From: Bacillus subtilis subsp. subtilis str. 168
GTDB lineage: Bacteria; Bacillota; Bacilli; Bacillales; Bacillaceae
DNA: 64,000 nt
Assembly (NCBI RefSeq): GCF_000009045.1
Contig: NC_000964.3
Span: forward strand, 2,108,001 to 2,172,000
Direction: 5' to 3'
Shown: positions 1-64,000 of the stretch, one piece after another
Numbering within the stretch: position 1 is the stretch's first letter
Layout of the letters: each line of letters starts with the position of its first letter
Made by a program: the position numbers and the translations under genes
The notes under the pieces: model-generated
Seen by the model: the letters and a program-made list of their open reading frames with translations, nothing else
Database searches by the model: none
Told to the model about the DNA's origin: nothing

Positions 1-758
1 ACCGCTTTCGTGAAGAAAGACATAAAGCCGAGCTTCACTTCATTTTGCTCAAAAAATTGATCTTTGCGGCGTTTTCTGAGATTCATGACAGCCGTCATGT
101 CCACTTCATTAAATGTAGTCAGCATCGCTGATGTTTGCTGTACCTCTACAAGGCGTTTTGCAATCGTTTGTCTGCGGCGTGACATTTTTTGCACTTCAAC
201 AGGTTTGTCAAAGCTTTGCTGTGCTTTTTGAGCCTGAGGCTGCTGCTTTTGCTGAGGAGCCGGTTTTGATGCCGGTTTTTCGTACGCTTCGACATCCTGC
301 TTGCGCACTCTTCCAAGCGGATCTCCAGTTGGAACTTGAGACAGGTCAATTCCTTTTTCTCTCGCAAGCTTACGGGCCGACGGAGAAGCGATCGTTCTTG
401 ATTTTGCTTCAGATTGTGCTTCCTCGCTCACCTCTTGTGCAGCTGGTTCAGCCTGTTTCTCTTCTTTTACGCTTTCCTTGCTTTCTGTTTTCTCTGTAGG
501 AGCAGGGGCAGAACTTTCACCCGCGCCTTCTGAAATCGTACCGATAATTTCTCCGACCTGGACGGTATCACCCGAATCTTTCAATACCTCTTGAAGTACA
601 CCCGATTCTTCTGCTGTCAATTCAACATTCACTTTATCCGTTTCTAGTTCAAGCAGATATTCACCCTGTTCTACATAGTCACCAGGCTGCTTTAACCATT
701 GGGCTATTGTTCCTTCTGAGATTGATTCTGCTAATTCAGGTACCTTAATTTCCGCCAT
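1..758 (-). CDS. odhB: 2-oxoglutarate dehydrogenase E2 (dihydrolipoamide succinyltransferase), N-terminal part; runs off the window edge
   Basis: Hand-translated from ATG at 758: MAEIKVPELAESISEGTIAQWLK...ETDKVN (lipoyl domain); directly downstream of odhA. Confidence 0.95.
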   Translation of the reverse strand, partial: MAEIKVPELAESISEGTIAQWLKQPGDYVEQGEYLLELETDKVNVELTAEESGVLQEVLKDSGDTVQVGEIIGTISEGAGESSAPAPTEKTESKESVKEEKQAEPAAQEVSEEAQSEAKSRTIASPSARKLAREKGIDLSQVPTGDPLGRVRKQDVEAYEKPASKPAPQQKQQPQAQKAQQSFDKPVEVQKMSRRRQTIAKRLVEVQQTSAMLTTFNEVDMTAVMNLRKRRKDQFFEQNEVKLGFMSFFTKA

Positions 759-773
759 TTTTTCATTTCCCCC

Positions 774-3608
774 TTAGTTTTTGCGAGTCAAGCTATCAGA
801 TACAATACGTTCCTGTTCTTTTTTATGAACTGTCGGATCTCCCTCTGCAGGGCTGGATCGTCTTCTTCGTCCAATATATTGAACGCTTACTCCCTCTGGT
901 GCAATCTCTGTCAAATACGGGCTGATATAACCCCAAGCCCCCATGTTCTGCGGCTCTTCCTGCACCCAAACGATTTCTTTCAGGTTCGGAAGTTTTGCAA
1001 ATAATTCTTTGACTCCTTTTGCCGGGAATGGATACAGCTGTTCGATTCTCGCAATGTGAAGCCACTCTTTACCGTCTTCTAACTTATTAAAATGATCGCT
1101 AATGTCTATAGACACTTTACCGCTGGATAATACAAGTCTGGTTACTTTTTCATAGTCATGAGAAAGTCCCGACTGTTCATAAACAGGCTGGAAGCGGCTT
1201 TCGCTGAGCTCCTGCACTTCCGACACCGTATTTGGGTTGCGAAGAAGGCTCTTCGGCGTCATAATGACGAGCGGTCTGATTTCTTCACGAAGCAGCATTT
1301 TAGCCTGTCTTCTTAAAATATGGAAATACTGTGCCGCGCTTGTCAGGTTGGCAACCGTCCAGTTGTTTTCCGCTGCAAGCTGCAGGAATCGCTCAATTCT
1401 TCCGCTTGAGTGCTCAGGCCCCTGTCCCTCGTAACCGTGCGGGAGCAGCATGACTAATCCGGATTTTTGGCCCCATTTCGCGCGTCCGGCAGAAATAAAT
1501 TGGTCAAAATACACTTGAGCAGCGTTGGCAAAATCTCCGTACTGTGCTTCCCACAAAACAAGCGTTTCCGGTGAATGCACGTTATAGCCGTATTCAAAAC
1601 CGAGAACCGATCCTTCAGACAGCGGGCTGTTATGAACAGCAAATGATGTGCTGCAGTCAGATAAGTGATGAAGCGGCACAAATTCTTTGCCCGTCTCACT
1701 GTCATGAAGCACAAGGTTTCTTTGGGCGAACGTTCCGCGCTCGGAATCCTGTCCTGTTAAACGAATCGGTGTTCCGTCTTTCAAAATTGAAGCAAACGCG
1801 AGTGATTCTGCCAAAGACCATTCCACTTTTCTGTCATCATCGAACGCCTTGGCGCGTCTTTCTAAAATGCGCTTTAGCTTGCCGAAAACATTAAATGACT
1901 CCGGCCAGTTGATCAATTCGCCATTCAGCTTGCGGAGCACATCAAAATCAATCGAAGTGTCCACATCTGGGAAACCGTTTGATACAGGCTCTGGAAGTTC
2001 AATTTCACAAGCAGTGTGTTCCTTTTTAGACGGAACTTTCTGATATGCATCCTCAATGCGCTTCGTTACCGATTTTTCGATGTTTTGAACGACTTCCTCG
2101 GTAACCACGCCTTCTTTTACCAGCTTTTCAGCGAAAATTTGTTTGACGGTCGGATGCTTTCTGACAGCATCATACAGCATTGGCTGAGTGGTTGACGGTT
2201 CATCCATTTCGTTGTGTCCATAGCGTCTGTACCCGATCAAATCAATCAGAAAATCCTTGTTGAATGTTTTTCGGTATTCGACCGCAAACTTAACAGCTGA
2301 AAGACAAGCTTCAGGATCGTCCGCATTCACGTGAACAATCGGAATTTCATAACCCTTGGCCAGGTCGCTGGCATATTTTGTCGATCTGGATTCAGCGCTT
2401 TCTGTTGTGAATCCGATCATGTTATTGGCGATAATATGAATCGCACCGCCTACTTGATACCCTTTTAAAGAGCTTAAATTCAATGTTTCAGCTACAATTC
2501 CTTCCCCAGGGAATGCAGCGTCTCCATGGATTAAAATGGCCAGCGATTTTGTTTCATCTTGTACCGGGTATCCGCTTTGTGTTCGCGTTTCCTGTGCCGC
2601 TCTTGTGCTGCCTTCAACAATCGGATTGATAAATTCCAAGTGGCTCGGGTTGTTCGCTAACGTAATGCGCGCTGATTTTGTTTCAGCGTCTTGAAGCTCC
2701 CGATTCGCCCCCAAATGGTATTTGACATCCCCCGTCCATCCGTAGCTGATTCCAATGGATCCCTCAGACGGTACAAGATCTTTGTTCGGCGCATGCTGGA
2801 ATTCAGAGAAGATGATTTCATACGGTTTGCCGAGCACATGTGCCAAGACATTCAGGCGTCCCCTGTGCGCCATCCCGATGTTGACACTTGTCGTGCCTGA
2901 TTTGACAGATTGTGCAATAATGTCATCAAGCACTGGAACAAGAGCGTCCAGACCCTCAATGGAAAAGCGCTTCTGCCCGACGAATGTGCGGTGCAAAAAC
3001 TGCTCAAAGCCCTCTACTTCTGTCAATCTTTCCAGCACAGCTGACAGCTTTTCAGCTGAGTTCTTCTGGAACAGCTCGCCAGATTCAATCTTTCTTGTCA
3101 GCCACTCGCGCTCTTTGAAGTCATGCACATGGTCAAATTCAAAAGAGATGGTTCTTTTATACGTATTTCGTAAATACTGAATGGCTTCTAAACCGTTCGA
3201 AATGTTTTTAGGAGCGTCTTTGCAGATGACAGACGCAGGTATTGCTTTTATTTCCTCTTCTGTTAGCCCGTAATCGGATAATGGAAAAAGTTCGCTCTTT
3301 TTCTCATCCTTTCTGAGCGGATTGACGGAAGCGTTCAAATGGCCATAGGTTCGGATATCTTCTGCAAGTCTGACTGCGGATGCGATCTTTTGAATCAGAT
3401 CGGCTGTAACACGTCCCTTTTCTTTTGTTCCCGAGGCCTCTTTTATATCGCTTGGCGGAGCACCGAGCTCGTCGAACATTTCCTTCAAATCCGGGTCAAT
3501 GCTGTTCGGATCCTGGGTATACTGATCGTAAAGCTCCAGCGCATAGCCGAGGTTCGGACCGTAAAAATCTTCCCAATTCATTCGTTGTTTCATACTATTT
3601 TGAAACAT
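774..3608 (-). CDS. odhA: 2-oxoglutarate dehydrogenase E1
   Basis: 944 aa ORF with GMAHRGRLN, ThDP-binding HGDAAF motif and [12 protein letters not shown]. Confidence 0.98.
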
Positions 3609-3694
3609 TTGAATATTACCCCCAACTTAAATAATCAAGTGATTGATTCACTATCTTGAAATAACTTTCGAACGCTGTGTCCAAAATTATGTAA

Positions 3695-3708
3695 TAAAAA
3701 CGCTTCCA
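3695..3708 (-). promoter_or_regulatory. cre site (CcpA) upstream of odhA
   Basis: Minus strand TGGAAGCGTTTTTA resembles the cre consensus. Confidence 0.65.
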
Positions 3709-3816
3709 ACGATATTTTACCACTGTTTGCAATTTGATTCTACCTTGATTGTTCACAAAATAGTAAAAAACCTTTATAAAAAACAAAAAATTTAATCATT
3801 CGAAAAAACAAACGCC

Positions 3817-3851
3817 AAAAAGCATAGGATTAAGGGCTATCCTATGCTTTT
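3817..3851 (-). terminator. Intrinsic terminator after yojO
   Basis: AAAAAGCATAGGA-loop-TCCTATGCTTTT hairpin. Confidence 0.8.
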
Positions 3852-5753
3852 ATGAAGCAGTTTTTTCAGCAGCGGATACAAAACATCCGGTAGCTGATCA
3901 ACATCCGGGACAAATATACTGAATTTTCCGTACATATCCTGGATCGTCTTCATTTGCGATTCTTCTATTTCTGAGTTGGAGAGAAAAACATTTATCACTT
4001 CTATTCCTCTTTTTCGGGCTTCGATAACCGCCTCACTTGTATCAACGATCCCATTTTGTTCGTAGCCAAATGCGGCCGGCTCTCCATCTGAGAAAACAAT
4101 TAAGAACTTTTGCGCCTCGCTGCGATGCAGCATTTTTTTCGTCATCTGCCTAATTGCGTACCCGTCACGGTTATCTTCTTCTGGCTCAAGCTGCATAATG
4201 GCCGGTCCAGAATCTTGTCTTAATGATGATTGGAAGGGAATAACCGTATTGAAATAGTTTGGCTGGCTTTTTTCGGTTGCATCATTTGTGTCCTCCCAAA
4301 AACCGACAATCTGATGCGGAACCGCTACCGATTTCAACGCTTCGTGAAACAGCACGATTCCTCGTTTTGTTTCGTCCATTTTGTCGAACATGCTGGCGGA
4401 ACAATCGACCAGCAATGTAAAAACTGCGTCGATTTCTGAAGATGGTTCTTGCTTTTTGTAGAACAGGCGCGGATTTCGCTCAGTGAAGTAACGAAGAAGC
4501 TTATTGTTCAGTCTCCCGGCATGAAGGTCTGTTCTCGGCAATGTTTTTTTATGCTCCAGCGTTTTTTGAATCATTTGTTTCAAACGCTTTTGATACGATT
4601 CAATCGTTTTTGCCTGCTGTTTATAAGAAAGCTCTTCTTCACTGGTTGCCGGCTGCGGTTCTTTATAAATTGGAAATGCATATTTATTTTCTTTGCCGTC
4701 AGCCATACCCGCTCCGTTCGGCTGGTCTTTTTGGGACTCCAGCGCTTCCAGCTTGGAATAGTCTTTCCGTTTCGTTTGTCTGGCTGATCCTTGAACAGAG
4801 CCAAGGGCCTGATCTCCATCGTCGCCTTCCCTTGAAGCATCTTTTCCTAAATCTGATTTTGCGCCGTGTTCAATATCAAATTGAAGGAAGCTTTTAGACG
4901 GTGCTTCTGTTTCCCGGTGCCATGTCGGCATTTCTTCTTCATGGATATCCTCATCACCGTCTGATTGTTTTGGAAGCGTGATGTCATCACTCAGCTTCGG
5001 CGCTTTTTTCTCTTCTTCAAATAACGGCTGTTCTGCAGCTTTTGCGTAATCAAGCTCAGGCAAAAAGAAGTAGGTGTTCAACATGTCTTTATCGAGTACC
5101 TCTTCAAGTCCGTCCATGAGGTCCTCAACAATTTTCAGAACCTGCCGTGTCGAATCTGCTTCATACACACGCAAGAGCTGCTGCTCAATAAACGGGCGCA
5201 TCAGATCGATATCTTCACGCATGGATGGAAGGGTCTCGAGCGGCGATTCCGCTGTGAGCTTGAAATAGATCGCGCAAAAGAGCGCATCGGTAAAAATGCT
5301 TCGTTCCAAATTTAAGGTCAGCTGGGTTGAGAAATGTTTTCTGTACATGTCTTTTCGCTTCGCAAATACATGTTTCGTACCCGGGCGCTCACGTTTGATG
5401 CATTCTTCGATCCTAATGTCTTCAAGCAGCATAAAGAGCTGCTTGGCAAAACTTTTAAACGTAAGATGGCGATGGATATCATTCAAAAAGTTCGCAAACT
5501 CATGCAGCGAGCTATATCTTGTTCCGACTGAACGCAGGTAGACGTCGCTTTTCAGACCCGCTTCCATGTCCTCAGCTGCCCTGTCTTTCCAAAAGTGGCT
5601 CATATAGATTTTCTTTTCAAATGGATTGTAATAGGACTGAACGCCATACTCCACTTCTACCGCTTCACTCTTGGTGAGTGTTTTGGCCAAATCAGTCAGC
5701 ATCATAAATAAAAATGAATCAATCGTGCTGTCGTTAAATTTGATAAATTTCAT
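3837..5753 (-). CDS. yojO: VWA-domain protein (NorD/CbbO-like partner of a MoxR AAA+ ATPase)
   Basis: MIDAS motif DCSASM plus FSDGEP; start placed at ATG 5753 behind RBS GAGGGGG (ORF track extends to 5822). Confidence 0.9.
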   Translation of the reverse strand: MKFIKFNDSTIDSFLFMMLTDLAKTLTKSEAVEVEYGVQSYYNPFEKKIYMSHFWKDRAAEDMEAGLKSDVYLRSVGTRYSSLHEFANFLNDIHRHLTFKSFAKQLFMLLEDIRIEECIKRERPGTKHVFAKRKDMYRKHFSTQLTLNLERSIFTDALFCAIYFKLTAESPLETLPSMREDIDLMRPFIEQQLLRVYEADSTRQVLKIVEDLMDGLEEVLDKDMLNTYFFLPELDYAKAAEQPLFEEEKKAPKLSDDITLPKQSDGDEDIHEEEMPTWHRETEAPSKSFLQFDIEHGAKSDLGKDASREGDDGDQALGSVQGSARQTKRKDYSKLEALESQKDQPNGAGMADGKENKYAFPIYKEPQPATSEEELSYKQQAKTIESYQKRLKQMIQKTLEHKKTLPRTDLHAGRLNNKLLRYFTERNPRLFYKKQEPSSEIDAVFTLLVDCSASMFDKMDETKRGIVLFHEALKSVAVPHQIVGFWEDTNDATEKSQPNYFNTVIPFQSSLRQDSGPAIMQLEPEEDNRDGYAIRQMTKKMLHRSEAQKFLIVFSDGEPAAFGYEQNGIVDTSEAVIEARKRGIEVINVFLSNSEIEESQMKTIQDMYGKFSIFVPDVDQLPDVLYPLLKKLLHKSIG

Positions 5754-5763
5754 CGCAGCCCCC

Positions 5764-6654
5764 TCATTCAAACAGAGTTTCTGCAATATTTCGGACAGCC
5801 GCTTTTTCCCGATCATCATCAAGCTTTTCTACAATTCCCCGCTCAATGGCACGACGCGGCGGAATATAAGCAGCTAAATCACATGTATCGATTAAAGCTC
5901 TGATGGATGCCGCTTCTTCAGACACCTGTCCGTTATTGGCCTGAACGATCAAGTCAGAGGAAAGCGTGATAAATCTGTCAATCAATTTCTCGTCTTTCAA
6001 GGCTGACTGAGACATGAGCACTTGTTTCAGCAGCTCGCCTTTAATATAAGGCACATCAATGATGACAAAACGGTTTTTCAACGCTTCATTCAGAGGAACA
6101 GTTCCGACATAGCCTTCATTGATGGCTGCAATGACTCCGAAACCGCTTTTAGCCCGTATGACCTCGCCTGTAAACGGATTTGTCATCATTTTTCTGTAAT
6201 CTAATACACCGTTTAGAATAGGCAGTGTTTCCGGCTTCGCCATATTGATTTCATCTATATAAAGAAAATGGCCTTCCTTCATTGCCTTTGTAACAGGTCC
6301 TGAAACAAACTCGATTGTTGCCTGGCCAGATTGATTTTCAATCGTTTTATAACCGACCAATGCCTCAGCGTCCAAGTCGACTGAACAGTTGACGCTGTGC
6401 ATCGGTTTATGAAAATAGCTGGACAATGTTTCTGCCAGCTTTGTTTTTCCTGAACCTGTAGGCCCTTTCAGCAGGACATTTTTCCCCATGGCTAATGCAA
6501 TAATGGCGTCAAATAAAATGGCTTCATCCTCCGCCTCATAGCCTGATGTTCCTATAAGCGATTGAAACTCTGGGGAAATAGGCTGCTCTTTATATGATAA
6601 AAGCTTTTGTTGTATATCTTCCGGCAATGTTAAGTGCTGTAGTTGAGTTGTCAT
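5764..6654 (-). CDS. yojN: MoxR/CbbQ/NorQ-type AAA+ ATPase
   Basis: Walker A GPTGSGKT, Walker B YIDEIN, ALKNRF; ATG 6654 behind AGGAAAGGGA (ORF track to 6678). Confidence 0.92.
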
Positions 6655-6741
6655 AGACAGATTCCCTTTCCTATTCATATTCCATTAACGAGTATACTAA
6701 AAAAGCCCCTGTATGCTCAATACAAAAGGGCCTGGATGATA

Positions 6742-7332
6742 TTACTGCTTCTCGTTATTTCCCAAAAGGGCTCCGCAGACAATACGCGCACCGGAATTGC
6801 CGCTTGGGTTTGTCAGATAATCGTCCGCTTGTTCATGAATAATAAATGCACTTCCGTCCTCGTCGAGAATATTTAGTTTACTTCCTTTTTTCAGTGAAGT
6901 GTCAGGCGCATTCATTATGACATCTACCTTTCCATCAGCACCGACTTCAAGGTTCGGCAGATCTCCGGCATGATGCCCCATCGGATTATTAAAGCCGTGT
7001 TCTTTGTTCAGTGGATTAAAGGGACCGCCCGCTGATTCAAAATCCGGCCTGACACAAGAACCTTTCTCATAAATATGAAAACCGAGAGAAGCACCTGGAC
7101 GCAGGCTGTTTGCGGAAATATGAATATCGAGGCCTTCATCATCTGATTCTTTGATCTCTATAAAACCGACTGCTTTCCCTTCACGATTGACCAGCTGGAC
7201 ATGATGACCAAACGCTGACGTTTCAACCACTTTTTTTTCCGGCACCCGGTTAGGAGGGTCTGGAGGTTTTTTTTGTCCGCATCCGGCAACTCCCAGTGCC
7301 GTCAGCATCATCAACAGCAAGAGACGGTGCAT
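6742..7332 (-). CDS. yojM: Cu/Zn superoxide dismutase-like lipoprotein lacking two Cu ligands
   Basis: Lipobox VAGC; SodC motifs HHAGDLPN and GNSGARIVCG; GFHIYE and GGPFNP where SodC has His. Confidence 0.92.
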   Translation of the reverse strand: MHRLLLLMMLTALGVAGCGQKKPPDPPNRVPEKKVVETSAFGHHVQLVNREGKAVGFIEIKESDDEGLDIHISANSLRPGASLGFHIYEKGSCVRPDFESAGGPFNPLNKEHGFNNPMGHHAGDLPNLEVGADGKVDVIMNAPDTSLKKGSKLNILDEDGSAFIIHEQADDYLTNPSGNSGARIVCGALLGNNEKQ

Positions 7333-7424
7333 ACTGTCTCCCCCTTGTTTTTTCTAACAGTGTGGTCAATCATTGTCTGGTATAAACAAAAAAGCCTATA
7401 AAAGGCTTTTTGTCATACTCATTT

Positions 7425-8672
<1,248 letters not shown>

Positions 8673-9013
8673 TTCAACCTCCTAAACTGTTTTTTTGCAA
8701 AAACAGCTAGTATTTTGTTTCCAAAAATGGCACACAACTGTTTTATCGTCAATTTTTCAGCAAGTTAAACCCTTTTCAAACATTTGGCGCAGCATTTTCA
8801 GCATCGTTCGACCTTTAAACCTTCAAATAAACATCTAACATTTTACATAAGCACGATATGTTTTTCGAAAGTCTAAGGAACTATTTAAGCGAGGGTAAAA
8901 ATGATGGTTTTCTATTGATGAACGAAGCAGTTTCTCCTCCTTTCTTGTCTATTTTTCTAATCAATTCTCTATCGGCGTGTCAAATCCCTTCCTCTGCATT
9001 CTTATGAAATGGC

Positions 9014-9047
9014 AAAAAGCCTGTTCTTTCGATAAGAACAGGCTTTT
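9014..9047 (-). terminator. Intrinsic terminator after yojK
   Basis: AAAAAGCCTGTTCTT-loop-AAGAACAGGCTTTT. Confidence 0.8.
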
Positions 9048-9050
9048 ACA

Positions 9051-10268
9051 CTATGCATTTGCTGATTGAGTTTTTTGTTTTACAGCTTCAAGAATGCTGT
9101 CGGCTGCTTTTTTAGAGCCGCCTGCCGCTTTCAGTGATTGTCCAATTTCTTTTGCCTTTTCAGCATACGAACGATTATTCATTACTTCTTGTATCGTCTC
9201 TTTCAGTAGGCTTTCAGACAATTCTTCCTTTTTAATTACTTTTCCTGCGCCGACTTTTTCTACCTGATCTGCGACAACAAATTGGTCGCCTCCCATCGGA
9301 ATGACAACGAGCGGGGTTTCAAAATACAAACCTTCACTTGTGCTGTTCATTCCGCCGTGGGTCACAAATAAGCTGGCTCTTTTCAAGATCTCAAGCTGAG
9401 GGACATACGGGCGTACAATGAAATTCTCCGGAATGTCGTTTAACTCACTTGTTTTAATATGCTTGCCGATGGAAAGCACAACTTTACCGTCAAAGTCCTT
9501 ACACACTTCAAGGCATTGATTAAAAAACTGCTTTTGATTATTAAAAATGGTTCCCATTGAAATAAACAGCACGTTTTCATTGTCAATCTGATCAAATGGG
9601 AAATCATTGTTTCCGGCTCTTTCTGTAATGGAAGGACCGACAAATACATATCGCTCGCCAAATTGCTCAGCCAGTGGCTGAAATCCCCTTGATGTAAAGA
9701 CGATTGTCAAGTCACCATCAGCTAAAAAAACATCAAATGGCTTCTTGATCTCTGCTTGAAAATCAGCATTTAACGTTTCTGCAAGCTGCTGGTATGATTC
9801 ATAATGAGGCGAATCTTCAAGTGATCCTTTCATGTACGCTCCCATCATTTCCTTCGCAAATTCCTCATTCATCGCAAAGGTTGTACACAATGAAAATCTT
9901 GGCAGCTTCAGCATGTTGGCAATGACTTTACCCGCGAGAAGATGGTGATCATATATGACATAATCATACGATTCATGTTTGACTTCCTCATAAATATGAG
10001 TCGCGATATCCTTACAGGCTTTCAAAAAAGCGCAGAGCATTTCTGTGAAATCTCTTTCTTCATCGCCGGTTGCGTTTTTCCCGAAGTAATCTCCTCTGAA
10101 ATCATGATACTCACGAAACTCTATATCAAGAGCTGTGATTTTTTCTTTATATTCCTTCACTGCGTAGTACGTAATGTTTTCTCCCCGGGATTTCAGCTCC
10201 TTCATCACACCGATAGAGGGATTAATATGCCCTTCACCGGGGAAACCGATCATTAATACATTAGCCAT
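9051..10268 (-). CDS. yojK: GT1 UDP-glycosyltransferase (macrolide/YjiC-like)
   Basis: N-terminal GHINP and UDP-sugar signature YVPQLEILKRASLFVTHGGMNS...DQ. Confidence 0.92.
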   Translation of the reverse strand: MANVLMIGFPGEGHINPSIGVMKELKSRGENITYYAVKEYKEKITALDIEFREYHDFRGDYFGKNATGDEERDFTEMLCAFLKACKDIATHIYEEVKHESYDYVIYDHHLLAGKVIANMLKLPRFSLCTTFAMNEEFAKEMMGAYMKGSLEDSPHYESYQQLAETLNADFQAEIKKPFDVFLADGDLTIVFTSRGFQPLAEQFGERYVFVGPSITERAGNNDFPFDQIDNENVLFISMGTIFNNQKQFFNQCLEVCKDFDGKVVLSIGKHIKTSELNDIPENFIVRPYVPQLEILKRASLFVTHGGMNSTSEGLYFETPLVVIPMGGDQFVVADQVEKVGAGKVIKKEELSESLLKETIQEVMNNRSYAEKAKEIGQSLKAAGGSKKAADSILEAVKQKTQSANA

Positions 10269-10503
10269 GCGGCAGCACCCTTCCTTTGAGAATTTATGTA
10301 ATATTTTATACGGTACTATAAATGCATAAACAGGTAAAGTATTTCACTTAATTAATATTCATCATATATAACTTTTCTACCAGTTTATATTCCCTGTCTT
10401 CAAGACAAAAAGCATTCAGCTTGAAGCGAATGCTTTAATAAAGATGCGAATTCAGTCATTTTGTCTCATGATAGGATTCTTAATCAGGCCCTTTTTATTA
10501 TTT

Positions 10504-11127
10504 TTACGTTCTTGGTGAAATTAACGGATATAATACACCGTCTTTGGCAAACGACATCTTCCCTGTTTCCTCTGAAACCACGAGCACCAGTGCATCCGTA
10601 TAGCCCGACATACCAAGAGCCGCCCGGTGCCGGGTTCCCAAATGGATATCCACTTCCTTCGTCGTCAGCGGGAGCACATTGGCTGCTGACACGAGTTTGT
10701 TTTCCCTCACTAATAAAGCGCCGTCATGAAGAGGGTTTCCGGGAAAAAAGATGCTTTCAATTAATGAAGAGCTGATCTCGGCGTGTAGGGAGGTGCCTTT
10801 TTGAATAAAACGTTCAACCGGGTCTGCTCTTTCAATCACAATTAAAGCTCCATGCTTATGTTCCGATAAGGCTTTAATCGCCTTGGCCAGCTCAATAAAT
10901 GCCGGCGTAAATTCCTCAATGTATGATTGCAAATAAAAGGAGGATGCAATCCCCTGCATGTCCTGAAAAACGTGCCCCAAATCATCTAATTCACAAAGGA
11001 GACACTGGTCTTTTTCGTGAAGCGTTTTCAAGATTAGAGATGCATCACCTAATATTTGCTCTAAGTACACCTGTATTTTCCCCTTGAACGCATTTTCTGA
11101 TATCTGCTCATAGCGCATAGCCTTCAT
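10504..11127 (-). CDS. cdaS: Sporulation/germination diadenylate cyclase
   Basis: DAC motifs LHDGAL and GTRHRAA behind an N-terminal helical domain; start at ATG 11127. Confidence 0.95.
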   Translation of the reverse strand: MKAMRYEQISENAFKGKIQVYLEQILGDASLILKTLHEKDQCLLCELDDLGHVFQDMQGIASSFYLQSYIEEFTPAFIELAKAIKALSEHKHGALIVIERADPVERFIQKGTSLHAEISSSLIESIFFPGNPLHDGALLVRENKLVSAANVLPLTTKEVDIHLGTRHRAALGMSGYTDALVLVVSEETGKMSFAKDGVLYPLISPRT

Positions 11128-11206
11128 CTCCTGTTTAAATTTCCAACTTTTCACGAATGCTTATCTTATTGATGCACATTCTATTGGTAAAGGAGGGATG
11201 TAAAGA

Positions 11207-11317
11207 ATGGAAATCGAAAGAATCATTCAGTATATTTGCACCTTTTTAGGCGTGATTTCGCTTTCTTTTATTTATGCCCAAATGTTTAGAAAAACGAAAC
11301 CGACAAAAAAAGAATAG
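11207..11317 (+). CDS. Putative 36-aa single-TM microprotein MEIERIIQYICTFLGVISLSFIYAQMFRKTKPTKKE
   Basis: Hand-translated; AAAGGAGG RBS; hydrophobic core and basic tail; below the ORF-track length cutoff. Confidence 0.6.
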   Translation: MEIERIIQYICTFLGVISLSFIYAQMFRKTKPTKKE

Positions 11318-11392
11318 GCCCGGCGTTCATTGCTTTTTATACATAAAATGTTATAATTTCTCTCGTTATGAAAAAGAAACGGAGATCAATGT

Positions 11393-12751
11393 ATGAAAGA
11401 AACTCAAAACGCCCGGGAAAAAATCAAACAGCTCTTGCACATTTTAATACCGATATTCATTACCCAAGCGGGGCTTTCTCTGATCACTTTTCTAGATACT
11501 GTGATGTCAGGGAAAGTCAGCCCCGCTGATTTAGCTGGTGTCGCCATTGGCTCAAGCCTTTGGACCCCTGTTTACACAGGACTTGCAGGTATATTAATGG
11601 CGGTCACCCCGATTGTCGCTCAGTTATTAGGTGCAGAGAAAAAACAGAAGATTCCCTTTACTGTTTTACAAGCTGTATACGTGGCCGCGCTTCTTAGCAT
11701 CGCCGTTTTAGTGATTGGATATGCTGCAGTTGACCTTATTCTTGGCCGATTGAACCTTGATATTCACGTGCATCAGATTGCTAAACACTTTTTAGGCTTT
11801 TTATCACTGGGAATTTTCCCTTTATTTGTTTACACCGTGTTGAGATCATTCATCGACTCATTAGGAAAAACGAGAGTCACCATGATGATTACACTCAGTT
11901 CTCTTCCAATCAATTTTGTATTGAATTATGTATTTATCTTCGGGAAGTTCGGAATGCCGGCACTTGGAGGTGTAGGCGCGGGACTGGCATCCGCGTTAAC
12001 TTACTGGTGTATATGCATCATCAGTTTTTTCATTATTCATAAAAACGCACCGTTTTCTGAATACGGGATTTTTCTTACCATGTATAAGTTCTCTTGGAAA
12101 GCATGCAAAAATTTGCTCAAAATCGGGCTGCCTATTGGGTTCGCCGTGTTTTTTGAAACGAGCATTTTCGCAGCTGTCACGCTTCTCATGAGCCATTTTC
12201 ATACAGTGACCATCGCGTCCCACCAGGCAGCCATGAATTTTGCGTCTCTTTTATATATGCTGCCGCTTAGCGTGTCCATGGCTCTAACAATTGTTGTCGG
12301 ATTTGAAGCGGGTGCAGCCCGTTTTAAGGATGCACGCTCATATAGCTTAATCGGCATCATGATGGCGATCGGCTTTTCTTTGTTCACTGCCGCCTGTATC
12401 CTTTTATTCAGAGAGCAAATTGCGGGCATGTACACTTCTGACCCCGATGTGCTCCGGCTGACACAGCACTTTTTAATTTATGCGCTATTTTTTCAGCTTT
12501 CCGATGCTGTTGCCGCACCGATCCAGGGAGCACTCAGAGGGTACAAAGATGTGAACTATACGCTTGCGGCCGCTTTTGTCTCTTACTGGGTCATTGGCCT
12601 TCCGGTCGGTTATATGGTCGGTACGTTTACAAGCCTCGGTGCATTCGGCTATTGGATTGGATTAATAGCGGGACTCGCCGCCGGAGCAGTTGGGCTGTTT
12701 TTCAGGCTGGCAAAACTGCAAAAACGTTATTCGCAAAAACAACACATTTAA
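11393..12751 (+). CDS. yojI: MATE-family multidrug efflux transporter (NorM-like)
   Basis: 452 aa, about 12 hydrophobic segments, DTVMSG and FETSIF MATE-like motifs. Confidence 0.92.
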   Translation: MKETQNAREKIKQLLHILIPIFITQAGLSLITFLDTVMSGKVSPADLAGVAIGSSLWTPVYTGLAGILMAVTPIVAQLLGAEKKQKIPFTVLQAVYVAALLSIAVLVIGYAAVDLILGRLNLDIHVHQIAKHFLGFLSLGIFPLFVYTVLRSFIDSLGKTRVTMMITLSSLPINFVLNYVFIFGKFGMPALGGVGAGLASALTYWCICIISFFIIHKNAPFSEYGIFLTMYKFSWKACKNLLKIGLPIGFAVFFETSIFAAVTLLMSHFHTVTIASHQAAMNFASLLYMLPLSVSMALTIVVGFEAGAARFKDARSYSLIGIMMAIGFSLFTAACILLFREQIAGMYTSDPDVLRLTQHFLIYALFFQLSDAVAAPIQGALRGYKDVNYTLAAAFVSYWVIGLPVGYMVGTFTSLGAFGYWIGLIAGLAAGAVGLFFRLAKLQKRYSQKQHI

Positions 12752-12766
12752 AAGAGGTGATCAATC

Positions 12767-13615
12767 ATGGCAAAAAACAAAAAATTATTCGAGTATCTTT
12801 CCCAGCATGCGGAAACCATCAGTTCAACATGGTATGAAACAATCGAGGAGACTGATCCCAATTCCATTTATGCCTCAACAGACCCTGTTGTCATTCACAA
12901 TTTAAAGAGCCAGAATCTTGCCTTTAACTATAAAATAAACCGTATTTTTATAGATGATGAGGACGTATACTTGCCTATACTGAAAGAATGGGCCTTTGAA
13001 GTCACACAGGATCAAGAGCATTTAAAAACTCCTATCCACTATATTATTCGGGAGTTTGTCAGAGTGAGAGATTTATATGTTTCTTATGTGAAAGAATTTG
13101 TCCATCTCAATCAGAATACTGTGAAAAGCGAAGAAGCCGAAGACCTGTATCACGCCCTTATAAAAGCGTTTGATCTTGTGATTCATATTTTTATAGAAGA
13201 AATGTACAAAAACACAAGCCTTCAGCTTCAGGCCCAAAAAGATATGATTACTGAATTGAGCGCTCCGGTCATCGTGCTGTTTCACAGCGTCGGACTGCTG
13301 CCTTTAATCGGAGATATTGATACAGTCCGCGCCAAGCTGATTATGGAAAACACACTGCATCAATGTGCGAAAAAAAAGGTGACACAACTGTATATTGATT
13401 TGTCAGGAGTAGCTGTGATTGATACGATGGTTGCCCATCAGCTGTTCAGTCTGATTGAGGCGCTTCGTTTAATCGGTGTTTCTTCAACTTTGTCTGGAAT
13501 CCGTCCGGAAATCGCGCAAACAGCGGTTCAGCTAGGTTTGTCTTTCGAAGGTATTTCCTTGAGATCCACTCTCGCTTCAGCTATTGCATCGGACTTAAAA
13601 TTAAAAAAGGTATAA
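12767..13615 (+). CDS. rsbRC: Stressosome RsbR paralog (C-terminal STAS domain)
   Basis: ELSAPVI...LPLIGDIDTVRA...IDLSGVAVIDT STAS signature. Confidence 0.93.
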   Translation: MAKNKKLFEYLSQHAETISSTWYETIEETDPNSIYASTDPVVIHNLKSQNLAFNYKINRIFIDDEDVYLPILKEWAFEVTQDQEHLKTPIHYIIREFVRVRDLYVSYVKEFVHLNQNTVKSEEAEDLYHALIKAFDLVIHIFIEEMYKNTSLQLQAQKDMITELSAPVIVLFHSVGLLPLIGDIDTVRAKLIMENTLHQCAKKKVTQLYIDLSGVAVIDTMVAHQLFSLIEALRLIGVSSTLSGIRPEIAQTAVQLGLSFEGISLRSTLASAIASDLKLKKV

Positions 13616-13638
13616 GGCTTAAGGCCTTATACCTTTTT
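13603..13638. terminator. Bidirectional terminator rsbRC/bshB2
   Basis: AAAAAAGGTATAAGGC-TTAA-GGCCTTATACCTTTTT. Confidence 0.85.
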
Positions 13639-13640
13639 GA

Positions 13641-14306
13641 TTAATCATTCCATTGATACGTCCAATATATTTCTTCTTCAAACCATGTTGCCATAACAGG
13701 TTCATTATTTTTCAATTTCTCTTCAAGCTCTCTGAGCATGCCTTCTGTTTGTGTGCGGTGAGCTCTTAACGCATTCATTTTAATATCAGCTACTTCTTTG
13801 ATATCAAGTACGACATCAGCTTCGCCGAGAACCTCTTCTCTGTTGCGGGTAATGGCCATGCAGATTGTACGCGGACGGTCTTCTTTCTTTTTGCGGTATA
13901 ATGCACGGATAACCGCTTCCCCGCATGCATCATGGTCAGGGTGCACACCGTGTCCGGGATAAAATGTGACAATTAAACTTGGTTTTACATCATCTATGAT
14001 CTCTTCCATGATATCAGCTAAATACTCATCGTCTTCAAATTCGAGCGTTTTGTCACGGAGTCCAAGCATCCGAAGGTCATTGATATCCATTTCTTTGCAA
14101 GCGTTGATGAGCTCTTGTTTTCTTAGCAGCGGCAACGTTTCCCGATTCGCGAAAAATGGATCGCCCATATTTCTGCCCATTTCACCTAAAGTGGCGCAGG
14201 CATACGTAACGGGAATGTCTTTTTTTCTGTTTAAGGCAATGAGGCCTGCCACTCCATATGATTCATCATCAGGGTGAGGCAGGATTACTAGTACATGTTC
14301 TTTCAT
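13641..14306 (-). CDS. bshB2: Bacillithiol biosynthesis deacetylase (PIG-L family)
   Basis: PHPDDE and HPDH zinc motifs. Confidence 0.94.
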   Translation of the reverse strand: MKEHVLVILPHPDDESYGVAGLIALNRKKDIPVTYACATLGEMGRNMGDPFFANRETLPLLRKQELINACKEMDINDLRMLGLRDKTLEFEDDEYLADIMEEIIDDVKPSLIVTFYPGHGVHPDHDACGEAVIRALYRKKKEDRPRTICMAITRNREEVLGEADVVLDIKEVADIKMNALRAHRTQTEGMLRELEEKLKNNEPVMATWFEEEIYWTYQWND

Positions 14307-14324
14307 TATTATTCACCCTTTTCT

Positions 14325-14675
14325 TTAAACTGTGAACGGTTTTTCGCTGATTTGCAGAGAAATAGCCAGTTTACCGCCCGGCAGGTGTCCCGCCATTAAT
14401 AAACGGTTTTCTTCATCTACCGTGTATTCAGTCAAGCCTTCAGCATAAATCCAGCCTTCTTCTGTTTTCAAGCCAACGCGGTAAGGCCCGTTGCCTTTGA
14501 TTTTTGCCTGATGATAAGTGACTTTTGCATTGCGAATATACGCAACAACCGTCATGTTCTTTTCATTTAAGTGCGCTGAATAAGAACCTGTGGTGGTTTC
14601 TAAATGGATATATACAGGGCGGTCCGCATATCGTTCTAAAGATGCTTGCACATCTTCTTTTATGATCGCTTTCAT
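14325..14675 (-). CDS. yojF: YojF-family conserved protein
   Basis: 116 aa ORF coupled to bshB2; recognised sequence. Confidence 0.85.
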   Translation of the reverse strand: MKAIIKEDVQASLERYADRPVYIHLETTTGSYSAHLNEKNMTVVAYIRNAKVTYHQAKIKGNGPYRVGLKTEEGWIYAEGLTEYTVDEENRLLMAGHLPGGKLAISLQISEKPFTV

Positions 14676-14950
14676 GATTGCTCCCCTCTTTCTTCTTTTA
14701 AATACTCTGCACGTTCTGTATGTAATTTGACCAGCTGATATTTCACAGCCGGTTCGAGCTGTGAATTCACAATGCGCTGAATCGCGGCAAAATATTTTTC
14801 CAGCATCGGTTTTCGGAGTCTTGGATGTGTTCGTTTATCCAAGAGCTCAAGATCAATCGCCTCTGCTACCGCTTCTGCGTCATCATGTGCGAGAGATCGG
14901 TTATTCCAAAGTGAAGCATAGGCTTTCACTATCTCTTTATCATTGTCCAT
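14672..14950 (-). CDS. yoyC: Small hypothetical protein
   Basis: 92 aa ORF overlapping yojF start (ATGA). Confidence 0.8.
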   Translation of the reverse strand: MDNDKEIVKAYASLWNNRSLAHDDAEAVAEAIDLELLDKRTHPRLRKPMLEKYFAAIQRIVNSQLEPAVKYQLVKLHTERAEYLKEERGEQS

Positions 14951-15025
14951 CGTCTTGCTCCTTTATGTCTTACATACATGAAATGATTATACATAATATA
15001 TGCATCAGCTGAAAAGCCAAAGGCC

Positions 15026-15922
15026 TCAATGGCTTTTTGACGCCCGTTTCCACTTCACTTGTGAAAACGTAAACAAGAGCAGCGCAGCCCATATACAGCT
15101 GAATGTAAAAGCCTTCGAGCTTGAAAATGGCTCATGGTAAACAAACAGCCCGATCAGCAGGGTAATGGTCGGCGCAATATATTGTAAGATACCGACTTGA
15201 TACAGTGGCAGCCGTTTCGCTCCTTCCGCAAACAATAAGAGCGGCAAAGCCGTAAACACACCGGCCAAAAAGAGAAGCAGCCACGTCCCTCCGCTTTCTG
15301 CACCCGCTGGCTGAACATGTCCGCTGAACAGCAAATACCCCAATGCAATGGGCATAATCATGAATGTTTCCAGCGTTAAACCGATGGCGCTCGGCAGGCT
15401 TGTTCTTTTTTTGCTTAACCCGTACAGCCCAAAGCTGAATGCGAGCAGAAGCGCAACATAAGGAATGGAGCCGTATTGGAACGCCGAGATGATGACACCG
15501 GCTGCCGCAATCGAAACGGCCACTAATTGCAGGCGATTCAGTTTTTCCTTTAAAAATAAAATCCCAAGGAGCACTGATACAAGCGGATTAATGTAATAGC
15601 CAAGACTAGCCTCAAGCAAAAAGCCATGGTTGACAGCCCATATGTATACAAACCAGTTGATCGAAATCAGGATAGAAGCAAGAAATAAAGAGAGGATCCC
15701 TCCGTTCTTTTTCAGAGAGCGCAACTCCTGCCATCCTATTTTCCATTGCCGCAAGAAAAAAAGTACGATACACATAAAAACAAAAGACCATATAATACGA
15801 TGAGCCAAAATATCAAGAGCCGGCAGCTGTTCGAGAAGCTTCCAATAGAGCGGAAACAGGCCCCACATGATAAATGAAACGGCTGTGTAAATAACGCCTT
15901 TTTTTGTTTCTGCATGTTGCAT
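15026..15922 (-). CDS. yojE: RarD/EamA-family DMT transporter
   Basis: About 10 TM segments; ASLGYYINPL motif. Confidence 0.9.
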   Translation of the reverse strand: MQHAETKKGVIYTAVSFIMWGLFPLYWKLLEQLPALDILAHRIIWSFVFMCIVLFFLRQWKIGWQELRSLKKNGGILSLFLASILISINWFVYIWAVNHGFLLEASLGYYINPLVSVLLGILFLKEKLNRLQLVAVSIAAAGVIISAFQYGSIPYVALLLAFSFGLYGLSKKRTSLPSAIGLTLETFMIMPIALGYLLFSGHVQPAGAESGGTWLLLFLAGVFTALPLLLFAEGAKRLPLYQVGILQYIAPTITLLIGLFVYHEPFSSSKAFTFSCIWAALLLFTFSQVKWKRASKSH

Positions 15923-16020
15923 TGATATCCCTGCCTTTCTTTAGAGCATCTTATATTATATCACGTGAAAGATCTGGTGGGCATATACTATTTTGTCCGT
16001 GAAGAAAGGATGTGAAGACA

Positions 16021-16494
16021 ATGTTTGAGTGGAACAAGTACTTTCCTTTCCACAATCAATTTTCTAAAGAAGCATTAAAAAAAGCTGATCCGAAAGAAGT
16101 TGAAACGTATGTCAATCGTGTGATGGAAAGTGTGTTCGGCAGTGATTATGCGGCTCAATTTCCTTTCCGCGATCCTCTCCCCCAAAAAGAACATCCCGCC
16201 AAACCTGATGCAAAACCTGATGTCAAACCTGATATTGATATATTCGAAACAGCAGACCATGTGTTTGTAAAGGTGCCAATCAGCGAAGAATGGCTGGAAC
16301 AAGTGAGAATCAAACACACATCTCACGAATTATGGTTGGAAAACCTCCCAAGAGCAGATCATCCGAAAAAAGTAAACCTTCCTTGTTTAGTCAAACGCAA
16401 AGGAACAAAAGCCGTCTATAAGGATGGCCTTCTGGAAGTCATGTTTCAAAAGCAGCAAGACTACAATATGTCCGAGGTAGAAATCATCCGATAA
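16021..16494 (+). CDS. gerT: Spore coat/germination protein with C-terminal Hsp20-like domain
   Basis: ATG 16021 behind AAAGGA; DIFET...YKDGLLEV alpha-crystallin-like segment. Confidence 0.88.
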   Translation: MFEWNKYFPFHNQFSKEALKKADPKEVETYVNRVMESVFGSDYAAQFPFRDPLPQKEHPAKPDAKPDVKPDIDIFETADHVFVKVPISEEWLEQVRIKHTSHELWLENLPRADHPKKVNLPCLVKRKGTKAVYKDGLLEVMFQKQQDYNMSEVEIIR

Positions 16495-16527
16495 AAAACG
16501 GCCTGCAATCGATGCAGGCCGTTTTTT
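16493..16527. terminator. Bidirectional terminator gerT/yojB
   Basis: AAAAAACGGCCTGCA-ATCGA-TGCAGGCCGTTTTTT. Confidence 0.85.
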
Positions 16528-16528
16528 A

Positions 16529-16765
16529 TTAATAGAAGCCGGGATATCCCCCGTATGGCACGCCGGCACCAAAACCGTACGGTCCGCCTCCATATCCATA
16601 AGGGCCAGGAGGATAGGCATAGGGACGAGAATAGTTAAACAGCGCACTCCCGAGAAAACCGCCTAATAAACCGCCGACTAGAGGAGCGCCAAACAAAAAA
16701 GGACTACGCGCCGGATATCCGGCTGGACCTGGGATTCCGCGTAAATACGAATGATGAGGGTACAT
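16529..16765 (-). CDS. yojB: Gly/Tyr/Pro-rich small (probably spore-associated) protein
   Basis: 78 aa, GPYG repeats and a central hydrophobic segment. Confidence 0.82.
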   Translation of the reverse strand: MYPHHSYLRGIPGPAGYPARSPFLFGAPLVGGLLGGFLGSALFNYSRPYAYPPGPYGYGGGPYGFGAGVPYGGYPGFY

Positions 16766-16849
16766 GATTTTTTCCTCCTTTATGTCTGCCTATACGTAAA
16801 GTATTCAGCAAGGAAGAAAAACGATTGGGCTACGGACTGTCTATGATTG

Positions 16850-18184
16850 TTACATCACAAGCCCTGCCAATAACACACAGCCGAGCCCTGTAACCGAAAG
16901 AACTGTTGTAAGCAGCGTCCAGGTTTGAAATGTTTCTTTCATGCTCAAGCCGAAAAATTCCTTTACCATCCAAAATCCTGCATCATTTACATGACACGCA
17001 ATGACACTGCCGGCTCCTGTTGCAAGCACCATTAACGCAGGGTTTACACTGCCAGCCTCCATAAGCGGAGCTGCCATTCCCGCTGTGGTAAGCGCAGCCA
17101 CGGTAGCAGAGCCTAGACACAGACGCAGAACCGCGGCGATGGTCCATGCAACGAATAGCGGCGACATGTTTGTTTGACGGAAAAAATCAGCGACATAATC
17201 GCCGACTCCGCCGTCAATCAGCACCTGTTTAAACGCTCCTCCCCCTCCTATGATGAGCAGCATCATCGCAATTTGCGAAATTGATTCTGAAATAGATCTG
17301 CCGATTTCCTGCATAGATATTTTACGGGCATATCCCATCGTATAGAGTGCAAGCAACAGCGAAATGAGCATTGCCGTTCCCGGAGTGCCGATAAATTCTA
17401 TAATGTCTTTTCCTTTTGAATGTTCACTCAATAATAAAGAAAAAATTGTTGCCATTGCCATAAAGATAACCGGGAATAAAGACGTGACAGCACTGATCGC
17501 AAAGCCCGGTGTTTCATCCAGCTGAAATTCTTTCCTTGGTCCTAACCCCGATAGGTTTCCATGCTTTTGATACGCACCAGGAAACCGTTTCATCGCAAAT
17601 TTATTAAATAAAGGCCCGGCAATCACAGTTGTCGGAACAGCGATGATGATTCCAAAAAGCAGCACCTGGCCAATATGGGCACCATATGCAACTGAGATAG
17701 CAGTTGGAGCAGGATGCGGGGGCAAAAATCCGTGAGTAACATTTAAGGCGGCGGCCATCGGGATTCCCAGATACAGAAAAGGCATTTTTAATTCTTTAGC
17801 AATCGCGTAAACAATCGGTATCAACAGAACAAGACCGACTTCAAAAAATAGGGCAATCCCGATGATAAAAGAGGCAACCACAACCGCCGCCTGTATTCGT
17901 TTCCTCCCGAATTTGTCAATCAGCGTAATGGCGATCCGGTAGCCGCCCCCAGCATCTGAGACAAGCCTCCCAAGCATCGCGCCAAGTCCAAACACTAAAG
18001 CTAAATGCCCCAGCTGCCCGCCAATTCCAGTCTCAATTGAAAGAACAATTTTATTGATATCCATTCCAAGTCCGATGGCTACTAAAAATGAAACGACAAT
18101 CAGTGAGACAAAGGTATTTAATTTTACTTTAATAATGAGAAATAACAGAATCAGCACTCCGACAGCTACAATTAAAATCGGCAT
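16850..18184 (-). CDS. yojA: GntP-family H+/sugar-acid permease
   Basis: HGFLPPHPAP and HVNDAGFW GntP motifs. Confidence 0.92.
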   Translation of the reverse strand: MPILIVAVGVLILLFLIIKVKLNTFVSLIVVSFLVAIGLGMDINKIVLSIETGIGGQLGHLALVFGLGAMLGRLVSDAGGGYRIAITLIDKFGRKRIQAAVVVASFIIGIALFFEVGLVLLIPIVYAIAKELKMPFLYLGIPMAAALNVTHGFLPPHPAPTAISVAYGAHIGQVLLFGIIIAVPTTVIAGPLFNKFAMKRFPGAYQKHGNLSGLGPRKEFQLDETPGFAISAVTSLFPVIFMAMATIFSLLLSEHSKGKDIIEFIGTPGTAMLISLLLALYTMGYARKISMQEIGRSISESISQIAMMLLIIGGGGAFKQVLIDGGVGDYVADFFRQTNMSPLFVAWTIAAVLRLCLGSATVAALTTAGMAAPLMEAGSVNPALMVLATGAGSVIACHVNDAGFWMVKEFFGLSMKETFQTWTLLTTVLSVTGLGCVLLAGLVM

Positions 18185-18254
18185 GGTACCCCTCCAAAAG
18201 TGTTTTATATGATTCTCGCGACAATGTTTTGGCGCTTTTCATGCCTAGATGAAC

Positions 18255-18268
18255 AGAAAGCGCTTTCA
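18255..18268 (-). promoter_or_regulatory. cre site upstream of yojA
   Basis: TGAAAGCGCTTTCT on the minus strand, near-perfect cre palindrome. Confidence 0.7.
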
Positions 18269-18548
18269 TTAATAACTAAAAACGTCTTGGTTATATGATT
18301 GTTATCTTTTGATCAACTAATATGTTCATACTAATCTCCTAATCAATGACTGTCAATCGTTTTTATGAGCTTGTCTCGATTACCTACCGCCTAACCCAAT
18401 GATTTATTAGTTATATGTTGATTAACTTTTGGTTATATGTTATGTTTTTTAAAGTTGACTGCCAATCATTATATCTCTCCATTGTCTGGAAGCAAATGAG
18501 ACAATATGAGAACAGACGGATAACAACTTCATAAGAGGAGGAGTACAC

Positions 18549-18938
18549 ATGCCATTATTGCGTTTTGATGTAATTGAGGGCCGTGATGAAAAATCGCTGC
18601 AATTGTTATTAGATACTGCTCACCAAGCGATGGTTGAAGCATTTGGTGTTCCGGAAAGAGACCGTTATCAAATTGTCCATCAGCATCCCGCAAACGAGCT
18701 TATAATCCAGGATGCGGGATTAGGGTTTCAGAGAACCAAGGATATGGTCATCATTAGCATGACAAGCAAAGCAAGAACCGAAAGCCAAAAGGAAAAATTG
18801 TATGCTCTGCTTGCTGAAAGGCTAGAAAAAAAATGCGAAATTTCCCCTGACGACCTCATGGTATCTATTACTGAGAATGGTGACGCAGACTGGAGTTTCG
18901 GTCTCGGTGAGGCGCAATTTTTGAATGGAAAACTATAA
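18549..18938 (+). CDS. yodA: Tautomerase superfamily protein (cis-CaaD-like size)
   Basis: N-terminal Pro (MPLLRFD), 129 aa. Confidence 0.88.
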
Positions 18939-19344
18939 GATTTCGTCTCCCCACAAAAAAAAGAAGAGAGAGCTCCAAAGAAGCTCTCTCTTTTTTCATA
19001 AATGCGGAAGTCATCAGTATAGAAGCATCCAGCAATACGAAAAACCTGGATCTCCTTTTATATCCGGTTTAAATGCCAATTGGAAGCTGACTGGGTTTTG
19101 GCTGAAAATATAAAATTTTGCTGATTTGCATAATAAGATACATCATAATCCCCATTTACAATAGGTTGGATGTTATAGCTTATTGATCATTTCCTATTTT
19201 ATATATCCCCTTCATATGCACATGACATTTTTGCCAATCCGGAAATATCAGTCTGACAAATATAAAAAGTCATGTAAACGGGTGTGAACCGTACTTACAT
19301 GACTCACCATGGAAACAAAGGCTCTTTTTCAGGTGCCGCTTTCC

Positions 19345-19683
19345 TTATTTCTCTTCTTCACACACTGTGTCACCAGGCTCGCAAAATTGATCGGCCCATG
19401 CCTGCATTTCTTGAAATACAGCTTGAAGCGCTGTTCCTTTTTCAGTCAGCGTGTAGATGACTTTGACCGGCGTTTCAGGGAGAACCTGCCGTTCGACAAT
19501 CTCGTTTTGTTCAAGCTCCTTCAAGCGCTCTGCCAACATTTTTTGGCTGATCATCGGTATTGTTTCCGTTATCTCTTTAAACCGTTTCGGCCCATCCATT
19601 AGCACATGGATGATCAGACCGTTCCATCGTTTTCCCAGCAATGAGAATGCGGATTCCATTTTAGGGCACATCGTATTTCCCAT
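19345..19683 (-). CDS. yodB: HxlR/DUF24 MarR-type redox-sensing repressor
   Basis: N-terminal Cys (MCPK), KRWNGLI, LTEKG wing. Confidence 0.94.
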   Translation of the reverse strand: MGNTMCPKMESAFSLLGKRWNGLIIHVLMDGPKRFKEITETIPMISQKMLAERLKELEQNEIVERQVLPETPVKVIYTLTEKGTALQAVFQEMQAWADQFCEPGDTVCEEEK

Positions 19684-19812
19684 AAGTCTTCATCCCTTCA
19701 TCTATTGATTGACATGTATTCAATGATCCATTACAATAATCTTTCAAGTTACATTTAGTAAGCTTCTAACTTTTCTATTATCATACCACGTTTATCCGAA
19801 GGAGGAAACACT

Positions 19813-20421
19813 ATGACGAATACTCTGGATGTTTTAAAAGCACGTGCATCTGTAAAGGAATATGATACAAATGCCCCGATCTCTAAGGAGGAGCTGACTG
19901 AGCTATTAGACCTTGCCACTAAAGCGCCTTCTGCTTGGAACCTTCAGCATTGGCATTTTACAGTATTCCACAGCGATGAATCAAAAGCGGAGCTTCTTCC
20001 TGTAGCGTATAATCAAAAACAAATCGTTGAGTCTTCTGCTGTTGTTGCCATTTTAGGCGATTTAAAGGCAAATGAAAACGGTGAAGAAGTTTATGCTGAA
20101 TTAGCAAGCCAAGGCTATATTACGGATGAAATCAAACAAACATTGCTCGGCCAAATCAACGGTGCTTACCAAAGCGAGCAATTCGCACGTGATTCCGCTT
20201 TCTTAAATGCTTCTTTAGCTGCTATGCAGCTTATGATTGCCGCAAAAGCAAAAGGTTATGACACTTGCGCAATCGGCGGATTTAACAAAGAGCAGTTCCA
20301 AAAGCAATTTGATATCAGTGAGCGCTATGTTCCGGTTATGCTTATTTCAATCGGCAAAGCAGTGAAGCCTGCGCATCAAAGCAACCGTCTGCCGCTTTCA
20401 AAAGTATCAACTTGGCTGTAA
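19813..20421 (+). CDS. yodC: Nitroreductase
   Basis: RASVK and APSAWNLQHW motifs; divergent from yodB. Confidence 0.93.
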   Translation: MTNTLDVLKARASVKEYDTNAPISKEELTELLDLATKAPSAWNLQHWHFTVFHSDESKAELLPVAYNQKQIVESSAVVAILGDLKANENGEEVYAELASQGYITDEIKQTLLGQINGAYQSEQFARDSAFLNASLAAMQLMIAAKAKGYDTCAIGGFNKEQFQKQFDISERYVPVMLISIGKAVKPAHQSNRLPLSKVSTWL

Positions 20422-20428
20422 GGATATG

Positions 20429-20464
20429 AAAAACCTTAGTCCGAAATCCGGACTAAGGTTTTTT
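20429..20464. terminator. Bidirectional terminator yodC/mhqD
   Basis: AAAAACCTTAGTCCG-loop-CGGACTAAGGTTTTTT. Confidence 0.85.
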
Positions 20465-21066
20465 TATACAATCGCCTCTTTGTACCATTCACGAGCCTGT
20501 TCAGCTTCATGCTGAGTCAGCTGATGGCCCCCGTCCTGCCAGTAAACGGAGGCTGATGCCCCGCTGTCACGCAAATAGCGGTAAAGCTCTTCTGATTCTT
20601 CCTTCGTGCAAAGAGGATCGTATTTCCCGGCACCGATAAAAACAGGGAGCCCCGCCATATCAGGCAGCTCGATACCCCGAATCGGAACCATTGGATGATG
20701 CAGAATAGCCCCTTTTAACACATCTTTATAATGAAAAAGCAGGCTTGCCGCAATGTTTGCGCCGTTTGAATAACCGACTGCAATCACTCGGCCGCGATTA
20801 AACTGATGCGTTTCTGCAGCCTCGTCGATAAAATCTTTCAATTCTCTTGTCCGCACCACAAGATCCTTTTCATCAAAAACTCCTTCACTCAGACGTTTGA
20901 AAAATCGCGGCATTCCATTTTCAAGCACCGATCCTCTGACACCAAGCAAATGGGCATCAGGGTCTATAAACCGCCCCAATGAAAGCAGATCGTGTTCATT
21001 ACCACCCGTGCCATGCAACAGCAAAAGTACGTTGTCAGATGTTCCTTTCTCATAAATATGCTTCAT
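20464..21066 (-). CDS. mhqD: Alpha/beta hydrolase (carboxylesterase-like)
   Basis: LLHGTGG and GYSNG nucleophile elbow (yodD). Confidence 0.9.
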   Translation of the reverse strand: MKHIYEKGTSDNVLLLLHGTGGNEHDLLSLGRFIDPDAHLLGVRGSVLENGMPRFFKRLSEGVFDEKDLVVRTRELKDFIDEAAETHQFNRGRVIAVGYSNGANIAASLLFHYKDVLKGAILHHPMVPIRGIELPDMAGLPVFIGAGKYDPLCTKEESEELYRYLRDSGASASVYWQDGGHQLTQHEAEQAREWYKEAIV

Positions 21067-21081
21067 TATAAATTCCCCCTT

Positions 21082-21993
21082 TTAAAGTTCAGGTAAAATG
21101 TCTGTAATTTGTTGTCTATGTTTCTCCAGCCATTCAGGCAGTTTTAAGGAAGTCCCTAGCTCAGCAAACGTTTCATCTGTCATAAAGCCCGGTTCATCTG
21201 TGGCAATTTCAAATAAGATACCGCCTTTCTCCCTAAAATAAACTGATGTAAAGTATTCCCTGTCGAGAATTTCTGACGAAGGCAGATGGTTTTCAGCAAT
21301 AATCGGCAGCCATTTCGCCTGTTCCTTTTTCTTAGTCCGAAACGCTACATGGTGTACCGTACCATATCCTCCGACTCCTCTTTTTTCAGGATGTAAATGG
21401 ACATCAATGACACCGCCGACCGCCGCTGAAGATGCCAGTCTGACAATCTGGTCTTCTTCGGCCACTTTGGTGTATCCAAAGCTTTCCGTTAACAATTGTA
21501 TGGTCGCCTGCGGGTCGTAGGAATATAGCAGCACACCTTTCATTCCCGTAATTGCTTCATTTGTTGTGATCCCGTCAGGCGTCCACTCGCTTTTGCCGCT
21601 TTTCGCATCCTCCATGATCGCCAGCGGAAGGTCTTCTGTATCATCAAAAATAAGACCTTTTTCACCAAACAACGTTTTTTCCTCTAGGCTCAGCCCGCTT
21701 TTCTCAAGACGTTCCTTCCAAAAAGACAGGGAGCCTGAGGGAACTGAAAAGTACACCCGGCCCGCTTGGCCTTTTCCTACCGTTCCCTGTCCGCTTCCTT
21801 GGAACGGAAAAAAGGTCATTATTGTACCGGGATCTCCGTTTTGATTCCCAAAGTAAAAATGATACGTTCCGGGATCATCAAAGTTTACTGTTTTTTTAAC
21901 GAGCCTGAGCCCAAGCACTTCTGTATAAAATCGCAAGTTTTCTTGCGGATCTCTGGCGAATGCTGTGACATGGTGCAATCCTTCTGTTTTCAT
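21082..21993 (-). CDS. mhqE: Glyoxalase/ring-cleaving dioxygenase
   Basis: LHHVT, VHHVAF, REYFTSVYF, FEIAT motifs (yodE). Confidence 0.92.
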   Translation of the reverse strand: MKTEGLHHVTAFARDPQENLRFYTEVLGLRLVKKTVNFDDPGTYHFYFGNQNGDPGTIMTFFPFQGSGQGTVGKGQAGRVYFSVPSGSLSFWKERLEKSGLSLEEKTLFGEKGLIFDDTEDLPLAIMEDAKSGKSEWTPDGITTNEAITGMKGVLLYSYDPQATIQLLTESFGYTKVAEEDQIVRLASSAAVGGVIDVHLHPEKRGVGGYGTVHHVAFRTKKKEQAKWLPIIAENHLPSSEILDREYFTSVYFREKGGILFEIATDEPGFMTDETFAELGTSLKLPEWLEKHRQQITDILPEL

Positions 21994-22008
21994 TTTCTCA
22001 CTCCTATT

Positions 22009-22026
22009 TATCTCGATTTCAAGATA
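22009..22026. promoter_or_regulatory. Probable MhqR operator
   Basis: Palindrome TATCTCGATTTCAAGATA just upstream of the mhqE RBS, resembling the MhqR box as I recall it. Confidence 0.7.
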
Positions 22027-22176
22027 TTTATTATTTTAAACCTTTATTGAAAAGGATGCAAACCATGTGTTTTGATTAAATAATTGAAAAAATCATTTTT
22101 TTCTAATAATTATCTTGTGATCTTTTCTTACAACTGCTATTATAGTGAGCATTATCATGTTTCAGGAGGAAAGTAA

Positions 22177-22377
22177 ATGGTTAAAAAAGCACTTATTGTT
22201 ATTCTCATTCTTTTGCCATTCGTTCAGCTCGCGCTTTTGCCGCTTGTGAATCGAATAGAACCGATTATGTTCGGCCTGCCGTTTTTCCACTTTTGGCTGC
22301 TGCTGTGGATTATTGTTACGCCGTTATGCTCGTTTGGCATTTATCAGATGCAAAAAAAAGATGGAGGACTTGAATAA
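22177..22377 (+). CDS. yoyD: Small 2-TM partner of an SSS permease (DUF3311-like)
   Basis: 66 aa hydrophobic ORF overlapping the yodF start. Confidence 0.85.
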   Translation: MVKKALIVILILLPFVQLALLPLVNRIEPIMFGLPFFHFWLLLWIIVTPLCSFGIYQMQKKDGGLE

Positions 22378-23867
22378 TGCAAGGGAATCTGACTGCACTT
22401 CTCATTACTGCTATTATTGTTTTAACCGTTGTCTGTATCGGCTTTCTCGCCGGAAGAGACAAATCCTCACGTACTTCTGTGGAAGAATGGTCTGTCGGCG
22501 GCAGACGCTTCGGCGGTCTTCTCGTCTGGTTTTTAGTAGGCGCTGACCTTTATACGGCCTATACTTTCTTAGGGTTGACCAGTACTGCTTTTACAGGCGG
22601 AAGTGTTGCATTTTTCGCCATTCCTTATTCTGTGTTGGCCTACTTTATCGCCTACTTCTTCTTGCCAAAACTTTGGAAAGTTGCGAAAATTCATAAATTA
22701 ACAACACTCGCGGATTATGCCCGGGAACGTTTTAACAGTAAGCTTTTGGCAAGCCTCGTTGCCATCGTTGGGGTACTCATGCTTATTCCGTACATATGCC
22801 TTCAGCTGAGCGGCATTCAAGACACGCTTCAGGTTGCCGGCACTGGCTATATTAACGTAAAATTCGTTGTGATCATTTCATTTATTCTTGTTGCTCTTTA
22901 CACATTCTTCAGCGGGATTAAAGGGCCCACATATACAGCCATCATTAAGGACATTTTAGTATGGGTCATTATGCTGTTTATGGTGGTGTCCCTCCCTCTC
23001 ATTCATTTTAACGGCTGGACGCCAATGATTGACACGTTAGTGAAGGAAGCGCCGCAAATGCTGACGATACCGTCAGAAGGGCCAAAAGGCATTCCTTGGT
23101 TTATCACAGCATCTATTGTTTCCGCTCTGGCACTTTTTATGTGGGCACATGCCGCTACAGGTGTTTTCACGGCGAAAAGCGCTGATGCAGTAAGAAAAAA
23201 CAGCATGTTTTTGCCGCTTTATAATATCGTGTTAATTTTGGTTATTTTTCTTGGCTTTATCGCCTTTCTTGTTCTGCCGGAAGATACAAATCCAAGGCTG
23301 GCGCTGCTGCATTTGATTCAAACATCTTACGGCGGCGTGGCACAAGGCTTTGCATATGCCACTATCGCTCTTGCTTCATTAATACCTTGTTCCATTATGG
23401 CAATCGGCGCATCGAATTTATTCGCCAACAACCTATACCGGGATTTGATTCATCCGAATGTGTCGCAAAGCAAGCTGACTCTTGTCACACGTTCAATGGT
23501 GTTTGTTGTCATCGGTCTTGCGCTGCTGTTTGGAATGCTGTTCCCGACTGCCTTAGTGACACTTCAGCTATTAGGTGTATCCGGTATGGTGCAAATCTTC
23601 CCTGCGATTGCTGTCAGCCTGTTCTGGAAAAACCAAACGAAAGAAGCAACGGTTATCGGATTATTAGCCGGCCTAGCGGTAACGTTTATTGTGTATATCA
23701 CTCAATCCGCACATGGCATTTATGAAGGATTCTGGGGATTGGCCGCCAACATGATCGCTGTGGTCATCCTGAATCCGCTGTTCGTTAAAAACGCGGGATC
23801 CAATCCTGTCATTGAAGGTTTATTTGGCAAAAAACAAGACGCTAATCCAAATCAAAAGGGCGCATAA
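22377..23867 (+). CDS. yodF: Sodium:solute symporter family permease
   Basis: About 13 TM segments, GGRRFG, YTAYTFLG, ARERFNS. Confidence 0.92.
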   Translation: MQGNLTALLITAIIVLTVVCIGFLAGRDKSSRTSVEEWSVGGRRFGGLLVWFLVGADLYTAYTFLGLTSTAFTGGSVAFFAIPYSVLAYFIAYFFLPKLWKVAKIHKLTTLADYARERFNSKLLASLVAIVGVLMLIPYICLQLSGIQDTLQVAGTGYINVKFVVIISFILVALYTFFSGIKGPTYTAIIKDILVWVIMLFMVVSLPLIHFNGWTPMIDTLVKEAPQMLTIPSEGPKGIPWFITASIVSALALFMWAHAATGVFTAKSADAVRKNSMFLPLYNIVLILVIFLGFIAFLVLPEDTNPRLALLHLIQTSYGGVAQGFAYATIALASLIPCSIMAIGASNLFANNLYRDLIHPNVSQSKLTLVTRSMVFVVIGLALLFGMLFPTALVTLQLLGVSGMVQIFPAIAVSLFWKNQTKEATVIGLLAGLAVTFIVYITQSAHGIYEGFWGLAANMIAVVILNPLFVKNAGSNPVIEGLFGKKQDANPNQKGA

Positions 23868-23902
23868 AAAAACCATACGCGGCAGCCGCGTATGGTTTTT
23901 TT
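23866..23902. terminator. Bidirectional terminator yodF/ctpA
   Basis: AAAAAAACCATACGCGG-CAG-CCGCGTATGGTTTTTT. Confidence 0.85.
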
Positions 23903-25302
23903 TACATTTCTTTTTTCAGTGTTTCAATTGCCTTTTCCATTTGCGTATCATTATCAGACAGCTTCTTTTGAAGTTCTATCATTAATTTCGTTGTTGTATC
24001 GCCAGTCAGTATGCCTGTTTCATTCAGCTTCTCTTTTTTCTGGAACTGTTTGACGACAGATACAAAATCCTGGTCATACATACTGTTAACCTTTACCTTG
24101 TAACCAAGTGCTTTGAGCATTTTCTGAGCCACTTTGACGTTTGTGCCTGTATCACCTGATTTGTACGTTTTATCTGCGTCCAAATACGGCAGCTTCGCGT
24201 AATCAGGCAGCTCTGCTTTCACTTGAGGCTTGATGCCTTTTTTGTGAATCCATTCGCCATCAGCAGTCAGCCATTTGGCAACTGTCAGTTTGACGGTAGA
24301 GCCATCATCATATTCTTTTGCCGTTTGTACTGTACCTTTGCCGAATGTCGTCTCGCCGATTAACGGTACGTTTGACGATTCATGAAGGGCAGCGGCCATA
24401 ATTTCGGCTGCGCTTGCTGTACCGTCATTTACTAAAACGACGGTCGGCTTGGTCACTTTCCGTTCTTTTTCGGCCTTCATGACTTCTTTTGAACCGTTTT
24501 TGTATTCAACCTGCATGATGTTTTTCCCTTTATCAATGAACAGGTTGCTCATCGTAATCGCCTGTTCCATTAAGCCGCCCGGGTTGCCTCTCAAGTCTAA
24601 AATATAGCCTTTGGCGCCTTTTTTCTCTAAACTGTCAATCGCATCTGTCAGCTCTTTAGCTGTTGTTTCAGAGAAAGAAGTGATTTGAATTTCTCCGATG
24701 TTGTTGTCTTTCATCTCTGAATAGACAGTCTCTACAGGAATGGTATCGCGCTTAATGGAAAGATCGATATTCCCCACTCCCGCTCTGTTCAGTTCAAGCT
24801 TCACCTTTGTGCCCTTTTTGCCTCGGATTAAAGCGACGGCTTCATTTACATTCATGCCTTTTACGCTTTTTCCATTTACCTTAATGATTTGGTCCCTCGG
24901 TTTGATACCGGCTTTTTCAGCAGGTGAACCTTTAATTGGGGATACAATAAGGATTTCTCCGTCTTTCTCCTCTACTTGGGCTCCGATTCCTTCAAAAGAT
25001 GCTGAAATCGTCTCGTCGAATGATTTCGCTTGCTCTTGATCCATATATGTAGAATACGGATCATCCAGTGATTGAATCATTCCTTTAATTGCTCCGTCTA
25101 CTAATTTGTCATCATCTGTTTTTTGGTAATAATCACTTTTGATTTGCTCATACGCTTTATTTAATTTGTCGAACTTGCTGTCTCCTGTGCTTGCTGATTT
25201 TTGGCCCAGGATACTGGAATTGCCCGTAATAAATAAAGTAAGCGCCGAAGCGACAACTGCAGTGATCAGCACAATAAAAAACAGTTTTAATTGCCGTTTC
25301 AA
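23902..25302 (-). CDS. ctpA: Carboxy-terminal processing protease (S41; PDZ + peptidoglycan-binding domain)
   Basis: DLRGNPGG, TASAAEI, GETTFGKG. Confidence 0.96.
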   Translation of the reverse strand: MKRQLKLFFIVLITAVVASALTLFITGNSSILGQKSASTGDSKFDKLNKAYEQIKSDYYQKTDDDKLVDGAIKGMIQSLDDPYSTYMDQEQAKSFDETISASFEGIGAQVEEKDGEILIVSPIKGSPAEKAGIKPRDQIIKVNGKSVKGMNVNEAVALIRGKKGTKVKLELNRAGVGNIDLSIKRDTIPVETVYSEMKDNNIGEIQITSFSETTAKELTDAIDSLEKKGAKGYILDLRGNPGGLMEQAITMSNLFIDKGKNIMQVEYKNGSKEVMKAEKERKVTKPTVVLVNDGTASAAEIMAAALHESSNVPLIGETTFGKGTVQTAKEYDDGSTVKLTVAKWLTADGEWIHKKGIKPQVKAELPDYAKLPYLDADKTYKSGDTGTNVKVAQKMLKALGYKVKVNSMYDQDFVSVVKQFQKKEKLNETGILTGDTTTKLMIELQKKLSDNDTQMEKAIETLKKEM

Positions 25303-25454
25303 TTAAACACCACCTTTTTCTTCTTACATTATTATCATGGACGAATTCTTATTCGTCAACTCGGAGCAGAAATGAAAGAGAAACGCCCTTCTTTTGCTTT
25401 TCATAAACCTATGTCTTTATACGACATATGATAAGGAAAAAGGAGGATTCGATA

Positions 25455-26156
25455 TTGAGCCGATATTTAGAAATGCTGTCCTTATTCGGTGTCGCAGGGG
25501 CGCACCCAGGCGGGCTGGCTTTTTCAAAAGCGGTCTTGCAAAAGGCTGCACCCTCTCCGGATCAGCCGATTCTTGATGCCGGATGCGGAACAGGGCAAAC
25601 GGCGGCTTATTTAGGACATTTGCTGTATCCTGTAACAGTCGTTGATAAAGATCCTATTATGCTTGAGAAAGCGAAAAAAAGATTTGCGAATGAAGGGCTT
25701 GCCATCCCTGCATATCAGGCGGAGCTGGAACATCTCCCGTTTTCTTCTGAGTCCTTTTCCTGCGTCCTGTCAGAATCGGTCCTCAGTTTTTCACGCCTGA
25801 CATCCTCTCTTCAAGAAATTTCAAGAGTTTTAAAACCCAGCGGGATGCTGATTGGTATCGAAGCTGCTTTAAAAAAACCAATGCCCCCTGCAGAAAAGAA
25901 GCAAATGATGGATTTTTACGGATTTACTTGCTTACATGAAGAAAGCGAATGGCATAAACTCCTAAGATCCTATGGCTTTCAAAAAACAGAAGCGATGTCA
26001 CTTCTTCCGGAAGACATGGAATTTGAACCAACCACAGAAATGGATTTATCGCAAACGATTGATCCCATCTATTACGATACGCTTCAAACACATTATCAGC
26101 TCATGCAGTTATATAGTGAGTACATGGGTCATTGTATTTTTATCGCGTACAAGTAA
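25455..26156 (+). CDS. yodH: Class I SAM-dependent methyltransferase
   Basis: ILDAGCGTG motif I; TTG 25455 behind AGGAGG. Confidence 0.9.
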   Translation: MSRYLEMLSLFGVAGAHPGGLAFSKAVLQKAAPSPDQPILDAGCGTGQTAAYLGHLLYPVTVVDKDPIMLEKAKKRFANEGLAIPAYQAELEHLPFSSESFSCVLSESVLSFSRLTSSLQEISRVLKPSGMLIGIEAALKKPMPPAEKKQMMDFYGFTCLHEESEWHKLLRSYGFQKTEAMSLLPEDMEFEPTTEMDLSQTIDPIYYDTLQTHYQLMQLYSEYMGHCIFIAYK

Positions 26157-26243
26157 AACGGCGTATCGCCCCCTGTTTTCGTCCAACCTTTTTTTCCTAT
26201 CTATCATATGCTGATAGAAAGTCAGGATAGGAGGGGAACAATA

Positions 26244-26495
26244 TTGGAGAGATATTATCATCTTTGCAAAAACCATCAAGGTAAAGTCGTCAGAATTACA
26301 GAGAGAGGCGGGAGAGTTCACGTCGGCAGAATTACCCGTGTAACAAGAGACAGAGTTTTTATAGCTCCGGTCGGCGGAGGGCCAAGAGGTTTCGGTTACG
26401 GATATTGGGGCGGTTATTGGGGATATGGAGCGGCTTACGGGATTTCCCTCGGTTTAATTGCAGGAGTGGCTCTGGCTGGTTTATTCTTCTGGTAA
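26244..26495 (+). CDS. yodI: Gly/Tyr-rich spore-associated protein
   Basis: TTG 26244 behind GGAGGGG; GYGYWGGYWGYG then a TM helix. Confidence 0.85.
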   Translation: MERYYHLCKNHQGKVVRITERGGRVHVGRITRVTRDRVFIAPVGGGPRGFGYGYWGGYWGYGAAYGISLGLIAGVALAGLFFW

Positions 26496-26565
26496 GCATA
26501 GAACAAATGCTAGATTCACCAGACACAATGAAGCCCGCTTATCTAGTGTAAGCGGGCTTTTCATT

Positions 26566-27387
26566 TTAAATTTTCTTCACTTTTTCAAAGTACTCTTCAA
26601 GCGTTAAATCATTATCTTGGATGACCTTTGCGGCTTTTTTGCCTACATAGCGCAGATGCCATGGCTCATATTCATATTTCGTGATATCTTCTTTATTTTT
26701 CGGATAGCGAATAATAAAGCCATATTTATAAGCATTGTCCTGCACCCATTTCCCGTCTGCCGTGCTTCCGAACGCTTCATTTAGCTCAAAGCCATTGCTC
26801 CGGCTCGAAATGTCCATCGCAAGGCCTGTTTGATGCTCGCTTTCACCCGGGTAAGCGACCGCTTCCTTTGCCTTCCTTTCCCCTTTTAGGCTTACTTCAT
26901 TGTCAAAAATGACTTTCTGTCTGTCATACGAACGGTACCCTGAGACAGCTGCCAGTTCATAGCCTTCCTTTTTGGCAGCATCGAACATTGTTTTTAATGC
27001 GTCGGCCGCTTCTTTTCTGATGTAACGTTTTTGAATCTTTTCTTCAAAAGAAAACTCTACATCAGGTATGACAAGATCGCTAGGTTCATAGTTTCCGGGC
27101 AGTGCATATTGTTTATTGACAAGCGCGAGTATATTTTCTGGATTTTGAATGGTTTCCAGACCATCGACTTTTTTAATATCATTGAAATACTGGCTTTCCA
27201 ATGAAAACTCACTGTTTTGAGTGTTTGATTTTTTGCTGTCAGCTGTTTTTTGTTCTGTTTGCTTTGTTTCTGCTGTGGTTTTCGTATCCTTTTGAGCATC
27301 TCCGTTCGACATGCTGCAGCCGGCTCCGACTATTGCCGTTACACTCAGAGCGGCAGCCAGTGAGAACCATTTACCGGACTTTTTCAT
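26566..27387 (-). CDS. ldcB: VanY-like (M15B) L,D-carboxypeptidase lipoprotein
   Basis: Lipobox GAGC; SGYRS, SEHQTGLAMD, EPWHLRY (yodJ). Confidence 0.9.
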   Translation of the reverse strand: MKKSGKWFSLAAALSVTAIVGAGCSMSNGDAQKDTKTTAETKQTEQKTADSKKSNTQNSEFSLESQYFNDIKKVDGLETIQNPENILALVNKQYALPGNYEPSDLVIPDVEFSFEEKIQKRYIRKEAADALKTMFDAAKKEGYELAAVSGYRSYDRQKVIFDNEVSLKGERKAKEAVAYPGESEHQTGLAMDISSRSNGFELNEAFGSTADGKWVQDNAYKYGFIIRYPKNKEDITKYEYEPWHLRYVGKKAAKVIQDNDLTLEEYFEKVKKI

Positions 27388-27469
27388 ATTACATTACCTT
27401 CCTTTTATCAATCGTTTCCGCATGCATAAAGAAGAGGCTGCCGGCACCCAGCACGCCTCTTGATATATT

Positions 27470-28171
27470 TTATTGTGATACGGAATGTAAAGCCACTTCT
27501 ATCATATCATGAAATGTCGTTTGACGCTCTTCCGCTGTCGTTTCTTCTCCTGTTAATACGTGATCACTCACGGTGAGAATTGACAGGGCTTTTCTTCCGT
27601 GCTTCGCTGCTAATGTATACAATGCAGTTGTTTCCATTTCAACGCCAAGCACACCGTATTTTGCAAGTTTTTCAATTTGCGAATCGTCATTGTAGAACTG
27701 GTCAGCTGTAAATACGCTTCCTACAGTCACCGGCACACCTTTATCCTTTGCGGCATCATAGGCATTTTTTAAAAGCTCGAAATCTGCGCAAGGCGCAAAA
27801 TCAACGCTTCCGAAAGCAACTCTGTTCATTTGTGAATCAGTTGAGGAGGTCATCGCCAAAATGACGTCTCGCACTTTGACATCTTTACGAATAGCGCCGC
27901 AGGAACCGACTCTTATTAGATTTTGCACATCGTAGCTTTGAATTAATTCATTCACATAAATTGAAATAGACGGAACTCCCATTCCCGTGCCTTGTACTGA
28001 GATTTTTTTACCTTTATATGTACCCGTAAATCCATACATGCCTCTGACTTCATTGTAGCATTCTACATTTTCAAGATACGTTTCTGCAATAAATTTTGCT
28101 CTGAGAGGATCTCCCGGCAAAAGCACAGTATCCGCAATTTGTCCTTTTTCAGCACCTATATGTACACTCAT
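27470..28171 (-). CDS. deoD: Purine nucleoside phosphorylase
   Basis: [22 protein letters not shown]. Confidence 0.97.
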
Positions 28172-28372
28172 CTCATATCCTCCTGTAAATCTAAATTATC
28201 ATCCAGCCCGTCCATTTTACAACGAATGTCATGATGAAACAAACTTCAGCATTGATTATAAAGGAATATATCGAAAAAAGAAATGTTCGAGGATCTGTTA
28301 GGCACTTCCTCAGAAAAACGGATAATCGGGGTGTTAATTTGAAAACCTAACCGCAGGAAGGAGGGGTGGGAC

Positions 28373-28498
28373 ATGGGTAAAAAACATCGTAACCGGATCA
28401 CCGGCCAAAAAAAGAACAATCATATACCTGAAAAAGATATCATTGCAGCTGAAGAAGCACACGGGAAAGAATATTCCGCTGCCAAACGCAAGCCTTAA
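28373..28498 (+). CDS. yoyE: 41-aa basic small protein (MGKKHRNRITGQKKNNH...)
   Basis: Hand-translated; AAGGAGG RBS; followed by a terminator shared with yodL. Confidence 0.8.
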   Translation: MGKKHRNRITGQKKNNHIPEKDIIAAEEAHGKEYSAAKRKP

Positions 28499-28537
28499 AA
28501 CTGCAGAAAACTGCGGGTTTCCGCAGTTTTCTTTTCA

Positions 28538-28855
28538 TTATGTCGTTTGTACAATCAGACGATTGATTTTCCTCCAGCCGGCGGGAAGCAGTTGATAATA
28601 TGTTTTCCCTTTTCTGCCTTCATCAATCAGGATCACGTCCCCTGTGGCCATGAATCTTGCATCATAATCACTCGGAACAGTGTCGAATACATTAAACAAA
28701 GAGAATGCTCTTTTCAGCACGTCTTGATGATCGCTCCCGTTCAGTTCAGTTCGATAGACGGCTCTGTAGCCCTTTTTTTCGCCAAACCGGGGTGTCTGAA
28801 ATATTGTCACGTCATAGGAACAAGACTTCTTTTTAAACACGGATAACATCATCAA
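28538..28855 (-). CDS. yodL: YodL shape-affecting (MreB-interacting) protein
   Basis: YodL-domain motif FMATGDVI; recognised sequence. Confidence 0.88.
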   Translation of the reverse strand: MMMLSVFKKKSCSYDVTIFQTPRFGEKKGYRAVYRTELNGSDHQDVLKRAFSLFNVFDTVPSDYDARFMATGDVILIDEGRKGKTYYQLLPAGWRKINRLIVQTT

Positions 28856-28912
28856 GATCCCCTCCCTTTTATTTCTTTAACATATTGGCGTTTTTGCTGT
28901 GTTTTCCTCTCT

Positions 28913-29524
28913 CTATTTTTGTCGAAACCGCTTAATCTTTTCGTCAAAACCTTTTACTAGGAAAAACAGAAGCAAGCCGAGGCTAAAGCCTCCTAACACG
29001 TCTGTCACAAAATGAACCCCCAGATACACTCTGCTTATGCCGACTAAAACAGCAATTACACCGGCTATGATATATACCATTTTTTTATGCTTAGACAAAA
29101 ACGGGAGATGTTTCACTAAAAAGTAAGCAATAACAGGATAGACACAAGCAGCATTCATGGAATGGCCGCTCGGAAAACTGAAGGATGATTCATGAACCAG
29201 CGGTGCAAAATCAGGCCTCACTCTTTCGATCCATTCTTTTAAGACTTTGTTTAACAGCCGATCTGTGCCGAATACTAAGAGCATCAACAGGCCGTCCCAT
29301 GTTTTTCTGTAGAAAAACATGCCTGCTCCAATGATGACAATTAGAGGGAGCAGAAAAGAAGAAGCACCAAGATGCGTGATCCCCGTCATGACTTCATTAA
29401 GCCATGGCTGACGGATCAAAACAGCTGCCTTGCTTATTGCTTCATCTGCAGATTGAACAGCATTTGTATGAATGGCCGCAGCTAGAATTAAAAAGAAAAG
29501 AAACAAACTAACGGGCTTGTACAA
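28913..29524 (-). CDS. pgpB: PAP2 phosphatidylglycerophosphate/undecaprenyl-PP phosphatase
   Basis: KxxxxxxRP, SFPSGH, SRVYLGVH (yodM); TTG 29524 behind GAGGTGG. Confidence 0.9.
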   Translation of the reverse strand: MYKPVSLFLFFLILAAAIHTNAVQSADEAISKAAVLIRQPWLNEVMTGITHLGASSFLLPLIVIIGAGMFFYRKTWDGLLMLLVFGTDRLLNKVLKEWIERVRPDFAPLVHESSFSFPSGHSMNAACVYPVIAYFLVKHLPFLSKHKKMVYIIAGVIAVLVGISRVYLGVHFVTDVLGGFSLGLLLFFLVKGFDEKIKRFRQK

Positions 29525-29601
29525 TTTTAACCACCTCAATTTTCACAGAAGTCATAGAACATGAATAATAAAACCGGAGCTGACCGCTCCGGTTTTAAGC
29601 C

Positions 29602-29778
29602 TCACTCATCTTCATCCAGCTCTTCATCTATCATACATTTTTCTATCAAATAATCAAAGGTAATATCAGCGATTTCAAACAGCTCATCCTCACTCGGTAT
29701 GTAGCCCCGTCTTGCAAGCTCTCTGTAAAAAAATTCAGCGATTTCTTCCGTATCAATCACAAGATCTATTTCTTTCAT
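29602..29778 (-). CDS. yozD: 58-aa acidic protein (MKEIDLVIDTEEIAEFFY...)
   Basis: Hand-translated; AAAGGAGG RBS; terminator at about 29570-29596. Confidence 0.85.
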   Translation of the reverse strand: MKEIDLVIDTEEIAEFFYRELARRGYIPSEDELFEIADITFDYLIEKCMIDEELDEDE

Positions 29779-29896
29779 CTCCGTACCGCCTCCTTTTTTA
29801 TGTTTTATGAAAAAACAGGCTGAATTATACCCGGTGTTCTAAACAATTCTTTCAGTCATATATTGAATAAAAAACGAGCCATGGGAGGCTGACGCT

Positions 29897-30040
29897 ATGA
29901 TTGCTAAAATGATGGAAGCACTGGACGGAGAAAGATTTGATATCATAATGGAAAAAACGCTCAAAGGAATGACGCGTGTGATGATTTGGGGCTGTCTGCC
30001 ATATTTTTTATATGTCTTGATCCGTATGTTCACAAATTAA
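29897..30040 (+). CDS. yoyF: 47-aa membrane microprotein
   Basis: Hand-translated MIAKMMEALDGERFD...LIRMFTN; GGGAGG RBS; stop overlaps the yodN stop. Confidence 0.72.
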   Translation: MIAKMMEALDGERFDIIMEKTLKGMTRVMIWGCLPYFLYVLIRMFTN

Positions 30041-30717
30041 CTGAAATGCTCTTTTAAACTTTCCAAAACAAACATCATCATGTCTTTATATTCTTCATCC
30101 TGAAACATTTCGTACAGAATTTTGTAGTCATTATAAATATCCAGAAGCTCATCAACAATTGACACAGCAAGGATGTGAAGGGTATCTTGATCTTCATCAC
30201 CGCCTTCAAACTGAAGAAGAGCAGACGATGCGATATCTTCGCCGATCTCATGGCCAGTTTCTCCGACATAATGGACAAACAACAGCTGATGCACAAACTG
30301 GTCCATTTCATATTTTCTAAGCACCAGCGTGAGATCCTCTTCCTCCGTTTCAAGCCACTCTCCATCCTTTAAACGGGTCAGCTCATAAATGATATCTTCC
30401 CAGCCATCTTCTAAATATCTCCAAATTTCTGTTCTATGGCCGATAATGCGAAAGAGTTCTTTTCCATAATCTTTAACATAAACAACGTCCCCAATAAGGA
30501 ATTCATACTCAATATCAAGCTTCTCCATGTCGACAATGACACCCTCATAATCTTTATAAAGCTGAATAGATGATTCAAAGTATAAAACTTCGTTATGATT
30601 GACTTCATAAAGATAGTGTTTATCAATTTGGTGTACTTTTGTGATGGTGCCGACTGTTCCATACATAATGACGACTACGATATCCCCTACTTGGAATTTC
30701 GGTTTATTTTGCTTCAT
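30037..30717 (-). CDS. yodN: Hypothetical protein with two SH3/KOW-like repeats
   Basis: FQVGDIV and FLIGDVV repeats; ATG 30717 behind GGAGGGG. Confidence 0.85.
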   Translation of the reverse strand: MKQNKPKFQVGDIVVVIMYGTVGTITKVHQIDKHYLYEVNHNEVLYFESSIQLYKDYEGVIVDMEKLDIEYEFLIGDVVYVKDYGKELFRIIGHRTEIWRYLEDGWEDIIYELTRLKDGEWLETEEEDLTLVLRKYEMDQFVHQLLFVHYVGETGHEIGEDIASSALLQFEGGDEDQDTLHILAVSIVDELLDIYNDYKILYEMFQDEEYKDMMMFVLESLKEHFS

Positions 30718-30867
30718 GGTGTCTCCCCCTCGCCGCAACATTTCTCATACGCTATCGTATGCCGGGTGAAGCCAATTCGCATGGGCATGAAAACCAAAGG
30801 AAATATCCAATTATGGTATGGGTATGGACATAAAAAAATCCGCAGTGATCTGCGGATGAAACAGCTA

Positions 30868-31092
30868 TTATCTGCCGTGCACTTCAGACTCGTATTGATC
30901 CCAAGCTTCATCAAACGTCGCCATCGTGTGAAGGTAATCAGCATTCAGCTCCAAATATGAACTGATTTCATGATAATCGGTTGATGTTTTTGGAAAGCTG
31001 TGATCCTCATACGCCTGATTGGCAAATTCACTGATGCTGTCCTTCGGCTTAGGGTGTCTGTATTTCAATAAATAGTGATAAAAGGATTTCAT
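30868..31092 (-). CDS. yozE: YozE SAM-like protein
   Basis: 74 aa, DHSFPK motif. Confidence 0.9.
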   Translation of the reverse strand: MKSFYHYLLKYRHPKPKDSISEFANQAYEDHSFPKTSTDYHEISSYLELNADYLHTMATFDEAWDQYESEVHGR

Positions 31093-31178
31093 GGGTTTCC
31101 CCTCCTGATGTCTGTCTTTTGTTGTTCTATTATACAGTTCAAGTGTAAAATTACAACAAAAGAATACTGAAACATGAC

Positions 31179-31457
31179 TCAGGAGAAGTCAAAATAGTTG
31201 CGTTTCAAAATTCTTTCTGTCTCCATGAGCTGCTGATATGTCAGGCTTTCAGGCAGTTTTTTTGTTTGAATTAAAAGCAGCTGATCCTCAATCTCTTTAA
31301 CCGTGTTTTCCTCTTGATAGGTCATACCGCAGGAAGAACATACCATGGCAGGGGTGTCTGTCAGTTCTATAGCCCTCGTTCCATCAGGGAGCTCCCAGTA
31401 CACCGTGTTCCTGCCGGGCACCGCTTCGAGCTCGCCGCACCATTCGCATGTTTTCAT
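31179..31457 (-). CDS. yokU: YgiT-type zinc-ribbon protein
   Basis: CEWC...CSSC; ATG overlaps the kamA stop (ATGA). Confidence 0.88.
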   Translation of the reverse strand: MKTCEWCGELEAVPGRNTVYWELPDGTRAIELTDTPAMVCSSCGMTYQEENTVKEIEDQLLLIQTKKLPESLTYQQLMETERILKRNYFDFS

Positions 31458-32869
31458 GAAGAATCCCCTCCGCATTCAGTCTCTTTCTGTTTTTTCTGCT
31501 GCGCCAAAAATTTCTTTTCTTTGAGCTGATCTCTTTTCTCACGCCGATCTTTTAATGTTTCATGCTCCGGATTTGCGATGTATGCCTCTCTCCTTTTGAT
31601 TCTGTCTACATTTTCAGGTGTAAACGAAACTTCTTTGTCAGCAAAAATGGCACTCAGCCCGATCGGCTCCTTTTTGTCAGCGGTTTCAGGGAAAACGGAC
31701 TCAAAATAGGCGTCTGCCTGATTGGGGATATAATTCTCTGGTTCCGGATATGACGTAATCACACCTTCAAAATTTCTTAAGATCACTTTGTCAGGACTTT
31801 GTGACAGGACATAGTTTGGCTGCAGGGCGATTTTACCTCCTCCGCCTGGTGCGTCAACGACAAAGGTAGGAACCGCATAGCCTGAGGTATGACCTCTCAG
31901 CCCTTCAATGATCTCCAAACCTTTGGAAACAGGAGCTCTGAAATGCCCTATTCCTTCTGACAGATCACATTGGTAAATATAATAAGGACGGACTCTGATT
32001 TTTACCAAGTCATGCATGAGCTTTTTCATAATTGGAACCGAATCATTAATACCTGCTAATACGACAGCCTGATTTCCGACCGGCACTCCCGCGTTCACCA
32101 GCTTTTCACATGCCTCAACGGATTCTTCTGTCATTTCGATGCTTGTGTTAAAATGGGTGTTCAGCCAGACCGGATGATATTTTTTCAATATCTCGCACAG
32201 ATGATCGGTAATGCGCTGCGGAAAGACGACGGGAGCTCTTGTTCCGATTCTGATGACTTCCAGATGCGGAATGCTGCGCAGCTCTTTTAAAATATATTCT
32301 AAAATTTGGTCGTTGATGAGCAGCCCATCACCGCCTGAAATTAAACAATCGCGGATTTCGGGTGTTTCCCGGATATAAGCAATTGCAGCATCAAGCTGTT
32401 TTTTGGGGACGCCCATTCCGATTTGTCCGGAAAAGCGCCTTCTTGTGCAGTAGCGGCAGTACATGGAACATTGATTCGTGACAAGAAACAGCACACGGTC
32501 GGGATAGCGGTGTGTCAGACCGGGTACCGGTGAATCTTCATCCTCATGAAGCGGGTCTTCCAGATCGTATTTTGTTTTGTGCATTTCTTCAGAAAGCGGC
32601 ACAGACTGCATGCGTACCGGGCATCTCGGATTGTCGGGGTCCATTAAAGAAGCATAGTAAGGTGTAATATTTAAGGGGATCGTTTTGGTAGAAATTCTGA
32701 CGCCTTCCTCTTCATCCTCGGTCAGATTAATGACTTTCTTTAAATCATCTAACGTTCTTACAGTGTGTGTCAGCTGCCAAAGCCAATCGTTCCATTTCTC
32801 TTCCGGAACGTCCTTCCATAACTCGATCTCCTTCCAATGCCGTTTCGGTTTATACCATTTGTTTTTCAA
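31454..32869 (-). CDS. kamA: L-lysine 2,3-aminomutase (radical SAM, PLP)
   Basis: CSMYCRYC radical SAM motif; HRYPDRVL; DAPGGGGKI. Confidence 0.97.
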   Translation of the reverse strand: MKNKWYKPKRHWKEIELWKDVPEEKWNDWLWQLTHTVRTLDDLKKVINLTEDEEEGVRISTKTIPLNITPYYASLMDPDNPRCPVRMQSVPLSEEMHKTKYDLEDPLHEDEDSPVPGLTHRYPDRVLFLVTNQCSMYCRYCTRRRFSGQIGMGVPKKQLDAAIAYIRETPEIRDCLISGGDGLLINDQILEYILKELRSIPHLEVIRIGTRAPVVFPQRITDHLCEILKKYHPVWLNTHFNTSIEMTEESVEACEKLVNAGVPVGNQAVVLAGINDSVPIMKKLMHDLVKIRVRPYYIYQCDLSEGIGHFRAPVSKGLEIIEGLRGHTSGYAVPTFVVDAPGGGGKIALQPNYVLSQSPDKVILRNFEGVITSYPEPENYIPNQADAYFESVFPETADKKEPIGLSAIFADKEVSFTPENVDRIKRREAYIANPEHETLKDRREKRDQLKEKKFLAQQKKQKETECGGDSS

Positions 32870-32897
32870 ACGAACTCCTCCTCGCGCATATTTTGAC

Positions 32898-33725
32898 TTA
32901 CAGTTGCTTGCACCAAATATTCATGTTTTCAAGGCCTTCGGCTATAAAGCAATTATTGATCAGCCTTCCGCCATACTGATAACCTGAATGGTACAACACA
33001 GCATTCATCCCAAAAGACGAAGCACGGGCGAGAGAAAACACATGAACGATATCCTCTCCAGCCATTTCTTTTTCTAACGCCTCGATTAAAAAGCTTGTTA
33101 ACGAATGGCCGCGATATTCCGGCAGCACAGCGCAATCGGTTATTTCTGCATGCCCAAGCTCTGGATTGATTTCTGCGCTTGCTGCGCTGATCAGGCGGTC
33201 ATGATCAAGCATGATATAATACACCGTATTTGCATTCATCGTCTTTTCAATATAAGCGGGGTCAAATACCGGGGTTGGGTACGTGCGGAATACTTTTTTA
33301 TACAGCATCGATAGCTGGTACATGTCGTTTGTTTCTGCTTTTCTCATCGTAAAAACGGGTGTACTGTCGTTGCGAAGACGGGGCGCTGTGCGATATATGG
33401 CTTCGATGATCTCCTGTTCCTCTGTATAAGAATCTGTTTGTCTCCGGCTTTCTGAAAGGTAACGTACCATGACACAAGCCGAATGGCCGAGATAATAGCC
33501 CTTTAGATAGCCCTCCGGCGCAAATAATTGTTTGGCAAGGATCGGCTCATCATGCTGCTTCGCATAGACAATGATTTTTTCTGCATTCTCTTCTTTTGCC
33601 GCTGCCACGATATCCGGCAGGGCCTTCTCAATGGCTCCGTCATAACGAACCACTCTGATTCGTTTATTAAAGCCGTCATGGTCCAAAACTGCTGTGACAC
33701 CGCTACTCTTTATTGACTTGAGCAT
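32898..33725 (-). CDS. yodP: Beta-lysine N6-acetyltransferase (GNAT)
   Basis: [31 protein letters not shown] (AblB-like). Confidence 0.9.
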
Positions 33726-35013
33726 CCGCATCCTCCCCATCTGTATGAAGGCCGCACCAATCCATGACAAAAAGTGCAATAATTTTAGCAGATTCTATCA
33801 TGGCTTCAACCTCAATGTATTCATTGGCCTGATGAGCCGTTTTTGTTTCCCCCGGCCCGAAAACGATCACTGGTGTATCTCCTGCATGGTACAAAAGCCC
33901 TCCATCCGTTCCCCACGGGGAAGCCTCAATAATCGGCTCTGTCTGTTTCATTTTTTGATAGGCTGATTGCAGCACAGAAATTAAAGGGTGATCATCAGGT
34001 AAATCATTCGGCAGCCATTGAGCGCCAAACCATTCGACTTGTACGGGATGGCGTTTAAACCATTCGTCATGGTATTCTAAATCCTTCAGCCAGTTTTCCA
34101 ATTCAAGTTTTACAGCTTCTGGTTTCTCATGGGGAGCAATTCCGCATCTCCCTTCTATGACGACACGGTCTGCAACTGAAGATGGCCAGGCACCGCCTGA
34201 GATGGTGCCGATATTCACCGGTACCGGTATTGGGATATTGTCATACAGCGGATCTGAAATTCTCGCATTGCGGACTTTCTCCAGCTCTTGTATCGCTGTG
34301 ATAACGTGCATGCTTTTTTCAATCGCGCTTACCCCTTCATAGCGTGTGCCCCCATGTGCGGATAATCCCTTCACAGTGATCCGAAACCACATCGAACCCT
34401 GCTGCTTAATAAATAGTTTCATATTCGTCGGTTCAGGAATCAGCGCCCCGTCAGCACGATAGCCTCTCATGATGGCGGAAAGTGTACCGGCGCCGCCGCA
34501 CTCTTCATCTACAACACTCTGAAACAATACATCTCCCTTCAGTTTGACATCGCAGGCGTGCAGGGCTTCTAAAGCAAAAAGAAGGGCTGTATTGCCTCCC
34601 TTCATATCCGTTGAGCCGCGGCCGTATATTTTACCGTTTTCTTCGACAGCTTGATACGGTTCATACTTCCAATCCTTTACGCTTCCTTCAGGCACAACAT
34701 CGATATGGCCGTTCAAAATCAGGGACCTGCCTCCGCCGGCTCCCGTTTTTTTAGCCACGATATTCGGGCTCTCATGAAAATCGGATCGGTTAGATTTAAA
34801 GTAGGGATGCTGTTTTAATTGCTTTATGCTTGGCTCCCATACATCAATGTCCATATGAAATTGCCGCAGCTTTTCAAGCACAACAGCTTGGGCGTTAAAC
34901 TCTGACCCCAATGTGCTTTTTTCCCCAATCAGCCTTTTGAGAAGACGAATGGCTTTGGCCGAATGCTGATCAAGCCACTCGATTACTTTTCTTTCAATGT
35001 CTTGCATCCTCAT
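33703..35013 (-). CDS. yodQ: M20/ArgE-family deacetylase
   Basis: [27 protein letters not shown]. Confidence 0.92.
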
Positions 35014-35021
35014 TCCCCCTC

Positions 35022-35675
35022 TTAAGAAAAAGGCATATCTATTTTGATTTCAGCTTCTGTCAGCCTCGTCACCTCATCGATTGTCGAGCCATTCATCAGC
35101 TCTTTTAAAATGAAGTGATGGCTATCGACCTCAAGAACCGCTTTTTCGGTAATAATCAAATCTACACAGCCTGCAGCAGTTAATGGCAGCGTACATCTTT
35201 CTGTTAATTTAGGCCTTCCCTTTTGATCTGTATGACTCATGACGACAACCACTTTTTTCGCTTTTTGGGCAAGCTCCATCGCCCCGCCCATACCAGGCAC
35301 CTTTTTTCCCGGAACAAGCCAATTTGCCAAATCTCCTGATTGGCTCACCTGCAGGGCGCCTAAAATCGTAATGTCAATTTTGCCTTTTCTGATCATCGCA
35401 AAAGACATGGTTGTATCAAAATAAGAAGCCCCTTTTACAGCGCGGACAGGATATCCCGCGGCGTTGCATAAATGCGCATCCTCTTCTCCCTTTTCGGGAC
35501 TTTCTCCAATGCCAAGGACACCGTTTTCCGCTTGAAACATGACCTGCATGTCAGGCTTCAAAAAGTTCGGTACCAAGGAAGGGATACCGATACCGAGATT
35601 CACAATCATGCCCTGCTTAATTTCAGTAGCAGCGCGTTTTGCAATCTGTTCTCTTTCTGCTACTCCCAAGCCCAT
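35022..35675 (-). CDS. yodR: 3-oxoacid CoA-transferase beta subunit
   Basis: [20 protein letters not shown]. Confidence 0.92.
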
Positions 35676-36349
35676 TTCCACTTCACTCCCTCGCTTCGTA
35701 CAACCCCCTCAACAAAAACCCCCGGTGTGACAATCATTTCTTCAGAAATCTCCCCCATCGGAACGATACGCTCAGCTTCGGCAAAGGTTCTCCTGGCGGC
35801 CATTGCCATAAGCGGGTTCATATTGCGCGCGGTTTTGTCATACGTTAGATTGCCGAATTCATCTGCAATGTAAGCATTGATGAAAGCAAAATCAGCAGTC
35901 AGCGCCTCTTCAATCAAGTATCGTTTTCCCGCCACTGTTACGATGTCCTTTTTTTCGCAAACCATTTGATTATCAATGCCCACGTCGGTTAAAATACCGC
36001 CAAGCCCCGCTCCGCCGGCGCGAATCCGTTCCGCAAGCGTTCCCTGAGGTGAAAATTGAACCTCTAACGTCCCCTCTGTCATCTGTTTTCCGGCTACTGG
36101 ATTGGAACCGATATGCGAGGCGATCAGGGTTTTGACCCGTTGATTAACAATAAGCGGGCCGATTCCGATATCCGGGAAACCGGCGTCATTGCAAATCACA
36201 GTCAAATCCGTTACACCGCTGTCCAATATCGCTTCAATCAATGAAGGAGGCGACCCGACTCCCCCAAAACCGCCAAACATCAGAACCGATCCATCCCGAA
36301 CATCTGCAATTGCTGTGTCAATGCTGATTGCTTTTTGAAATGGCGCCAT
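35660..36349 (-). CDS. yodS: 3-oxoacid CoA-transferase alpha subunit
   Basis: FGGFGG, PQGTLAERIRAGG, RNMNP. Confidence 0.92.
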   Translation of the reverse strand: MAPFQKAISIDTAIADVRDGSVLMFGGFGGVGSPPSLIEAILDSGVTDLTVICNDAGFPDIGIGPLIVNQRVKTLIASHIGSNPVAGKQMTEGTLEVQFSPQGTLAERIRAGGAGLGGILTDVGIDNQMVCEKKDIVTVAGKRYLIEEALTADFAFINAYIADEFGNLTYDKTARNMNPLMAMAARRTFAEAERIVPMGEISEEMIVTPGVFVEGVVRSEGVKWKWAWE

Positions 36350-36355
36350 TTAATG

Positions 36356-37690
36356 TCAATCCTTTTTTAAGTTTTTTTCGACCGCTGCAACTGTTTCTGA
36401 AAAAATAGAGATAAGCTCTTCCATTTCACCGTCTGAAATAGTAAAAGGAGGAGCAATAATGACAGCATCTCCTTCTCCACTGTCTATTCCAGCTTTGGAA
36501 GGATAAACAATCAGCCCGCGTTTTTTCGCCTCGCTGACAATAAGCTGGGTTATCGCCTGCTCTGGCGGAAACACTTTCTTCGTTTTTTGGTCTGCCACAA
36601 ATTCAATGCCTAATAGCAGTCCTTTTCCGCGCACCTCACCTATAATGCCGCTTTGAGATGCCGCCTCATCAAGCTTCTTCTTCAGCACAGCGCCCTTTTT
36701 TTCTGATTGTTTGATCAAGCCGTGCTTTAACACATATCGCAAAACTTCAAGAGCAGCTTTGGCTGAATAGGGATGTGCACTATATGTGTGACCGCTCATA
36801 ATCACACCTGACCCTTGTTTTATGGTTTCAATAATAGAATCAGATACGACGGCAGCAGCAATAGGTGCATACCCCGCACCGAGTCCCTTCCCCAGTACAG
36901 CAATATCAGGTACGGTATCCCAATGCTCTGTCGCGAGCATCCTTCCTGTTCTCCCAAGCCCCGTCATCACTTCATCTGCAATAAAAAGCACATCGTGTGT
37001 GCGGCATACCTCACTTAATCTCTCATAATATCCCGGAGGCGGAGTAATCGCTGCTCCTGCAGCACCAATAATAGGCTCAGCCACAAAGCCGGCGATGAAT
37101 TGGCTTCCGATTCTTTTAATCATGGTGTCCAGTTCATCAGCTGCAGTCTGAACAAAGTCTTCTTCCGTCTCGTGATTCAGCCGATAAATATGTGGAGCTG
37201 AGATAGCTGGATACCGCTCAATGAGATGGGTGAACCGGTATCTCCTTTCATAAAAACCAGACAATGAAAGCGCTCCCAAAGTTATTCCGTGGTAACTGCT
37301 CCATCGAGACAAAAAGATGGATTTTTGTGTTTGCTTTTTTTCCTGCCAATACTGAATGGCGATTTTCATAGCTGTTTCTATCGCTTCTGATCCGCTGTTG
37401 ACAAAAAAAGACCAATTCACATCTCCGGGCAGCTCCTGTGCCAAGAGAGCGGCTAATTGCTCGGCGGGCTCACTCGTAAACTGTGAGCGGTAAGCAAAAG
37501 ACACCTGATCAAGCTGTTCTTTCAGCTTCTCAGTCACATCACGAACTCCGTGGCCGATATTACATGTCACCGCACCTGACGAGCCGTCGAGATATTTTTT
37601 TCCGGTCTGATCATAAACATATGAACCCTTCGCATAACTGACAACCGGATAGGCCGAGCTAAGCTCTGGCTTAATCAAATAACTGCTCAT
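36356..37690 (-). CDS. yodT: Class III PLP aminotransferase
   Basis: SGSEA, SYHG, FIADEVMTGLGRTG, LGKG. Confidence 0.93.
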   Translation of the reverse strand: MSSYLIKPELSSAYPVVSYAKGSYVYDQTGKKYLDGSSGAVTCNIGHGVRDVTEKLKEQLDQVSFAYRSQFTSEPAEQLAALLAQELPGDVNWSFFVNSGSEAIETAMKIAIQYWQEKKQTQKSIFLSRWSSYHGITLGALSLSGFYERRYRFTHLIERYPAISAPHIYRLNHETEEDFVQTAADELDTMIKRIGSQFIAGFVAEPIIGAAGAAITPPPGYYERLSEVCRTHDVLFIADEVMTGLGRTGRMLATEHWDTVPDIAVLGKGLGAGYAPIAAAVVSDSIIETIKQGSGVIMSGHTYSAHPYSAKAALEVLRYVLKHGLIKQSEKKGAVLKKKLDEAASQSGIIGEVRGKGLLLGIEFVADQKTKKVFPPEQAITQLIVSEAKKRGLIVYPSKAGIDSGEGDAVIIAPPFTISDGEMEELISIFSETVAAVEKNLKKD

Positions 37691-37819
37691 GCTCCCACCT
37701 CAAAACCCCTTTTACCATATTGTATGAGTGTCCAAATGGCGGCATGACGTTCCCCGCAAAAACTTTTTCACATAAAAAGAGCCTTCCTAATAAGGAAGGC
37801 TCTTTTGAAATTTCAGCAT

Positions 37820-37933
37820 CTAGCAAATAAAAGCGGCTCCAACAATAATTAATAAAATGAACAAGACAACAATTAACACAAATGTATTTGTCCCGCAGCC
37901 AAATCCGTAACCGTACCCAGAGTATCCATACAT
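37820..37933 (-). CDS. yoyG: YjcZ/SscA-family 37-aa spore membrane microprotein
   Basis: MYGYSGYGYGFGCGTNTFVLIVVLFILLIIVGAAFIC; ATG 37933 behind AAAGGA; terminator at about 37773-37806. Confidence 0.85.
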   Translation of the reverse strand: MYGYSGYGYGFGCGTNTFVLIVVLFILLIIVGAAFIC

Positions 37934-38012
37934 GCTGTTTTCATCCTTTCTTATCACGATATACGACATTTTATGCGGGCCAAGTCCCAAATGGTTTGTG
38001 CAAACGCCTATT

Positions 38013-38792
38013 TCATGTAAGGAAATAATGAAATACAGTATGCACCCGCTCATATTTTTTAAACGTCAGCTTTTCGTAAAACTGAGTTGCACCGTCAGTG
38101 CTTGCAGCCACTAAGTAGGCTGCTTCCATTCCTAGTGATTTGGCGATGGACAGCATTTCTTTCACTAAGATACTGCCGTAGCCCTTCCTTTGAAACTGAT
38201 CTAAAATTGCCACTTCTTCGATTTTAGCCGTTTTCTCTTGATGATCGATAAACAGCTCGCCGCACCCAATGGGAACTTTCTGTGCCTGGTCGCTGTAACA
38301 AACAACAAGAATGATTATATCTGCTTCATAGAAAGGATATTTTCTTTTTAATTTTTGTTCAGCGATTGCTTCTCCAATATAAATGGAATCGTAAATTTTC
38401 ATAATAGAAGATCCGTCGCTAAGACTTTTTGCCGTCCCCCATGCGGTTAAAGGATGTCCCATCTGCCCCTTCCAGTCACTAAGCTTCATGTCATATAGTA
38501 GCTCATCCTCGACGACAAAACCGCTTTTTACAAGTGACTGCTTCAAACCGAGCGGAAAAACATGCTGCGGCGACGCTTTTAAATGGAGATAATTCGCATC
38601 AAGCAGCTTTGGTACGGAGGGTAAAAAGTTAAGTAACCGCTCCAATGGAAACGTATCATGGAGCTGAACAAAGTTATGAGAAAAAATTTGCGGAAGCTGC
38701 GGATCTCTGTATACGCTGTAATGATCAAACGATGCCGATTCAGACGTTAACAATATATATTGATGTTCCGTTTTTGAATAATGTCCTGTCAT
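38013..38792 (-). CDS. cgeE: Spore crust maturation GNAT acetyltransferase
   Basis: C-terminal FQRKGYG acetyl-CoA motif; ATG 38792. Confidence 0.9.
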   Translation of the reverse strand: MTGHYSKTEHQYILLTSESASFDHYSVYRDPQLPQIFSHNFVQLHDTFPLERLLNFLPSVPKLLDANYLHLKASPQHVFPLGLKQSLVKSGFVVEDELLYDMKLSDWKGQMGHPLTAWGTAKSLSDGSSIMKIYDSIYIGEAIAEQKLKRKYPFYEADIIILVVCYSDQAQKVPIGCGELFIDHQEKTAKIEEVAILDQFQRKGYGSILVKEMLSIAKSLGMEAAYLVAASTDGATQFYEKLTFKKYERVHTVFHYFLT

Positions 38793-38820
38793 GAACGTCT
38801 CCTTTTTATGACCTATACCT

Positions 38821-40101
38821 TTACTCTGTTGCAATATTCAATTTCTTTATAATCTCATCGTACACCGGATAAAACGGCTTTCCAATTGGAAATTGCTGAA
38901 TATTTCGGAAAGAAGCGGAGATTGGCTTCTGATGTAAAAAAAACTTCCTTGTTACTTGTTCACTAATCGGGTGAAAGACGCCGTTTAGAAACAAAAACGG
39001 CTCGCGTTCGATGAAAAACAGACGTCGGCCAGGCGGATTTTTGATCAATTCAGATCGTTTCCACGTAATCGGCGGCCCTTCCGGAAGCGTCTCCATCTCT
39101 TCTTTTCCAATTGTCACTATGTCTTTTCTTTGAAATTGATAAAATTGAAACGCATACTGGTCCACAATTCGCCTTTTTTTTCCGGCTTCGATATAAAATA
39201 TTGCAGGATGGTCAGCTTCCTTTACTAAAATATAATTCGGAATGTTTAAAATTTTGCCAATCCTATATTGGAATAAATATGGGTCTGGAACAGCGACAGT
39301 CCGATTTAGATACAAAAAACCCCACTTTTCTCCAACAGGATGCCTTACACCCTGATCAAAAAAATACACATTTTGATCTGAACCTTTTACAAAAGAGCCG
39401 TCAATCAAATCGGCGGGCAGAAACCGATATGCATTTTGAAATGAATCTGGGGTTTTATAGGTTGTGTCTAATACTTCATTTATCGGCAGAAATGGGGTAA
39501 AGTTGTTGAGTCTCGCCCAAAAAATTGCGTCGCCATGATTCCAATGCTTCATATCATCATCCCAGTAGCCTCCAAATTTATGGTGAATGAGATTAAGTAA
39601 CGAACGGCGATGCATAACTGAGCAATGATCAACTTGAAAAGCGGCCTGATCAAGCACTGCATTGGCATTTCTGTAGAAATGTGAGATTTCCTCTCCCCTT
39701 TCGTTTACATGTACAACTTTTTGTTTTGAATAGACCGCCTGCGCTTCAGGCTTATGTGAAAACTCTTGCACCATACGGCTCAGCCGCTCAGGATGATAAA
39801 CAGTGTCGTCAGTAAGATAGGAAATGTAATCGCCGTCTGCAAATGGGAGCGCACTGTTAATTAATGTGGCATAACGGGCTGTTTTTAATCGATCTGCAGG
39901 ATGCACGAAACTGTTATGATATTGAATGCGCCGGTCATGGAGATACTTGTGAATCACCGCAGTTGTTTCTGCATTCGAATGATCATCCATGATAAAAAGC
40001 TCCCAAAGATCATGCGTTTGCTGTATCACGCTTTCGATCGCTTTTTGCAAATAATCGGGTTTGTTGTAACTTGTTAAAATAATAGACACTTTCTCTCCCA
40101 T
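38821..40101 (-). CDS. cgeD: GT2 glycosyltransferase (SpsA-like) for spore crust
   Basis: VSIILTSYN, IMDDHS, YLTDD, VDHCSVMHR. Confidence 0.92.
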   Translation of the reverse strand: MGEKVSIILTSYNKPDYLQKAIESVIQQTHDLWELFIMDDHSNAETTAVIHKYLHDRRIQYHNSFVHPADRLKTARYATLINSALPFADGDYISYLTDDTVYHPERLSRMVQEFSHKPEAQAVYSKQKVVHVNERGEEISHFYRNANAVLDQAAFQVDHCSVMHRRSLLNLIHHKFGGYWDDDMKHWNHGDAIFWARLNNFTPFLPINEVLDTTYKTPDSFQNAYRFLPADLIDGSFVKGSDQNVYFFDQGVRHPVGEKWGFLYLNRTVAVPDPYLFQYRIGKILNIPNYILVKEADHPAIFYIEAGKKRRIVDQYAFQFYQFQRKDIVTIGKEEMETLPEGPPITWKRSELIKNPPGRRLFFIEREPFLFLNGVFHPISEQVTRKFFLHQKPISASFRNIQQFPIGKPFYPVYDEIIKKLNIATE

Positions 40102-40165
40102 CTATACCGCCTCCCGCCGTCAAACATAAAAACGGCTCCGCAGCAAGCAGAGCCTCTGTCATCAT

Positions 40166-40471
40166 TTAAAAAGCACCCCAGCTTACAACACTTGAGAGTG
40201 AAACATGAGATCTCGTGTTATTTAACGGGTTTTGGAAAATAACCAAATCAGTCAGAACTTCTTTTACGATGACATTTTGAAGTGTATCTCCGTTGATCAA
40301 ATTGACTTTTGAAACCGGTACGCCCAGCTCTTTTGCAAAAACAAGCTGGCGTCTGAGGTCAGATGGATTTCCTTCAGAAGACGATTGACGTATCAGCAGA
40401 ATCAGCAAAAGCAAAATAAAATGCAGATCATCTTGGTTTTCTTCTCGATCCACTTGTTTCTCTAAATCCAA
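40166..40471 (-). CDS. cgeC: Spore maturation protein
   Basis: TTG 40471 behind GGGAGAGG (ORF track extends to 40546). Confidence 0.8.
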   Translation of the reverse strand: MDLEKQVDREENQDDLHFILLLLILLIRQSSSEGNPSDLRRQLVFAKELGVPVSKVNLINGDTLQNVIVKEVLTDLVIFQNPLNNTRSHVSLSSVVSWGAF

Positions 40472-40663
40472 ATCATCCCTCTCCCTTATCCTTATCTCTG
40501 TTTCACAATATGTGCGACTTCGATTTATGGTATAGGCTATGTCCACTCCATTAAAAAATCAGCATTTTCCTTAAATAGATGAAAAATAGATCAGGTACGG
40601 CGTTCGACTCATACCAAATAACAGCCGGAAGAATATGAATAACGTGAGTTCACTATCGAATAG

Positions 40664-41077
<414 letters not shown>

Positions 41078-41083
41078 CATCCG

Positions 41084-42037
41084 ATGAAAGTCTTGTATAT
41101 CCAGTCGGGATACGGAGGAATATACAGTTATTTTGATCGCTGGGCTGAAGAATGTTTTCAGAACACTCATACAGAGTATATGATTGCAGATAAACCTGAA
41201 GCAGAATCTTTGATGAAGATCGAAGCGTTTCAGCCGGATTTCACACTTATGATGGTTGGAGACCGCGTTCCTCACGACTGGCTGACCTGGTTAAAGGGTA
41301 AGGATATCCCCGTGTATGTTTGGCTGACCGAAGACCCATTTTATATGGATATCAGCCTTCAGGTAATTAAGCTTGCTGACGCCATATTAACGATAGAACA
41401 AAATGCAGCTCTCTACTATCAAGAGCTCGGCTACCAGAACGTCTATTATGTTCCGATACCAGTTAACCATCGGCTGTTTAAAAAAATGGGCACCGAACAT
41501 TCCTATCATTCAAATCTGTTAATCATCGGCTATCCTTACCCTAATCGGGTTCAGCTTATGAAAGAAGCGGTCCATCTGCCATTCACGGTTCGGGTAATCG
41601 GCAAGGAATGGGGAAAATATCTGCCTAAAAAAGTGCTCAAACAGCCGCATATTGATGTCGTCAGCACATGGGTTCCACCCGAACAGGCCGTTCATTATTA
41701 TAATGGGGCAGACATCGTAATTAATGCGCATCGTCCCTATCATTTTGCTTTCAACCAAAATACTATGCGCATCAAAAATGCCAGTTTTAATAACCGAACG
41801 TTTGATATCGCTGCATGCGAAGCATTTCAATTAACAGATTTACCCGCGGCGCATCCTTTTTCATCCATTATTTCTTATCACGGCATGAACGACTTTAAGG
41901 AAAAAGCCGCTTTCTATATCAACCACCCTGAAGAACGGCAAAAAGCTGCAGCAGCCAATTATAAAGAGACCGTACCCGCATTTACGTTTGATGAGCTTCC
42001 TGCAAAACTAAAAGCGATTCATCTGGCGCTTTCTTGA
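41084..42037 (+). CDS. cgeB: CgeB-family glycosyltransferase-like protein
   Basis: WLTEDP, NNRTFDIAACEAFQLT. Confidence 0.92.
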   Translation: MKVLYIQSGYGGIYSYFDRWAEECFQNTHTEYMIADKPEAESLMKIEAFQPDFTLMMVGDRVPHDWLTWLKGKDIPVYVWLTEDPFYMDISLQVIKLADAILTIEQNAALYYQELGYQNVYYVPIPVNHRLFKKMGTEHSYHSNLLIIGYPYPNRVQLMKEAVHLPFTVRVIGKEWGKYLPKKVLKQPHIDVVSTWVPPEQAVHYYNGADIVINAHRPYHFAFNQNTMRIKNASFNNRTFDIAACEAFQLTDLPAAHPFSSIISYHGMNDFKEKAAFYINHPEERQKAAAANYKETVPAFTFDELPAKLKAIHLALS

Positions 42038-42068
42038 AAAATCGTTCATTGCTATGAACGATTTTTTT
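42037..42068. terminator. Bidirectional terminator cgeB/phy
   Basis: AAAAATCGTTCAT-loop-ATGAACGATTTTTT. Confidence 0.85.
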
Positions 42069-42107
42069 ATTCATAGAAAAAAGCAGCTGCACAAGCTGCT
42101 TTCTATT

Positions 42108-43337
<1,230 letters not shown>

Positions 43338-43625
43338 TTATAGGGTTTCTGACTCATAAACAACTTATTCCCCAAAGAGGTGGTGAGATGACTTTGCCAG
43401 ATTTACTTTTGCGGAGCGAAATAAAAATATGTTGAATATTTAGTACATTATTTATTTAGTTTTGTTTTTCCCTAGTTACGTCCGTTTTTCCATTTTCTAT
43501 TAAAAAAGAACACTTTGTGACATGATCATTCCCCTAAATTTTGTTTTATTGGTTGCTTTCATTAATTCGATTACAAAGTTGAACATATGATGCATGGTAG
43601 AGAAACGAGAGTTGGAGGATAAGCC

Positions 43626-44051
43626 ATGCCTAAACAGCAAACAGCAGAACTAAAACCATTTTTCCATAACAAAACAGTTTTAGTCACTGGCGGAACGGGT
43701 TCAATCGGGAGTCAAATTGTCAAACGCCTTTTGATGCTTACACCTAAACAGGTGATTGTATTCAGCAAAGACGACAGTAAACAGTATGTCATGAGCCAAA
43801 AGTATGCGGAGGATAAGCGGCTATTATTTGTACTTGGAGATGTACGCGATCACAGAAGGGTGAATCAGGTGATGAAAGGCGTCGATATCGTCTTTCACGC
43901 GGCTGCGCTGAAACAGGTTCCGACATGTGAGGACCATCCATTTGAAGCGATCCAGACCAATCTCATCGGCGGACAAAATGTGGTGGAAGCTGCCCTTTCA
44001 CACCGAGTGCAGCATGTCATTAATATCAGTACAGATAAAGCTGTATATTAA
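43626..44051 (+). pseudogene. yodU: 5' half of spsM (sugar-nucleotide dehydratase/epimerase), interrupted by the prophage
   Basis: TGGTGSIG Rossmann motif, FHAAALKQVP, then ISTDKAV, ending exactly at the att core followed by a stop. Confidence 0.93.
44031..44046. other. SPbeta attachment junction core ACAGATAAAGCTGTAT
   Basis: Inverted arms ACAG/CTGT; lies in the TDKAV codons of spsM; AT-rich phage DNA begins immediately after. Confidence 0.88.
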
Positions 44052-44085
44052 GATACTTACTACATATCTAACGAAAAAAAGAAGC

Positions 44086-44852
<767 letters not shown>

Positions 44853-44926
44853 TCAATCACTCTCCTAATCTATATTGAAGGTAAATTATGTATGTGCTAA
44901 AATCGTTGCTGAAAGAGGTGTGCATA

Positions 44927-45169
44927 GTGAAAAAACAATGGAAACCAGTTGATTCAAGACTCAATGAGCTCATGCATGAATATAGCGTTTCAATTGAAGA
45001 TCTTGTTGAATGTACTGGATTATCAAAACAACGTATTAATGATTATGTAGGTGGTTTTAAATCAAATATGAATATTGGAACAGCAATGACATTTGCTGAT
45101 GCCATAGGTTGCTCTATAGAAGAGCTTTATGTATGGAACTTTAAAGAGCGCAGACAATTAACCAAATAA
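44927..45169 (+). CDS. yotL: XRE/Cro-type HTH regulator
   Basis: SIEDLVECTGLSKQRINDY helix-turn-helix; GTG 44927 behind AAAGAGGTG. Confidence 0.85.
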   Translation: MKKQWKPVDSRLNELMHEYSVSIEDLVECTGLSKQRINDYVGGFKSNMNIGTAMTFADAIGCSIEELYVWNFKERRQLTK

Positions 45170-45170
45170 C

Positions 45171-45356
45171 TTATAATATGGTTCCCTTTTTGACCCACCT
45201 TATTTCCTGCATTAATTCCTCATTATTGTCAGCCAAGTTAATTAAGTTACGATGTGCTCTTTGCAAATCTTTTTCTTCAATGGCCTCCTTCACTGTCTTC
45301 ATTTGTCTATCCATCTTGTTTAACAGTGTTTGAATTGAATGATAAGCCTCGTTAAT
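45171..45356 (-). CDS. yotK: 61-aa coiled-coil phage protein, ATT start
   Basis: Hand-translated INEAYHSIQTLLNKMDRQ...KKGTIL behind AAAGAGG. Confidence 0.7.
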   Translation of the reverse strand: MNEAYHSIQTLLNKMDRQMKTVKEAIEEKDLQRAHRNLINLADNNEELMQEIRWVKKGTIL

Positions 45357-45439
45357 TTTTCTCGCCTCTTTCCCATATGTGCAATATTTAGTTCATTACT
45401 TTTTGCATATTAAACTGTTGTTTGCAATACCCTACTCTT

Positions 45440-45652
45440 TTAAAAAGAGAAACTAGAGACTTTTTTATTCTTTTTAAGCTGCATTATTAAGCATTTATAT
45501 TCGTTGTAATCCTCTTCACTATCAAATGCGAACATTGGATATTGTGAATACTCTTTTTGAAAATACTCAATTCGCCCCCCTACCTGGTGTAGTATTGAAT
45601 ACTTTGACATATCCTCTTCATATGGAATTGTAATAACATTTCGATTACACAT
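45440..45652 (-). CDS. yotJ: Phage hypothetical protein
   Basis: 70 aa ORF, GGAGGT RBS. Confidence 0.8.
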   Translation of the reverse strand: MCNRNVITIPYEEDMSKYSILHQVGGRIEYFQKEYSQYPMFAFDSEEDYNEYKCLIMQLKKNKKVSSFSF

Positions 45653-45717
45653 AATACCTCCACTAATTTTATTTTTATTCTAAATAAAAGACCGATTTTA
45701 TCCTGTTCCTATTTACA

Positions 45718-46080
45718 TTAATCTAGATAAACAACTTCTTTTACAATTGGAAATGGACTACTGATTCTCTCACTTAAATGCAAAACTATTTCAGTTACGT
45801 CTTTTGATGTTGCCACGTGGACTGCCTTTGTAATTTTAAAATTGAATTCATTTTCAATTAAGAGACGTTTACCTTCGGAAAATATATCTATTGAACTAAC
45901 CGCAAAATCACACTTTCCATTTATTCGATACGGATTAAAGCATTTCACAAAATAACATTTATTTAATTCCTTACTGTCTGATAAAACAATGTCAAATTCC
46001 ACATCCCAAACAAACGTGTTAATCTTAGAATGATAAACTAAATCATGGGTAGCTCCTGTATCTTTAAAAATTTCAATCAT
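45718..46080 (-). CDS. yotI: Phage hypothetical protein
   Basis: 120 aa from ATG 46080 behind GGGGAGG; coupled to yotH. Confidence 0.8.
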
Positions 46081-46250
46081 TGAAATAATCCTCCCCAAAT
46101 CACTCCTGCTGCAATAGCAGCTATAAAGACAGAAACAAATTTCATTAAAATGAAAAACTTAATATGCTTTGTTTCGTTCTCAGTTAAGTCAAAATCTGAT
46201 AAAGCGAATAAACCAAACACAATTAACAATATCCAGGCTGTAACAATCAG
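46077..46250 (-). CDS. yotH: Small 2-TM phage membrane protein (probable CTG start)
   Basis: Hydrophobic ORF; GGAGG is positioned for CTG 46250. Confidence 0.65.
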
Positions 46251-46265
46251 GTATCTTTCCTCCAA

Positions 46266-46583
46266 TCATGTTTTATTGTGGCAGATATTAATATATTCCT
46301 TCAGGCTATTAACTGTTGAAATAATACACCCTCGAACCTCTTCAGGATCTTCAAAATCCATTTCATTTTGCAGAACAAATTCATCAAACTCAATCATGGC
46401 AAGAAAGCGATCGTCATTGGGTAGCTTATTAAAATCAATATTCTTTAATCTTGGAATACCTTTTTCCTTTATCCATTCAAGGAAGGGATAATCAACATCA
46501 TTCTTTGCTACTGCGATTTTTAAAAACTCATGAATATCAGAAGAGTTTTCAATATTGAAATAAATCATGAGACTTTCCTTCAT
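46266..46583 (-). CDS. yotG: Phage hypothetical protein
   Basis: 105 aa ORF. Confidence 0.78.
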   Translation of the reverse strand: MKESLMIYFNIENSSDIHEFLKIAVAKNDVDYPFLEWIKEKGIPRLKNIDFNKLPNDDRFLAMIEFDEFVLQNEMDFEDPEEVRGCIISTVNSLKEYINICHNKT

Positions 46584-46595
46584 AAGATCAAATAA

Positions 46596-46673
46596 TCACA
46601 ATAAAGTTTTATCAATGTTATTGTCTGATTTAATTTCAAAGTCTATATTAAACCAGGACATTACGTTCTCCAT
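46596..46673 (-). CDS. yotF: 25-aa phage microprotein or gene remnant
   Basis: MENVMSWFNIDFEIKSDNNIDKTLL behind AAGGAGGG. Confidence 0.55.
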   Translation of the reverse strand: MENVMSWFNIDFEIKSDNNIDKTLL

Positions 46674-46704
46674 TCAATCCCTCCTTGTACATCTAAACTA
46701 TTAC

Positions 46705-46851
46705 TCACTTGACTAACCCCCTTAAGCGTTCGACTTCTGCAACTAACCATTCTGCATAACTGATATGAATTTTTATCACCTTGGTTGATCTAAGTCGCCG
46801 AGACATTACTTCAACAAATTTTTTAACTTCTTCAAATTCAATCTCTTTCAT
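46705..46851 (-). CDS. yotE: 48-aa phage protein
   Basis: MKEIEFEEVKK...WLVAEVERLRGLVK. Confidence 0.65.
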   Translation of the reverse strand: MKEIEFEEVKKFVEVMSRRLRSTKVIKIHISYAEWLVAEVERLRGLVK

Positions 46852-46886
46852 TGAGTTTATCCCACTAAATGAAATCAACGTCTTAA

Positions 46887-47018
46887 TCAATCAAGTATCT
46901 TATTTTTTGGCTTTATATCGATTTCATCACAAGAAGGACATGAAAAATCTGAATTGTCACCTATCCAACTAAAATTGCATTCATTACAAGTCCAATCAAT
47001 TTGTTCTCTACTGTCCAT
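46887..47018 (-). CDS. yotD: 43-aa zinc-ribbon microprotein
   Basis: Hand-translated MDSREQIDWTCNECNFSWIGDNSDFSCPSCDEIDIKPKNKILD; AAAGAGGTG RBS. Confidence 0.75.
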   Translation of the reverse strand: MDSREQIDWTCNECNFSWIGDNSDFSCPSCDEIDIKPKNKILD

Positions 47019-47057
47019 TATAGCTACACCTCTTTCTTAATAAATTCAACATTTTAT

Positions 47058-47249
47058 CTACTTCCAATTGTAGTTCTCCTTTTCTTTCTCTGAATCACCT
47101 ATATGCGAAAGAATCCAATTATGATAACCCTCTTCTCCACAATTAGGGCAATCCATTTCAGATATAACCTTTAATGTGTTTATCATAGGATTTTTAGCAA
47201 ACAAGTGATGATTGCATTTTCTACAAAAAAACACAACTTCATTTTCCAT
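47058..47249 (-). CDS. yotC: 63-aa zinc-ribbon protein
   Basis: CRKC...CPNC. Confidence 0.8.
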   Translation of the reverse strand: MENEVVFFCRKCNHHLFAKNPMINTLKVISEMDCPNCGEEGYHNWILSHIGDSEKEKENYNWK

Positions 47250-47292
47250 GTCTCCCCTTCCCTTCTGTATAAAATTAGAATTTTAATTAAAT

Positions 47293-48120
47293 CTAAATCT
47301 CGAATGTTTTAAGCTCAAACGTTTTATATGAATCTACTTCTTCACCAGGTATCACATTGACACTCGGATAATTATCATAGTCATACGGGTATCCGATACA
47401 ATTCATGTGAAAGCTCGTTCCATCTTTGTCAAACTCAGCTTGTAAATGATCATGTCCACAAACCCAGTGTTTTGCGTTAATGAACGGGACATCAACCATG
47501 TAGCATGTATTAGGCTCAAATGGAGAATAAGGATTGTGAACAGGTGGAACATGTGAGACAAATACATCAACTTGTGTATTTTCAAGCGTTTCATACCAAT
47601 CCATTGATTCTTTCCACATCGCTCTTACACCATCTACTTTGTTATAACCATTAAGCCAAATGTAATTAGAATCGTTAGATACTCCTTTAAAGAAGTCCCA
47701 TCCTTCGATTCCTTTTGGAAGGTACCACATTACATCTCCTGCAAAGACTTTTCCTTTGTATGTTTCAGTTGTCTTAATTAATGGTGTTACATTTTTCATG
47801 TCAGCAGCTTTTTGAATTAGATCATTCAACCTGCCTAACGAGTCTGAGTATTTCCTTTTTTGGCTCTTGCTAAGTAAATAAAGATCATGATTACCATATG
47901 TAAAGTAAACCTTCTCGTATTGCTTTGCTGCCTCATCTAAAACCCATAAAGTTTGTTGATTCCATTCAGTAAAATCGCCGGCAATGACCAATACCTCCCC
48001 ATTACCGTTTGAGATTAACCTATTTACAATTTCTCTTGTTCGCTTCTCCCACTTAATCTGATTTACATTCCAAGGAATCCAATGATTTATATGGAGATCT
48101 GAAACATAATCAATTTTCAT
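47293..48120 (-). CDS. yotB: Calcineurin-like metallophosphoesterase
   Basis: SDLH, AGDF, GNHD, SHVPP, GHDH motifs; ATG 48120 behind AAAGGTGGAG. Confidence 0.88.
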
Positions 48121-48163
48121 TTTGTCTCCACCTTTCTTAATGAAAAATTTATTTCTTTGGCGT

Positions 48164-48192
48164 GTATAAATTAAAATAATCTCTCCATAATA
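48164..48192 (+). promoter_or_regulatory. SigG-type promoter of sspC
   Basis: GTATA-N17-CATAATA. Confidence 0.8.
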
Positions 48193-48238
48193 TGATTCAA
48201 ACAAGCTTGTTTTCATTACACTTTAGGAGATGAATAAG

Positions 48239-48457
48239 ATGGCTCAACAAAGTAGATCAAGATCAAACAACAATAATGATTTACTAATTCCTCAAGCAGC
48301 TTCAGCTATTGAACAAATGAAACTTGAAATAGCTTCTGAGTTTGGTGTTCAATTAGGCGCTGAGACTACATCTCGTGCAAACGGTTCAGTTGGTGGAGAA
48401 ATCACTAAACGTTTAGTTCGCTTAGCTCAACAAAACATGGGCGGTCAATTTCATTAA
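48239..48457 (+). CDS. sspC: Alpha/beta-type small acid-soluble spore protein C
   Basis: [10 protein letters not shown] and [21 protein letters not shown] signature. Confidence 0.97.
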
Positions 48458-48461
48458 TTTA

Positions 48462-48488
48462 TGAGGGGGATAATTCCCCTCTCTTTTT
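48462..48488 (+). terminator. Terminator after sspC
   Basis: GAGGGGG-ATAATT-CCCCTC then a T-run. Confidence 0.8.
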
Positions 48489-48647
48489 TAAGTCTTCTCT
48501 AAATCCATACAGAACTAATGGTATTGTTTCCACCTCTTTTTATGTCACTAACTACTATTATTAAGCTCCTCGACTTGCACTGTGTAATGTCTGTACCATT
48601 TTATTGCCTCCTTTGATTAGCCACTCTATAAATTGCGTTCTCTTCAT

Positions 48648-48713
48648 TTAGAATATATCCAGCGCTCCGTCACAATAAGAACATTTGCCACTACCCTCTT
48701 CACATGTACACAT
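48648..48713 (-). CDS. Putative 21-aa Cys-rich microprotein or remnant MCTCEEGSGKCSYCDGALDIF
   Basis: Hand-translated; GGAGGTG RBS upstream. Confidence 0.45.
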   Translation of the reverse strand: MCTCEEGSGKCSYCDGALDIF

Positions 48714-48756
48714 ATATTTGTCACCTCCAATTTCGCTACCGTCAACTGACAACTCC

Positions 48757-49110
48757 TCAGATATCATTTAATTGTTGTTTCAGCTCAAAGAATTCATCAT
48801 GAAGAAATTTAAATTTATCCTTATTTACGTATGCTTTGTCATCATTAAGATCAAAGAGATCTAAGTACTTTCTTTTATTTCTTTTAATAATTCGTAAAGC
48901 AATAGTGGCACTTACCCACTCTTCACCTTCCAATTGGGTTAAGACTTCACTTAGCTCGAATAACAATTCAAGCTTAGCTTTGTTTTGCTGTGTTTCGAGT
49001 TTTAACAGATCCCTTTGTTTTTCAAGTAAAGTTGTTTCAATTTGGTATTTCTTTTTCTCTAAGGCTGTTATCTGTTCGTTGGTGTTATGTATTTTGTCTC
49101 CTACTTCCAA
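48757..49110 (-). CDS. yosX: Phage coiled-coil protein
   Basis: 117 aa, TTG behind AAGGAGGTG. Confidence 0.82.
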
Positions 49111-49221
49111 TGAATCACCTCCTTAAAGTTTGAATAAAATATTAGTTTTAAAAAATGTATATTTTTTGTTTTTGTATATTAGATAAAAAAACTGTCATTT
49201 CATCATCTTCTATTATTATAT

Positions 49222-49247
49222 TATACATATTATTTGTATTTGTCTAT
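49222..49247 (-). promoter_or_regulatory. Repeated phage promoter element (probably SPBRE), copy 1
   Basis: Minus strand ATAGACAAATACAAATAATATGTATA with a TAGACA -35-like hexamer and TATAAT downstream; 25/26 identical to 62277-62302. Confidence 0.75.
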
Positions 49248-49340
49248 AGTTATTTTATTTTCATTCTTAAATCCATTTACTTAGCCCTGACAAATGCTAA
49301 AAGGGCTTGAGCCGTATAATGAGTGCAGCTAAACACAATT

Positions 49341-49754
49341 TCACATTATATGAAAAATAATACTCAAAGCAAAGATAAGGTTCCCAAAGACATAAGCCAA
49401 ATAAATATACCTACTATGGCTCACTGTTTCGCCCTCCAACACGTCTAAAACCTTAAACATGCTTAGGACTGTGTATATAACTGAAAATGCTGTCCAACAG
49501 AGTATAAGGATATTTTCATGCATAATTAAACCGTTATATGCCAAGGGGATGATTAAAGAACTCCCCTTAAGCAAAGTAAACAGGTAAATTAAATTCTTAT
49601 TTCGTTTCGCATCTTCTGGAGTTGAATTATCAAGCACACTCTTTACTTTTATATACGTATTGCTTTCCCCTCGCATAATCAACCTGACCTCATTAATGTT
49701 TAATACAATTAGATAAGCTGATAGAAATAAAGTTACATATGTTATAGTAAACAT
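49341..49754 (-). CDS. yosW: Phage membrane protein (about 4 TM); start uncertain
   Basis: Hydrophobic ORF followed by a hairpin at about 49283-49308. Confidence 0.72.
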
Positions 49755-49828
49755 CTCCTAATTTTATATTTGTGTTGGGTTGGCTTTTACTCACCCTCAA
49801 ACTCTATACCGTTAATATTTGCTTTTAT

Positions 49829-50119
49829 TCAAATAGCTCCCCCTTTAAAATCATTCACTTGATCAGCAATGTTTTCTTTAATTGTATGTGGCAACTGATC
49901 AATCCCTTTTATAATCCGTTTCTGACCAGTTTTCCTAATTTTTGTAGTCATCTCTTTAAAACACTCTAAAGCAGTATCTGAGATTTCATCATATAGCCCC
50001 TGAATTTTCACTAATACACTTAAATATTCTTCGTCACCTTCTTCAAATAGCGACAACCCTTCTTCAAGTTTGTTGATCTTTTCAACACTCTTTATTATTT
50101 TATTTTTATCCTTAAACAA
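49829..50119 (-). CDS. yosV: Phage hypothetical protein
   Basis: 96 aa, TTG start behind GGTGGGGG. Confidence 0.78.
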   Translation of the reverse strand: MFKDKNKIIKSVEKINKLEEGLSLFEEGDEEYLSVLVKIQGLYDEISDTALECFKEMTTKIRKTGQKRIIKGIDQLPHTIKENIADQVNDFKGGAI

Positions 50120-50332
50120 TTAATCCCCCACCCAGTTTTGGTCATGCATCTTCATGAAGTTAGCTGCTGCCTTCTTGTATCTCAGGTCTTTCTCGTACTC
50201 AGCAACTTGTCTCATATGTTCAATAAATTCATCTTCAAGTCCTTGTAACTGAAGAAACCCAAAGCAAAGACCGTTCCTATAAAGCATGTCGTCATATTTC
50301 GCTTGTAAATCTCTTTCTTTGCTGTTAATAAT
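50120..50332 (-). CDS. yojW: Phage hypothetical protein, 70 aa from ATT (55 aa from internal ATG 50287)
   Basis: Hand-translated ...MLYRNGLCFGFLQLQGLEDEF...NWVGD; AAGGAGG sits before ATT 50332; gene symbol recalled tentatively. Confidence 0.6.
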   Translation of the reverse strand: MINSKERDLQAKYDDMLYRNGLCFGFLQLQGLEDEFIEHMRQVAEYEKDLRYKKAAANFMKMHDQNWVGD

Positions 50333-50438
50333 CTCTTCCTCCTTAAATATTAGATAAAAGTATTCTTTTATTCGGAAATATTTCCAACAAAAATCTTTTA
50401 TGGTAAATTAAAAACAATGTATTTAAAGGAGTGTTAAT

Positions 50439-50684
50439 TTGCGAAAAATATTAAAAATCGTTAGCTTACTGATTCTATTGTTATTATTGGTTTATTCTTT
50501 CTTCAGTCCTAATTCACAATTATTTGTGTTCGTTCAGCTAATCATAATTGCATTTTTGATTGGTTTTGGAATTAACTGTTTTGTTAAAAAAGAACGATAC
50601 CAAGGTACTCTATACTTCGTAATTGCAATATGCAACATTACCATTAATCTTGATAAAATAAACGAGTTAATTCAGAGCATTTAA
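50439..50684 (+). CDS. yosU: Small 3-TM membrane protein, inverted relative to neighbours
   Basis: 81 aa, TTG behind AAAGGAG; hairpin 50696-50727 shared with yosT. Confidence 0.78.
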   Translation: MRKILKIVSLLILLLLLVYSFFSPNSQLFVFVQLIIIAFLIGFGINCFVKKERYQGTLYFVIAICNITINLDKINELIQSI

Positions 50685-50723
50685 CTTATACATATATAGG
50701 AGGTGGGAAATTACCCACCTTCT

Positions 50724-51173
50724 TTATTGGATAGGAACTAATACTTCACATAAGTGATTATCAATCATTTGTGAAGTATATCTCTCTATAATTGGTTCTC
50801 CTCTCATAGTTAGACTATTTTTTTCTATTTCAGAGAAAATATTGCCCCAAAATTCACTTACTGCCTCTTTTGTATGGTCAAGCAAGAAAACAGCGTATTT
50901 CCCTCCAGGTAACTTACCAACTTGAGCTGGTTGCAGCACATTAAAATCTTCATTTAATACAACACCAACATCATAACGGCATTCCTCTTTAGGAGTAATA
51001 CTTGGATCATCTTGTGGAATTCCTAAAATTACAGAGTTATGAAATACACCATTCAACTGTGCCCACTTTTTAAAAGATTCCATTAGTTCTTTGTTTTGCT
51101 TACCACCATACTCTCCAACGTTTCGGAAATAAGCAATCCTTAATTCAGGTAATTCTTCAATAGTTATTTTCAT
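50724..51173 (-). CDS. yosT: GyrI-like / AraC effector-binding domain protein
   Basis: IAYFRNVGEYG, DDPSITPKEECRYD, LPGGKYAVF, IERY. Confidence 0.85.
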   Translation of the reverse strand: MKITIEELPELRIAYFRNVGEYGGKQNKELMESFKKWAQLNGVFHNSVILGIPQDDPSITPKEECRYDVGVVLNEDFNVLQPAQVGKLPGGKYAVFLLDHTKEAVSEFWGNIFSEIEKNSLTMRGEPIIERYTSQMIDNHLCEVLVPIQ

Positions 51174-51267
51174 ATTTTAATCCCCTTTCCTAGAAAAAGG
51201 TAATATGATTAAAAATGTTTTTCAAGATGACTTTTAAAATAATCTATATTTCAAATACAAAATCCAA

Positions 51268-51696
51268 TTACTTCGTTCCAGTTGATCCGTGCCCACCTCG
51301 GTCACCGTTGCCTAGACGGTCTACCTCGATCAAGTCAACTGCCGGCATCTTCTTCATAATTCTGAACTGGCAGATTCGATCCCCTTTCTTAATCTTTGTG
51401 TCACGTAACGCATAAGCAGGAAAGAACCAAAAATCGTTGTCACCCTTATAAGACTCATCGATAACACCCATTGAGTTTGTTTGAATCACACCAAAGTTCT
51501 TATACGTACTCGAACGAGGAACGACATGTGCTTCGTAACCTTCAGGCAATTCCATGGCCACTCCCAATGGAACAAGTTTAAATTCATCTTTTTTGATCGC
51601 TACATCTTCAGCTGCACGAAGATCAATCCAATCACCTTGCTCCATTTTGTTAATTCTTGTTTGTGTTTCATCTAAGTATTTGATTTTAATTTGCAT
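51268..51696 (-). CDS. yosS: Trimeric dUTPase
   Basis: [30 protein letters not shown] motifs. Confidence 0.95.
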
Positions 51697-51741
51697 TATG
51701 TATTAGCTCCTTTTAATTCAAGTTTGTTTAAAATTACCCTT

Positions 51742-51984
51742 TTATCGTAATTCCTTTAGTAACTCATCAAGTTCATTAGGCTTAAAACCAACACTTCGGT
51801 TTACTTCTTCTCCCTGATCACTCAGCAGAATGGTTACCGGTACTCCCATGACACCAAATCTTGCTGCTACTTCTGGTTCCTGTGTAACGTCAACAGTCTC
51901 AAATTGAATATTTACTTGTTCTAAGTAATTGGACACCATTTTACATGGATTGCAATTAGGCTGCTCTAATTTAATTAATCTCAT
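51742..51984 (-). CDS. yosR: Thioredoxin/NrdH-like redoxin
   Basis: CNPC active site, GVP cis-Pro; ATG 51984 overlaps the nrdF stop. Confidence 0.9.
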
Positions 51985-53778
51985 TGAATACATCCTTTCT
52001 CGGTAAAAATGAAATCTGAATCCTTTAAAGGCTCCACTGTTGCTTTTTTGTATCCATTCCCTTTAGTTGAAAAGAAGTCATGGGATTTAGTCTTAGTGTT
52101 CAAACCATTGATAACAATTGGATTAACATCCTCTTCTTCAAACCAATGATCAAAGCCCAGATTGTTTAAAGCTTTATTTGCGTTGTATCTGATGAATTTC
52201 TTTACATCTGGAGCTAATCCAACCTGATCATAGACATCTTCTGTATACTCCAATTCATTTTCGTAAAGTTCCTGCAGTAAGTTTAAAGCCCATGCGTACA
52301 GTTCTTTTTGCTTCTGTGGCGTTTGCTTCTTATAAATCTCTTGAGCTAACAATCCTACATATACGCCATGTATCGCTTCGTCTCTAATACCCTTAGTTCA
52401 ACCGAGTTCGCTACTTTCGGTTCGTTGCTCTGTCGCAACCGCCTTACGTTACCGTAAGGAGCAGACTATATCATCATCCCTGTAGGATGCCTCCCGTTTC
52501 GATTTAAGGGGTTCTCACCCACGCCAATAGCTTGCGCCCTACTCGTTTTGCGGAATTTCGCCGCCTATGCGATAGTCGTTGAACGTTCTATGCGATCCCA
52601 TAAAGTCTTCCATCTTCTTTTATGTCGAATTAGACTAACGTAACGAGGATGAAGGCTGTATTTTTCACCAGCTTCAACATTGTTCATTCCAGCAATCAAA
52701 TCATAGATTAAATTTGTTGCCTCCATATTAGTGAGCTTTGACATTGAATTACTTTCTCCAGGTTGTCCTGACATTAATCCAATTTTCATTGCATGTAGAG
52801 TATTTTCTTTAGGTGTAACTATTTCTAAGTTCCGAACGTGGTTGTTTAGTTTATTTCCATCTATGTGGTTTACAAACATTCCTTTTGGTATATCATAAAT
52901 AAAATATTTTGCGACTAACCTATGTACTAAATAGTTCTGTGTTCCTTTTTTCGGATGCGTGTATCCTATCATTTCATAGCCATGTGGAGTAATAAATGTC
53001 TTTCTTGGTTTCTTTAATTTTTTTGATATGATAACTCCCGTTTCCGTTATCCACCAAGGTGCTTCTTCGACTTCTTTCCTTATCATTTTCACCTCCTTTG
53101 GGTTCGCATAGCTTCGCTGCTGATTGTCCTAATAAGGATTTTCCAGCAATTAGAGAGGTTCACATTTGCCGTTGCCGACAAAAGGGACTATTAAATAATC
53201 AGGTTAATGATCTCTCCACTTTGCATTAACTTTCCTTGTCCATAAAAATAAAGTGGGTAATAAAACCCTGAGTAGAAAAGAAAACTCTCCAGGAACACAG
53301 ATGCAACCATTCCTTTAAATAAAGAAATTTCATCGTTTTTCTTGATTGTTTTATAGACTGAAACAATTGTTCTAGCTTTCTTTTGAAGAAACCTATTGTT
53401 TTTCACCCATTCAAAGACTTCATTGATCTGCTCGGTTGGAGCCAATGTTAGAAAGATGTTGCTGTAAGACTTTGCATGAACAGCATTTTCCATCATGGCC
53501 ATGAAATTTAAAACTGCCTTTCTTTGATGTCCATCTACGTGTTCAGCCACGATCGGCATCCCCGTATTCCCCTGCTCTGTATCAAGAAGCGTAAGTCCGG
53601 CCAGTACCTTCATATAAGTGTCCTGCTCATTTTTTCCGAGGTACTTCCATGTGAGGAGATCGCCGTTTAAAGCAATCTCTTCCGGAAGCCAGAACTGTTT
53701 CACGTTTTGGTTATAGAACATTTGGGTAAAATCGTCTTCATGCTTTGACCAGTTTGCTGCGTCATAAATTTTTGTCAA
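51981..53778 (-). CDS. nrdF: Class Ib ribonucleotide reductase beta subunit, spliced: join(53778-53198, 52389-51981), 329 aa
   Basis: Joined exons read [17 protein letters not shown]; [25 protein letters not shown]. Confidence 0.94.
52390..53197 (-). mobile_element. Group I intron (808 bp) in phage nrdF
   Basis: 5' exon ends in U, intron ends in G; R-like CAACGACTA and S-like GATATAGTC elements; removal restores the frame. Confidence 0.92.
52565..53086 (-). CDS. yosQ: Intron-encoded HNH homing endonuclease
   Basis: VHRLVA...[17 protein letters not shown]; ATG 53086 behind AAAGGAGGTG. Confidence 0.92.
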
Positions 53779-53892
53779 TTAATCATGTCCTTTCAATTGA
53801 AATATTTTTTTCCGAAAAAAATGCAGTGAATTTAAAAGCTGAATTGACAGACTCCTATATTACTGTCAAACATTCGAAAGGAATGAAAGACA

Positions 53893-54111
53893 GTGAATTT
53901 TTTAGATAACCTTATATCTTTGTTAGAGAGTACAGTCATTTCAACTGGATGGTTGTGTGATAGGCTTTTATCATGTTTAATCGAATATATTTTGAAGCTT
54001 ATATTTGGTTTACTTTGTAATGCTCTTATGAGAAAATTTAACAAAATTAAGTGCAAACGACGTCCGGGAGATCCTGTTAATTTTGAACCAAAACGTAAAC
54101 GTACCTATTAA
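53893..54111 (+). CDS. Putative 72-aa protein antisense to the nrdE-nrdF spacer
   Basis: GTG behind AAAGGAATG; hydrophobic middle and basic tail; stop overlaps the nrdE stop in TTAA. Confidence 0.45.
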   Translation: MNFLDNLISLLESTVISTGWLCDRLLSCLIEYILKLIFGLLCNALMRKFNKIKCKRRPGDPVNFEPKRKRTY

Positions 54112-57100
54112 ACTACACAGGACAAGCATCCCTCTTGGGTCGTATCTTTAGTTCTGGCATAATATAAAGTTTTAATTCCACGATGATGTGCGTAGAGGTC
54201 TATTCTATTTAGGTCTCTCGTCGTCATCGTATCCTTTAAGAACAACGTAAATGAAATCCCTTGGTCGACGTGCTGCTGAATTGTTGCAATAAGATCAACT
54301 ACCTTAAACATATCCATGTCGTATGCTTCCTTATAGAAGAACCAATTCTGAGCCGATAAACCTGGCATCGGATAATATGTCTTACTGTTTCCGTATGTAC
54401 GTTCCTCAATTCTCTCCATAATTGGCATTACACCTGCTGTAGATGATTGAACATATGAGATGCTTCCCGTAGGCGCAATAGCTTGTCTATAGGAATGATA
54501 AAGACCATATTTCATTACATCTTCTTTAAGCTTCATCCAATCTTGAATATTAGGAATATGTTGATCTCCAAATAGCTTTTTAACCTTTTCATACTGAGGG
54601 CTATAATCATTTGTTACGTACTTTTCGAAATACTCGCCTGATTTATAAGTCGAACCATCAAACTTGTAGTATGTCTCCCCTGTTTCTCGTGCAATTTCCA
54701 TAGAACGCTGCAGTGAGTAGAAGTTAACCATCATAAAGTATGTATTTGCAAAATCCTTAGCTTCTTCACTTTCATAAGCAATATTATTTTGAGCTAGAAA
54801 TCCATGGAGGTTCATCTGCCCTAGACCAATTGATCTCATTAATGTATTTGCTCTCGCAACTGCTGGAGCATTTACAATGTTTGTTTTCCTTGTGACAGTT
54901 GTCAGTGAGTCAATTGCTATTCTGACTGTTGAAGCAATTGATTGATTACTCATTACATTTACAATGTTCATTGAGCCAAGATTACATGAGATATCTAAGC
55001 CAATTTCATCCTCTTTATCGTAATCCGTATAAACTGATACTTGTGACGATTGAAGTACCTCTGAACAGTTACCAGTAACAATTCCATTGAAAATCAGAGA
55101 GTGATAGTCTTCTTGTGTTGTATCATAAACATCCTCAACACCATCTTCTTCAATACTAATAATTTCAGCTGTAAAATCATGCTTTGGCTTTCTTGACTTA
55201 GGTTGCAATGTCTCAGTTAACAAATTGAATTTATAAACATCGTATTCTTTCATTTCAACAATACTCATAAACAACTCTCTTGAGTTTCTATCTTGAATAC
55301 TGATTTTGTGTGTTGGTTTTACATTGTAAAGCTTAGAACCACCTTTTCCATCAGGAAGGAGTTCTTGTGAGCGCTTGTTGTTAGAATAAATCGTTGTATA
55401 AACACCCATGTTCAGTAACAGCTTCTGAACGTCCTGAAGGCTCTCATAGTGGATGGATGTTAACTCAATAGTTAATGCTTTGGCTTTATGATTTGCATTT
55501 ACACACCCATCAGTCTGGAATAAACCCGATAAATAAGCTGCTTGCGTTTCCTTATTAGCTTGAAAAATGAATTCTGGGACTCTTGTTTTTGTTTCTTTGT
55601 TCATACCGAACTTCTTCAAGATGTCAAATAAGACAGTACTATTCATGTAGAGCAAATCTTGTTTTTCTGGGTTGGCCATATTAAATGTTGGGAGAAGTGA
55701 TGTATTGTGCTTATAAGCACGATCAACCTTGTGTTTTTGAATAATACGGTGAACTGCATCAGTAACTTTCTGCTCAAGAACTTTTTTATTATCGTATAAA
55801 TAAATCTTGGCAGTTTTTTCAGTAATGGTTCCATCACCAGCTATAATGCCCATAATGTATGCAAGATCGGGTTCATGAATTTTCCCGTATGCTCCTTCAG
55901 CTGATTGGACTAATAATTTATCGCCTGTTTTCAGTTGATTCAATTGGAGCTTTTGAATTTCACCATCTCTTTTCACATAGAATTTGTGCCACTCAGTTGC
56001 CCTAATTTCATATCCTTGCTTCGTTTTGACTTTAAATATTTCCGCATCTTTTTTAGTCAGTTGCATTGGAATTGCATCTACAATTGTGGTACCTTTGCTA
56101 CCAACTGCAAAATCTTTTGTTCTATTATCAATGACCACTTTAAGATCATTCTGCTTTTTATAAAGATCGGCTGCTTTTTCATATCCATTCTCAGTTAAAA
56201 GAAGTGTTTCTCCAGTAACGCACAAATTTGAAAACTTCACTTTTGAAATATGTTCATTTGGATGCACTTTATTTACATTGTCAGCGAACATAATATACGG
56301 ATAGCCAGATTCGCTTCTTAGAATAGCCAATTGCTCCAACAACTTTCGAGCATTTCCCTTTGCTTTTCTAACTCTTGGATTTTCAACAAGCTCATCATAC
56401 ATTTCATTAATGTCTAGCTCATCTAGATACTGCCCATACTCCTTGTATACTGAATGCGGATAGAACATGTAATAATCCTTGTCTTCCCTTGCCAATTCAA
56501 TAAATTTGTCTGGAACAACTACGCCAATAGACAGTGTTTTAACTCGGACATCTTCATCAGCACTTATTTTTTTGGTATCCAGGAAGTCTGTAATGTCTGG
56601 ATGGAATACACTTAGATAAACTGCTCCTGATCCTTGTCTTTGCAGACCATTCAAACGTGTTCGCTAAGCACGTCCCGCCATATGGCTGCTTCATGTTACC
56701 ATGAAGGTTAGACTATATCTTCACCCTCTAAGGGTGCCTCCTGTTTCGACTGCCAATAGCTTGCAGCCTACGCCTTTCGGCTAGTCGTTGCACGTTCAAG
56801 ACTTAGTCTTGCTTCGCTCATGATTGTCCCTGTAGGAGTTCCCATGAATTAAAGAGGTTTTCGATCACCATTGCTGATGAAAGGGGCCAAATCAACCCAT
56901 TTGGTCGGCATATCTGAAGGCATTATCTAGAAGTTTCATAACACCTACGACACCTTTAGTCGCATTCTCTACGTCTTTAATCGCTTCACCTTTGGCTCTT
57001 AGTTTGTTTAGATTTAATGCTACTCCTCCACCTAGCTTAGAAAGCTGCATGGAAATATCAATAGCACGTGAAATATCATTCAAACTGTCGCCTACTTCAA

Positions 57101-57614
57101 GTAAGAAGCAGCTCACCATTTCACCTCTTCGCTTACGTCCAGCATTAAGGAAAGTAGGTGTTGCTGGCTGATACTCTTGTTTCATCATAGTATGTACTTC
57201 CTCAACAGCCTTCTCGTAATCGCCATCAGCGCAATATAAAGCCACAATTGAGACACGATCCTCATACCTTTCCAGGATCTTTGTTTTATCGTTTGTCTTC
57301 AATGCGTAGTCATTGTAGAACTTAAAGGCACTCATAAAAGAAGGGAATCTGAATTTGTAACTGTAAGCAATCTTATAGATTGATTTAATCTGTTCGAATG
57401 TATATTTGCTTAAGAATTCTTCCTCGTAATAATCATTTTTAATCAGATAGTCCAGCTTCTCTTTCAGATCATGGAAAAAGACTGTGTTTTGATTTATGTA
57501 ATCAACAAAGTAACTATGTACGGCCTCCTTATCCTTTTCAAATTGATACTTCCCATCTTTCTGGATCATGATTTCATTATTGAGCTTGATCCAATTTGGT
57601 ATTGTGTTTGTCAA
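54108..57614 (-). CDS. nrdE: Class Ib ribonucleotide reductase alpha subunit, spliced: join(57614-56895, 56642-54108), 1084 aa including the intein
   Basis: TTG 57614 behind AGGAGG; QPATPTFLNAG; joined ADQMG|QRQG; SNLC/SE; APTGSIS; C-terminal CLSC. Confidence 0.94.
55068..56222 (-). mobile_element. Intein (385 aa) with LAGLIDADG endonuclease in NrdE
   Basis: Starts CVTGETLL, ends IVTGN before Cys of the C-extein; blocks LAYIMGIIAGDG and YLSGLFQTDG. Confidence 0.93.
56643..56894 (-). mobile_element. Group I intron (252 bp, ORF-less) in phage nrdE
   Basis: GGT|TGA...CTG|CAA junctions; CAACGACTA and GAAGATATAGTC core elements. Confidence 0.92.
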
Positions 57615-57972
57615 TAAGTTGTACCTCCTGAATGATTTTCTGTAGATCTTGTTTCGTTCCACTAAGTTCAAACTTTAATAACAATGGTGTGTGGAACTTA
57701 GCTGAAAGCTTGTCTCCAGCTAAACCATAGTTATCACCCCAAACCTTGTTACCACTAACAGCAACTCCTCTAATTTTATTTTTATTCTTATTGATAAAAC
57801 TCAAAGTCCTTTCAGGTACTTCCCCAAAGCCTATCGTATATGTAATATGTATGAATTCTTGATTGATGATCGTATCATCAGTTATTTCAATTGCCTCAAC
57901 GTCAAACTCTTGTTGCAGCGCTTTGACAAACCTTTTTACATTTCCTGTTTTACTCTCATATGTAATGATCAC
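57577..57972 (-). CDS. nrdI: NrdI flavodoxin
   Basis: YESKTGNV, TYTIGFG, SGNKVWG, KFELSG. Confidence 0.94.
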   Translation of the reverse strand: MIITYESKTGNVKRFVKALQQEFDVEAIEITDDTIINQEFIHITYTIGFGEVPERTLSFINKNKNKIRGVAVSGNKVWGDNYGLAGDKLSAKFHTPLLLKFELSGTKQDLQKIIQEVQLIDKHNTKLDQAQ

Positions 57973-58325
57973 TAATCGTTATAAGCCCCTGTAATTAATT
58001 TTGTAGTCACTGTTTCAGCTTCATTTTCAGCGTAATTGAATGCTTCTGATATCTCACGATTAATGTCGCCCATTTCCATGTAGCCCTGTGCCATACTTTC
58101 ATATAAGGAACTTTTCTTAACTGGAACGTAATCATCTAGATTCTTTTCTAATTCAACAAATTGATTTCCTTGTTGGTCAGTTGCAATAATCTCTCCTTTT
58201 AATACAGGGAAAGATTGCCCATCAGCTAAATGAATATGAGTGTTCTCAGTGGCTACTGTAAAGTTAATAATGTTCTTCTTTTTTACATATGGTTGAGTTG
58301 GATCAATACGTCTAGCTGCCCCCAT
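57972..58325 (-). CDS. yosL: Phage hypothetical protein
   Basis: 117 aa from ATG 58325 behind AAGGAG (ORF track extends to 58382). Confidence 0.78.
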   Translation of the reverse strand: MGAARRIDPTQPYVKKKNIINFTVATENTHIHLADGQSFPVLKGEIIATDQQGNQFVELEKNLDDYVPVKKSSLYESMAQGYMEMGDINREISEAFNYAENEAETVTTKLITGAYND

Positions 58326-58412
58326 TTTACATCTCCTTATTTTTTGTATTTTGAATAAAGCTGTGATTTTATCTAGATTCAAGCAGTACCTATTCGTCCT
58401 CCTTAGGAATTG

Positions 58413-58613
58413 TCACTCTTCTTCGATCGTCCATCCGTTTAATCTTGCGTACTTTAATTTTCTTGAATATCTACGCTTCCACTCGTCCCAGTCCTTCTTC
58501 TCTTGACCTGACGTTAGTGAGCCTCTGTACTGATTTTGTCTTCTTTTCTTGTCTAGCTCTAGTATATCGCCAACCCATCTAGGAACTGACGGCCTATAAT
58601 TACTTTGCGACAT
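58413..58613 (-). CDS. yosK: Phage hypothetical protein
   Basis: 66 aa, GGAGGA RBS. Confidence 0.78.
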   Translation of the reverse strand: MSQSNYRPSVPRWVGDILELDKKRRQNQYRGSLTSGQEKKDWDEWKRRYSRKLKYARLNGWTIEEE

Positions 58614-58657
58614 CTATTCGTCCTCCAATTGTTTCTGTATAAATTTCATTGTGTCTT

Positions 58658-58852
58658 CTATTGTTTCGGCCACCCTTCTCCAAGGAGTTTTTTAGCCTCT
58701 TCAACATCTGTGAATCTTTCAATCTTGTGTCTATAATCATCGATCCACCGGTAAACACATACTGCATTTTCTTCAACTTTCATGACGGTGTACTGCTGCA
58801 TAGGATCTTCTAGAAGATGAAGTTTCTGATCTTTATAAAACCCTTGAATCAT
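58658..58852 (-). CDS. yosJ: Phage hypothetical protein
   Basis: 64 aa, GAGGAGG RBS. Confidence 0.78.
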   Translation of the reverse strand: MIQGFYKDQKLHLLEDPMQQYTVMKVEENAVCVYRWIDDYRHKIERFTDVEEAKKLLGEGWPKQ

Positions 58853-58872
58853 ATAATATCCTCCTCTTATTT

Positions 58873-59007
58873 TTATTGAATTTCTCTTACTTCATGCGGT
58901 ACTCCGCTTTCTTCTTGAGCATATACTGCATCATTATGAGCCTCAATTGCATCATCATAAGTATTAACAAGTGATCCCATACAATAAAGTCCATATTTCA
59001 TTTTCAT
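58873..59007 (-). CDS. yosI: 44-aa phage protein
   Basis: Hand-translated MKMKYGLYCMGSLVNTYDDAIEAHNDAVYAQEESGVPHEVREIQ. Confidence 0.7.
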   Translation of the reverse strand: MKMKYGLYCMGSLVNTYDDAIEAHNDAVYAQEESGVPHEVREIQ

Positions 59008-59038
59008 CTTCATCATCCTCTTAATTTATTTTTATTCT

Positions 59039-59509
59039 TTAAAGTAAACTGCCATCAATAAGCAATACCATCTCTTCGTCATTAGAAATCTCCTCAAGAA
59101 CCTGTTTAAACGGCATGAGCTCTTTATCTTCTCCTGGCGCCCTTCCATGTTGTATCGCCGCATAAACTTGCCCAACTTCTGTCATTTCATCACTTAACTC
59201 TCCATCATCATCATCTGTAACAGTATCTGTATACAGTTCCATTGCCTTTTCTTTTGTATAAGCCTTAATCAATGCATAATAGGGGTCAAACACTTCAAAA
59301 TACTTCATAATGGGTTTTTCAACTTCCAATTCCTCAACGTAATCGCCTTTAATTTTCACATCATCAACTCCGTTTTCGAGCAAATGATCTACCATATCCT
59401 TGCCTAGTTGTTCTAACGCTGCTCCTTGAACAGATGGACTTTCGTCATTAAATCCTTCATGAGCGTAACAAGTTGCTTTTATTTCAAAAACTGCTGCTTT
59501 AATTCCCAT
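59039..59509 (-). CDS. yosH: Acidic phage hypothetical protein
   Basis: 156 aa, AAAAGGAG RBS. Confidence 0.8.
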   Translation of the reverse strand: MGIKAAVFEIKATCYAHEGFNDESPSVQGAALEQLGKDMVDHLLENGVDDVKIKGDYVEELEVEKPIMKYFEVFDPYYALIKAYTKEKAMELYTDTVTDDDDGELSDEMTEVGQVYAAIQHGRAPGEDKELMPFKQVLEEISNDEEMVLLIDGSLL

Positions 59510-59569
59510 AGCACAATGCTCCTTTTAATATTTATTTTTTAGATTTAGAATCCACTAATCTCTTTAAAA

Positions 59570-59932
59570 TCATCCTTTTATGGAGAACGAATGAATACCA
59601 GGTACACCCACAACGCTCTGGAATGGATTGAGCACATTAAATTCTATTTCTACCGCCAAATCTCTGTCTGAGTTCATTTGAATTCTTTCGATTTTCACAT
59701 TAACTTCGCTTGTTTCATCTTCTAGACTAGTCATTTTCATTTTATAAGTGCCCTTAGATACACCGCCTAGTTCAACCCATTTATAAACCAATAAATCATT
59801 ACTAATCCTTACTGTGATTTTATCTTCGTTTTCAGTTGCCTCTACATTTTTGTAATGAAGAACCATTCTTGTTTCATTTGGTAAATGTTTATTCAGTGTT
59901 TCTTCATATACGGCAATTTCTTTTAAGATCAT
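59570..59932 (-). CDS. yosG: Phage hypothetical protein
   Basis: 120 aa, AAAAGGAG RBS; bracketed by two palindromic sites. Confidence 0.8.
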   Translation of the reverse strand: MILKEIAVYEETLNKHLPNETRMVLHYKNVEATENEDKITVRISNDLLVYKWVELGGVSKGTYKMKMTSLEDETSEVNVKIERIQMNSDRDLAVEIEFNVLNPFQSVVGVPGIHSFSIKG

Positions 59933-59974
59933 ATCTAACTCTCCTTTTGAAAATTTCGGCTTAAAATAAAACTT

Positions 59975-60100
59975 TTATTTAGACTTATTGTCGTTTTGCA
60001 AAATGGTGTCAGCAGCTAAAGATGTAGCTTTCATTTCGCCGACAATTTTACCAGTTGATTTCTTTTTGAAAATAATCTTTGCAGCATTATCATCACTCAT
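59975..60100 (-). CDS. yosF: 41-aa phage protein
   Basis: Hand-translated MSDDNAAKIIFKKKSTGKIVGEMKATSLAADTILQNDNKSK; AAGGAGG RBS. Confidence 0.7.
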   Translation of the reverse strand: MSDDNAAKIIFKKKSTGKIVGEMKATSLAADTILQNDNKSK

Positions 60101-60113
60101 CTTGAGTGCCTCC

Positions 60114-60461
60114 TTAGATAAACAATGTGCTAACATATAGAACAATCAATGCGAAAGTTGAATGAAATAAAGACTTACCGGCTTTCTTGAAAATGTTCTC
60201 ATCTTTTTCCTGATCTGACCGTTTTACACCTTTGACAAATACATTGAGTAAAACACCAATAACAAATGCATGAGGTAAAGTGACATGGACATTTTGAATA
60301 TTGTATGTATCAATAAGCAAAGGATTTAACACATGATTCAATCCGTAATAAACAATTAGTGACATAGTCAACGCTTCAACAAAAATAAGTAATCCAACTA
60401 CAATTAACGAACCTGACCCCATAAAGAATCCGCTCCAAATATCTTTTGTATCCTTATTCAA
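60114..60461 (-). CDS. yosE: Phage membrane protein (about 3 TM)
   Basis: 115 aa hydrophobic ORF, AAAGGAG RBS. Confidence 0.8.
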   Translation of the reverse strand: MNKDTKDIWSGFFMGSGSLIVVGLLIFVEALTMSLIVYYGLNHVLNPLLIDTYNIQNVHVTLPHAFVIGVLLNVFVKGVKRSDQEKDENIFKKAGKSLFHSTFALIVLYVSTLFI

Positions 60462-60475
60462 TAAATATCTCTCCT

Positions 60476-60871
60476 TTAGTCTTTTTTAGTTAGCCTCTGC
60501 CACCAGGAAGTTTTTATCTGTCTTTGATTTTGAGTATCATTGTTTTTTGCTTTCTTATTATTGTGTTCTTCGCATTCCTTCAAGCTTTTTTCATCTATAA
60601 TTGTCTTAATAACTCTGTCTGTTTGATATGTCCACTCGTTATGTATGTTTCGCTGCCTGTCAGTCACTATGACATATTCATTAAGTCCAGGGATATAAAC
60701 TTTACCTCCAATTTCTATAGGCTCAATATCTATATAGCCCTCGAAGATTGGTTCAGTACGAGTTACCTTACACACTGGCTGAGTAATCCACCTCTCTGTG
60801 CCTGGGGCACGGTGTGAGTAATACCTTTCTTTCATAACCAATCCTTCAATCGTTGCTTTATGGCGTCCCAC
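60476..60871 (-). CDS. yosD: Phage hypothetical protein
   Basis: 131 aa, GTG behind AAGGAGGTG. Confidence 0.8.
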   Translation of the reverse strand: MGRHKATIEGLVMKERYYSHRAPGTERWITQPVCKVTRTEPIFEGYIDIEPIEIGGKVYIPGLNEYVIVTDRQRNIHNEWTYQTDRVIKTIIDEKSLKECEEHNNKKAKNNDTQNQRQIKTSWWQRLTKKD

Positions 60872-60909
60872 TTATTCACCTCCTTATAAGTCTCTTTAAA
60901 AATTGAATT

Positions 60910-61452
60910 TTAATCTAAATGCTCCATTACAATTTTTAGATAATCTTTATAGTCAGTAGCAACCACACTGTCTCCATTAACAAGCTGTTCAGTTTTAACT
61001 CCAAAGAACCACCTGTCACCTATCCATTGACGACCAGTCATGTTGTTTAACCCCAGCTCATCATGAGACCTAAATGGATACACTTCTTCAATTTGCTCAA
61101 TCATAGCTTTTATTTCTTTAAAGTATTTAGATCGTTTTTTGAAAGCATAGAATCCGTCTACTTGATTTTTAACAATGTCATTTTTAAATATTTCATACGC
61201 TTCTGTTCCTTCGTAGACTCCAAAGTACTCAGAGTGATAAAACGAGAAGCCTTCCTTGACTCCATACTTTTCTTCGAATTTATCAAAGAAAGAGTTTATA
61301 TCCTCTTTGCGTTTCTTCTCAGATTTATACCAGTCACTTTCCTGTTTAACTTCGTAAATCGGTGCATCTAAGGTTTGCATACTCTCATCTCCCCTAATAT
61401 TTCTTTCTGCTTGTTTTAATTTGTCGTATACTGCGCTTGCCCGGGAAATCAT
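60910..61452 (-). CDS. yosC: Phage hypothetical protein
   Basis: 180 aa ORF. Confidence 0.78.
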   Translation of the reverse strand: MISRASAVYDKLKQAERNIRGDESMQTLDAPIYEVKQESDWYKSEKKRKEDINSFFDKFEEKYGVKEGFSFYHSEYFGVYEGTEAYEIFKNDIVKNQVDGFYAFKKRSKYFKEIKAMIEQIEEVYPFRSHDELGLNNMTGRQWIGDRWFFGVKTEQLVNGDSVVATDYKDYLKIVMEHLD

Positions 61453-61496
61453 TAGTATTTCCTTTGATCATATTTCCCCATCTATATCTTTCCTTT

Positions 61497-61676
61497 TTAT
61501 AGATCCACCAACATCAGACCGTCTAGTCCATATACCTTGTCTCTTTCAGTTAACTTTCCGTTTTTTCTCATTGTCTTCAATGCATTTTCTGCTTGTTTAA
61601 GATTTGAGTAAATATGTGGGTGGTAACCATAGAGATATTTCCCTTCACTCTTTGCAGCAATTACAAACATGTTCAT
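61497..61676 (-). CDS. yosB: 59-aa phage protein
   Basis: Hand-translated MNMFVIAAKSEGKYLYGYHPHIYSNLKQAE...MLVDL; AAGGAG RBS. Confidence 0.72.
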   Translation of the reverse strand: MNMFVIAAKSEGKYLYGYHPHIYSNLKQAENALKTMRKNGKLTERDKVYGLDGLMLVDL

Positions 61677-61806
61677 TCATCAACTCTCCTTATTCAACTC
61701 TTAAATTTAGACAAAGTCTTCATTTTTTCTTTTTTAGACTGAAATCTATGTCGAATTTTTAACCTTTGCCATACCATATACTATCCTTACTAAAGGAGGT
61801 GGCAAT

Positions 61807-61926
61807 ATGGGATTCTACAGCGGATATTCTGGTGGATACTCTGGCGGCGGATACGGAAGCAGCTTCGTCTTGATCGTTGTGTTATTCATCCTATTGATCA
61901 TTGTTGGTGCTACATTCCTATACTAA
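61807..61926 (+). CDS. yosA: YjcZ/SscA-family 39-aa membrane microprotein, inverted moron
   Basis: MGFYSGYSGGYSGGGYGSSFVLIVVLFILLIIVGATFLY; AAAGGAGGTG RBS; own terminator at about 61969-62001. Confidence 0.85.
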   Translation: MGFYSGYSGGYSGGGYGSSFVLIVVLFILLIIVGATFLY

Positions 61927-62029
61927 TCTCAGAGTAAATCCAGAGCCTTTGAATCACCTCCCTGTTCGATAGACGCCATAAAACTTCTTATGGCGTTTTT
62001 TATTTTTACATTTGTATAAAAGGAATATT

Positions 62030-62242
62030 TTATCCTCTTATTTTGTATTTGATATTTAATCCTAAATGTTCTAATGTCTTCTTAACACTTAAATTGCTGC
62101 ATTCATTTTTCACTTTATCGGAATAACCCTTTGCACAACTTTCACAACAGTTGAAGTCTACATAAGTTTTTTCATCGCTGATCCTAAGACAAATTGTTTT
62201 TCCGCTTATGTACTCCTTACAGATGTCACATATATGATTCAT
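62030..62242 (-). CDS. yorZ: Cys-rich (zinc-finger-like) phage protein
   Basis: CDIC...CCESC; ATG 62242 behind AAGGAG. Confidence 0.78.
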   Translation of the reverse strand: MNHICDICKEYISGKTICLRISDEKTYVDFNCCESCAKGYSDKVKNECSNLSVKKTLEHLGLNIKYKIRG

Positions 62243-62276
62243 TAACACTCTCCTTCGCCTCAACGTAAATTTATTA

Positions 62277-62302
62277 TATACATATTATTTGTTTTTGTCT
62301 AT
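62277..62302 (-). promoter_or_regulatory. Repeated phage promoter element (probably SPBRE), copy 2
   Basis: Minus strand TAGACA-N17-TATAAT embedded in ATAGACAAAAACAAATAATATGTATA. Confidence 0.75.
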
Positions 62303-62308
62303 CGGTTT

Positions 62309-62491
62309 TTAAATAATTTCTTTAATATTTTTCAGCTTTGCAAAAACAGACATTATATCTTTATCACACCGCTCCCAAACACGCTTTTCTTCAGGCCTTA
62401 AAGTGTTTTCTAAATAAACATAAAGCTTATCCAATACTCCTTCAGCAGCATCTATATCATCAATTACAAGATCCCTAACAATATCCTTAAT
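62309..62491 (-). CDS. yorY: 60-aa phage protein, ATT start
   Basis: Hand-translated [28 protein letters not shown]...KEII behind GGGAGAGGG. Confidence 0.68.
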
Positions 62492-62503
62492 GATACCCTC
62501 TCC

Positions 62504-62731
62504 CTATGAAAATATGGTTATTGCTTTTCCATTGTCATTTTTTATGTATGGGGAATATTTTCGGTCTAGGCAATTCTTCGACTTTCCTTCTCCCAGGCTT
62601 ACATTATAAATATCCCCTACCTCATAAACTTCGTATGCTTGTTCTTTTGCATGTTCAGGTGATAGCGCCTCAATAACTAGAGACGCATTTTCACCTTTGC
62701 TGTCTTTACACCTTACATAATACTTTTTCAA
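62504..62731 (-). CDS. yorX: Phage hypothetical protein
   Basis: 75 aa ORF. Confidence 0.75.
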   Translation of the reverse strand: MKKYYVRCKDSKGENASLVIEALSPEHAKEQAYEVYEVGDIYNVSLGEGKSKNCLDRKYSPYIKNDNGKAITIFS

Positions 62732-62770
62732 TAAACATCCCTTTATCCTTTCATTTTTTCTCGAAACAAT

Positions 62771-63142
62771 TTAATGAATCAAGCCTTGATATGTATTTGG
62801 TTTAATATTGTGTAGATTGTTTAGGTTAGTTAACCGCTCGATTTCCTTACTCATCGCATAACATTGATCAACATAAAATTTCTTTGGCATAATCACAAAC
62901 TGGCCATCTTTAAATCCTTCCGCACCGGCTTCTTGCATTGCTGCTGGAAAGATATCAATTAGACTACCTTTCTTAAAGCTCTCAATATACTCATCTACTG
63001 AAATAGTGTGCAAAACCTTAGCTAATACTCCATTAGTCTTTTCATCGTTATGTACGTAAATGCTTTGTGTATGTGGTTCAATAACTACAAAATCAAGAGC
63101 GTTTACCAAGTCAATTTTTTCTTGATCAGTTAGCATATTCAC
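62771..63142 (-). CDS. yorW: Phage hypothetical protein
   Basis: About 121-123 aa, AAAAGGAG RBS, coupled to yorV. Confidence 0.78.
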   Translation of the reverse strand: MNMLTDQEKIDLVNALDFVVIEPHTQSIYVHNDEKTNGVLAKVLHTISVDEYIESFKKGSLIDIFPAAMQEAGAEGFKDGQFVIMPKKFYVDQCYAMSKEIERLTNLNNLHNIKPNTYQGLIH

Positions 63143-63357
63143 TCTCCTTTTAAATACGACTTGAAAAACTCACTTAAGTTATCAGCCATAGCTGCAGCAA
63201 CTTCAGAAAAGTATTTATGTCTTTTCTCCTCTGATTTCAAAAACTCAACTGTCGTTTCTGCAATTTCTTTAATCTTGTCTTCTTTGATATTTCCATTCCT
63301 AACACGCTCTTTAATCTCCTCTGTCTCTTTTTTTAGGGACTCTGGGTAACTATCCAA
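63139..63357 (-). CDS. yorV: Phage hypothetical protein
   Basis: 72 aa from TTG 63357 behind GAGGAG. Confidence 0.75.
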   Translation of the reverse strand: MDSYPESLKKETEEIKERVRNGNIKEDKIKEIAETTVEFLKSEEKRHKYFSEVAAAMADNLSEFFKSYLKGE

Positions 63358-63400
63358 TCGATCCACTCCTCTTATTTTATATTTGTTTAAAAGACAAATT

Positions 63401-64000
63401 TTATTCAGATTCTTTATTAACATATGTATGTATTAATTCTTGAAATATAGACTCAAGCACACTAACTGTAATTGAATTACCGGCTTGCTTGTATAATTGT
63501 GAGTTACTTATTCCTGCTGCAAAAGCTTTTTCAAAATCTTCGTCATCAAATGCTTGGAGTCTCCAACATTCTAATGGAGAGAGCTTTCTAATTTTATATT
63601 TTGGGTATTCTCCGATTGCTACACCATGTCGATCAATTGTATTAACCGTGAAAGCCGGTTCTCCGTTTTCTTTAAAACGTCTTCCATTCTGTCTTTTCTC
63701 TTCTCTTTCTGGCGTTAACACTGCCCTTACTTCTTTCTGCTTTTCTGCGATTTTAGGTTCTCTGTGACCGCCGCCCATTGTAGTTAATGTCGGTGAAAGT
63801 CCTTCAGGCGAGTAAACTCTTTTGATGGCATCGTGACCTTTTAAATCCACGTGTCCCACCATTAACGGCTCCCTTACTTCTTGTTTTTGTAGCGGTGCGG
63901 TTCCTAGTTGCTCAACAAGTTTCTTCGTCTTTTCTTCATTTAAGTAATACTTCTCATCAACAAAATCCTCAAGAATTTCTCTCAACCTCTTTGTGACAGT
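63401..64000 (-). CDS. mtbP: Multispecific C5-cytosine DNA methyltransferase, C-terminal part (N-terminus outside the window)
   Basis: Motifs IX/X RKLSPLECWRLQAF and QLYKQAGNSI preceded by SPTLTT and PAFTVNT target-recognition segments. Confidence 0.9.
   Translation of the reverse strand, partial: TVTKRLREILEDFVDEKYYLNEEKTKKLVEQLGTAPLQKQEVREPLMVGHVDLKGHDAIKRVYSPEGLSPTLTTMGGGHREPKIAEKQKEVRAVLTPEREEKRQNGRRFKENGEPAFTVNTIDRHGVAIGEYPKYKIRKLSPLECWRLQAFDDEDFEKAFAAGISNSQLYKQAGNSITVSVLESIFQELIHTYVNKESE

Follow-up and report, generated by a model that had tools for sequence, protein, structure and literature searches.

A palindrome with locus-specific cores lies at gene ends and at nodes of module exchange in SPbeta-like phages

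The window analyzed here, a 64,000-nucleotide stretch of the Bacillus subtilis subsp. subtilis str. 168 chromosome, includes an arm of the SPbeta prophage (NC_001884.1, 114447-133447, reverse strand), in which a short palindrome, WTAAAA-N6-TTTTAW, recurs between genes. A preliminary description proposed that it punctuates a system of gene cassettes. Is the palindrome a genuine element, and what is exchanged, or bound, at its copies?

The ten exact copies originally listed were all found again at their coordinates (Table 1), and all ten lie at a gene boundary. Dinucleotide shuffles predict 0.26 copies, and 10 were reached in none of 100 shuffles. On the scale of the whole phage, 33 copies are found versus about 1.2 expected, with none in the 43 kb of host DNA at window positions 1-43000; the initial rough estimate of about 0.1 expected copies was right about the enrichment, but underestimated its strength considerably. 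The pattern could be ascribed to composition, as a stop codon plus an A-run and then a T-run in A+T-rich intergenic DNA: the arms consist of A and T only, and the phage arm has a G+C content of 35%. This reading, which retains practically no probability, is refuted by spacing specificity and by an intergenic Markov test. TAAAA-Nk-TTTTA occurs 34 times in SPbeta at k=6, but 0 to 5 times at each other k between 0 and 20, and the peak is absent from reversed-order and direct-repeat controls. Intergenic DNA with a 6-nt margin at either end contains 29 copies; the prediction of Markov models fitted to this very DNA (orders 1, 3 and 5) is 0.7-1.0, and other spacings give 0-1 copies.

The palindrome is real and restricted to SPbeta-like phages. 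Copies with the 6-nt spacing are absent from phi105 and from 41 kb of phiNIT1, two unrelated B. subtilis phages, and from the 43 kb of host sequence, which also speaks against composition, while 6-13 are found per arm in phi3T, Goe11, Goe13, Goe14 and SPR, and 7-11 per 21 kb in prophages of B. atrophaeus, B. altitudinis and B. pumilus. SPbeta-like prophages carrying it thus come from four Bacillus species. No earlier description of the palindrome was found in the literature.

Table 1. Copies of the palindrome in the phage arm of the window (sequences on the transcript strand, arm-core-arm)
Copy	Window coordinates	Strand	Sequence or mismatches
Exact, yotI/yotJ	45684..45701	-	ATAAAA-TCGGTC-TTTTAT
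One mismatch, adjoining yotC stop	47040..47057	-	ATAAAA-TGTTGA-ATTTAT
Exact, yotB/yotC	47269..47286	-	TTAAAA-TTCTAA-TTTTAT
Exact, yosX leader	49134..49151	-	TTAAAA-CTAATA-TTTTAT
Exact, 5' of yosV	50354..50371	-	ATAAAA-GAATAC-TTTTAT
Degenerate, yosS/yosT	51220..51237	-	2 arm mismatches
Exact, over yosR stop	51728..51745	-	ATAAAA-GGGTAA-TTTTAA
One mismatch, yosK/yosL	58355..58372	-	ATAAAA-TCACAG-CTTTAT
Exact, yosG stop TGA in core	59564..59581	-	ATAAAA-GGATGA-TTTTAA
Exact, over yosF stop	59961..59978	-	ATAAAA-GTTTTA-TTTTAA
Exact, over yosC stop	60896..60913	-	TTAAAA-TTCAAT-TTTTAA
Listed as degenerate in the preliminary description	61711..61728	-	3 arm mismatches
Exact, over yorZ stop	62016..62033	-	ATAAAA-TATTCC-TTTTAT
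Exact, over mtbP stop	63387..63404	-	ATAAAA-TTTGTC-TTTTAA

The copies at 47040 and 58355 do differ by a single mismatch each in the 10 core arm positions, and Goe13 has an exact version of the former with the same core. Of the two copies called degenerate, the weak one at 51220 is probably a decayed site, while that at 61711 is doubtful because of its 3 mismatches in 10 positions; it is not separable from background and probably not a family member.

The family consensus is about 28 bp long, T-Y-W-R-R-ATAAAA / K-N4-M / TTTTAW-W-Y-A-R-A, and its 11-6-11 organization bears out the suggested layout of a tyrosine-recombinase core site. Arms are the same at all sites. Palindromes are placed at stop codons or immediately 3' of them: as reported, the left arm holds the stops of yosR, yosF, yosC, yorZ and mtbP, and that of yotC directly adjoins a site, while the yosG stop falls in the spacer. 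Early and late operons of SPbeta alike contain sites, whose orientation follows transcription.

An intercistronic hairpin, acting on polycistronic transcripts in mRNA processing or stability, translational coupling or termination, had been offered as an option and would agree with this orientation, with the A found at position 1 in 27 of 31 sites, with the stop codon embedded in fixed register at 11 sites and with the many start codons located 19-35 nt downstream. Nevertheless, an RNA signal appears highly unlikely. The predicted hairpins, made of A-U pairs only, are weak and no stronger in sense than in antisense (mean MFE of -2.9 and -2.7 kcal/mol, against -1.3 for shuffled sequences); variable paired positions show no excess of G-U-type over A-C-type pairs (5 versus 7); and the arms are conserved by sequence instead of covarying. 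No Rfam family is matched, and the sites at 116414 and 92393 of the SPbeta record close an operon without any downstream gene. Conserved cores and combinatorial flanks, described below, are also left unexplained. Since the outer positions are mirror-symmetric (Y/R), without G-U excess, and RNA hairpins are weak, the element is taken to act at the DNA level.

Each SPbeta site has its own core: 34 of 34 are distinct and none is repeated in the genome. The statement that all spacers differ is therefore correct within one genome, but they are not arbitrary, each being conserved between phages. SPbeta and the prophages of other species have 4-5 cores in common, against an expectation of 0.2-0.35 (p from 2e-4 to 4e-6). 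Only 7-10% of the DNA is alignable between SPbeta and the B. pumilus-group prophages, yet cores and their order are kept, and the ORFs flanking shared cores there mostly lack a blastp hit. Core order is colinear across phages in 20 loci with varying distances between nodes, that from GATGCA to GTAAAA ranging from 812 to 3366 bp depending on the phage. With shared cores in constant succession along the genome, the sites amount to a scaffold of "addresses". The dilemma initially posed, that heterologous cores must be tolerated if the sites recombine, disappears, since cores that are locus-specific and shared in order make equal-core exchange possible at corresponding positions.

The sites are nodes of gene-module exchange among SPbeta-like phages. 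When the phages are aligned, as had been suggested, homology starts and stops at the edges of the 18-mer, and one 18-mer joins many combinations of upstream and downstream genes. Core AGACTG, present in 19 genomes, has 10 upstream and 8 downstream flank types and core GTAAAA has 7 and 7, compared with one of each for a control copy within the yopR coding sequence (17 genomes); such counts, here and below, overstate independent events, because flank types were defined by ungapped clustering at 70% and closely related genomes were included. In same-core pairs anchored on a related upstream flank, the other flank was unrelated in 145 and related in 62; for downstream-anchored pairs the figures were 128 and 52. 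An unbiased scan returned the motif sites as the main class of identity islands of at least 20 bp between unrelated flanks. Mosaic junctions are frequent at boundaries lacking the motif as well: among boundaries with gaps of at least 25 bp, they were found at 12 of 16 without it and at 13 of 13 with it (p=0.11). The base at position 1 of the site is linked to the upstream flank, that at position 18 to the downstream one (p=0.002), a polarity that a purely symmetric site does not predict.

Several sites of the window illustrate this behavior. At 59961, upstream (U) and downstream (D) flanks are combined as U1-D1 in SPbeta, U1-D2 in SPR, U2-D2 in phi3T and U2-D3 in Goe11, Goe13 and Goe14. The TTCTAA core at 47269 has 5 upstream and 5 downstream types in 7 genomes, the B. 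altitudinis and B. pumilus prophages among them, and TCGGTC, at 45684, is found in 5 phages with 4 upstream contexts; downstream of the latter, where an A-rich leader is followed by the RBS, conservation extends only through the RBS. Core CTAATA at 49134, a site located 3' of a promoter-like site, occurs in 5 phages (3 upstream and 2 downstream types), and Goe13 has a gene insertion 3 nt past it. SPbeta homology to Goe11, SPR and Goe14 stops in or at the 50354 site (2 upstream, 4 downstream types); the site at 58355 is a 33-bp identity island between otherwise differing SPbeta and Goe11 flanks. Three upstream and 3 downstream types are seen at 59564, where the phi3T allele is GGAAGA, and 3 and 2 at 60896, position 18 again going with the downstream flank. 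In Goe11, Goe13 and Goe14 the 63387 core lies behind an unrelated gene, with the downstream yorV block retained. The 51728 site is kept in 6 of 6 arms with unchanged immediate flanks, and the RBS directly downstream has received an insertion in Goe13 and SPR.

The proposal that the sites serve gene shuffling is thus sustained as far as module exchange is concerned, but integron-like insertion is not the general rule. In an integron- or pdif-like system, site-RBS-ORF-site units would be excised as circles and inserted anywhere, with heterologous cores tolerated. The position at ORF 3' ends recalls attC, and one case fits: genome L134 has a TAATTG site, a gene and a TAGGAA site downstream of a flank (U) which in other phages is followed by the TAGGAA site, the break being located after ATAAAATA. 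However, two clean single-gene insertions beside window sites took place at an RBS or at 8-bp microhomologies, without a second site; cores are colinear rather than scrambled, and unique within the genome; no attI/Pc-like platform is present; and most inter-node intervals contain several genes. Such a cassette system is accordingly considered improbable.

Junctions formed in the laboratory are available from the SPbeta x phi3Ts hybrids of Dragos et al. (Suppl. Table 1, bioRxiv 10.1101/2020.05.06.055103). Ordinary long homology accounts for 15 of the 16 numbered junctions; the Hyb2 junction in the arm of the window falls within a 1.4-kb stretch without informative differences. The only junctions outside kb-scale homology, the "non-homologous" N1 and junction 7 (30 bp), both map to motifs, at window 62016-62033 and at 69423-69440 of the SPbeta record, where SPbeta and phi3Ts share only 18-30 bp; the chance of both lying within 30-bp windows on motifs is about 6e-5. 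The SPbeta end of N1 (chromosome 2170033, L001 position 18003, window 62033) coincides with the final base of the site, where the sequence in common with phi3Ts is just the 18 bp; its phi3Ts coordinate is 14 nt off the phi3Ts copy. Motif sites make up roughly half of all short stretches of identity between SPbeta and phi3T to begin with, so the two junctions are compatible with a dedicated recombinase and with short-homology recombination alike.

The most likely mechanism, held with about even confidence, is a lox-like exchange between equal cores by an orphan Cre-like tyrosine recombinase, YopP or YomM. A phage protein would bind the identical arms as a dimer, and crossover would occur within the site between two genomes with equal cores, while the differing cores inside one genome would block self-deletion. 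Of the two candidate enzymes, YopP is expressed in the lysogen: yopP belongs to the core genes and is transcribed there (10.1101/2021.11.22.469490). In Pfam, the YopP protein hits Phage_integrase (E=1.8e-10), and its top fold matches are Cre-loxP complexes. Residues R178, K206, H268, K271, H295 and Y304 are invariant in homologs of 45% identity, and YomM carries the same set. Both have HxxK where tyrosine recombinases have HxxR, a region in which the YopP structural model is poor (pLDDT below 50, residues 263-323).

The sites might instead serve chiefly to bind a dimeric phage DNA-binding protein whose function is regulatory or architectural, for example as gene-end roadblocks or silencers resembling the stoperators of mycobacteriophage L5, or as sites of the HU-like YonN. 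In that case module exchange would be incidental: between otherwise unrelated modules nothing else is conserved but these patches of 18-30 bp, and crossovers made by general or phage recombination, through the Sak4-like YorG or RecA, would fall there, as proposed for the PeSLs of T4-type phages. We regard this as possible, if somewhat improbable. It agrees with the identical arms, the fixed placement 3' of stop codons and the occurrence in early and late operons along transcription; other short repeats, such as the RBS, also host junctions; homology drives nearly all the numbered laboratory junctions; and SPbeta encodes, besides YorG and YonN, a RecJ-like YorK. A recombinase fold acting as a pure DNA binder has a precedent in SPbeta itself, MrpR, although its ChAP-seq peaks lie at SPBRE promoters and not at the palindromes (PMC10516654). 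On the other hand, the sites do not overlap any promoter or terminator signal, and a plain operator leaves unexplained both the retention of cores across phages whose proteins are about 45% identical and the rarity of substitutions in them, with about 6 events over 6 core positions compared with 30 over 10 arm positions.

SPBRE, the SPbeta repeated element, is likewise a dispersed intergenic repeat and is the operator bound by the tyrosine-recombinase-fold protein MrpR/YopR (PMC10516654); its location and its number set it apart from the palindrome. In phage L5 the stoperators are bound by the immunity repressor, whereas MrpR, the master repressor of SPbeta, occupies SPBRE copies located at promoters. 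The stoperators of L5 (cluster A) were reportedly described by Brown et al. in 1997 as some 30 copies of a short motif in short intergenic gaps; they are spread throughout early and late operons, where they follow the direction of transcription and lie close to stop codons. All this resembles the SPbeta sites, but stoperators are asymmetric 13-mers and have no locus-specific core.

PeSLs (promoter-early stem-loops) are intergenic motifs repeated in hyperplastic regions of T4-type phages, and they mark the limits of segments inserted, deleted or replaced between relatives; recombination shuffles modules there, through the homology of composite sigma70 promoter and terminator cassettes (PMC2839356). 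The SPbeta sites similarly bound module changes, but are short palindromes with locus-specific cores in fixed order, without promoter/terminator signature or stable hairpin.

Xer/dif and pdif sites share with them the 28-bp length, the 11-bp arms and the 6-bp center, and pdif-bounded modules of Acinetobacter plasmids are said to occur in differing contexts (Blackwell and Hall, 2017), as SPbeta modules do. The arms of dif and pdif, however, are unlike each other, for XerC and XerD, which are host recombinases, and pdif orientation alternates; the SPbeta sites have the same sequence in both arms and belong to one phage lineage, with none in the flanking host DNA. Integron attC sites lie where promoterless ORFs end; they are imperfect palindromes, variable in the center and conserved on the outside, and often include the stop codon. 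The SPbeta sites are alike in these respects, but have a fixed length (18/28 bp versus 57-141 bp) and colinear cores, and lack IntI, the attI/Pc platform and the site-ORF-site regularity.

With its own conserved 6-base core at each site, the SPbeta set resembles a natural lox-type cassette-exchange system: loxP and heterospecific lox sites also consist of two identical inverted arms around a short asymmetric core, although arranged as 13-8-13. P1 has a single lox site, serving cyclization and dimer resolution and not module exchange, against dozens of natural sites per SPbeta genome. If the proposed mechanism holds, only equal-core sites would recombine, as in recombinase-mediated cassette exchange with heterospecific lox, and a segment between two different cores could be swapped between molecules without self-deletion.

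The sole annotation of the 62016 site is a stem_loop in the 1999 record.

The segment of the window from 45000 to 64000 corresponds, with 100% identity, to the right arm of Bacillus phage SPbeta (SPBc2; NC_001884.1, 114447-133447, reverse strand), and its minus strand carries the genes yotN to mtbP. Ten exact copies of the palindrome WTAAAA-N6-TTTTAW had been listed in a preliminary description of this arm, and all of them are present, between 45.6 and 63.4 kb, where dinucleotide shuffles give 0.26 expected; the 43 kb of host DNA have no copy. The placement of the sites relative to stop codons, as described there, agrees with the gene coordinates. Among the imperfect copies, those at 47040 and 58355 do carry a single arm mismatch; the one at 51220 has two, and the one at 61711, with three, probably does not belong to the family.

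In the whole SPbeta genome, 33 copies are observed where about 1.2 are expected. The decisive internal control is given by the spacing: when TAAAA-Nk-TTTTA is searched with k ranging from 0 to 20, 34 copies are found at k=6 and 0 to 5 at each other value, and no peak is produced by arms in reversed order or arranged as direct repeats. Within intergenic DNA, extended by 6 nt per side (20.4 kb), 29 copies are found, versus 0.7-1.0 expected from Markov models of order 1, 3 and 5 trained on the same 20.4 kb, with 0 or 1 copies at other spacings. The spacing scan and the intergenic-trained models rule out an origin of the motif by base composition or chance. Of the 34 copies, about 30 lie in intergenic DNA or run over a stop codon, the intergenic share of the genome being 13.8%. 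Codirectional gene pairs separated by 40-59 bp carry an exact copy in 8 cases out of 21, and a copy with 1-2 mismatches in 4 more; decayed copies are visible at other places.

The consensus of 31 sites, oriented by transcription, reads T(-4) Y W R R / A-TAAAA / K N4 M / TTTTA-W / W Y A R A(+23), an extended site of 28 bp forming an 11-6-11 palindrome in which the 6-bp spacing is strict. A mild polarity is present, position 1 being A in 27 of 31 sites and the mirror position 18 being T in only 15 (p=0.002). The sites hug the upstream stop codon, and in 11 of them the left arm supplies the TAA that terminates the gene; start codons follow at more variable distances, between 1 and more than 100 nt further on, and at some of the sites the operon ends. 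The family is one of lineage-specific 28-bp DNA palindromes, located at gene ends.

The possibility that the palindrome acts as an RNA hairpin was evaluated on several grounds. The variable outer pair (-3/+22) consists of Y and R, with 5 G-U-type and 7 A-C pairs, hence no G-U excess; the mean predicted folding energy is -2.9 kcal/mol for the sense strand, -2.7 for the antisense strand and -1.3 for shuffled sequences; and the arms are conserved in sequence without covariation. A search of Rfam 15 over positions 44000-64000 gave no match to the motif, the group I intron of bnrdE being the only one found; a second intron, in bnrdF, stays below the Rfam gathering score. The RNA reading is rejected as unlikely on account of the weak energies, equal on both strands, the lack of G-U bias and the absence of an Rfam family. 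The lack of G-U excess, the hairpin energies and the non-covarying arms point instead to duplex DNA, read by a putative dimeric protein.

Sigma-A promoters and intrinsic terminators are likewise rejected, as scans found no promoter-like or terminator-like match coinciding with any site; promoter-like matches are in fact fewer than in shuffles (58 versus 73.8). The best sigma-A-like promoter match of the arm (TAGACA-17-TATAAT, 11/12) is located on the minus strand at window 62301-62273, upstream of yorZ, where an SPBRE, the SPbeta repeated element bound as operator by the repressor MrpR (YopR), has been reported (PMC10516654). MrpR binds SPBRE at about 10 promoters, not the palindrome sites, and its ChAP-seq peaks are found only at SPBRE promoter regions (PMC10516654). 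Identity of the palindrome with SPBRE, or binding by MrpR, is rejected because the two elements differ in location and number.

Copies restricted to spacing 6 number 6-13 in the homologous arms of the SPbeta-like phages phi3T, Goe11, Goe13, SPR and Goe14. IMG/VR prophages carrying YopP, an orphan Cre-like SPbeta protein with a tyrosine-recombinase fold, show 9 copies per 21 kb. The figure is 7-11 per 21 kb in SPbeta-like prophages from B. atrophaeus, B. altitudinis and B. pumilus, which have YopP proteins of only 45-65% identity. In an unbiased scan of the loci from these three species, covering all 5-mer palindromes at all spacings, TAAAA with spacing 6 ranks first. No spacing-6 copy occurs in phi105 (39 kb), in 41 kb of phiNIT1 or in the host DNA. 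This absence speaks against a site for a host factor, and a factor from the phage lineage is more likely. When IMG/VR was scanned with the extended consensus, chance matches in A+T-rich contigs dominated among the matches listed; YopP relatives in viral contigs were of 97-100% identity only, distant ones coming from the protein search.

All 34 cores, the 6-bp centres of the SPbeta sites, are distinct, and the same 18-mer recurs between phages. Core order is colinear in SPbeta and 20 related loci, running ...TCGTAC, TCATTC, GAAGTG, TAATCA, GAATCC, TAGGAA, [aimR-yopR], TGTAAG, GATGCA, GTAAAA, TTGAAG, AGACTG, GGATTA, TCGTGA, GATAGT..., with widely varying distances between consecutive cores (for instance, 812 to 3366 bp from GATGCA to GTAAAA). 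The conservation of these locus-specific cores extends to loci of B. altitudinis and B. pumilus, where only 7-10% of the DNA can be aligned to SPbeta: 4-5 of their 7-9 sites share an SPbeta core, versus 0.2-0.35 expected (p from 2e-4 to 4e-6). Such sites are isolated islands of identity or stand exactly at alignment ends, and most ORFs beside them have no blastp match. At orthologous sites, about 6 core substitution events are counted over 6 positions (e.g. TAGGAA/TTGGAA/TAAGAA), and 30 single arm substitutions over 10 positions.

The palindromes coincide with the borders of exchanged modules. At window site 59961 (core GTTTTA), numbering upstream (U) and downstream (D) flank types, the combinations are U1-D1 in SPbeta, U1-D2 in SPR, U2-D2 in phi3T and U2-D3 in Goe11, Goe13 and Goe14. 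Core GATCAA is joined to 4 different upstream and 2 different downstream partners, and the flanks of TTCAAT, GGATGA and TTCTAA are combined in the same manner; the A/T choice at position 1 segregates with the upstream flank and that at position 18 with the downstream flank. Overall, 26 sequences yielded 286 exact sites with 63 cores. Core AGACTG occurs in 19 genomes with 10 types of upstream and 8 types of downstream flank, and the copy inside the yopR coding sequence, taken as internal control, has one of each in 17 genomes. For same-core pairs anchored upstream, the other flank is unrelated in 145 cases and related in 62, and for those anchored downstream in 128 versus 52; as related genomes are included and clustering was ungapped, these counts show the pattern and not the number of events. 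Only category counts were used, because an ungapped per-position divergence profile is blurred by 1-nt register shifts.

BLAST alignments between arms repeatedly stop at most a few bases from the edge of a site, and an unbiased search for short exact matches between unrelated flanks returned motif sites as the main class among islands of at least 20 bp. Around identical 18-mers, the left flank of one partner is joined to the right flank of the other, as a crossover inside the site would give; short-homology recombination would also produce this pattern. In the main rival explanation, the palindrome would have another DNA-binding function and attract ordinary short-homology crossovers, as proposed for the promoter-early stem-loops (PeSLs) of T4-type phages (PMC2839356). 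This rival does not readily explain why cores are at least as conserved as arms. Considering gaps of at least 25 bp in the hypervariable arm, junctions are found at 13 of 13 boundaries with the motif and at 12 of 16 without it (p=0.11), a test of low power since nearly every boundary of the arm is a junction; the 12 motif-free junctions show that the motif is not required for mosaicism.

Two clean single-gene insertions in Goe13 (locus L010, 6226-6524 and 11038-11454) adjoin window sites 49134 and 51728; they arose at a direct repeat of 8 bp (ttcagaat) and at an RBS repeat of 14 bp (aaaaggagctaata), with no second site, and are microhomology-mediated gene gains independent of the palindrome. 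One case of site-gene-site versus site was found, involving cores TAATTG and TAGGAA with the break after ATAAAATA, so that exchange between different sites can occur. The earlier suggestion of integron-like gene cassettes is favoured by this single case; the insertions lacking a second site and the colinearity of the cores speak against it.

Junctions between SPbeta and phi3Ts, arisen during experimental evolution, were catalogued by Dragos et al. (bioRxiv 10.1101/2020.05.06.055103), who placed 15 of 16 numbered junctions in homology regions and described a further one, N1, as "non-homologous". Chromosome coordinates were calibrated on alignments to L001, the SPbeta arm copy (2153648 = 1618 and 2157793 = 5763; offset 2152030). 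The N1 end falls at L001 18003, or window 62033, the last base of site 62016-62033; phi3Ts shares only the 18 bp of this site there, and its own copy of the site (107396-107413) is 14 nt from the reported phi3Ts coordinate. Junction 7, assigned a "30 bp" homology, ends at SPbeta record 69415, close to the site at 69423-69440, which has 21 bases identical to its phi3Ts twin at 62422-62439. Both junctions without kb-scale homology therefore coincide with motif sites, two of which were used as junctions in vivo; the chance of this is about 6e-5, taking 30-bp windows on motifs. Under the short-homology model two such junctions are not improbable, because motif sites make up about half of the short shared islands. 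The Hyb2 junction in the arm lies in a 1.4-kb stretch without informative differences.

Integration of SPbeta is carried out by the serine recombinase SprA/YokA. The phage also encodes three proteins with a tyrosine-recombinase fold, MrpR, YopP and YomM, of which MrpR keeps only 3 of 7 catalytic residues. YopP matches the Pfam Phage_integrase and SAM-like N-domain families, and its best fold matches are Cre-loxP complexes; the model has a pLDDT of 68 and is poor over residues 263-323, the HxxK...Y region, and thus confirms the class of fold without confirming the geometry of the active site. R178, K206, H268, K271, H295 and Y304 are invariant in YopP homologs down to 45% identity, and the YomM set is identical. 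Both proteins have HxxK in place of the HxxR of the family, all other catalytic positions being kept. In vaccinia topoisomerase IB, a Lys at the equivalent Arg retains substantial activity, so that HxxK does not exclude the predicted catalysis by YopP or YomM. The yopP gene is a core gene, transcribed in the lysogen with yopQ and mrpR (10.1101/2021.11.22.469490). YopQ, encoded between YopP and MrpR, is DndB-like. Further candidate binders of the sites are YonN, which is HU-like, and several small HTH proteins.

Core sites of tyrosine recombinases (lox, dif, FRT) consist of two inverted arms of 9-13 bp around a centre of 6-8 bp, a layout that the SPbeta sites fit; of the active site R-K-H-R-H/W-Y, YopP and YomM keep R, K, H, H and Y, with Lys for the second Arg. 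The integron model, with one ORF and one attC per unit in attI-ORF-attC arrays served by IntI and a Pc promoter, does not fit: only about 40-57% of the codirectional 40-59 bp gaps carry a site, single genes are inserted without a second site, there is no platform, and core order is colinear in SPbeta-like phages. The pdif modules have distinct XerC and XerD arms, depend on the host Xer system and alternate in orientation, whereas both SPbeta arms follow one consensus and the motif is lineage-specific, being absent from host DNA and from the other B. subtilis phages checked. PeSLs combine a strong sigma70-type early promoter with a stable terminator stem-loop, neither of which is found at the SPbeta sites (mean hairpin -2.9 kcal/mol), but resemble them in that the repeats mark where indels and replacements between related phages have their borders. 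Stoperators, which are bound by the prophage immunity repressor and block transcription elongation, differ as well. In SPbeta, MrpR peaks only at SPBRE promoter regions (PMC10516654).

Exchange would most likely take place inside the site, between copies with equal cores, the candidate catalyst being a Cre-like phage recombinase; different cores within one genome would prevent self-deletion, making the system a natural analogue of heterospecific-lox cassette exchange. Tentatively, and with rather less than even confidence, we propose such a natural cassette-exchange system, in which more than 60 heterospecific 28-bp sites of the lox type would be substrates of YopP or YomM, with the 6-bp cores as conserved positional addresses, and co-infecting phages and resident prophages could swap any module found between two in-register addresses without losing genes of their own.

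The mosaic structure of phage genomes is commonly explained by random illegitimate recombination that selection then filters, or by homologous recombination within genes that phages share. The idea of dedicated junction sequences dates back to 1980, but such sequences have, to our knowledge, rarely been documented, PeSLs being the best case. A well-studied model prophage is now seen to carry dense, lineage-wide short palindromes at module borders, with cores kept across species-level divergence. If the proposed system is real, the "linker" sequences that Botstein postulated in his theory of modular phage evolution would have a dedicated molecular basis. Exchange driven by a phage recombinase would explain the quick reshuffling of accessory, counter-defence and sporulation-related genes in SPbeta-like phages, make the places of hybrid formation predictable, and offer ready-made orthogonal recombination sites for Bacillus genome engineering. 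If the sites are operators merely attracting crossovers, core conservation across species still needs explaining. Full-text literature searches returned no description of the motif, the 1999 genome paper, where a prior mention is possible, being outside their scope; targeted terms found none in an SPbeta review and a comparative paper.

In the 1999 GenBank record, only 2 of the 34 sites are annotated, as stem_loops (record 2622-2651 and 116406-116431). The features labelled "palindrome" in the same record, TTGTAATGCATTACAA and GTAAACCATATGGTTTAC (77856-77871 and 82394-82411), are unrelated in sequence to the motif family. The exact copy inside mrpR/yopR (core TTAACT; record 82016-82033), invariant with unchanged flanks in 17 genomes, may have arisen by coincidence in the coding sequence or may be functional. 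The yorM gene (record 110881-111597, outside the window) has an annotated ATT start. It contains, at 111028, an exact palindrome with an RBS-like aagaggtga after it, a hint that the start is misannotated or that there are two genes.

Coordinates of repeats, intron and genes, in the window or in the SPbeta record (NC_001884.1)
Feature	Reference	Position	Strand	Evidence
A-rich leader repeat	window	45666, 50097, 57773	minus	
A-rich leader repeat	SPbeta record	90640, 95087, 120662, 128338, 132769		
Group I intron in bnrdE	window	56689-56904	minus	Rfam, 92 bits
yomM	SPbeta record	40301-41302		
yopP	SPbeta record	78691-79767		
yopQ	SPbeta record	79874-81256		

A second dispersed intergenic repeat is an A-rich leader, (T)TAGAATAAAAATAAAAT(T/A)AG(T)GGAGG, which runs into the RBS. 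The sequence ATAAAAATAAAAT is found 5 times on the SPbeta sense strand, never on the antisense strand and never in 43 kb of host DNA. The A-rich leader is often located directly 3' of a palindrome site, and also forms short islands of identity between phages.

Follow-up and report, generated by a model that had tools for sequence, protein, structure and literature searches.

In the SPβ prophage of Bacillus subtilis 168, yosG is a promoterless single-gene unit located between two copies of a short, imperfectly palindromic boundary site. Comparison with SPβ-like phages indicates that these boundary sites mark the positions where such phages exchange individual genes. The interpretation that we favor, with slightly better than even confidence, is that yosG represents one allele of a replaceable slot between phage-wide boundary elements and is swapped by short-homology recombination at putative protein-binding sites. 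We found no earlier description of the boundary element in the literature.

The yosG slot

The window analyzed here is a stretch of 64,000 nucleotides (contig NC_000964.3, positions 2,108,001 to 2,172,000), in which positions 44031–64000 are the right end of the SPβ prophage and the rest is 44,030 bp of host DNA. A sequence-only reading had described yosG as a module consisting of a site, a ribosome-binding site (RBS), an open reading frame and a second site, and all these elements are present at the positions it gave (Table 1). The 18-mer of site A, read on the minus strand from 59978 to 59961, is ATAAAAGTTTTATTTTAA, and that of site B (59581–59564, minus strand) is ATAAAAGGATGATTTTAA. At the base level, the overlaps between sites and coding regions noted in that reading were borne out: the yosF stop codon TAA (59977–59975) provides the initial three bases of the site A core, and the yosG stop codon TGA (59572–59570) lies within the site B spacer, GGATGA. 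The site A spacer is GTTTTA, and the cores of the two sites agree at only 10 of 16 positions. The same reading saw neither promoter nor terminator between the sites, which held up in a scan of positions 58800–60600: the 7 promoter-like matches correspond to the chance level (6.9 expected), none of them is at a boundary site, and there are no terminator-like matches. The leader of yosG moves together with the gene in relatives (locus L056).

No Pfam, PHROG or PADLOC family could be assigned to the YosG protein, and the homologue search was uninformative on its function. The AF2 model is a small beta-barrel, for which fold comparison yielded weak PilZ-like matches, none of them significant.

Table 1 The yosG slot and the boundary-site family members in the window
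Feature	Position	Strand	Description
yosG	59570..59932	-	120 aa; B. subtilis-group prophage ORFan; counts among the at least 8 cassette types of the A-B slot
Site A	59956..59983	.	core TAAAAGTTTTATTTTA (59977-59962, minus strand) plus degenerate outer arms
Site B	59559..59586	.	core TAAAAGGATGATTTTA (59580-59565, minus strand) plus outer arms
yosG RBS AAAAGGAG	59941..59948	-	8 nt before the ATG at 59932
yosF	59975..60100	-	41 aa; upstream neighbor of yosG; terminates within site A
yosH	59039..59509	-	downstream neighbor of yosG; variable or missing in relatives
Member, spacer TTCAAT	60897..60912	.	at yosC stop
Member, spacer TATTCC	62017..62032	.	at yorZ stop; 6 four-gamete quartets
Member, spacer TTTGTC	63388..63403	.	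at mtbP stop
Member, spacer GGGTAA	51729..51744	.	at yosR stop
Member, spacer GAATAC	50355..50370	.	upstream of yosV
Member, spacer CTAATA	49135..49150	.	between SPBRE promoter and yosX RBS
Member, spacer TTCTAA	47270..47285	.	after yotB
Member, spacer TCGGTC	45685..45700	.	after yotI
Decayed member TAAAATCACAGCTTTA, one arm mismatch	58356..58371	.	upstream of yosL; ortholog exact in other phages

A family of boundary sites with strict spacing

The boundary sites are a real family, characterized by strict spacing and intergenic placement. The family consensus, TYTRAA-TAAAA-N6-TTTTA-TTYARA, covers ~28 bp and consists of shared 11-bp inverted arms around a 6-bp spacer (11-6-11); conservation of the inner arms is limited to 5 bp, with degenerate outer arms beyond them. 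The symmetry extends over the 28 bp, with T at position -6 (25/34 copies) mirrored by A at +22 (32/34), and Y at -5 mirrored by R at +21. The 18-mer pattern of the sequence-only reading has 3 matches against 0.02 expected. The inner motif TAAAA-N6-TTTTA matches 10 times in the window (0.3–0.5 expected), always within the prophage part, at 45.6–63.4 kb, and never in the host part. When the spacer length was varied from 0 to 12, each length other than N6 gave 0–1 matches in the window, and in the entire SPBc2 genome, there were 34 matches at N6 and 0–4 at other spacers; in Markov-simulated genomes, the N6 motif occurs 2.6 times on average and 8 times at most. With one arm mismatch allowed, the 7 matches at N6, compared with 9–14 at other spacers, are mostly noise, although 3 of these 7 are decayed orthologues. 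According to the annotation tables, ~30 of the 34 copies fall between genes or across a stop codon. The sites sit after one stop codon and ahead of the following RBS, and in many cases the TAA of the left arm serves as this stop codon.

Two known classes of elements were considered and rejected as the identity of the sites. ComK AT-boxes have the form AAAA-N5-TTTT, whereas the enrichment here is at N6 only, with N5 at background. RNA hairpins or terminators do not fit either: the sites fold like shuffled sequences, and there are no terminators.

An ordered scaffold with exchangeable cassettes

The relatives compared include ~45 SPβ-like phage and prophage loci, the diversity of which came from a collection of viral contigs; a YosL search of genome contigs recovered only one locus. 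This comparison shows that the spacers are position-specific, that their order is fixed and that many alternative cassettes join at the core edges. The spacer differs from site to site and yet is the same at orthologous positions in SPβ-like phages. Eight phages share only 19 distinct cores among them, each at the same relative position, and the order of spacers is identical in every locus, including the 45 loci beyond these eight phages; single-nucleotide changes in the spacers arise at a rate close to neutral. Because the spacers are site-specific but common to orthologous positions, the sites form an ordered, ‘bar-coded’ scaffold.

The contents of the scaffold are highly diverse. In phage SPR, yosF and an identical site A are followed by an unrelated 88-aa gene and an identical site B, in line with the check proposed by the earlier reading, which was to look for a different gene in this slot. 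Among the 34 loci that carry both sites, the A-B slot holds 19 distinct sequences, which belong to at least 8 protein clusters. The core of site A is identical in 36 loci, with 5 classes of upstream context and 13–14 classes of downstream context; site B is found in ~20 upstream and 9–10 downstream classes, in ~30 combinations. The outer arms co-vary with the adjacent cassette, and homology to relatives ends exactly at the core edges. The junctions in SPR and BUCT083 show cassette replacement, and where close relatives differ by an insertion, deletion or replacement, boundary sites delimit the difference. The variable cassettes of this region include HNH endonuclease genes (phi3T_164 and the HNH genes of BUCT083). 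Genes are also gained and lost in slots that have no sites (yosD/E/F and yosH-K), and in locus L056, the A-B slot contains two genes that are not separated by a site. Among the 298 inter-site segments, no cassette recurs in another slot.

The sequence-only reading proposed further that exchange between sites A and B would cleanly remove yosG, with a single site remaining between its two neighbors. This part of the cassette idea is not supported, in contrast to the promoterless, swappable single-gene unit, which is: no allele with a single site between yosF and yosH, and no empty, fused or hybrid-spacer allele, is present among the ~45 loci, and the observed deletions (L017 and L048) end at ordinary short direct repeats instead of at pairs of sites. 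In L017, yosH was lost by deletion between 12-bp direct repeats. In L048, an 18-bp microdeletion removed site A without visible damage to the neighboring genes, so that any regulatory role of the sites is not essential at every site. The differing spacers, the fixed order, the lack of fused alleles and the lack of slot changes therefore show that exchange is allelic, at orthologous sites between phages.

Excision by recombination between A and B would amount to an integron-like model, which we consider barely credible. The anatomy of site, RBS, open reading frame and site is real, and, as in integrons, single ORFs that lack promoters of their own are arranged in one orientation under a shared promoter, with an imperfect palindrome after each of them. 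However, attC sites span ~57–141 bp and contain R''/L''-L'/R' boxes (RYYYAAC ... GTTRRRY), whereas the SPβ sites, at ~28 bp, have neither such length nor such motifs, and the limited agreement between the cores of A and B, the persistence of each cassette in its own slot and the missing excision products all speak against the model. In addition, according to the annotation, there is no integrase gene in or adjoining the yor-yos-yot array and no IntI/attI/Pc platform; the candidates YopP and YomM are distant from it. A precedent for excision comes from T4-type phages, where neighboring promoter-early stem-loops (PeSLs) do form mini-circles (PMC2839356).

Crossovers at the boundary sites

The combinations of flanking contexts show that past crossovers took place inside islands of 16–30 bp. 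The four-gamete test, in which all four left/right context combinations are found around one conserved island, gave quartets at 7 of the 9 sites tested, including 6 quartets at site A. An unbiased scan covered 61,805 conserved single-copy 16-mers, and the highest context multiplicities were all at sites. Four-gamete evidence was obtained for 7 of the 17 site islands, as opposed to 2 of the 136 islands without a site, an enrichment of ~28-fold (Fisher P = 1.8e-6). A four-gamete junction was also found at a non-palindromic element of ~45 bp at the start of yosC. At the level of gene boundaries, breakpoints were detected at 11/11 site boundaries compared to 27/40 non-site boundaries (P = 0.046); because nearly all gene boundaries in this region are mosaic, this advantage of the sites is real but weak.

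Laboratory hybrids of phi3T and SPβ were considered as a real-time test and turned out to be uninformative on the sites. In the hybrid Hyb2, the crossovers are inside perfect-identity blocks of 1.4 kb and 4.9 kb, which are themselves site-bounded, and the hybrid PP526179 is phi3T-like over most of the region. We also rejected ‘half-site’ junctions as a fixed mark of cleavage, given that what looks like half of site B is the native leader of yosI, which has 12 nt in common with that site.

Possible mechanisms of exchange

Under the favored scenario, the yosG slot would be part of a long early operon of SPβ, and co-infecting or resident relatives would recombine at the conserved sites, swapping one gene for another. 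Recombination is assigned to the sites because each of them is a conserved island amid unrelated cassettes, and such a swap would preserve the gene order, the upstream stop codon and the downstream RBS. We infer that the arms are maintained by a dimeric DNA-binding protein of the phage (or the host), in which case each site would be a dispersed operator or a roadblock-type site, and that the exchange proceeds via the Sak4-type annealase YorG and/or host RecA, with no dedicated site-specific reaction. By annotation, SPβ encodes a Sak4-like annealase (AAA_24 domain). The operators of phage 434, to which HTH dimers bind, follow the pattern ACAA-N6-TTGT and, because these are N6-spaced as well, the geometry of the boundary sites fits a dimeric operator as well as it fits a recombinase site. 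For RecA-type recombination, 16–22 bp of identity is very short, and the large number of exchanges that fall on these short islands may hint at an active process directed to the sites. The master repressor MrpR is probably not the binding protein because its ChAP-seq peaks are the 10 SPBRE peaks only (PMC10516654).

A dedicated site-specific process, in which a tyrosine-recombinase-like protein such as YopP/SroD or YomM would bind the arms as a dimer and exchange strands across the spacer, appears unlikely to us even though many features of the sites are compatible with it. In dif, loxP and FRT variants, inverted arms flank a spacer of 6–8 bp, and the 11-bp inverted arms with the 6-bp spacer match this type of core geometry. 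The position-specific spacers, the fixed order and the fidelity of cassettes to their slots would be expected, as would the junctions exactly at core edges, with outer arms that co-vary with their own cassette, and the confinement of crossovers to the small islands. Moreover, SPβ contains orphan tyrosine-recombinase-like genes, although its integration uses the serine recombinase SprA (PMC8612738), and YopP matches the Pfam Phage_integrase family with E = 1.8e-10. In its most elaborate form, this would be natural recombinase-mediated cassette exchange (RMCE) among ~30 bar-coded heterospecific sites recognized by YopP/SroD, YomM or another dimeric protein; only identical spacers would be compatible, so that only allelic swaps would occur and the gene order would be preserved. 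We regard this form as distinctly unlikely. As aligned, box II of both YopP and YomM appears to read H-x-x-K instead of the H-x-x-R of the catalytic set R-K-H-R-H/W-Y, with no PDB sequence match for comparison, and MrpR, a paralogue of both, acts as a repressor and is catalytically dead (PMC10516654). Furthermore, the non-palindromic element recombines too, the observed deletions use plain direct repeats, many mosaic breakpoints are located where there is no site, and common descent, with single-nucleotide variants near the neutral rate, explains position-specific spacers equally well. The non-palindromic junction, the deletion at 12-bp repeats, the site-less breakpoints, the crossovers of the laboratory hybrids inside long blocks of identity, the Sak4-like gene and the H-x-x-K candidates favor short homology over a dedicated recombinase.

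The remaining alternatives dissociate the sites from recombination or assign them to other enzymes or to RNA. The sites could be dispersed operators or roadblocks only, with joints placed at any gene boundary by illegitimate recombination and selection, as suggested by the breakpoints at 27/40 non-site boundaries, the turnover of genes in site-less slots, the two-gene A-B slot of L056 and the precedent of dispersed intergenic repressor sites, the stoperators (PMC3029335). We find this improbable: independent illegitimate events would not leave just an identical 16-bp core amid the 20 x 9 contexts of site B, and neither the four left/right combinations at 7 sites nor the enrichment of four-gamete evidence at site islands would be explained. 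Free-standing homing endonucleases of T-even phages drive local exchange through break repair, and the palindromes could similarly be targets of a phage or host endonuclease, with breaks repaired from a co-infecting relative, driving exchange and co-conversion. The symmetric, recognition-like sequence with fixed spacing, the HNH genes among the variable cassettes and the several nucleases annotated in SPβ are in line with this possibility, but self-cutting at 34 sites would require protection, with no such system evident, gene conversion would produce variable tract ends rather than joints exactly at core edges, and the sites have no candidate enzyme associated with them, all of which makes it decidedly improbable. 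Finally, we consider it highly improbable that the sites are a signal in the polycistronic transcript, namely, a hairpin, a processing site or a translational coupling element. Their location between stop codon and RBS would be appropriate, but the predicted folds, including those of sites A and B, do not exceed shuffled sequences in stability (z = +0.9, -0.7, +0.2 and -0.2, with one at -2.75), the stem would have just five A-U pairs, the symmetry of the outer arms holds whatever the direction of transcription, and there are copies in non-transcribed or divergent intergenic DNA.

Relationship to known phage elements

Among the known elements, the PeSLs of T4-type phages have been characterized as mobile regulatory cassettes for modular shuffling (Arbiol et al. 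2010, PMC2839356; PMC4122927). Like the SPβ sites, they are short repeats between small non-essential genes in hyperplastic regions, bound insertions, deletions and replacements, and have been proposed as substrates for single-gene shuffling. However, a PeSL combines a sigma70 promoter with a terminator stem-loop, whereas the SPβ sites have neither a promoter nor a stable stem-loop. PeSL neighbors recombine and give mini-circles because the copies are nearly identical, in contrast to the SPβ sites, which share only the arms, have position-specific spacers and display allelic exchange only.

The boundary sequences of the modular theory (Susskind and Botstein; the lambdoid nin-region; PMC3029335) are likewise short conserved joints that permit homologous recombination between unrelated neighbors, which is the role we favor for the SPβ sites. 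The SPβ joints show alternative non-homologous modules on both sides and recombinants with the crossover inside the sequence; unlike the classical examples, they are a large palindromic family, with 34 copies per genome and statistical evidence of crossovers. The cores of tyrosine recombinases with heterospecific spacers resemble the SPβ sites in having inverted arms and a 6-bp spacer within 28 bp, in that only sites with like spacers appear to exchange, and in the RMCE-like outcome. The differences are the 5-bp inner arms and degenerate outer arms of the SPβ sites and the H-x-x-K motif of the candidate recombinases.

In cluster A mycobacteriophages (L5 and Bxb1), 24–34 stoperators bind the repressor in short intergenic regions (PMC3029335). 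With tens of copies of a short, mainly intergenic motif, they are a plausible model for the conservation of the SPβ arms, but stoperators are 13-bp, asymmetric sequences oriented with transcription that bind the immunity repressor, whereas the SPβ sites are palindromic. SPBRE, the operator of MrpR (YopR/SroF), is another repeated intergenic element of the same phage and adjoins a boundary site at aimR. Our de novo consensus of the ten promoters from ChAP-seq reads approximately ACAAATACAAAWAATATGTATA; the element is asymmetric, overlaps the -35/-10 promoter and is present in ~10 copies. We rejected the identity of the boundary sites with this 15–24 bp operator, the consensus being completely different. 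The second repressor of SPβ is SroE (10.1101/2025.11.27.690993).

Implications for gene exchange in SPβ-like phages

The modular theory predicted conserved linkers at module joints, but most phages show none, and illegitimate recombination has been invoked (PMC3029335). SPβ in B. subtilis 168 provides a tractable phage with a large, sequence-defined family of joints and population-genetic evidence of crossovers, so that homology-driven, site-specific and illegitimate module exchange can be tested directly against one another in crosses and with mutated sites. The anti-Gabija genes gad1 and gad2 were reported as alternative accessory genes ‘at the same locus’ in SPβ-group phages (10.1101/2023.05.01.538930), and the site scaffold offers a structural explanation that may apply to same-locus alternative accessory genes in this group generally; gad1 was sought in phi3T and was not located. 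If the RMCE reading were true, co-infecting phages would swap accessory, possibly counter-defense, genes position for position, with the genome order intact. The sites also point to a putative DNA-binding protein that would have ~34 targets in SPβ, a phage under active study for its lysis-lysogeny circuitry, and they could serve as natural landing pads for the engineering of SPβ-type phages.

The yosG locus and its palindromic sites

Within the window, positions 44031-64000 have the same sequence as the right-hand end of Bacillus phage SPBc2 (SPβ), and positions 1-44030 are host chromosome. The genes near yosG all lie on the minus strand, within the long early array yorZ ... yosB-yosL, nrdIEF .... 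The site-RBS-ORF-site arrangement that a sequence-only reading had proposed for yosG was recovered in full, including the placement of the stop codon. The reported lack of a promoter or terminator between the two sites, A (spacer GTTTTA) and B (spacer GGATGA), also held: a consensus scan of 58800-60600 detected no terminator and 7 promoter-like matches against 6.9 expected, that is, chance level.

Features of the yosG cassette (window coordinates)
Feature	Position	Strand	Remarks
Site A	59978-59961	minus	ATAAAAGTTTTATTTTAA
yosF stop TAA	59977-59975	minus	part of site A
AAAAGGAG	59948-59941	minus	between site A and yosG
yosG	59932-59570	minus	120 aa
Site B	59581-59564	minus	ATAAAAGGATGATTTTAA; spacer holds the yosG TGA stop

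The motif shared by these sites, TAAAA-N6-TTTTA, is present beyond chance, with 10 copies in the window against 0.5 expected, all within the 20 kb of phage DNA (0.29 predicted there from pentamer frequencies); the 44 kb of host chromosome contains none. Enrichment is confined to the 6-bp spacer, both in the window (10 matches versus 0-1 at each other spacer length) and in the whole SPβ genome (34 copies versus 0-4); simulated genomes averaged 2.6 copies and never exceeded 8. As read from the annotation tables, some 30 of the 34 SPβ copies fall between genes or overlap a stop codon. Alignment of the 34 copies yields a larger symmetric element, TYTRAA-TAAAA-N6-TTTTA-TTYARA, with 11-bp arms and a 6-bp spacer that has no consensus. 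Two of these copies lie inside generic stem-loop features in the original GenBank annotation, whose features labelled 'palindrome' are other sequences; the sites go unmentioned in the published comparison of SPβ relatives.

The master repressor MrpR/YopR has as its operator the SPβ repeated element (SPBRE; PMC10516654). We built its consensus de novo from the ten promoters listed there; the result, ~ACAAATACAAAWAATATGTATA, overlaps a -35/-10 promoter and is unrelated to the palindrome, so that identity of the sites with SPBRE was rejected. In the yosX 5' UTR, the palindrome (window 49135-49150) has an SPBRE promoter on one side and the RBS on the other, and at aimR (SPBc2 76171-76186) SPBRE lies directly 3' of the palindrome, which suggests possible interplay with MrpR-controlled promoters.

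Cassette exchange at fixed positions

In BLAST comparisons, homology to the window stops at sites: from 59559 in BUCT083, which retains yosG and diverges just past site B, and from exactly 59961 in SPR, where an unrelated 88-aa gene, ending in an identical site B, comes after yosF and an identical site A. The 16-bp cores of eight phages amount to just 19 distinct sequences. Each spacer occupies the same relative position in 6-8 of these phages, and the sequences flanking each core come in 2-5 unrelated versions. Homology breaks exactly at the core edges in these phages, the degenerate outer arms going with their own cassette. With one prophage from genome contigs and 43 loci from IMG/VR added, spacer order is invariant in all loci (... 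GATCAA, TTTGTC, TATTCC, TTCAAT, GTTTTA (A), GGATGA (B), GGGTAA, GAATAC, CTAATA ...). The A-B slot holds 19 distinct sequences and at least 8 protein clusters in 34 loci, with yosG (at least 48% identity) at some eight distinct loci. In phi3T and BUCT083 the variable cassettes also include free-standing HNH endonuclease genes (loci L006, 14751-15470, and L008, 19290-19939).

Ends of HSPs are 9-fold enriched near sites relative to random positions. Breakpoints occur at 11/11 site boundaries versus 27/40 non-site boundaries (P = 0.046), a weak contrast because gene boundaries of every kind are often mosaic in this region. When 200-bp flanks are used to judge cassette identity, 7 of the 9 sites show each of the four left x right pairings (the four-gamete criterion). 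In an unbiased scan covering 61,805 conserved single-copy 16-mers, two or more contexts on each side were seen for 17 islands that contain a site and 136 that do not; four-gamete evidence was obtained for 7 of the former and 2 of the latter (P = 1.8e-6). Sites account for all of the largest context multiplicities (20x9, 10x9, 5x14 and 8x6); non-site islands reach 6x3 at most. The four-gamete results and the context multiplicities show recombination inside site islands of 16-30 bp.

Among the non-site islands, four-gamete evidence is ascribed solely to a ~45-bp non-palindromic element (...TTTCCCGGGCAAGCGCAGTATACGACAAAT...) at the 5' end of yosC (window ~61405-61452, minus strand), present in one copy per phage, also at L006 10800 and L009 11593 (gene-sense coordinates), with several unrelated contexts on both sides. 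In SPβ it encodes the first YosC residues; elsewhere an RBS and a different gene follow.

Exchange between sites A and B, by which yosG had been proposed to be removed with one site left behind, predicts single or hybrid sites, and none was found among the SPβ-like loci compared. Apparent absence of site A is mostly a change in one arm, for example, TGAAAGTTTTATTTTA; in locus L048, the site was lost through an 18-bp microdeletion. L017 lacks yosH, apparently through a deletion between direct repeats of 12 bp that site B shares with the yosI leader (TAAAAGGATGATGAAAATG, window ~59016-59035; L017 position 9688, gene-sense), and L056 carries two genes in the A-B slot with no site between them. 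None of 298 inter-site segments was found as the cassette of another slot, the one match being partial, internal and paralogous. From the lack of single or hybrid sites and of slot-changing cassettes, we infer that cassette exchange is allelic and between genomes, not excision; yosG thus remains a swappable cassette, but not a self-excising one.

Possible mechanisms and related systems

We lean, by a modest degree, towards a scenario in which the arms are conserved through use by a dimeric DNA-binding protein, and the resulting islands of identity would serve as short-homology crossover points. Consistent with this, the non-palindromic yosC-start element recombines too, the observed deletions are at plain repeats, many mosaic joints lack a site, laboratory hybrids use long homology, and SPβ encodes a Sak4-type annealase. 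Dedicated site-specific exchange at heterospecific sites would fit the 11-6-11 geometry, the slot fidelity and the very small islands, but the sole recombinase-like candidates, YopP and YomM, have H-x-x-K, not H-x-x-R, and MrpR, their paralogue, is catalytically dead and works as a repressor (PMC10516654), so that we consider such exchange improbable. Like MrpR, YopP and YomM may bind DNA without being active recombinases. An RNA-level role of the sites is unlikely.

Both orphan tyrosine-recombinase-like genes lie outside the window (yopP, SPBc2 78691-79767; yomM, SPBc2 40301-41302), and their products keep Arg-I, the His and the C-terminal Tyr. In the laboratory-evolved Hyb2phi3Ts-SPbeta, the switches between parents lie within two blocks, of 1.4 kb and 4.9 kb, over which phi3T and SPβ are identical (gene-sense 7189-8592 and 16729-21623), with palindromic sites at the start and/or end of both.

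The sites fail the defining tests of integron attC sites, SPBRE and the promoter-early stem-loops (PeSLs) of T4-type phages. The sites are candidates for the tyrosine-recombinase-site and stoperator classes. The closest concepts are PeSLs (PMC2839356) and, in modular theory, conserved boundary sequences (PMC3029335), and the SPβ sites do the same job. What sets the SPβ sites apart is that they are unstructured palindromes without a promoter, in which the arms are shared but the spacers are position-specific, and that they support ordered allelic exchange as opposed to shuffling between copies. The finding is of clear interest because the linker-sequence question becomes testable in a model phage.

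The YosG product and leader repeats

YosG, an ORFan found in prophages of the B. subtilis group, has no family match in Pfam, PHROG or PADLOC. Its AF2 model (window 59570-59932; pLDDT 72) is a small all-beta barrel, for which the best Foldseek matches are the PilZ-domain proteins MapZ, MotI and PlzA (E at least 0.03, TM ~0.45), a weak predicted similarity; no RxxxR motif is visible in YosG. Alternative counter-defence genes at 'the same locus' have been described in SPβ-group phages (10.1101/2023.05.01.538930).

A second multi-copy leader, AGARTAAAAATAAAAT, which precedes an RBS, directly follows several sites, in the leaders of mtbP, yotJ, yosI and yoqN (SPBc2 113683, 132766, 119409 and 90637; window 64000+ / 45666-45681 / 59023-59038), and also occurs within the nrdI coding sequence.
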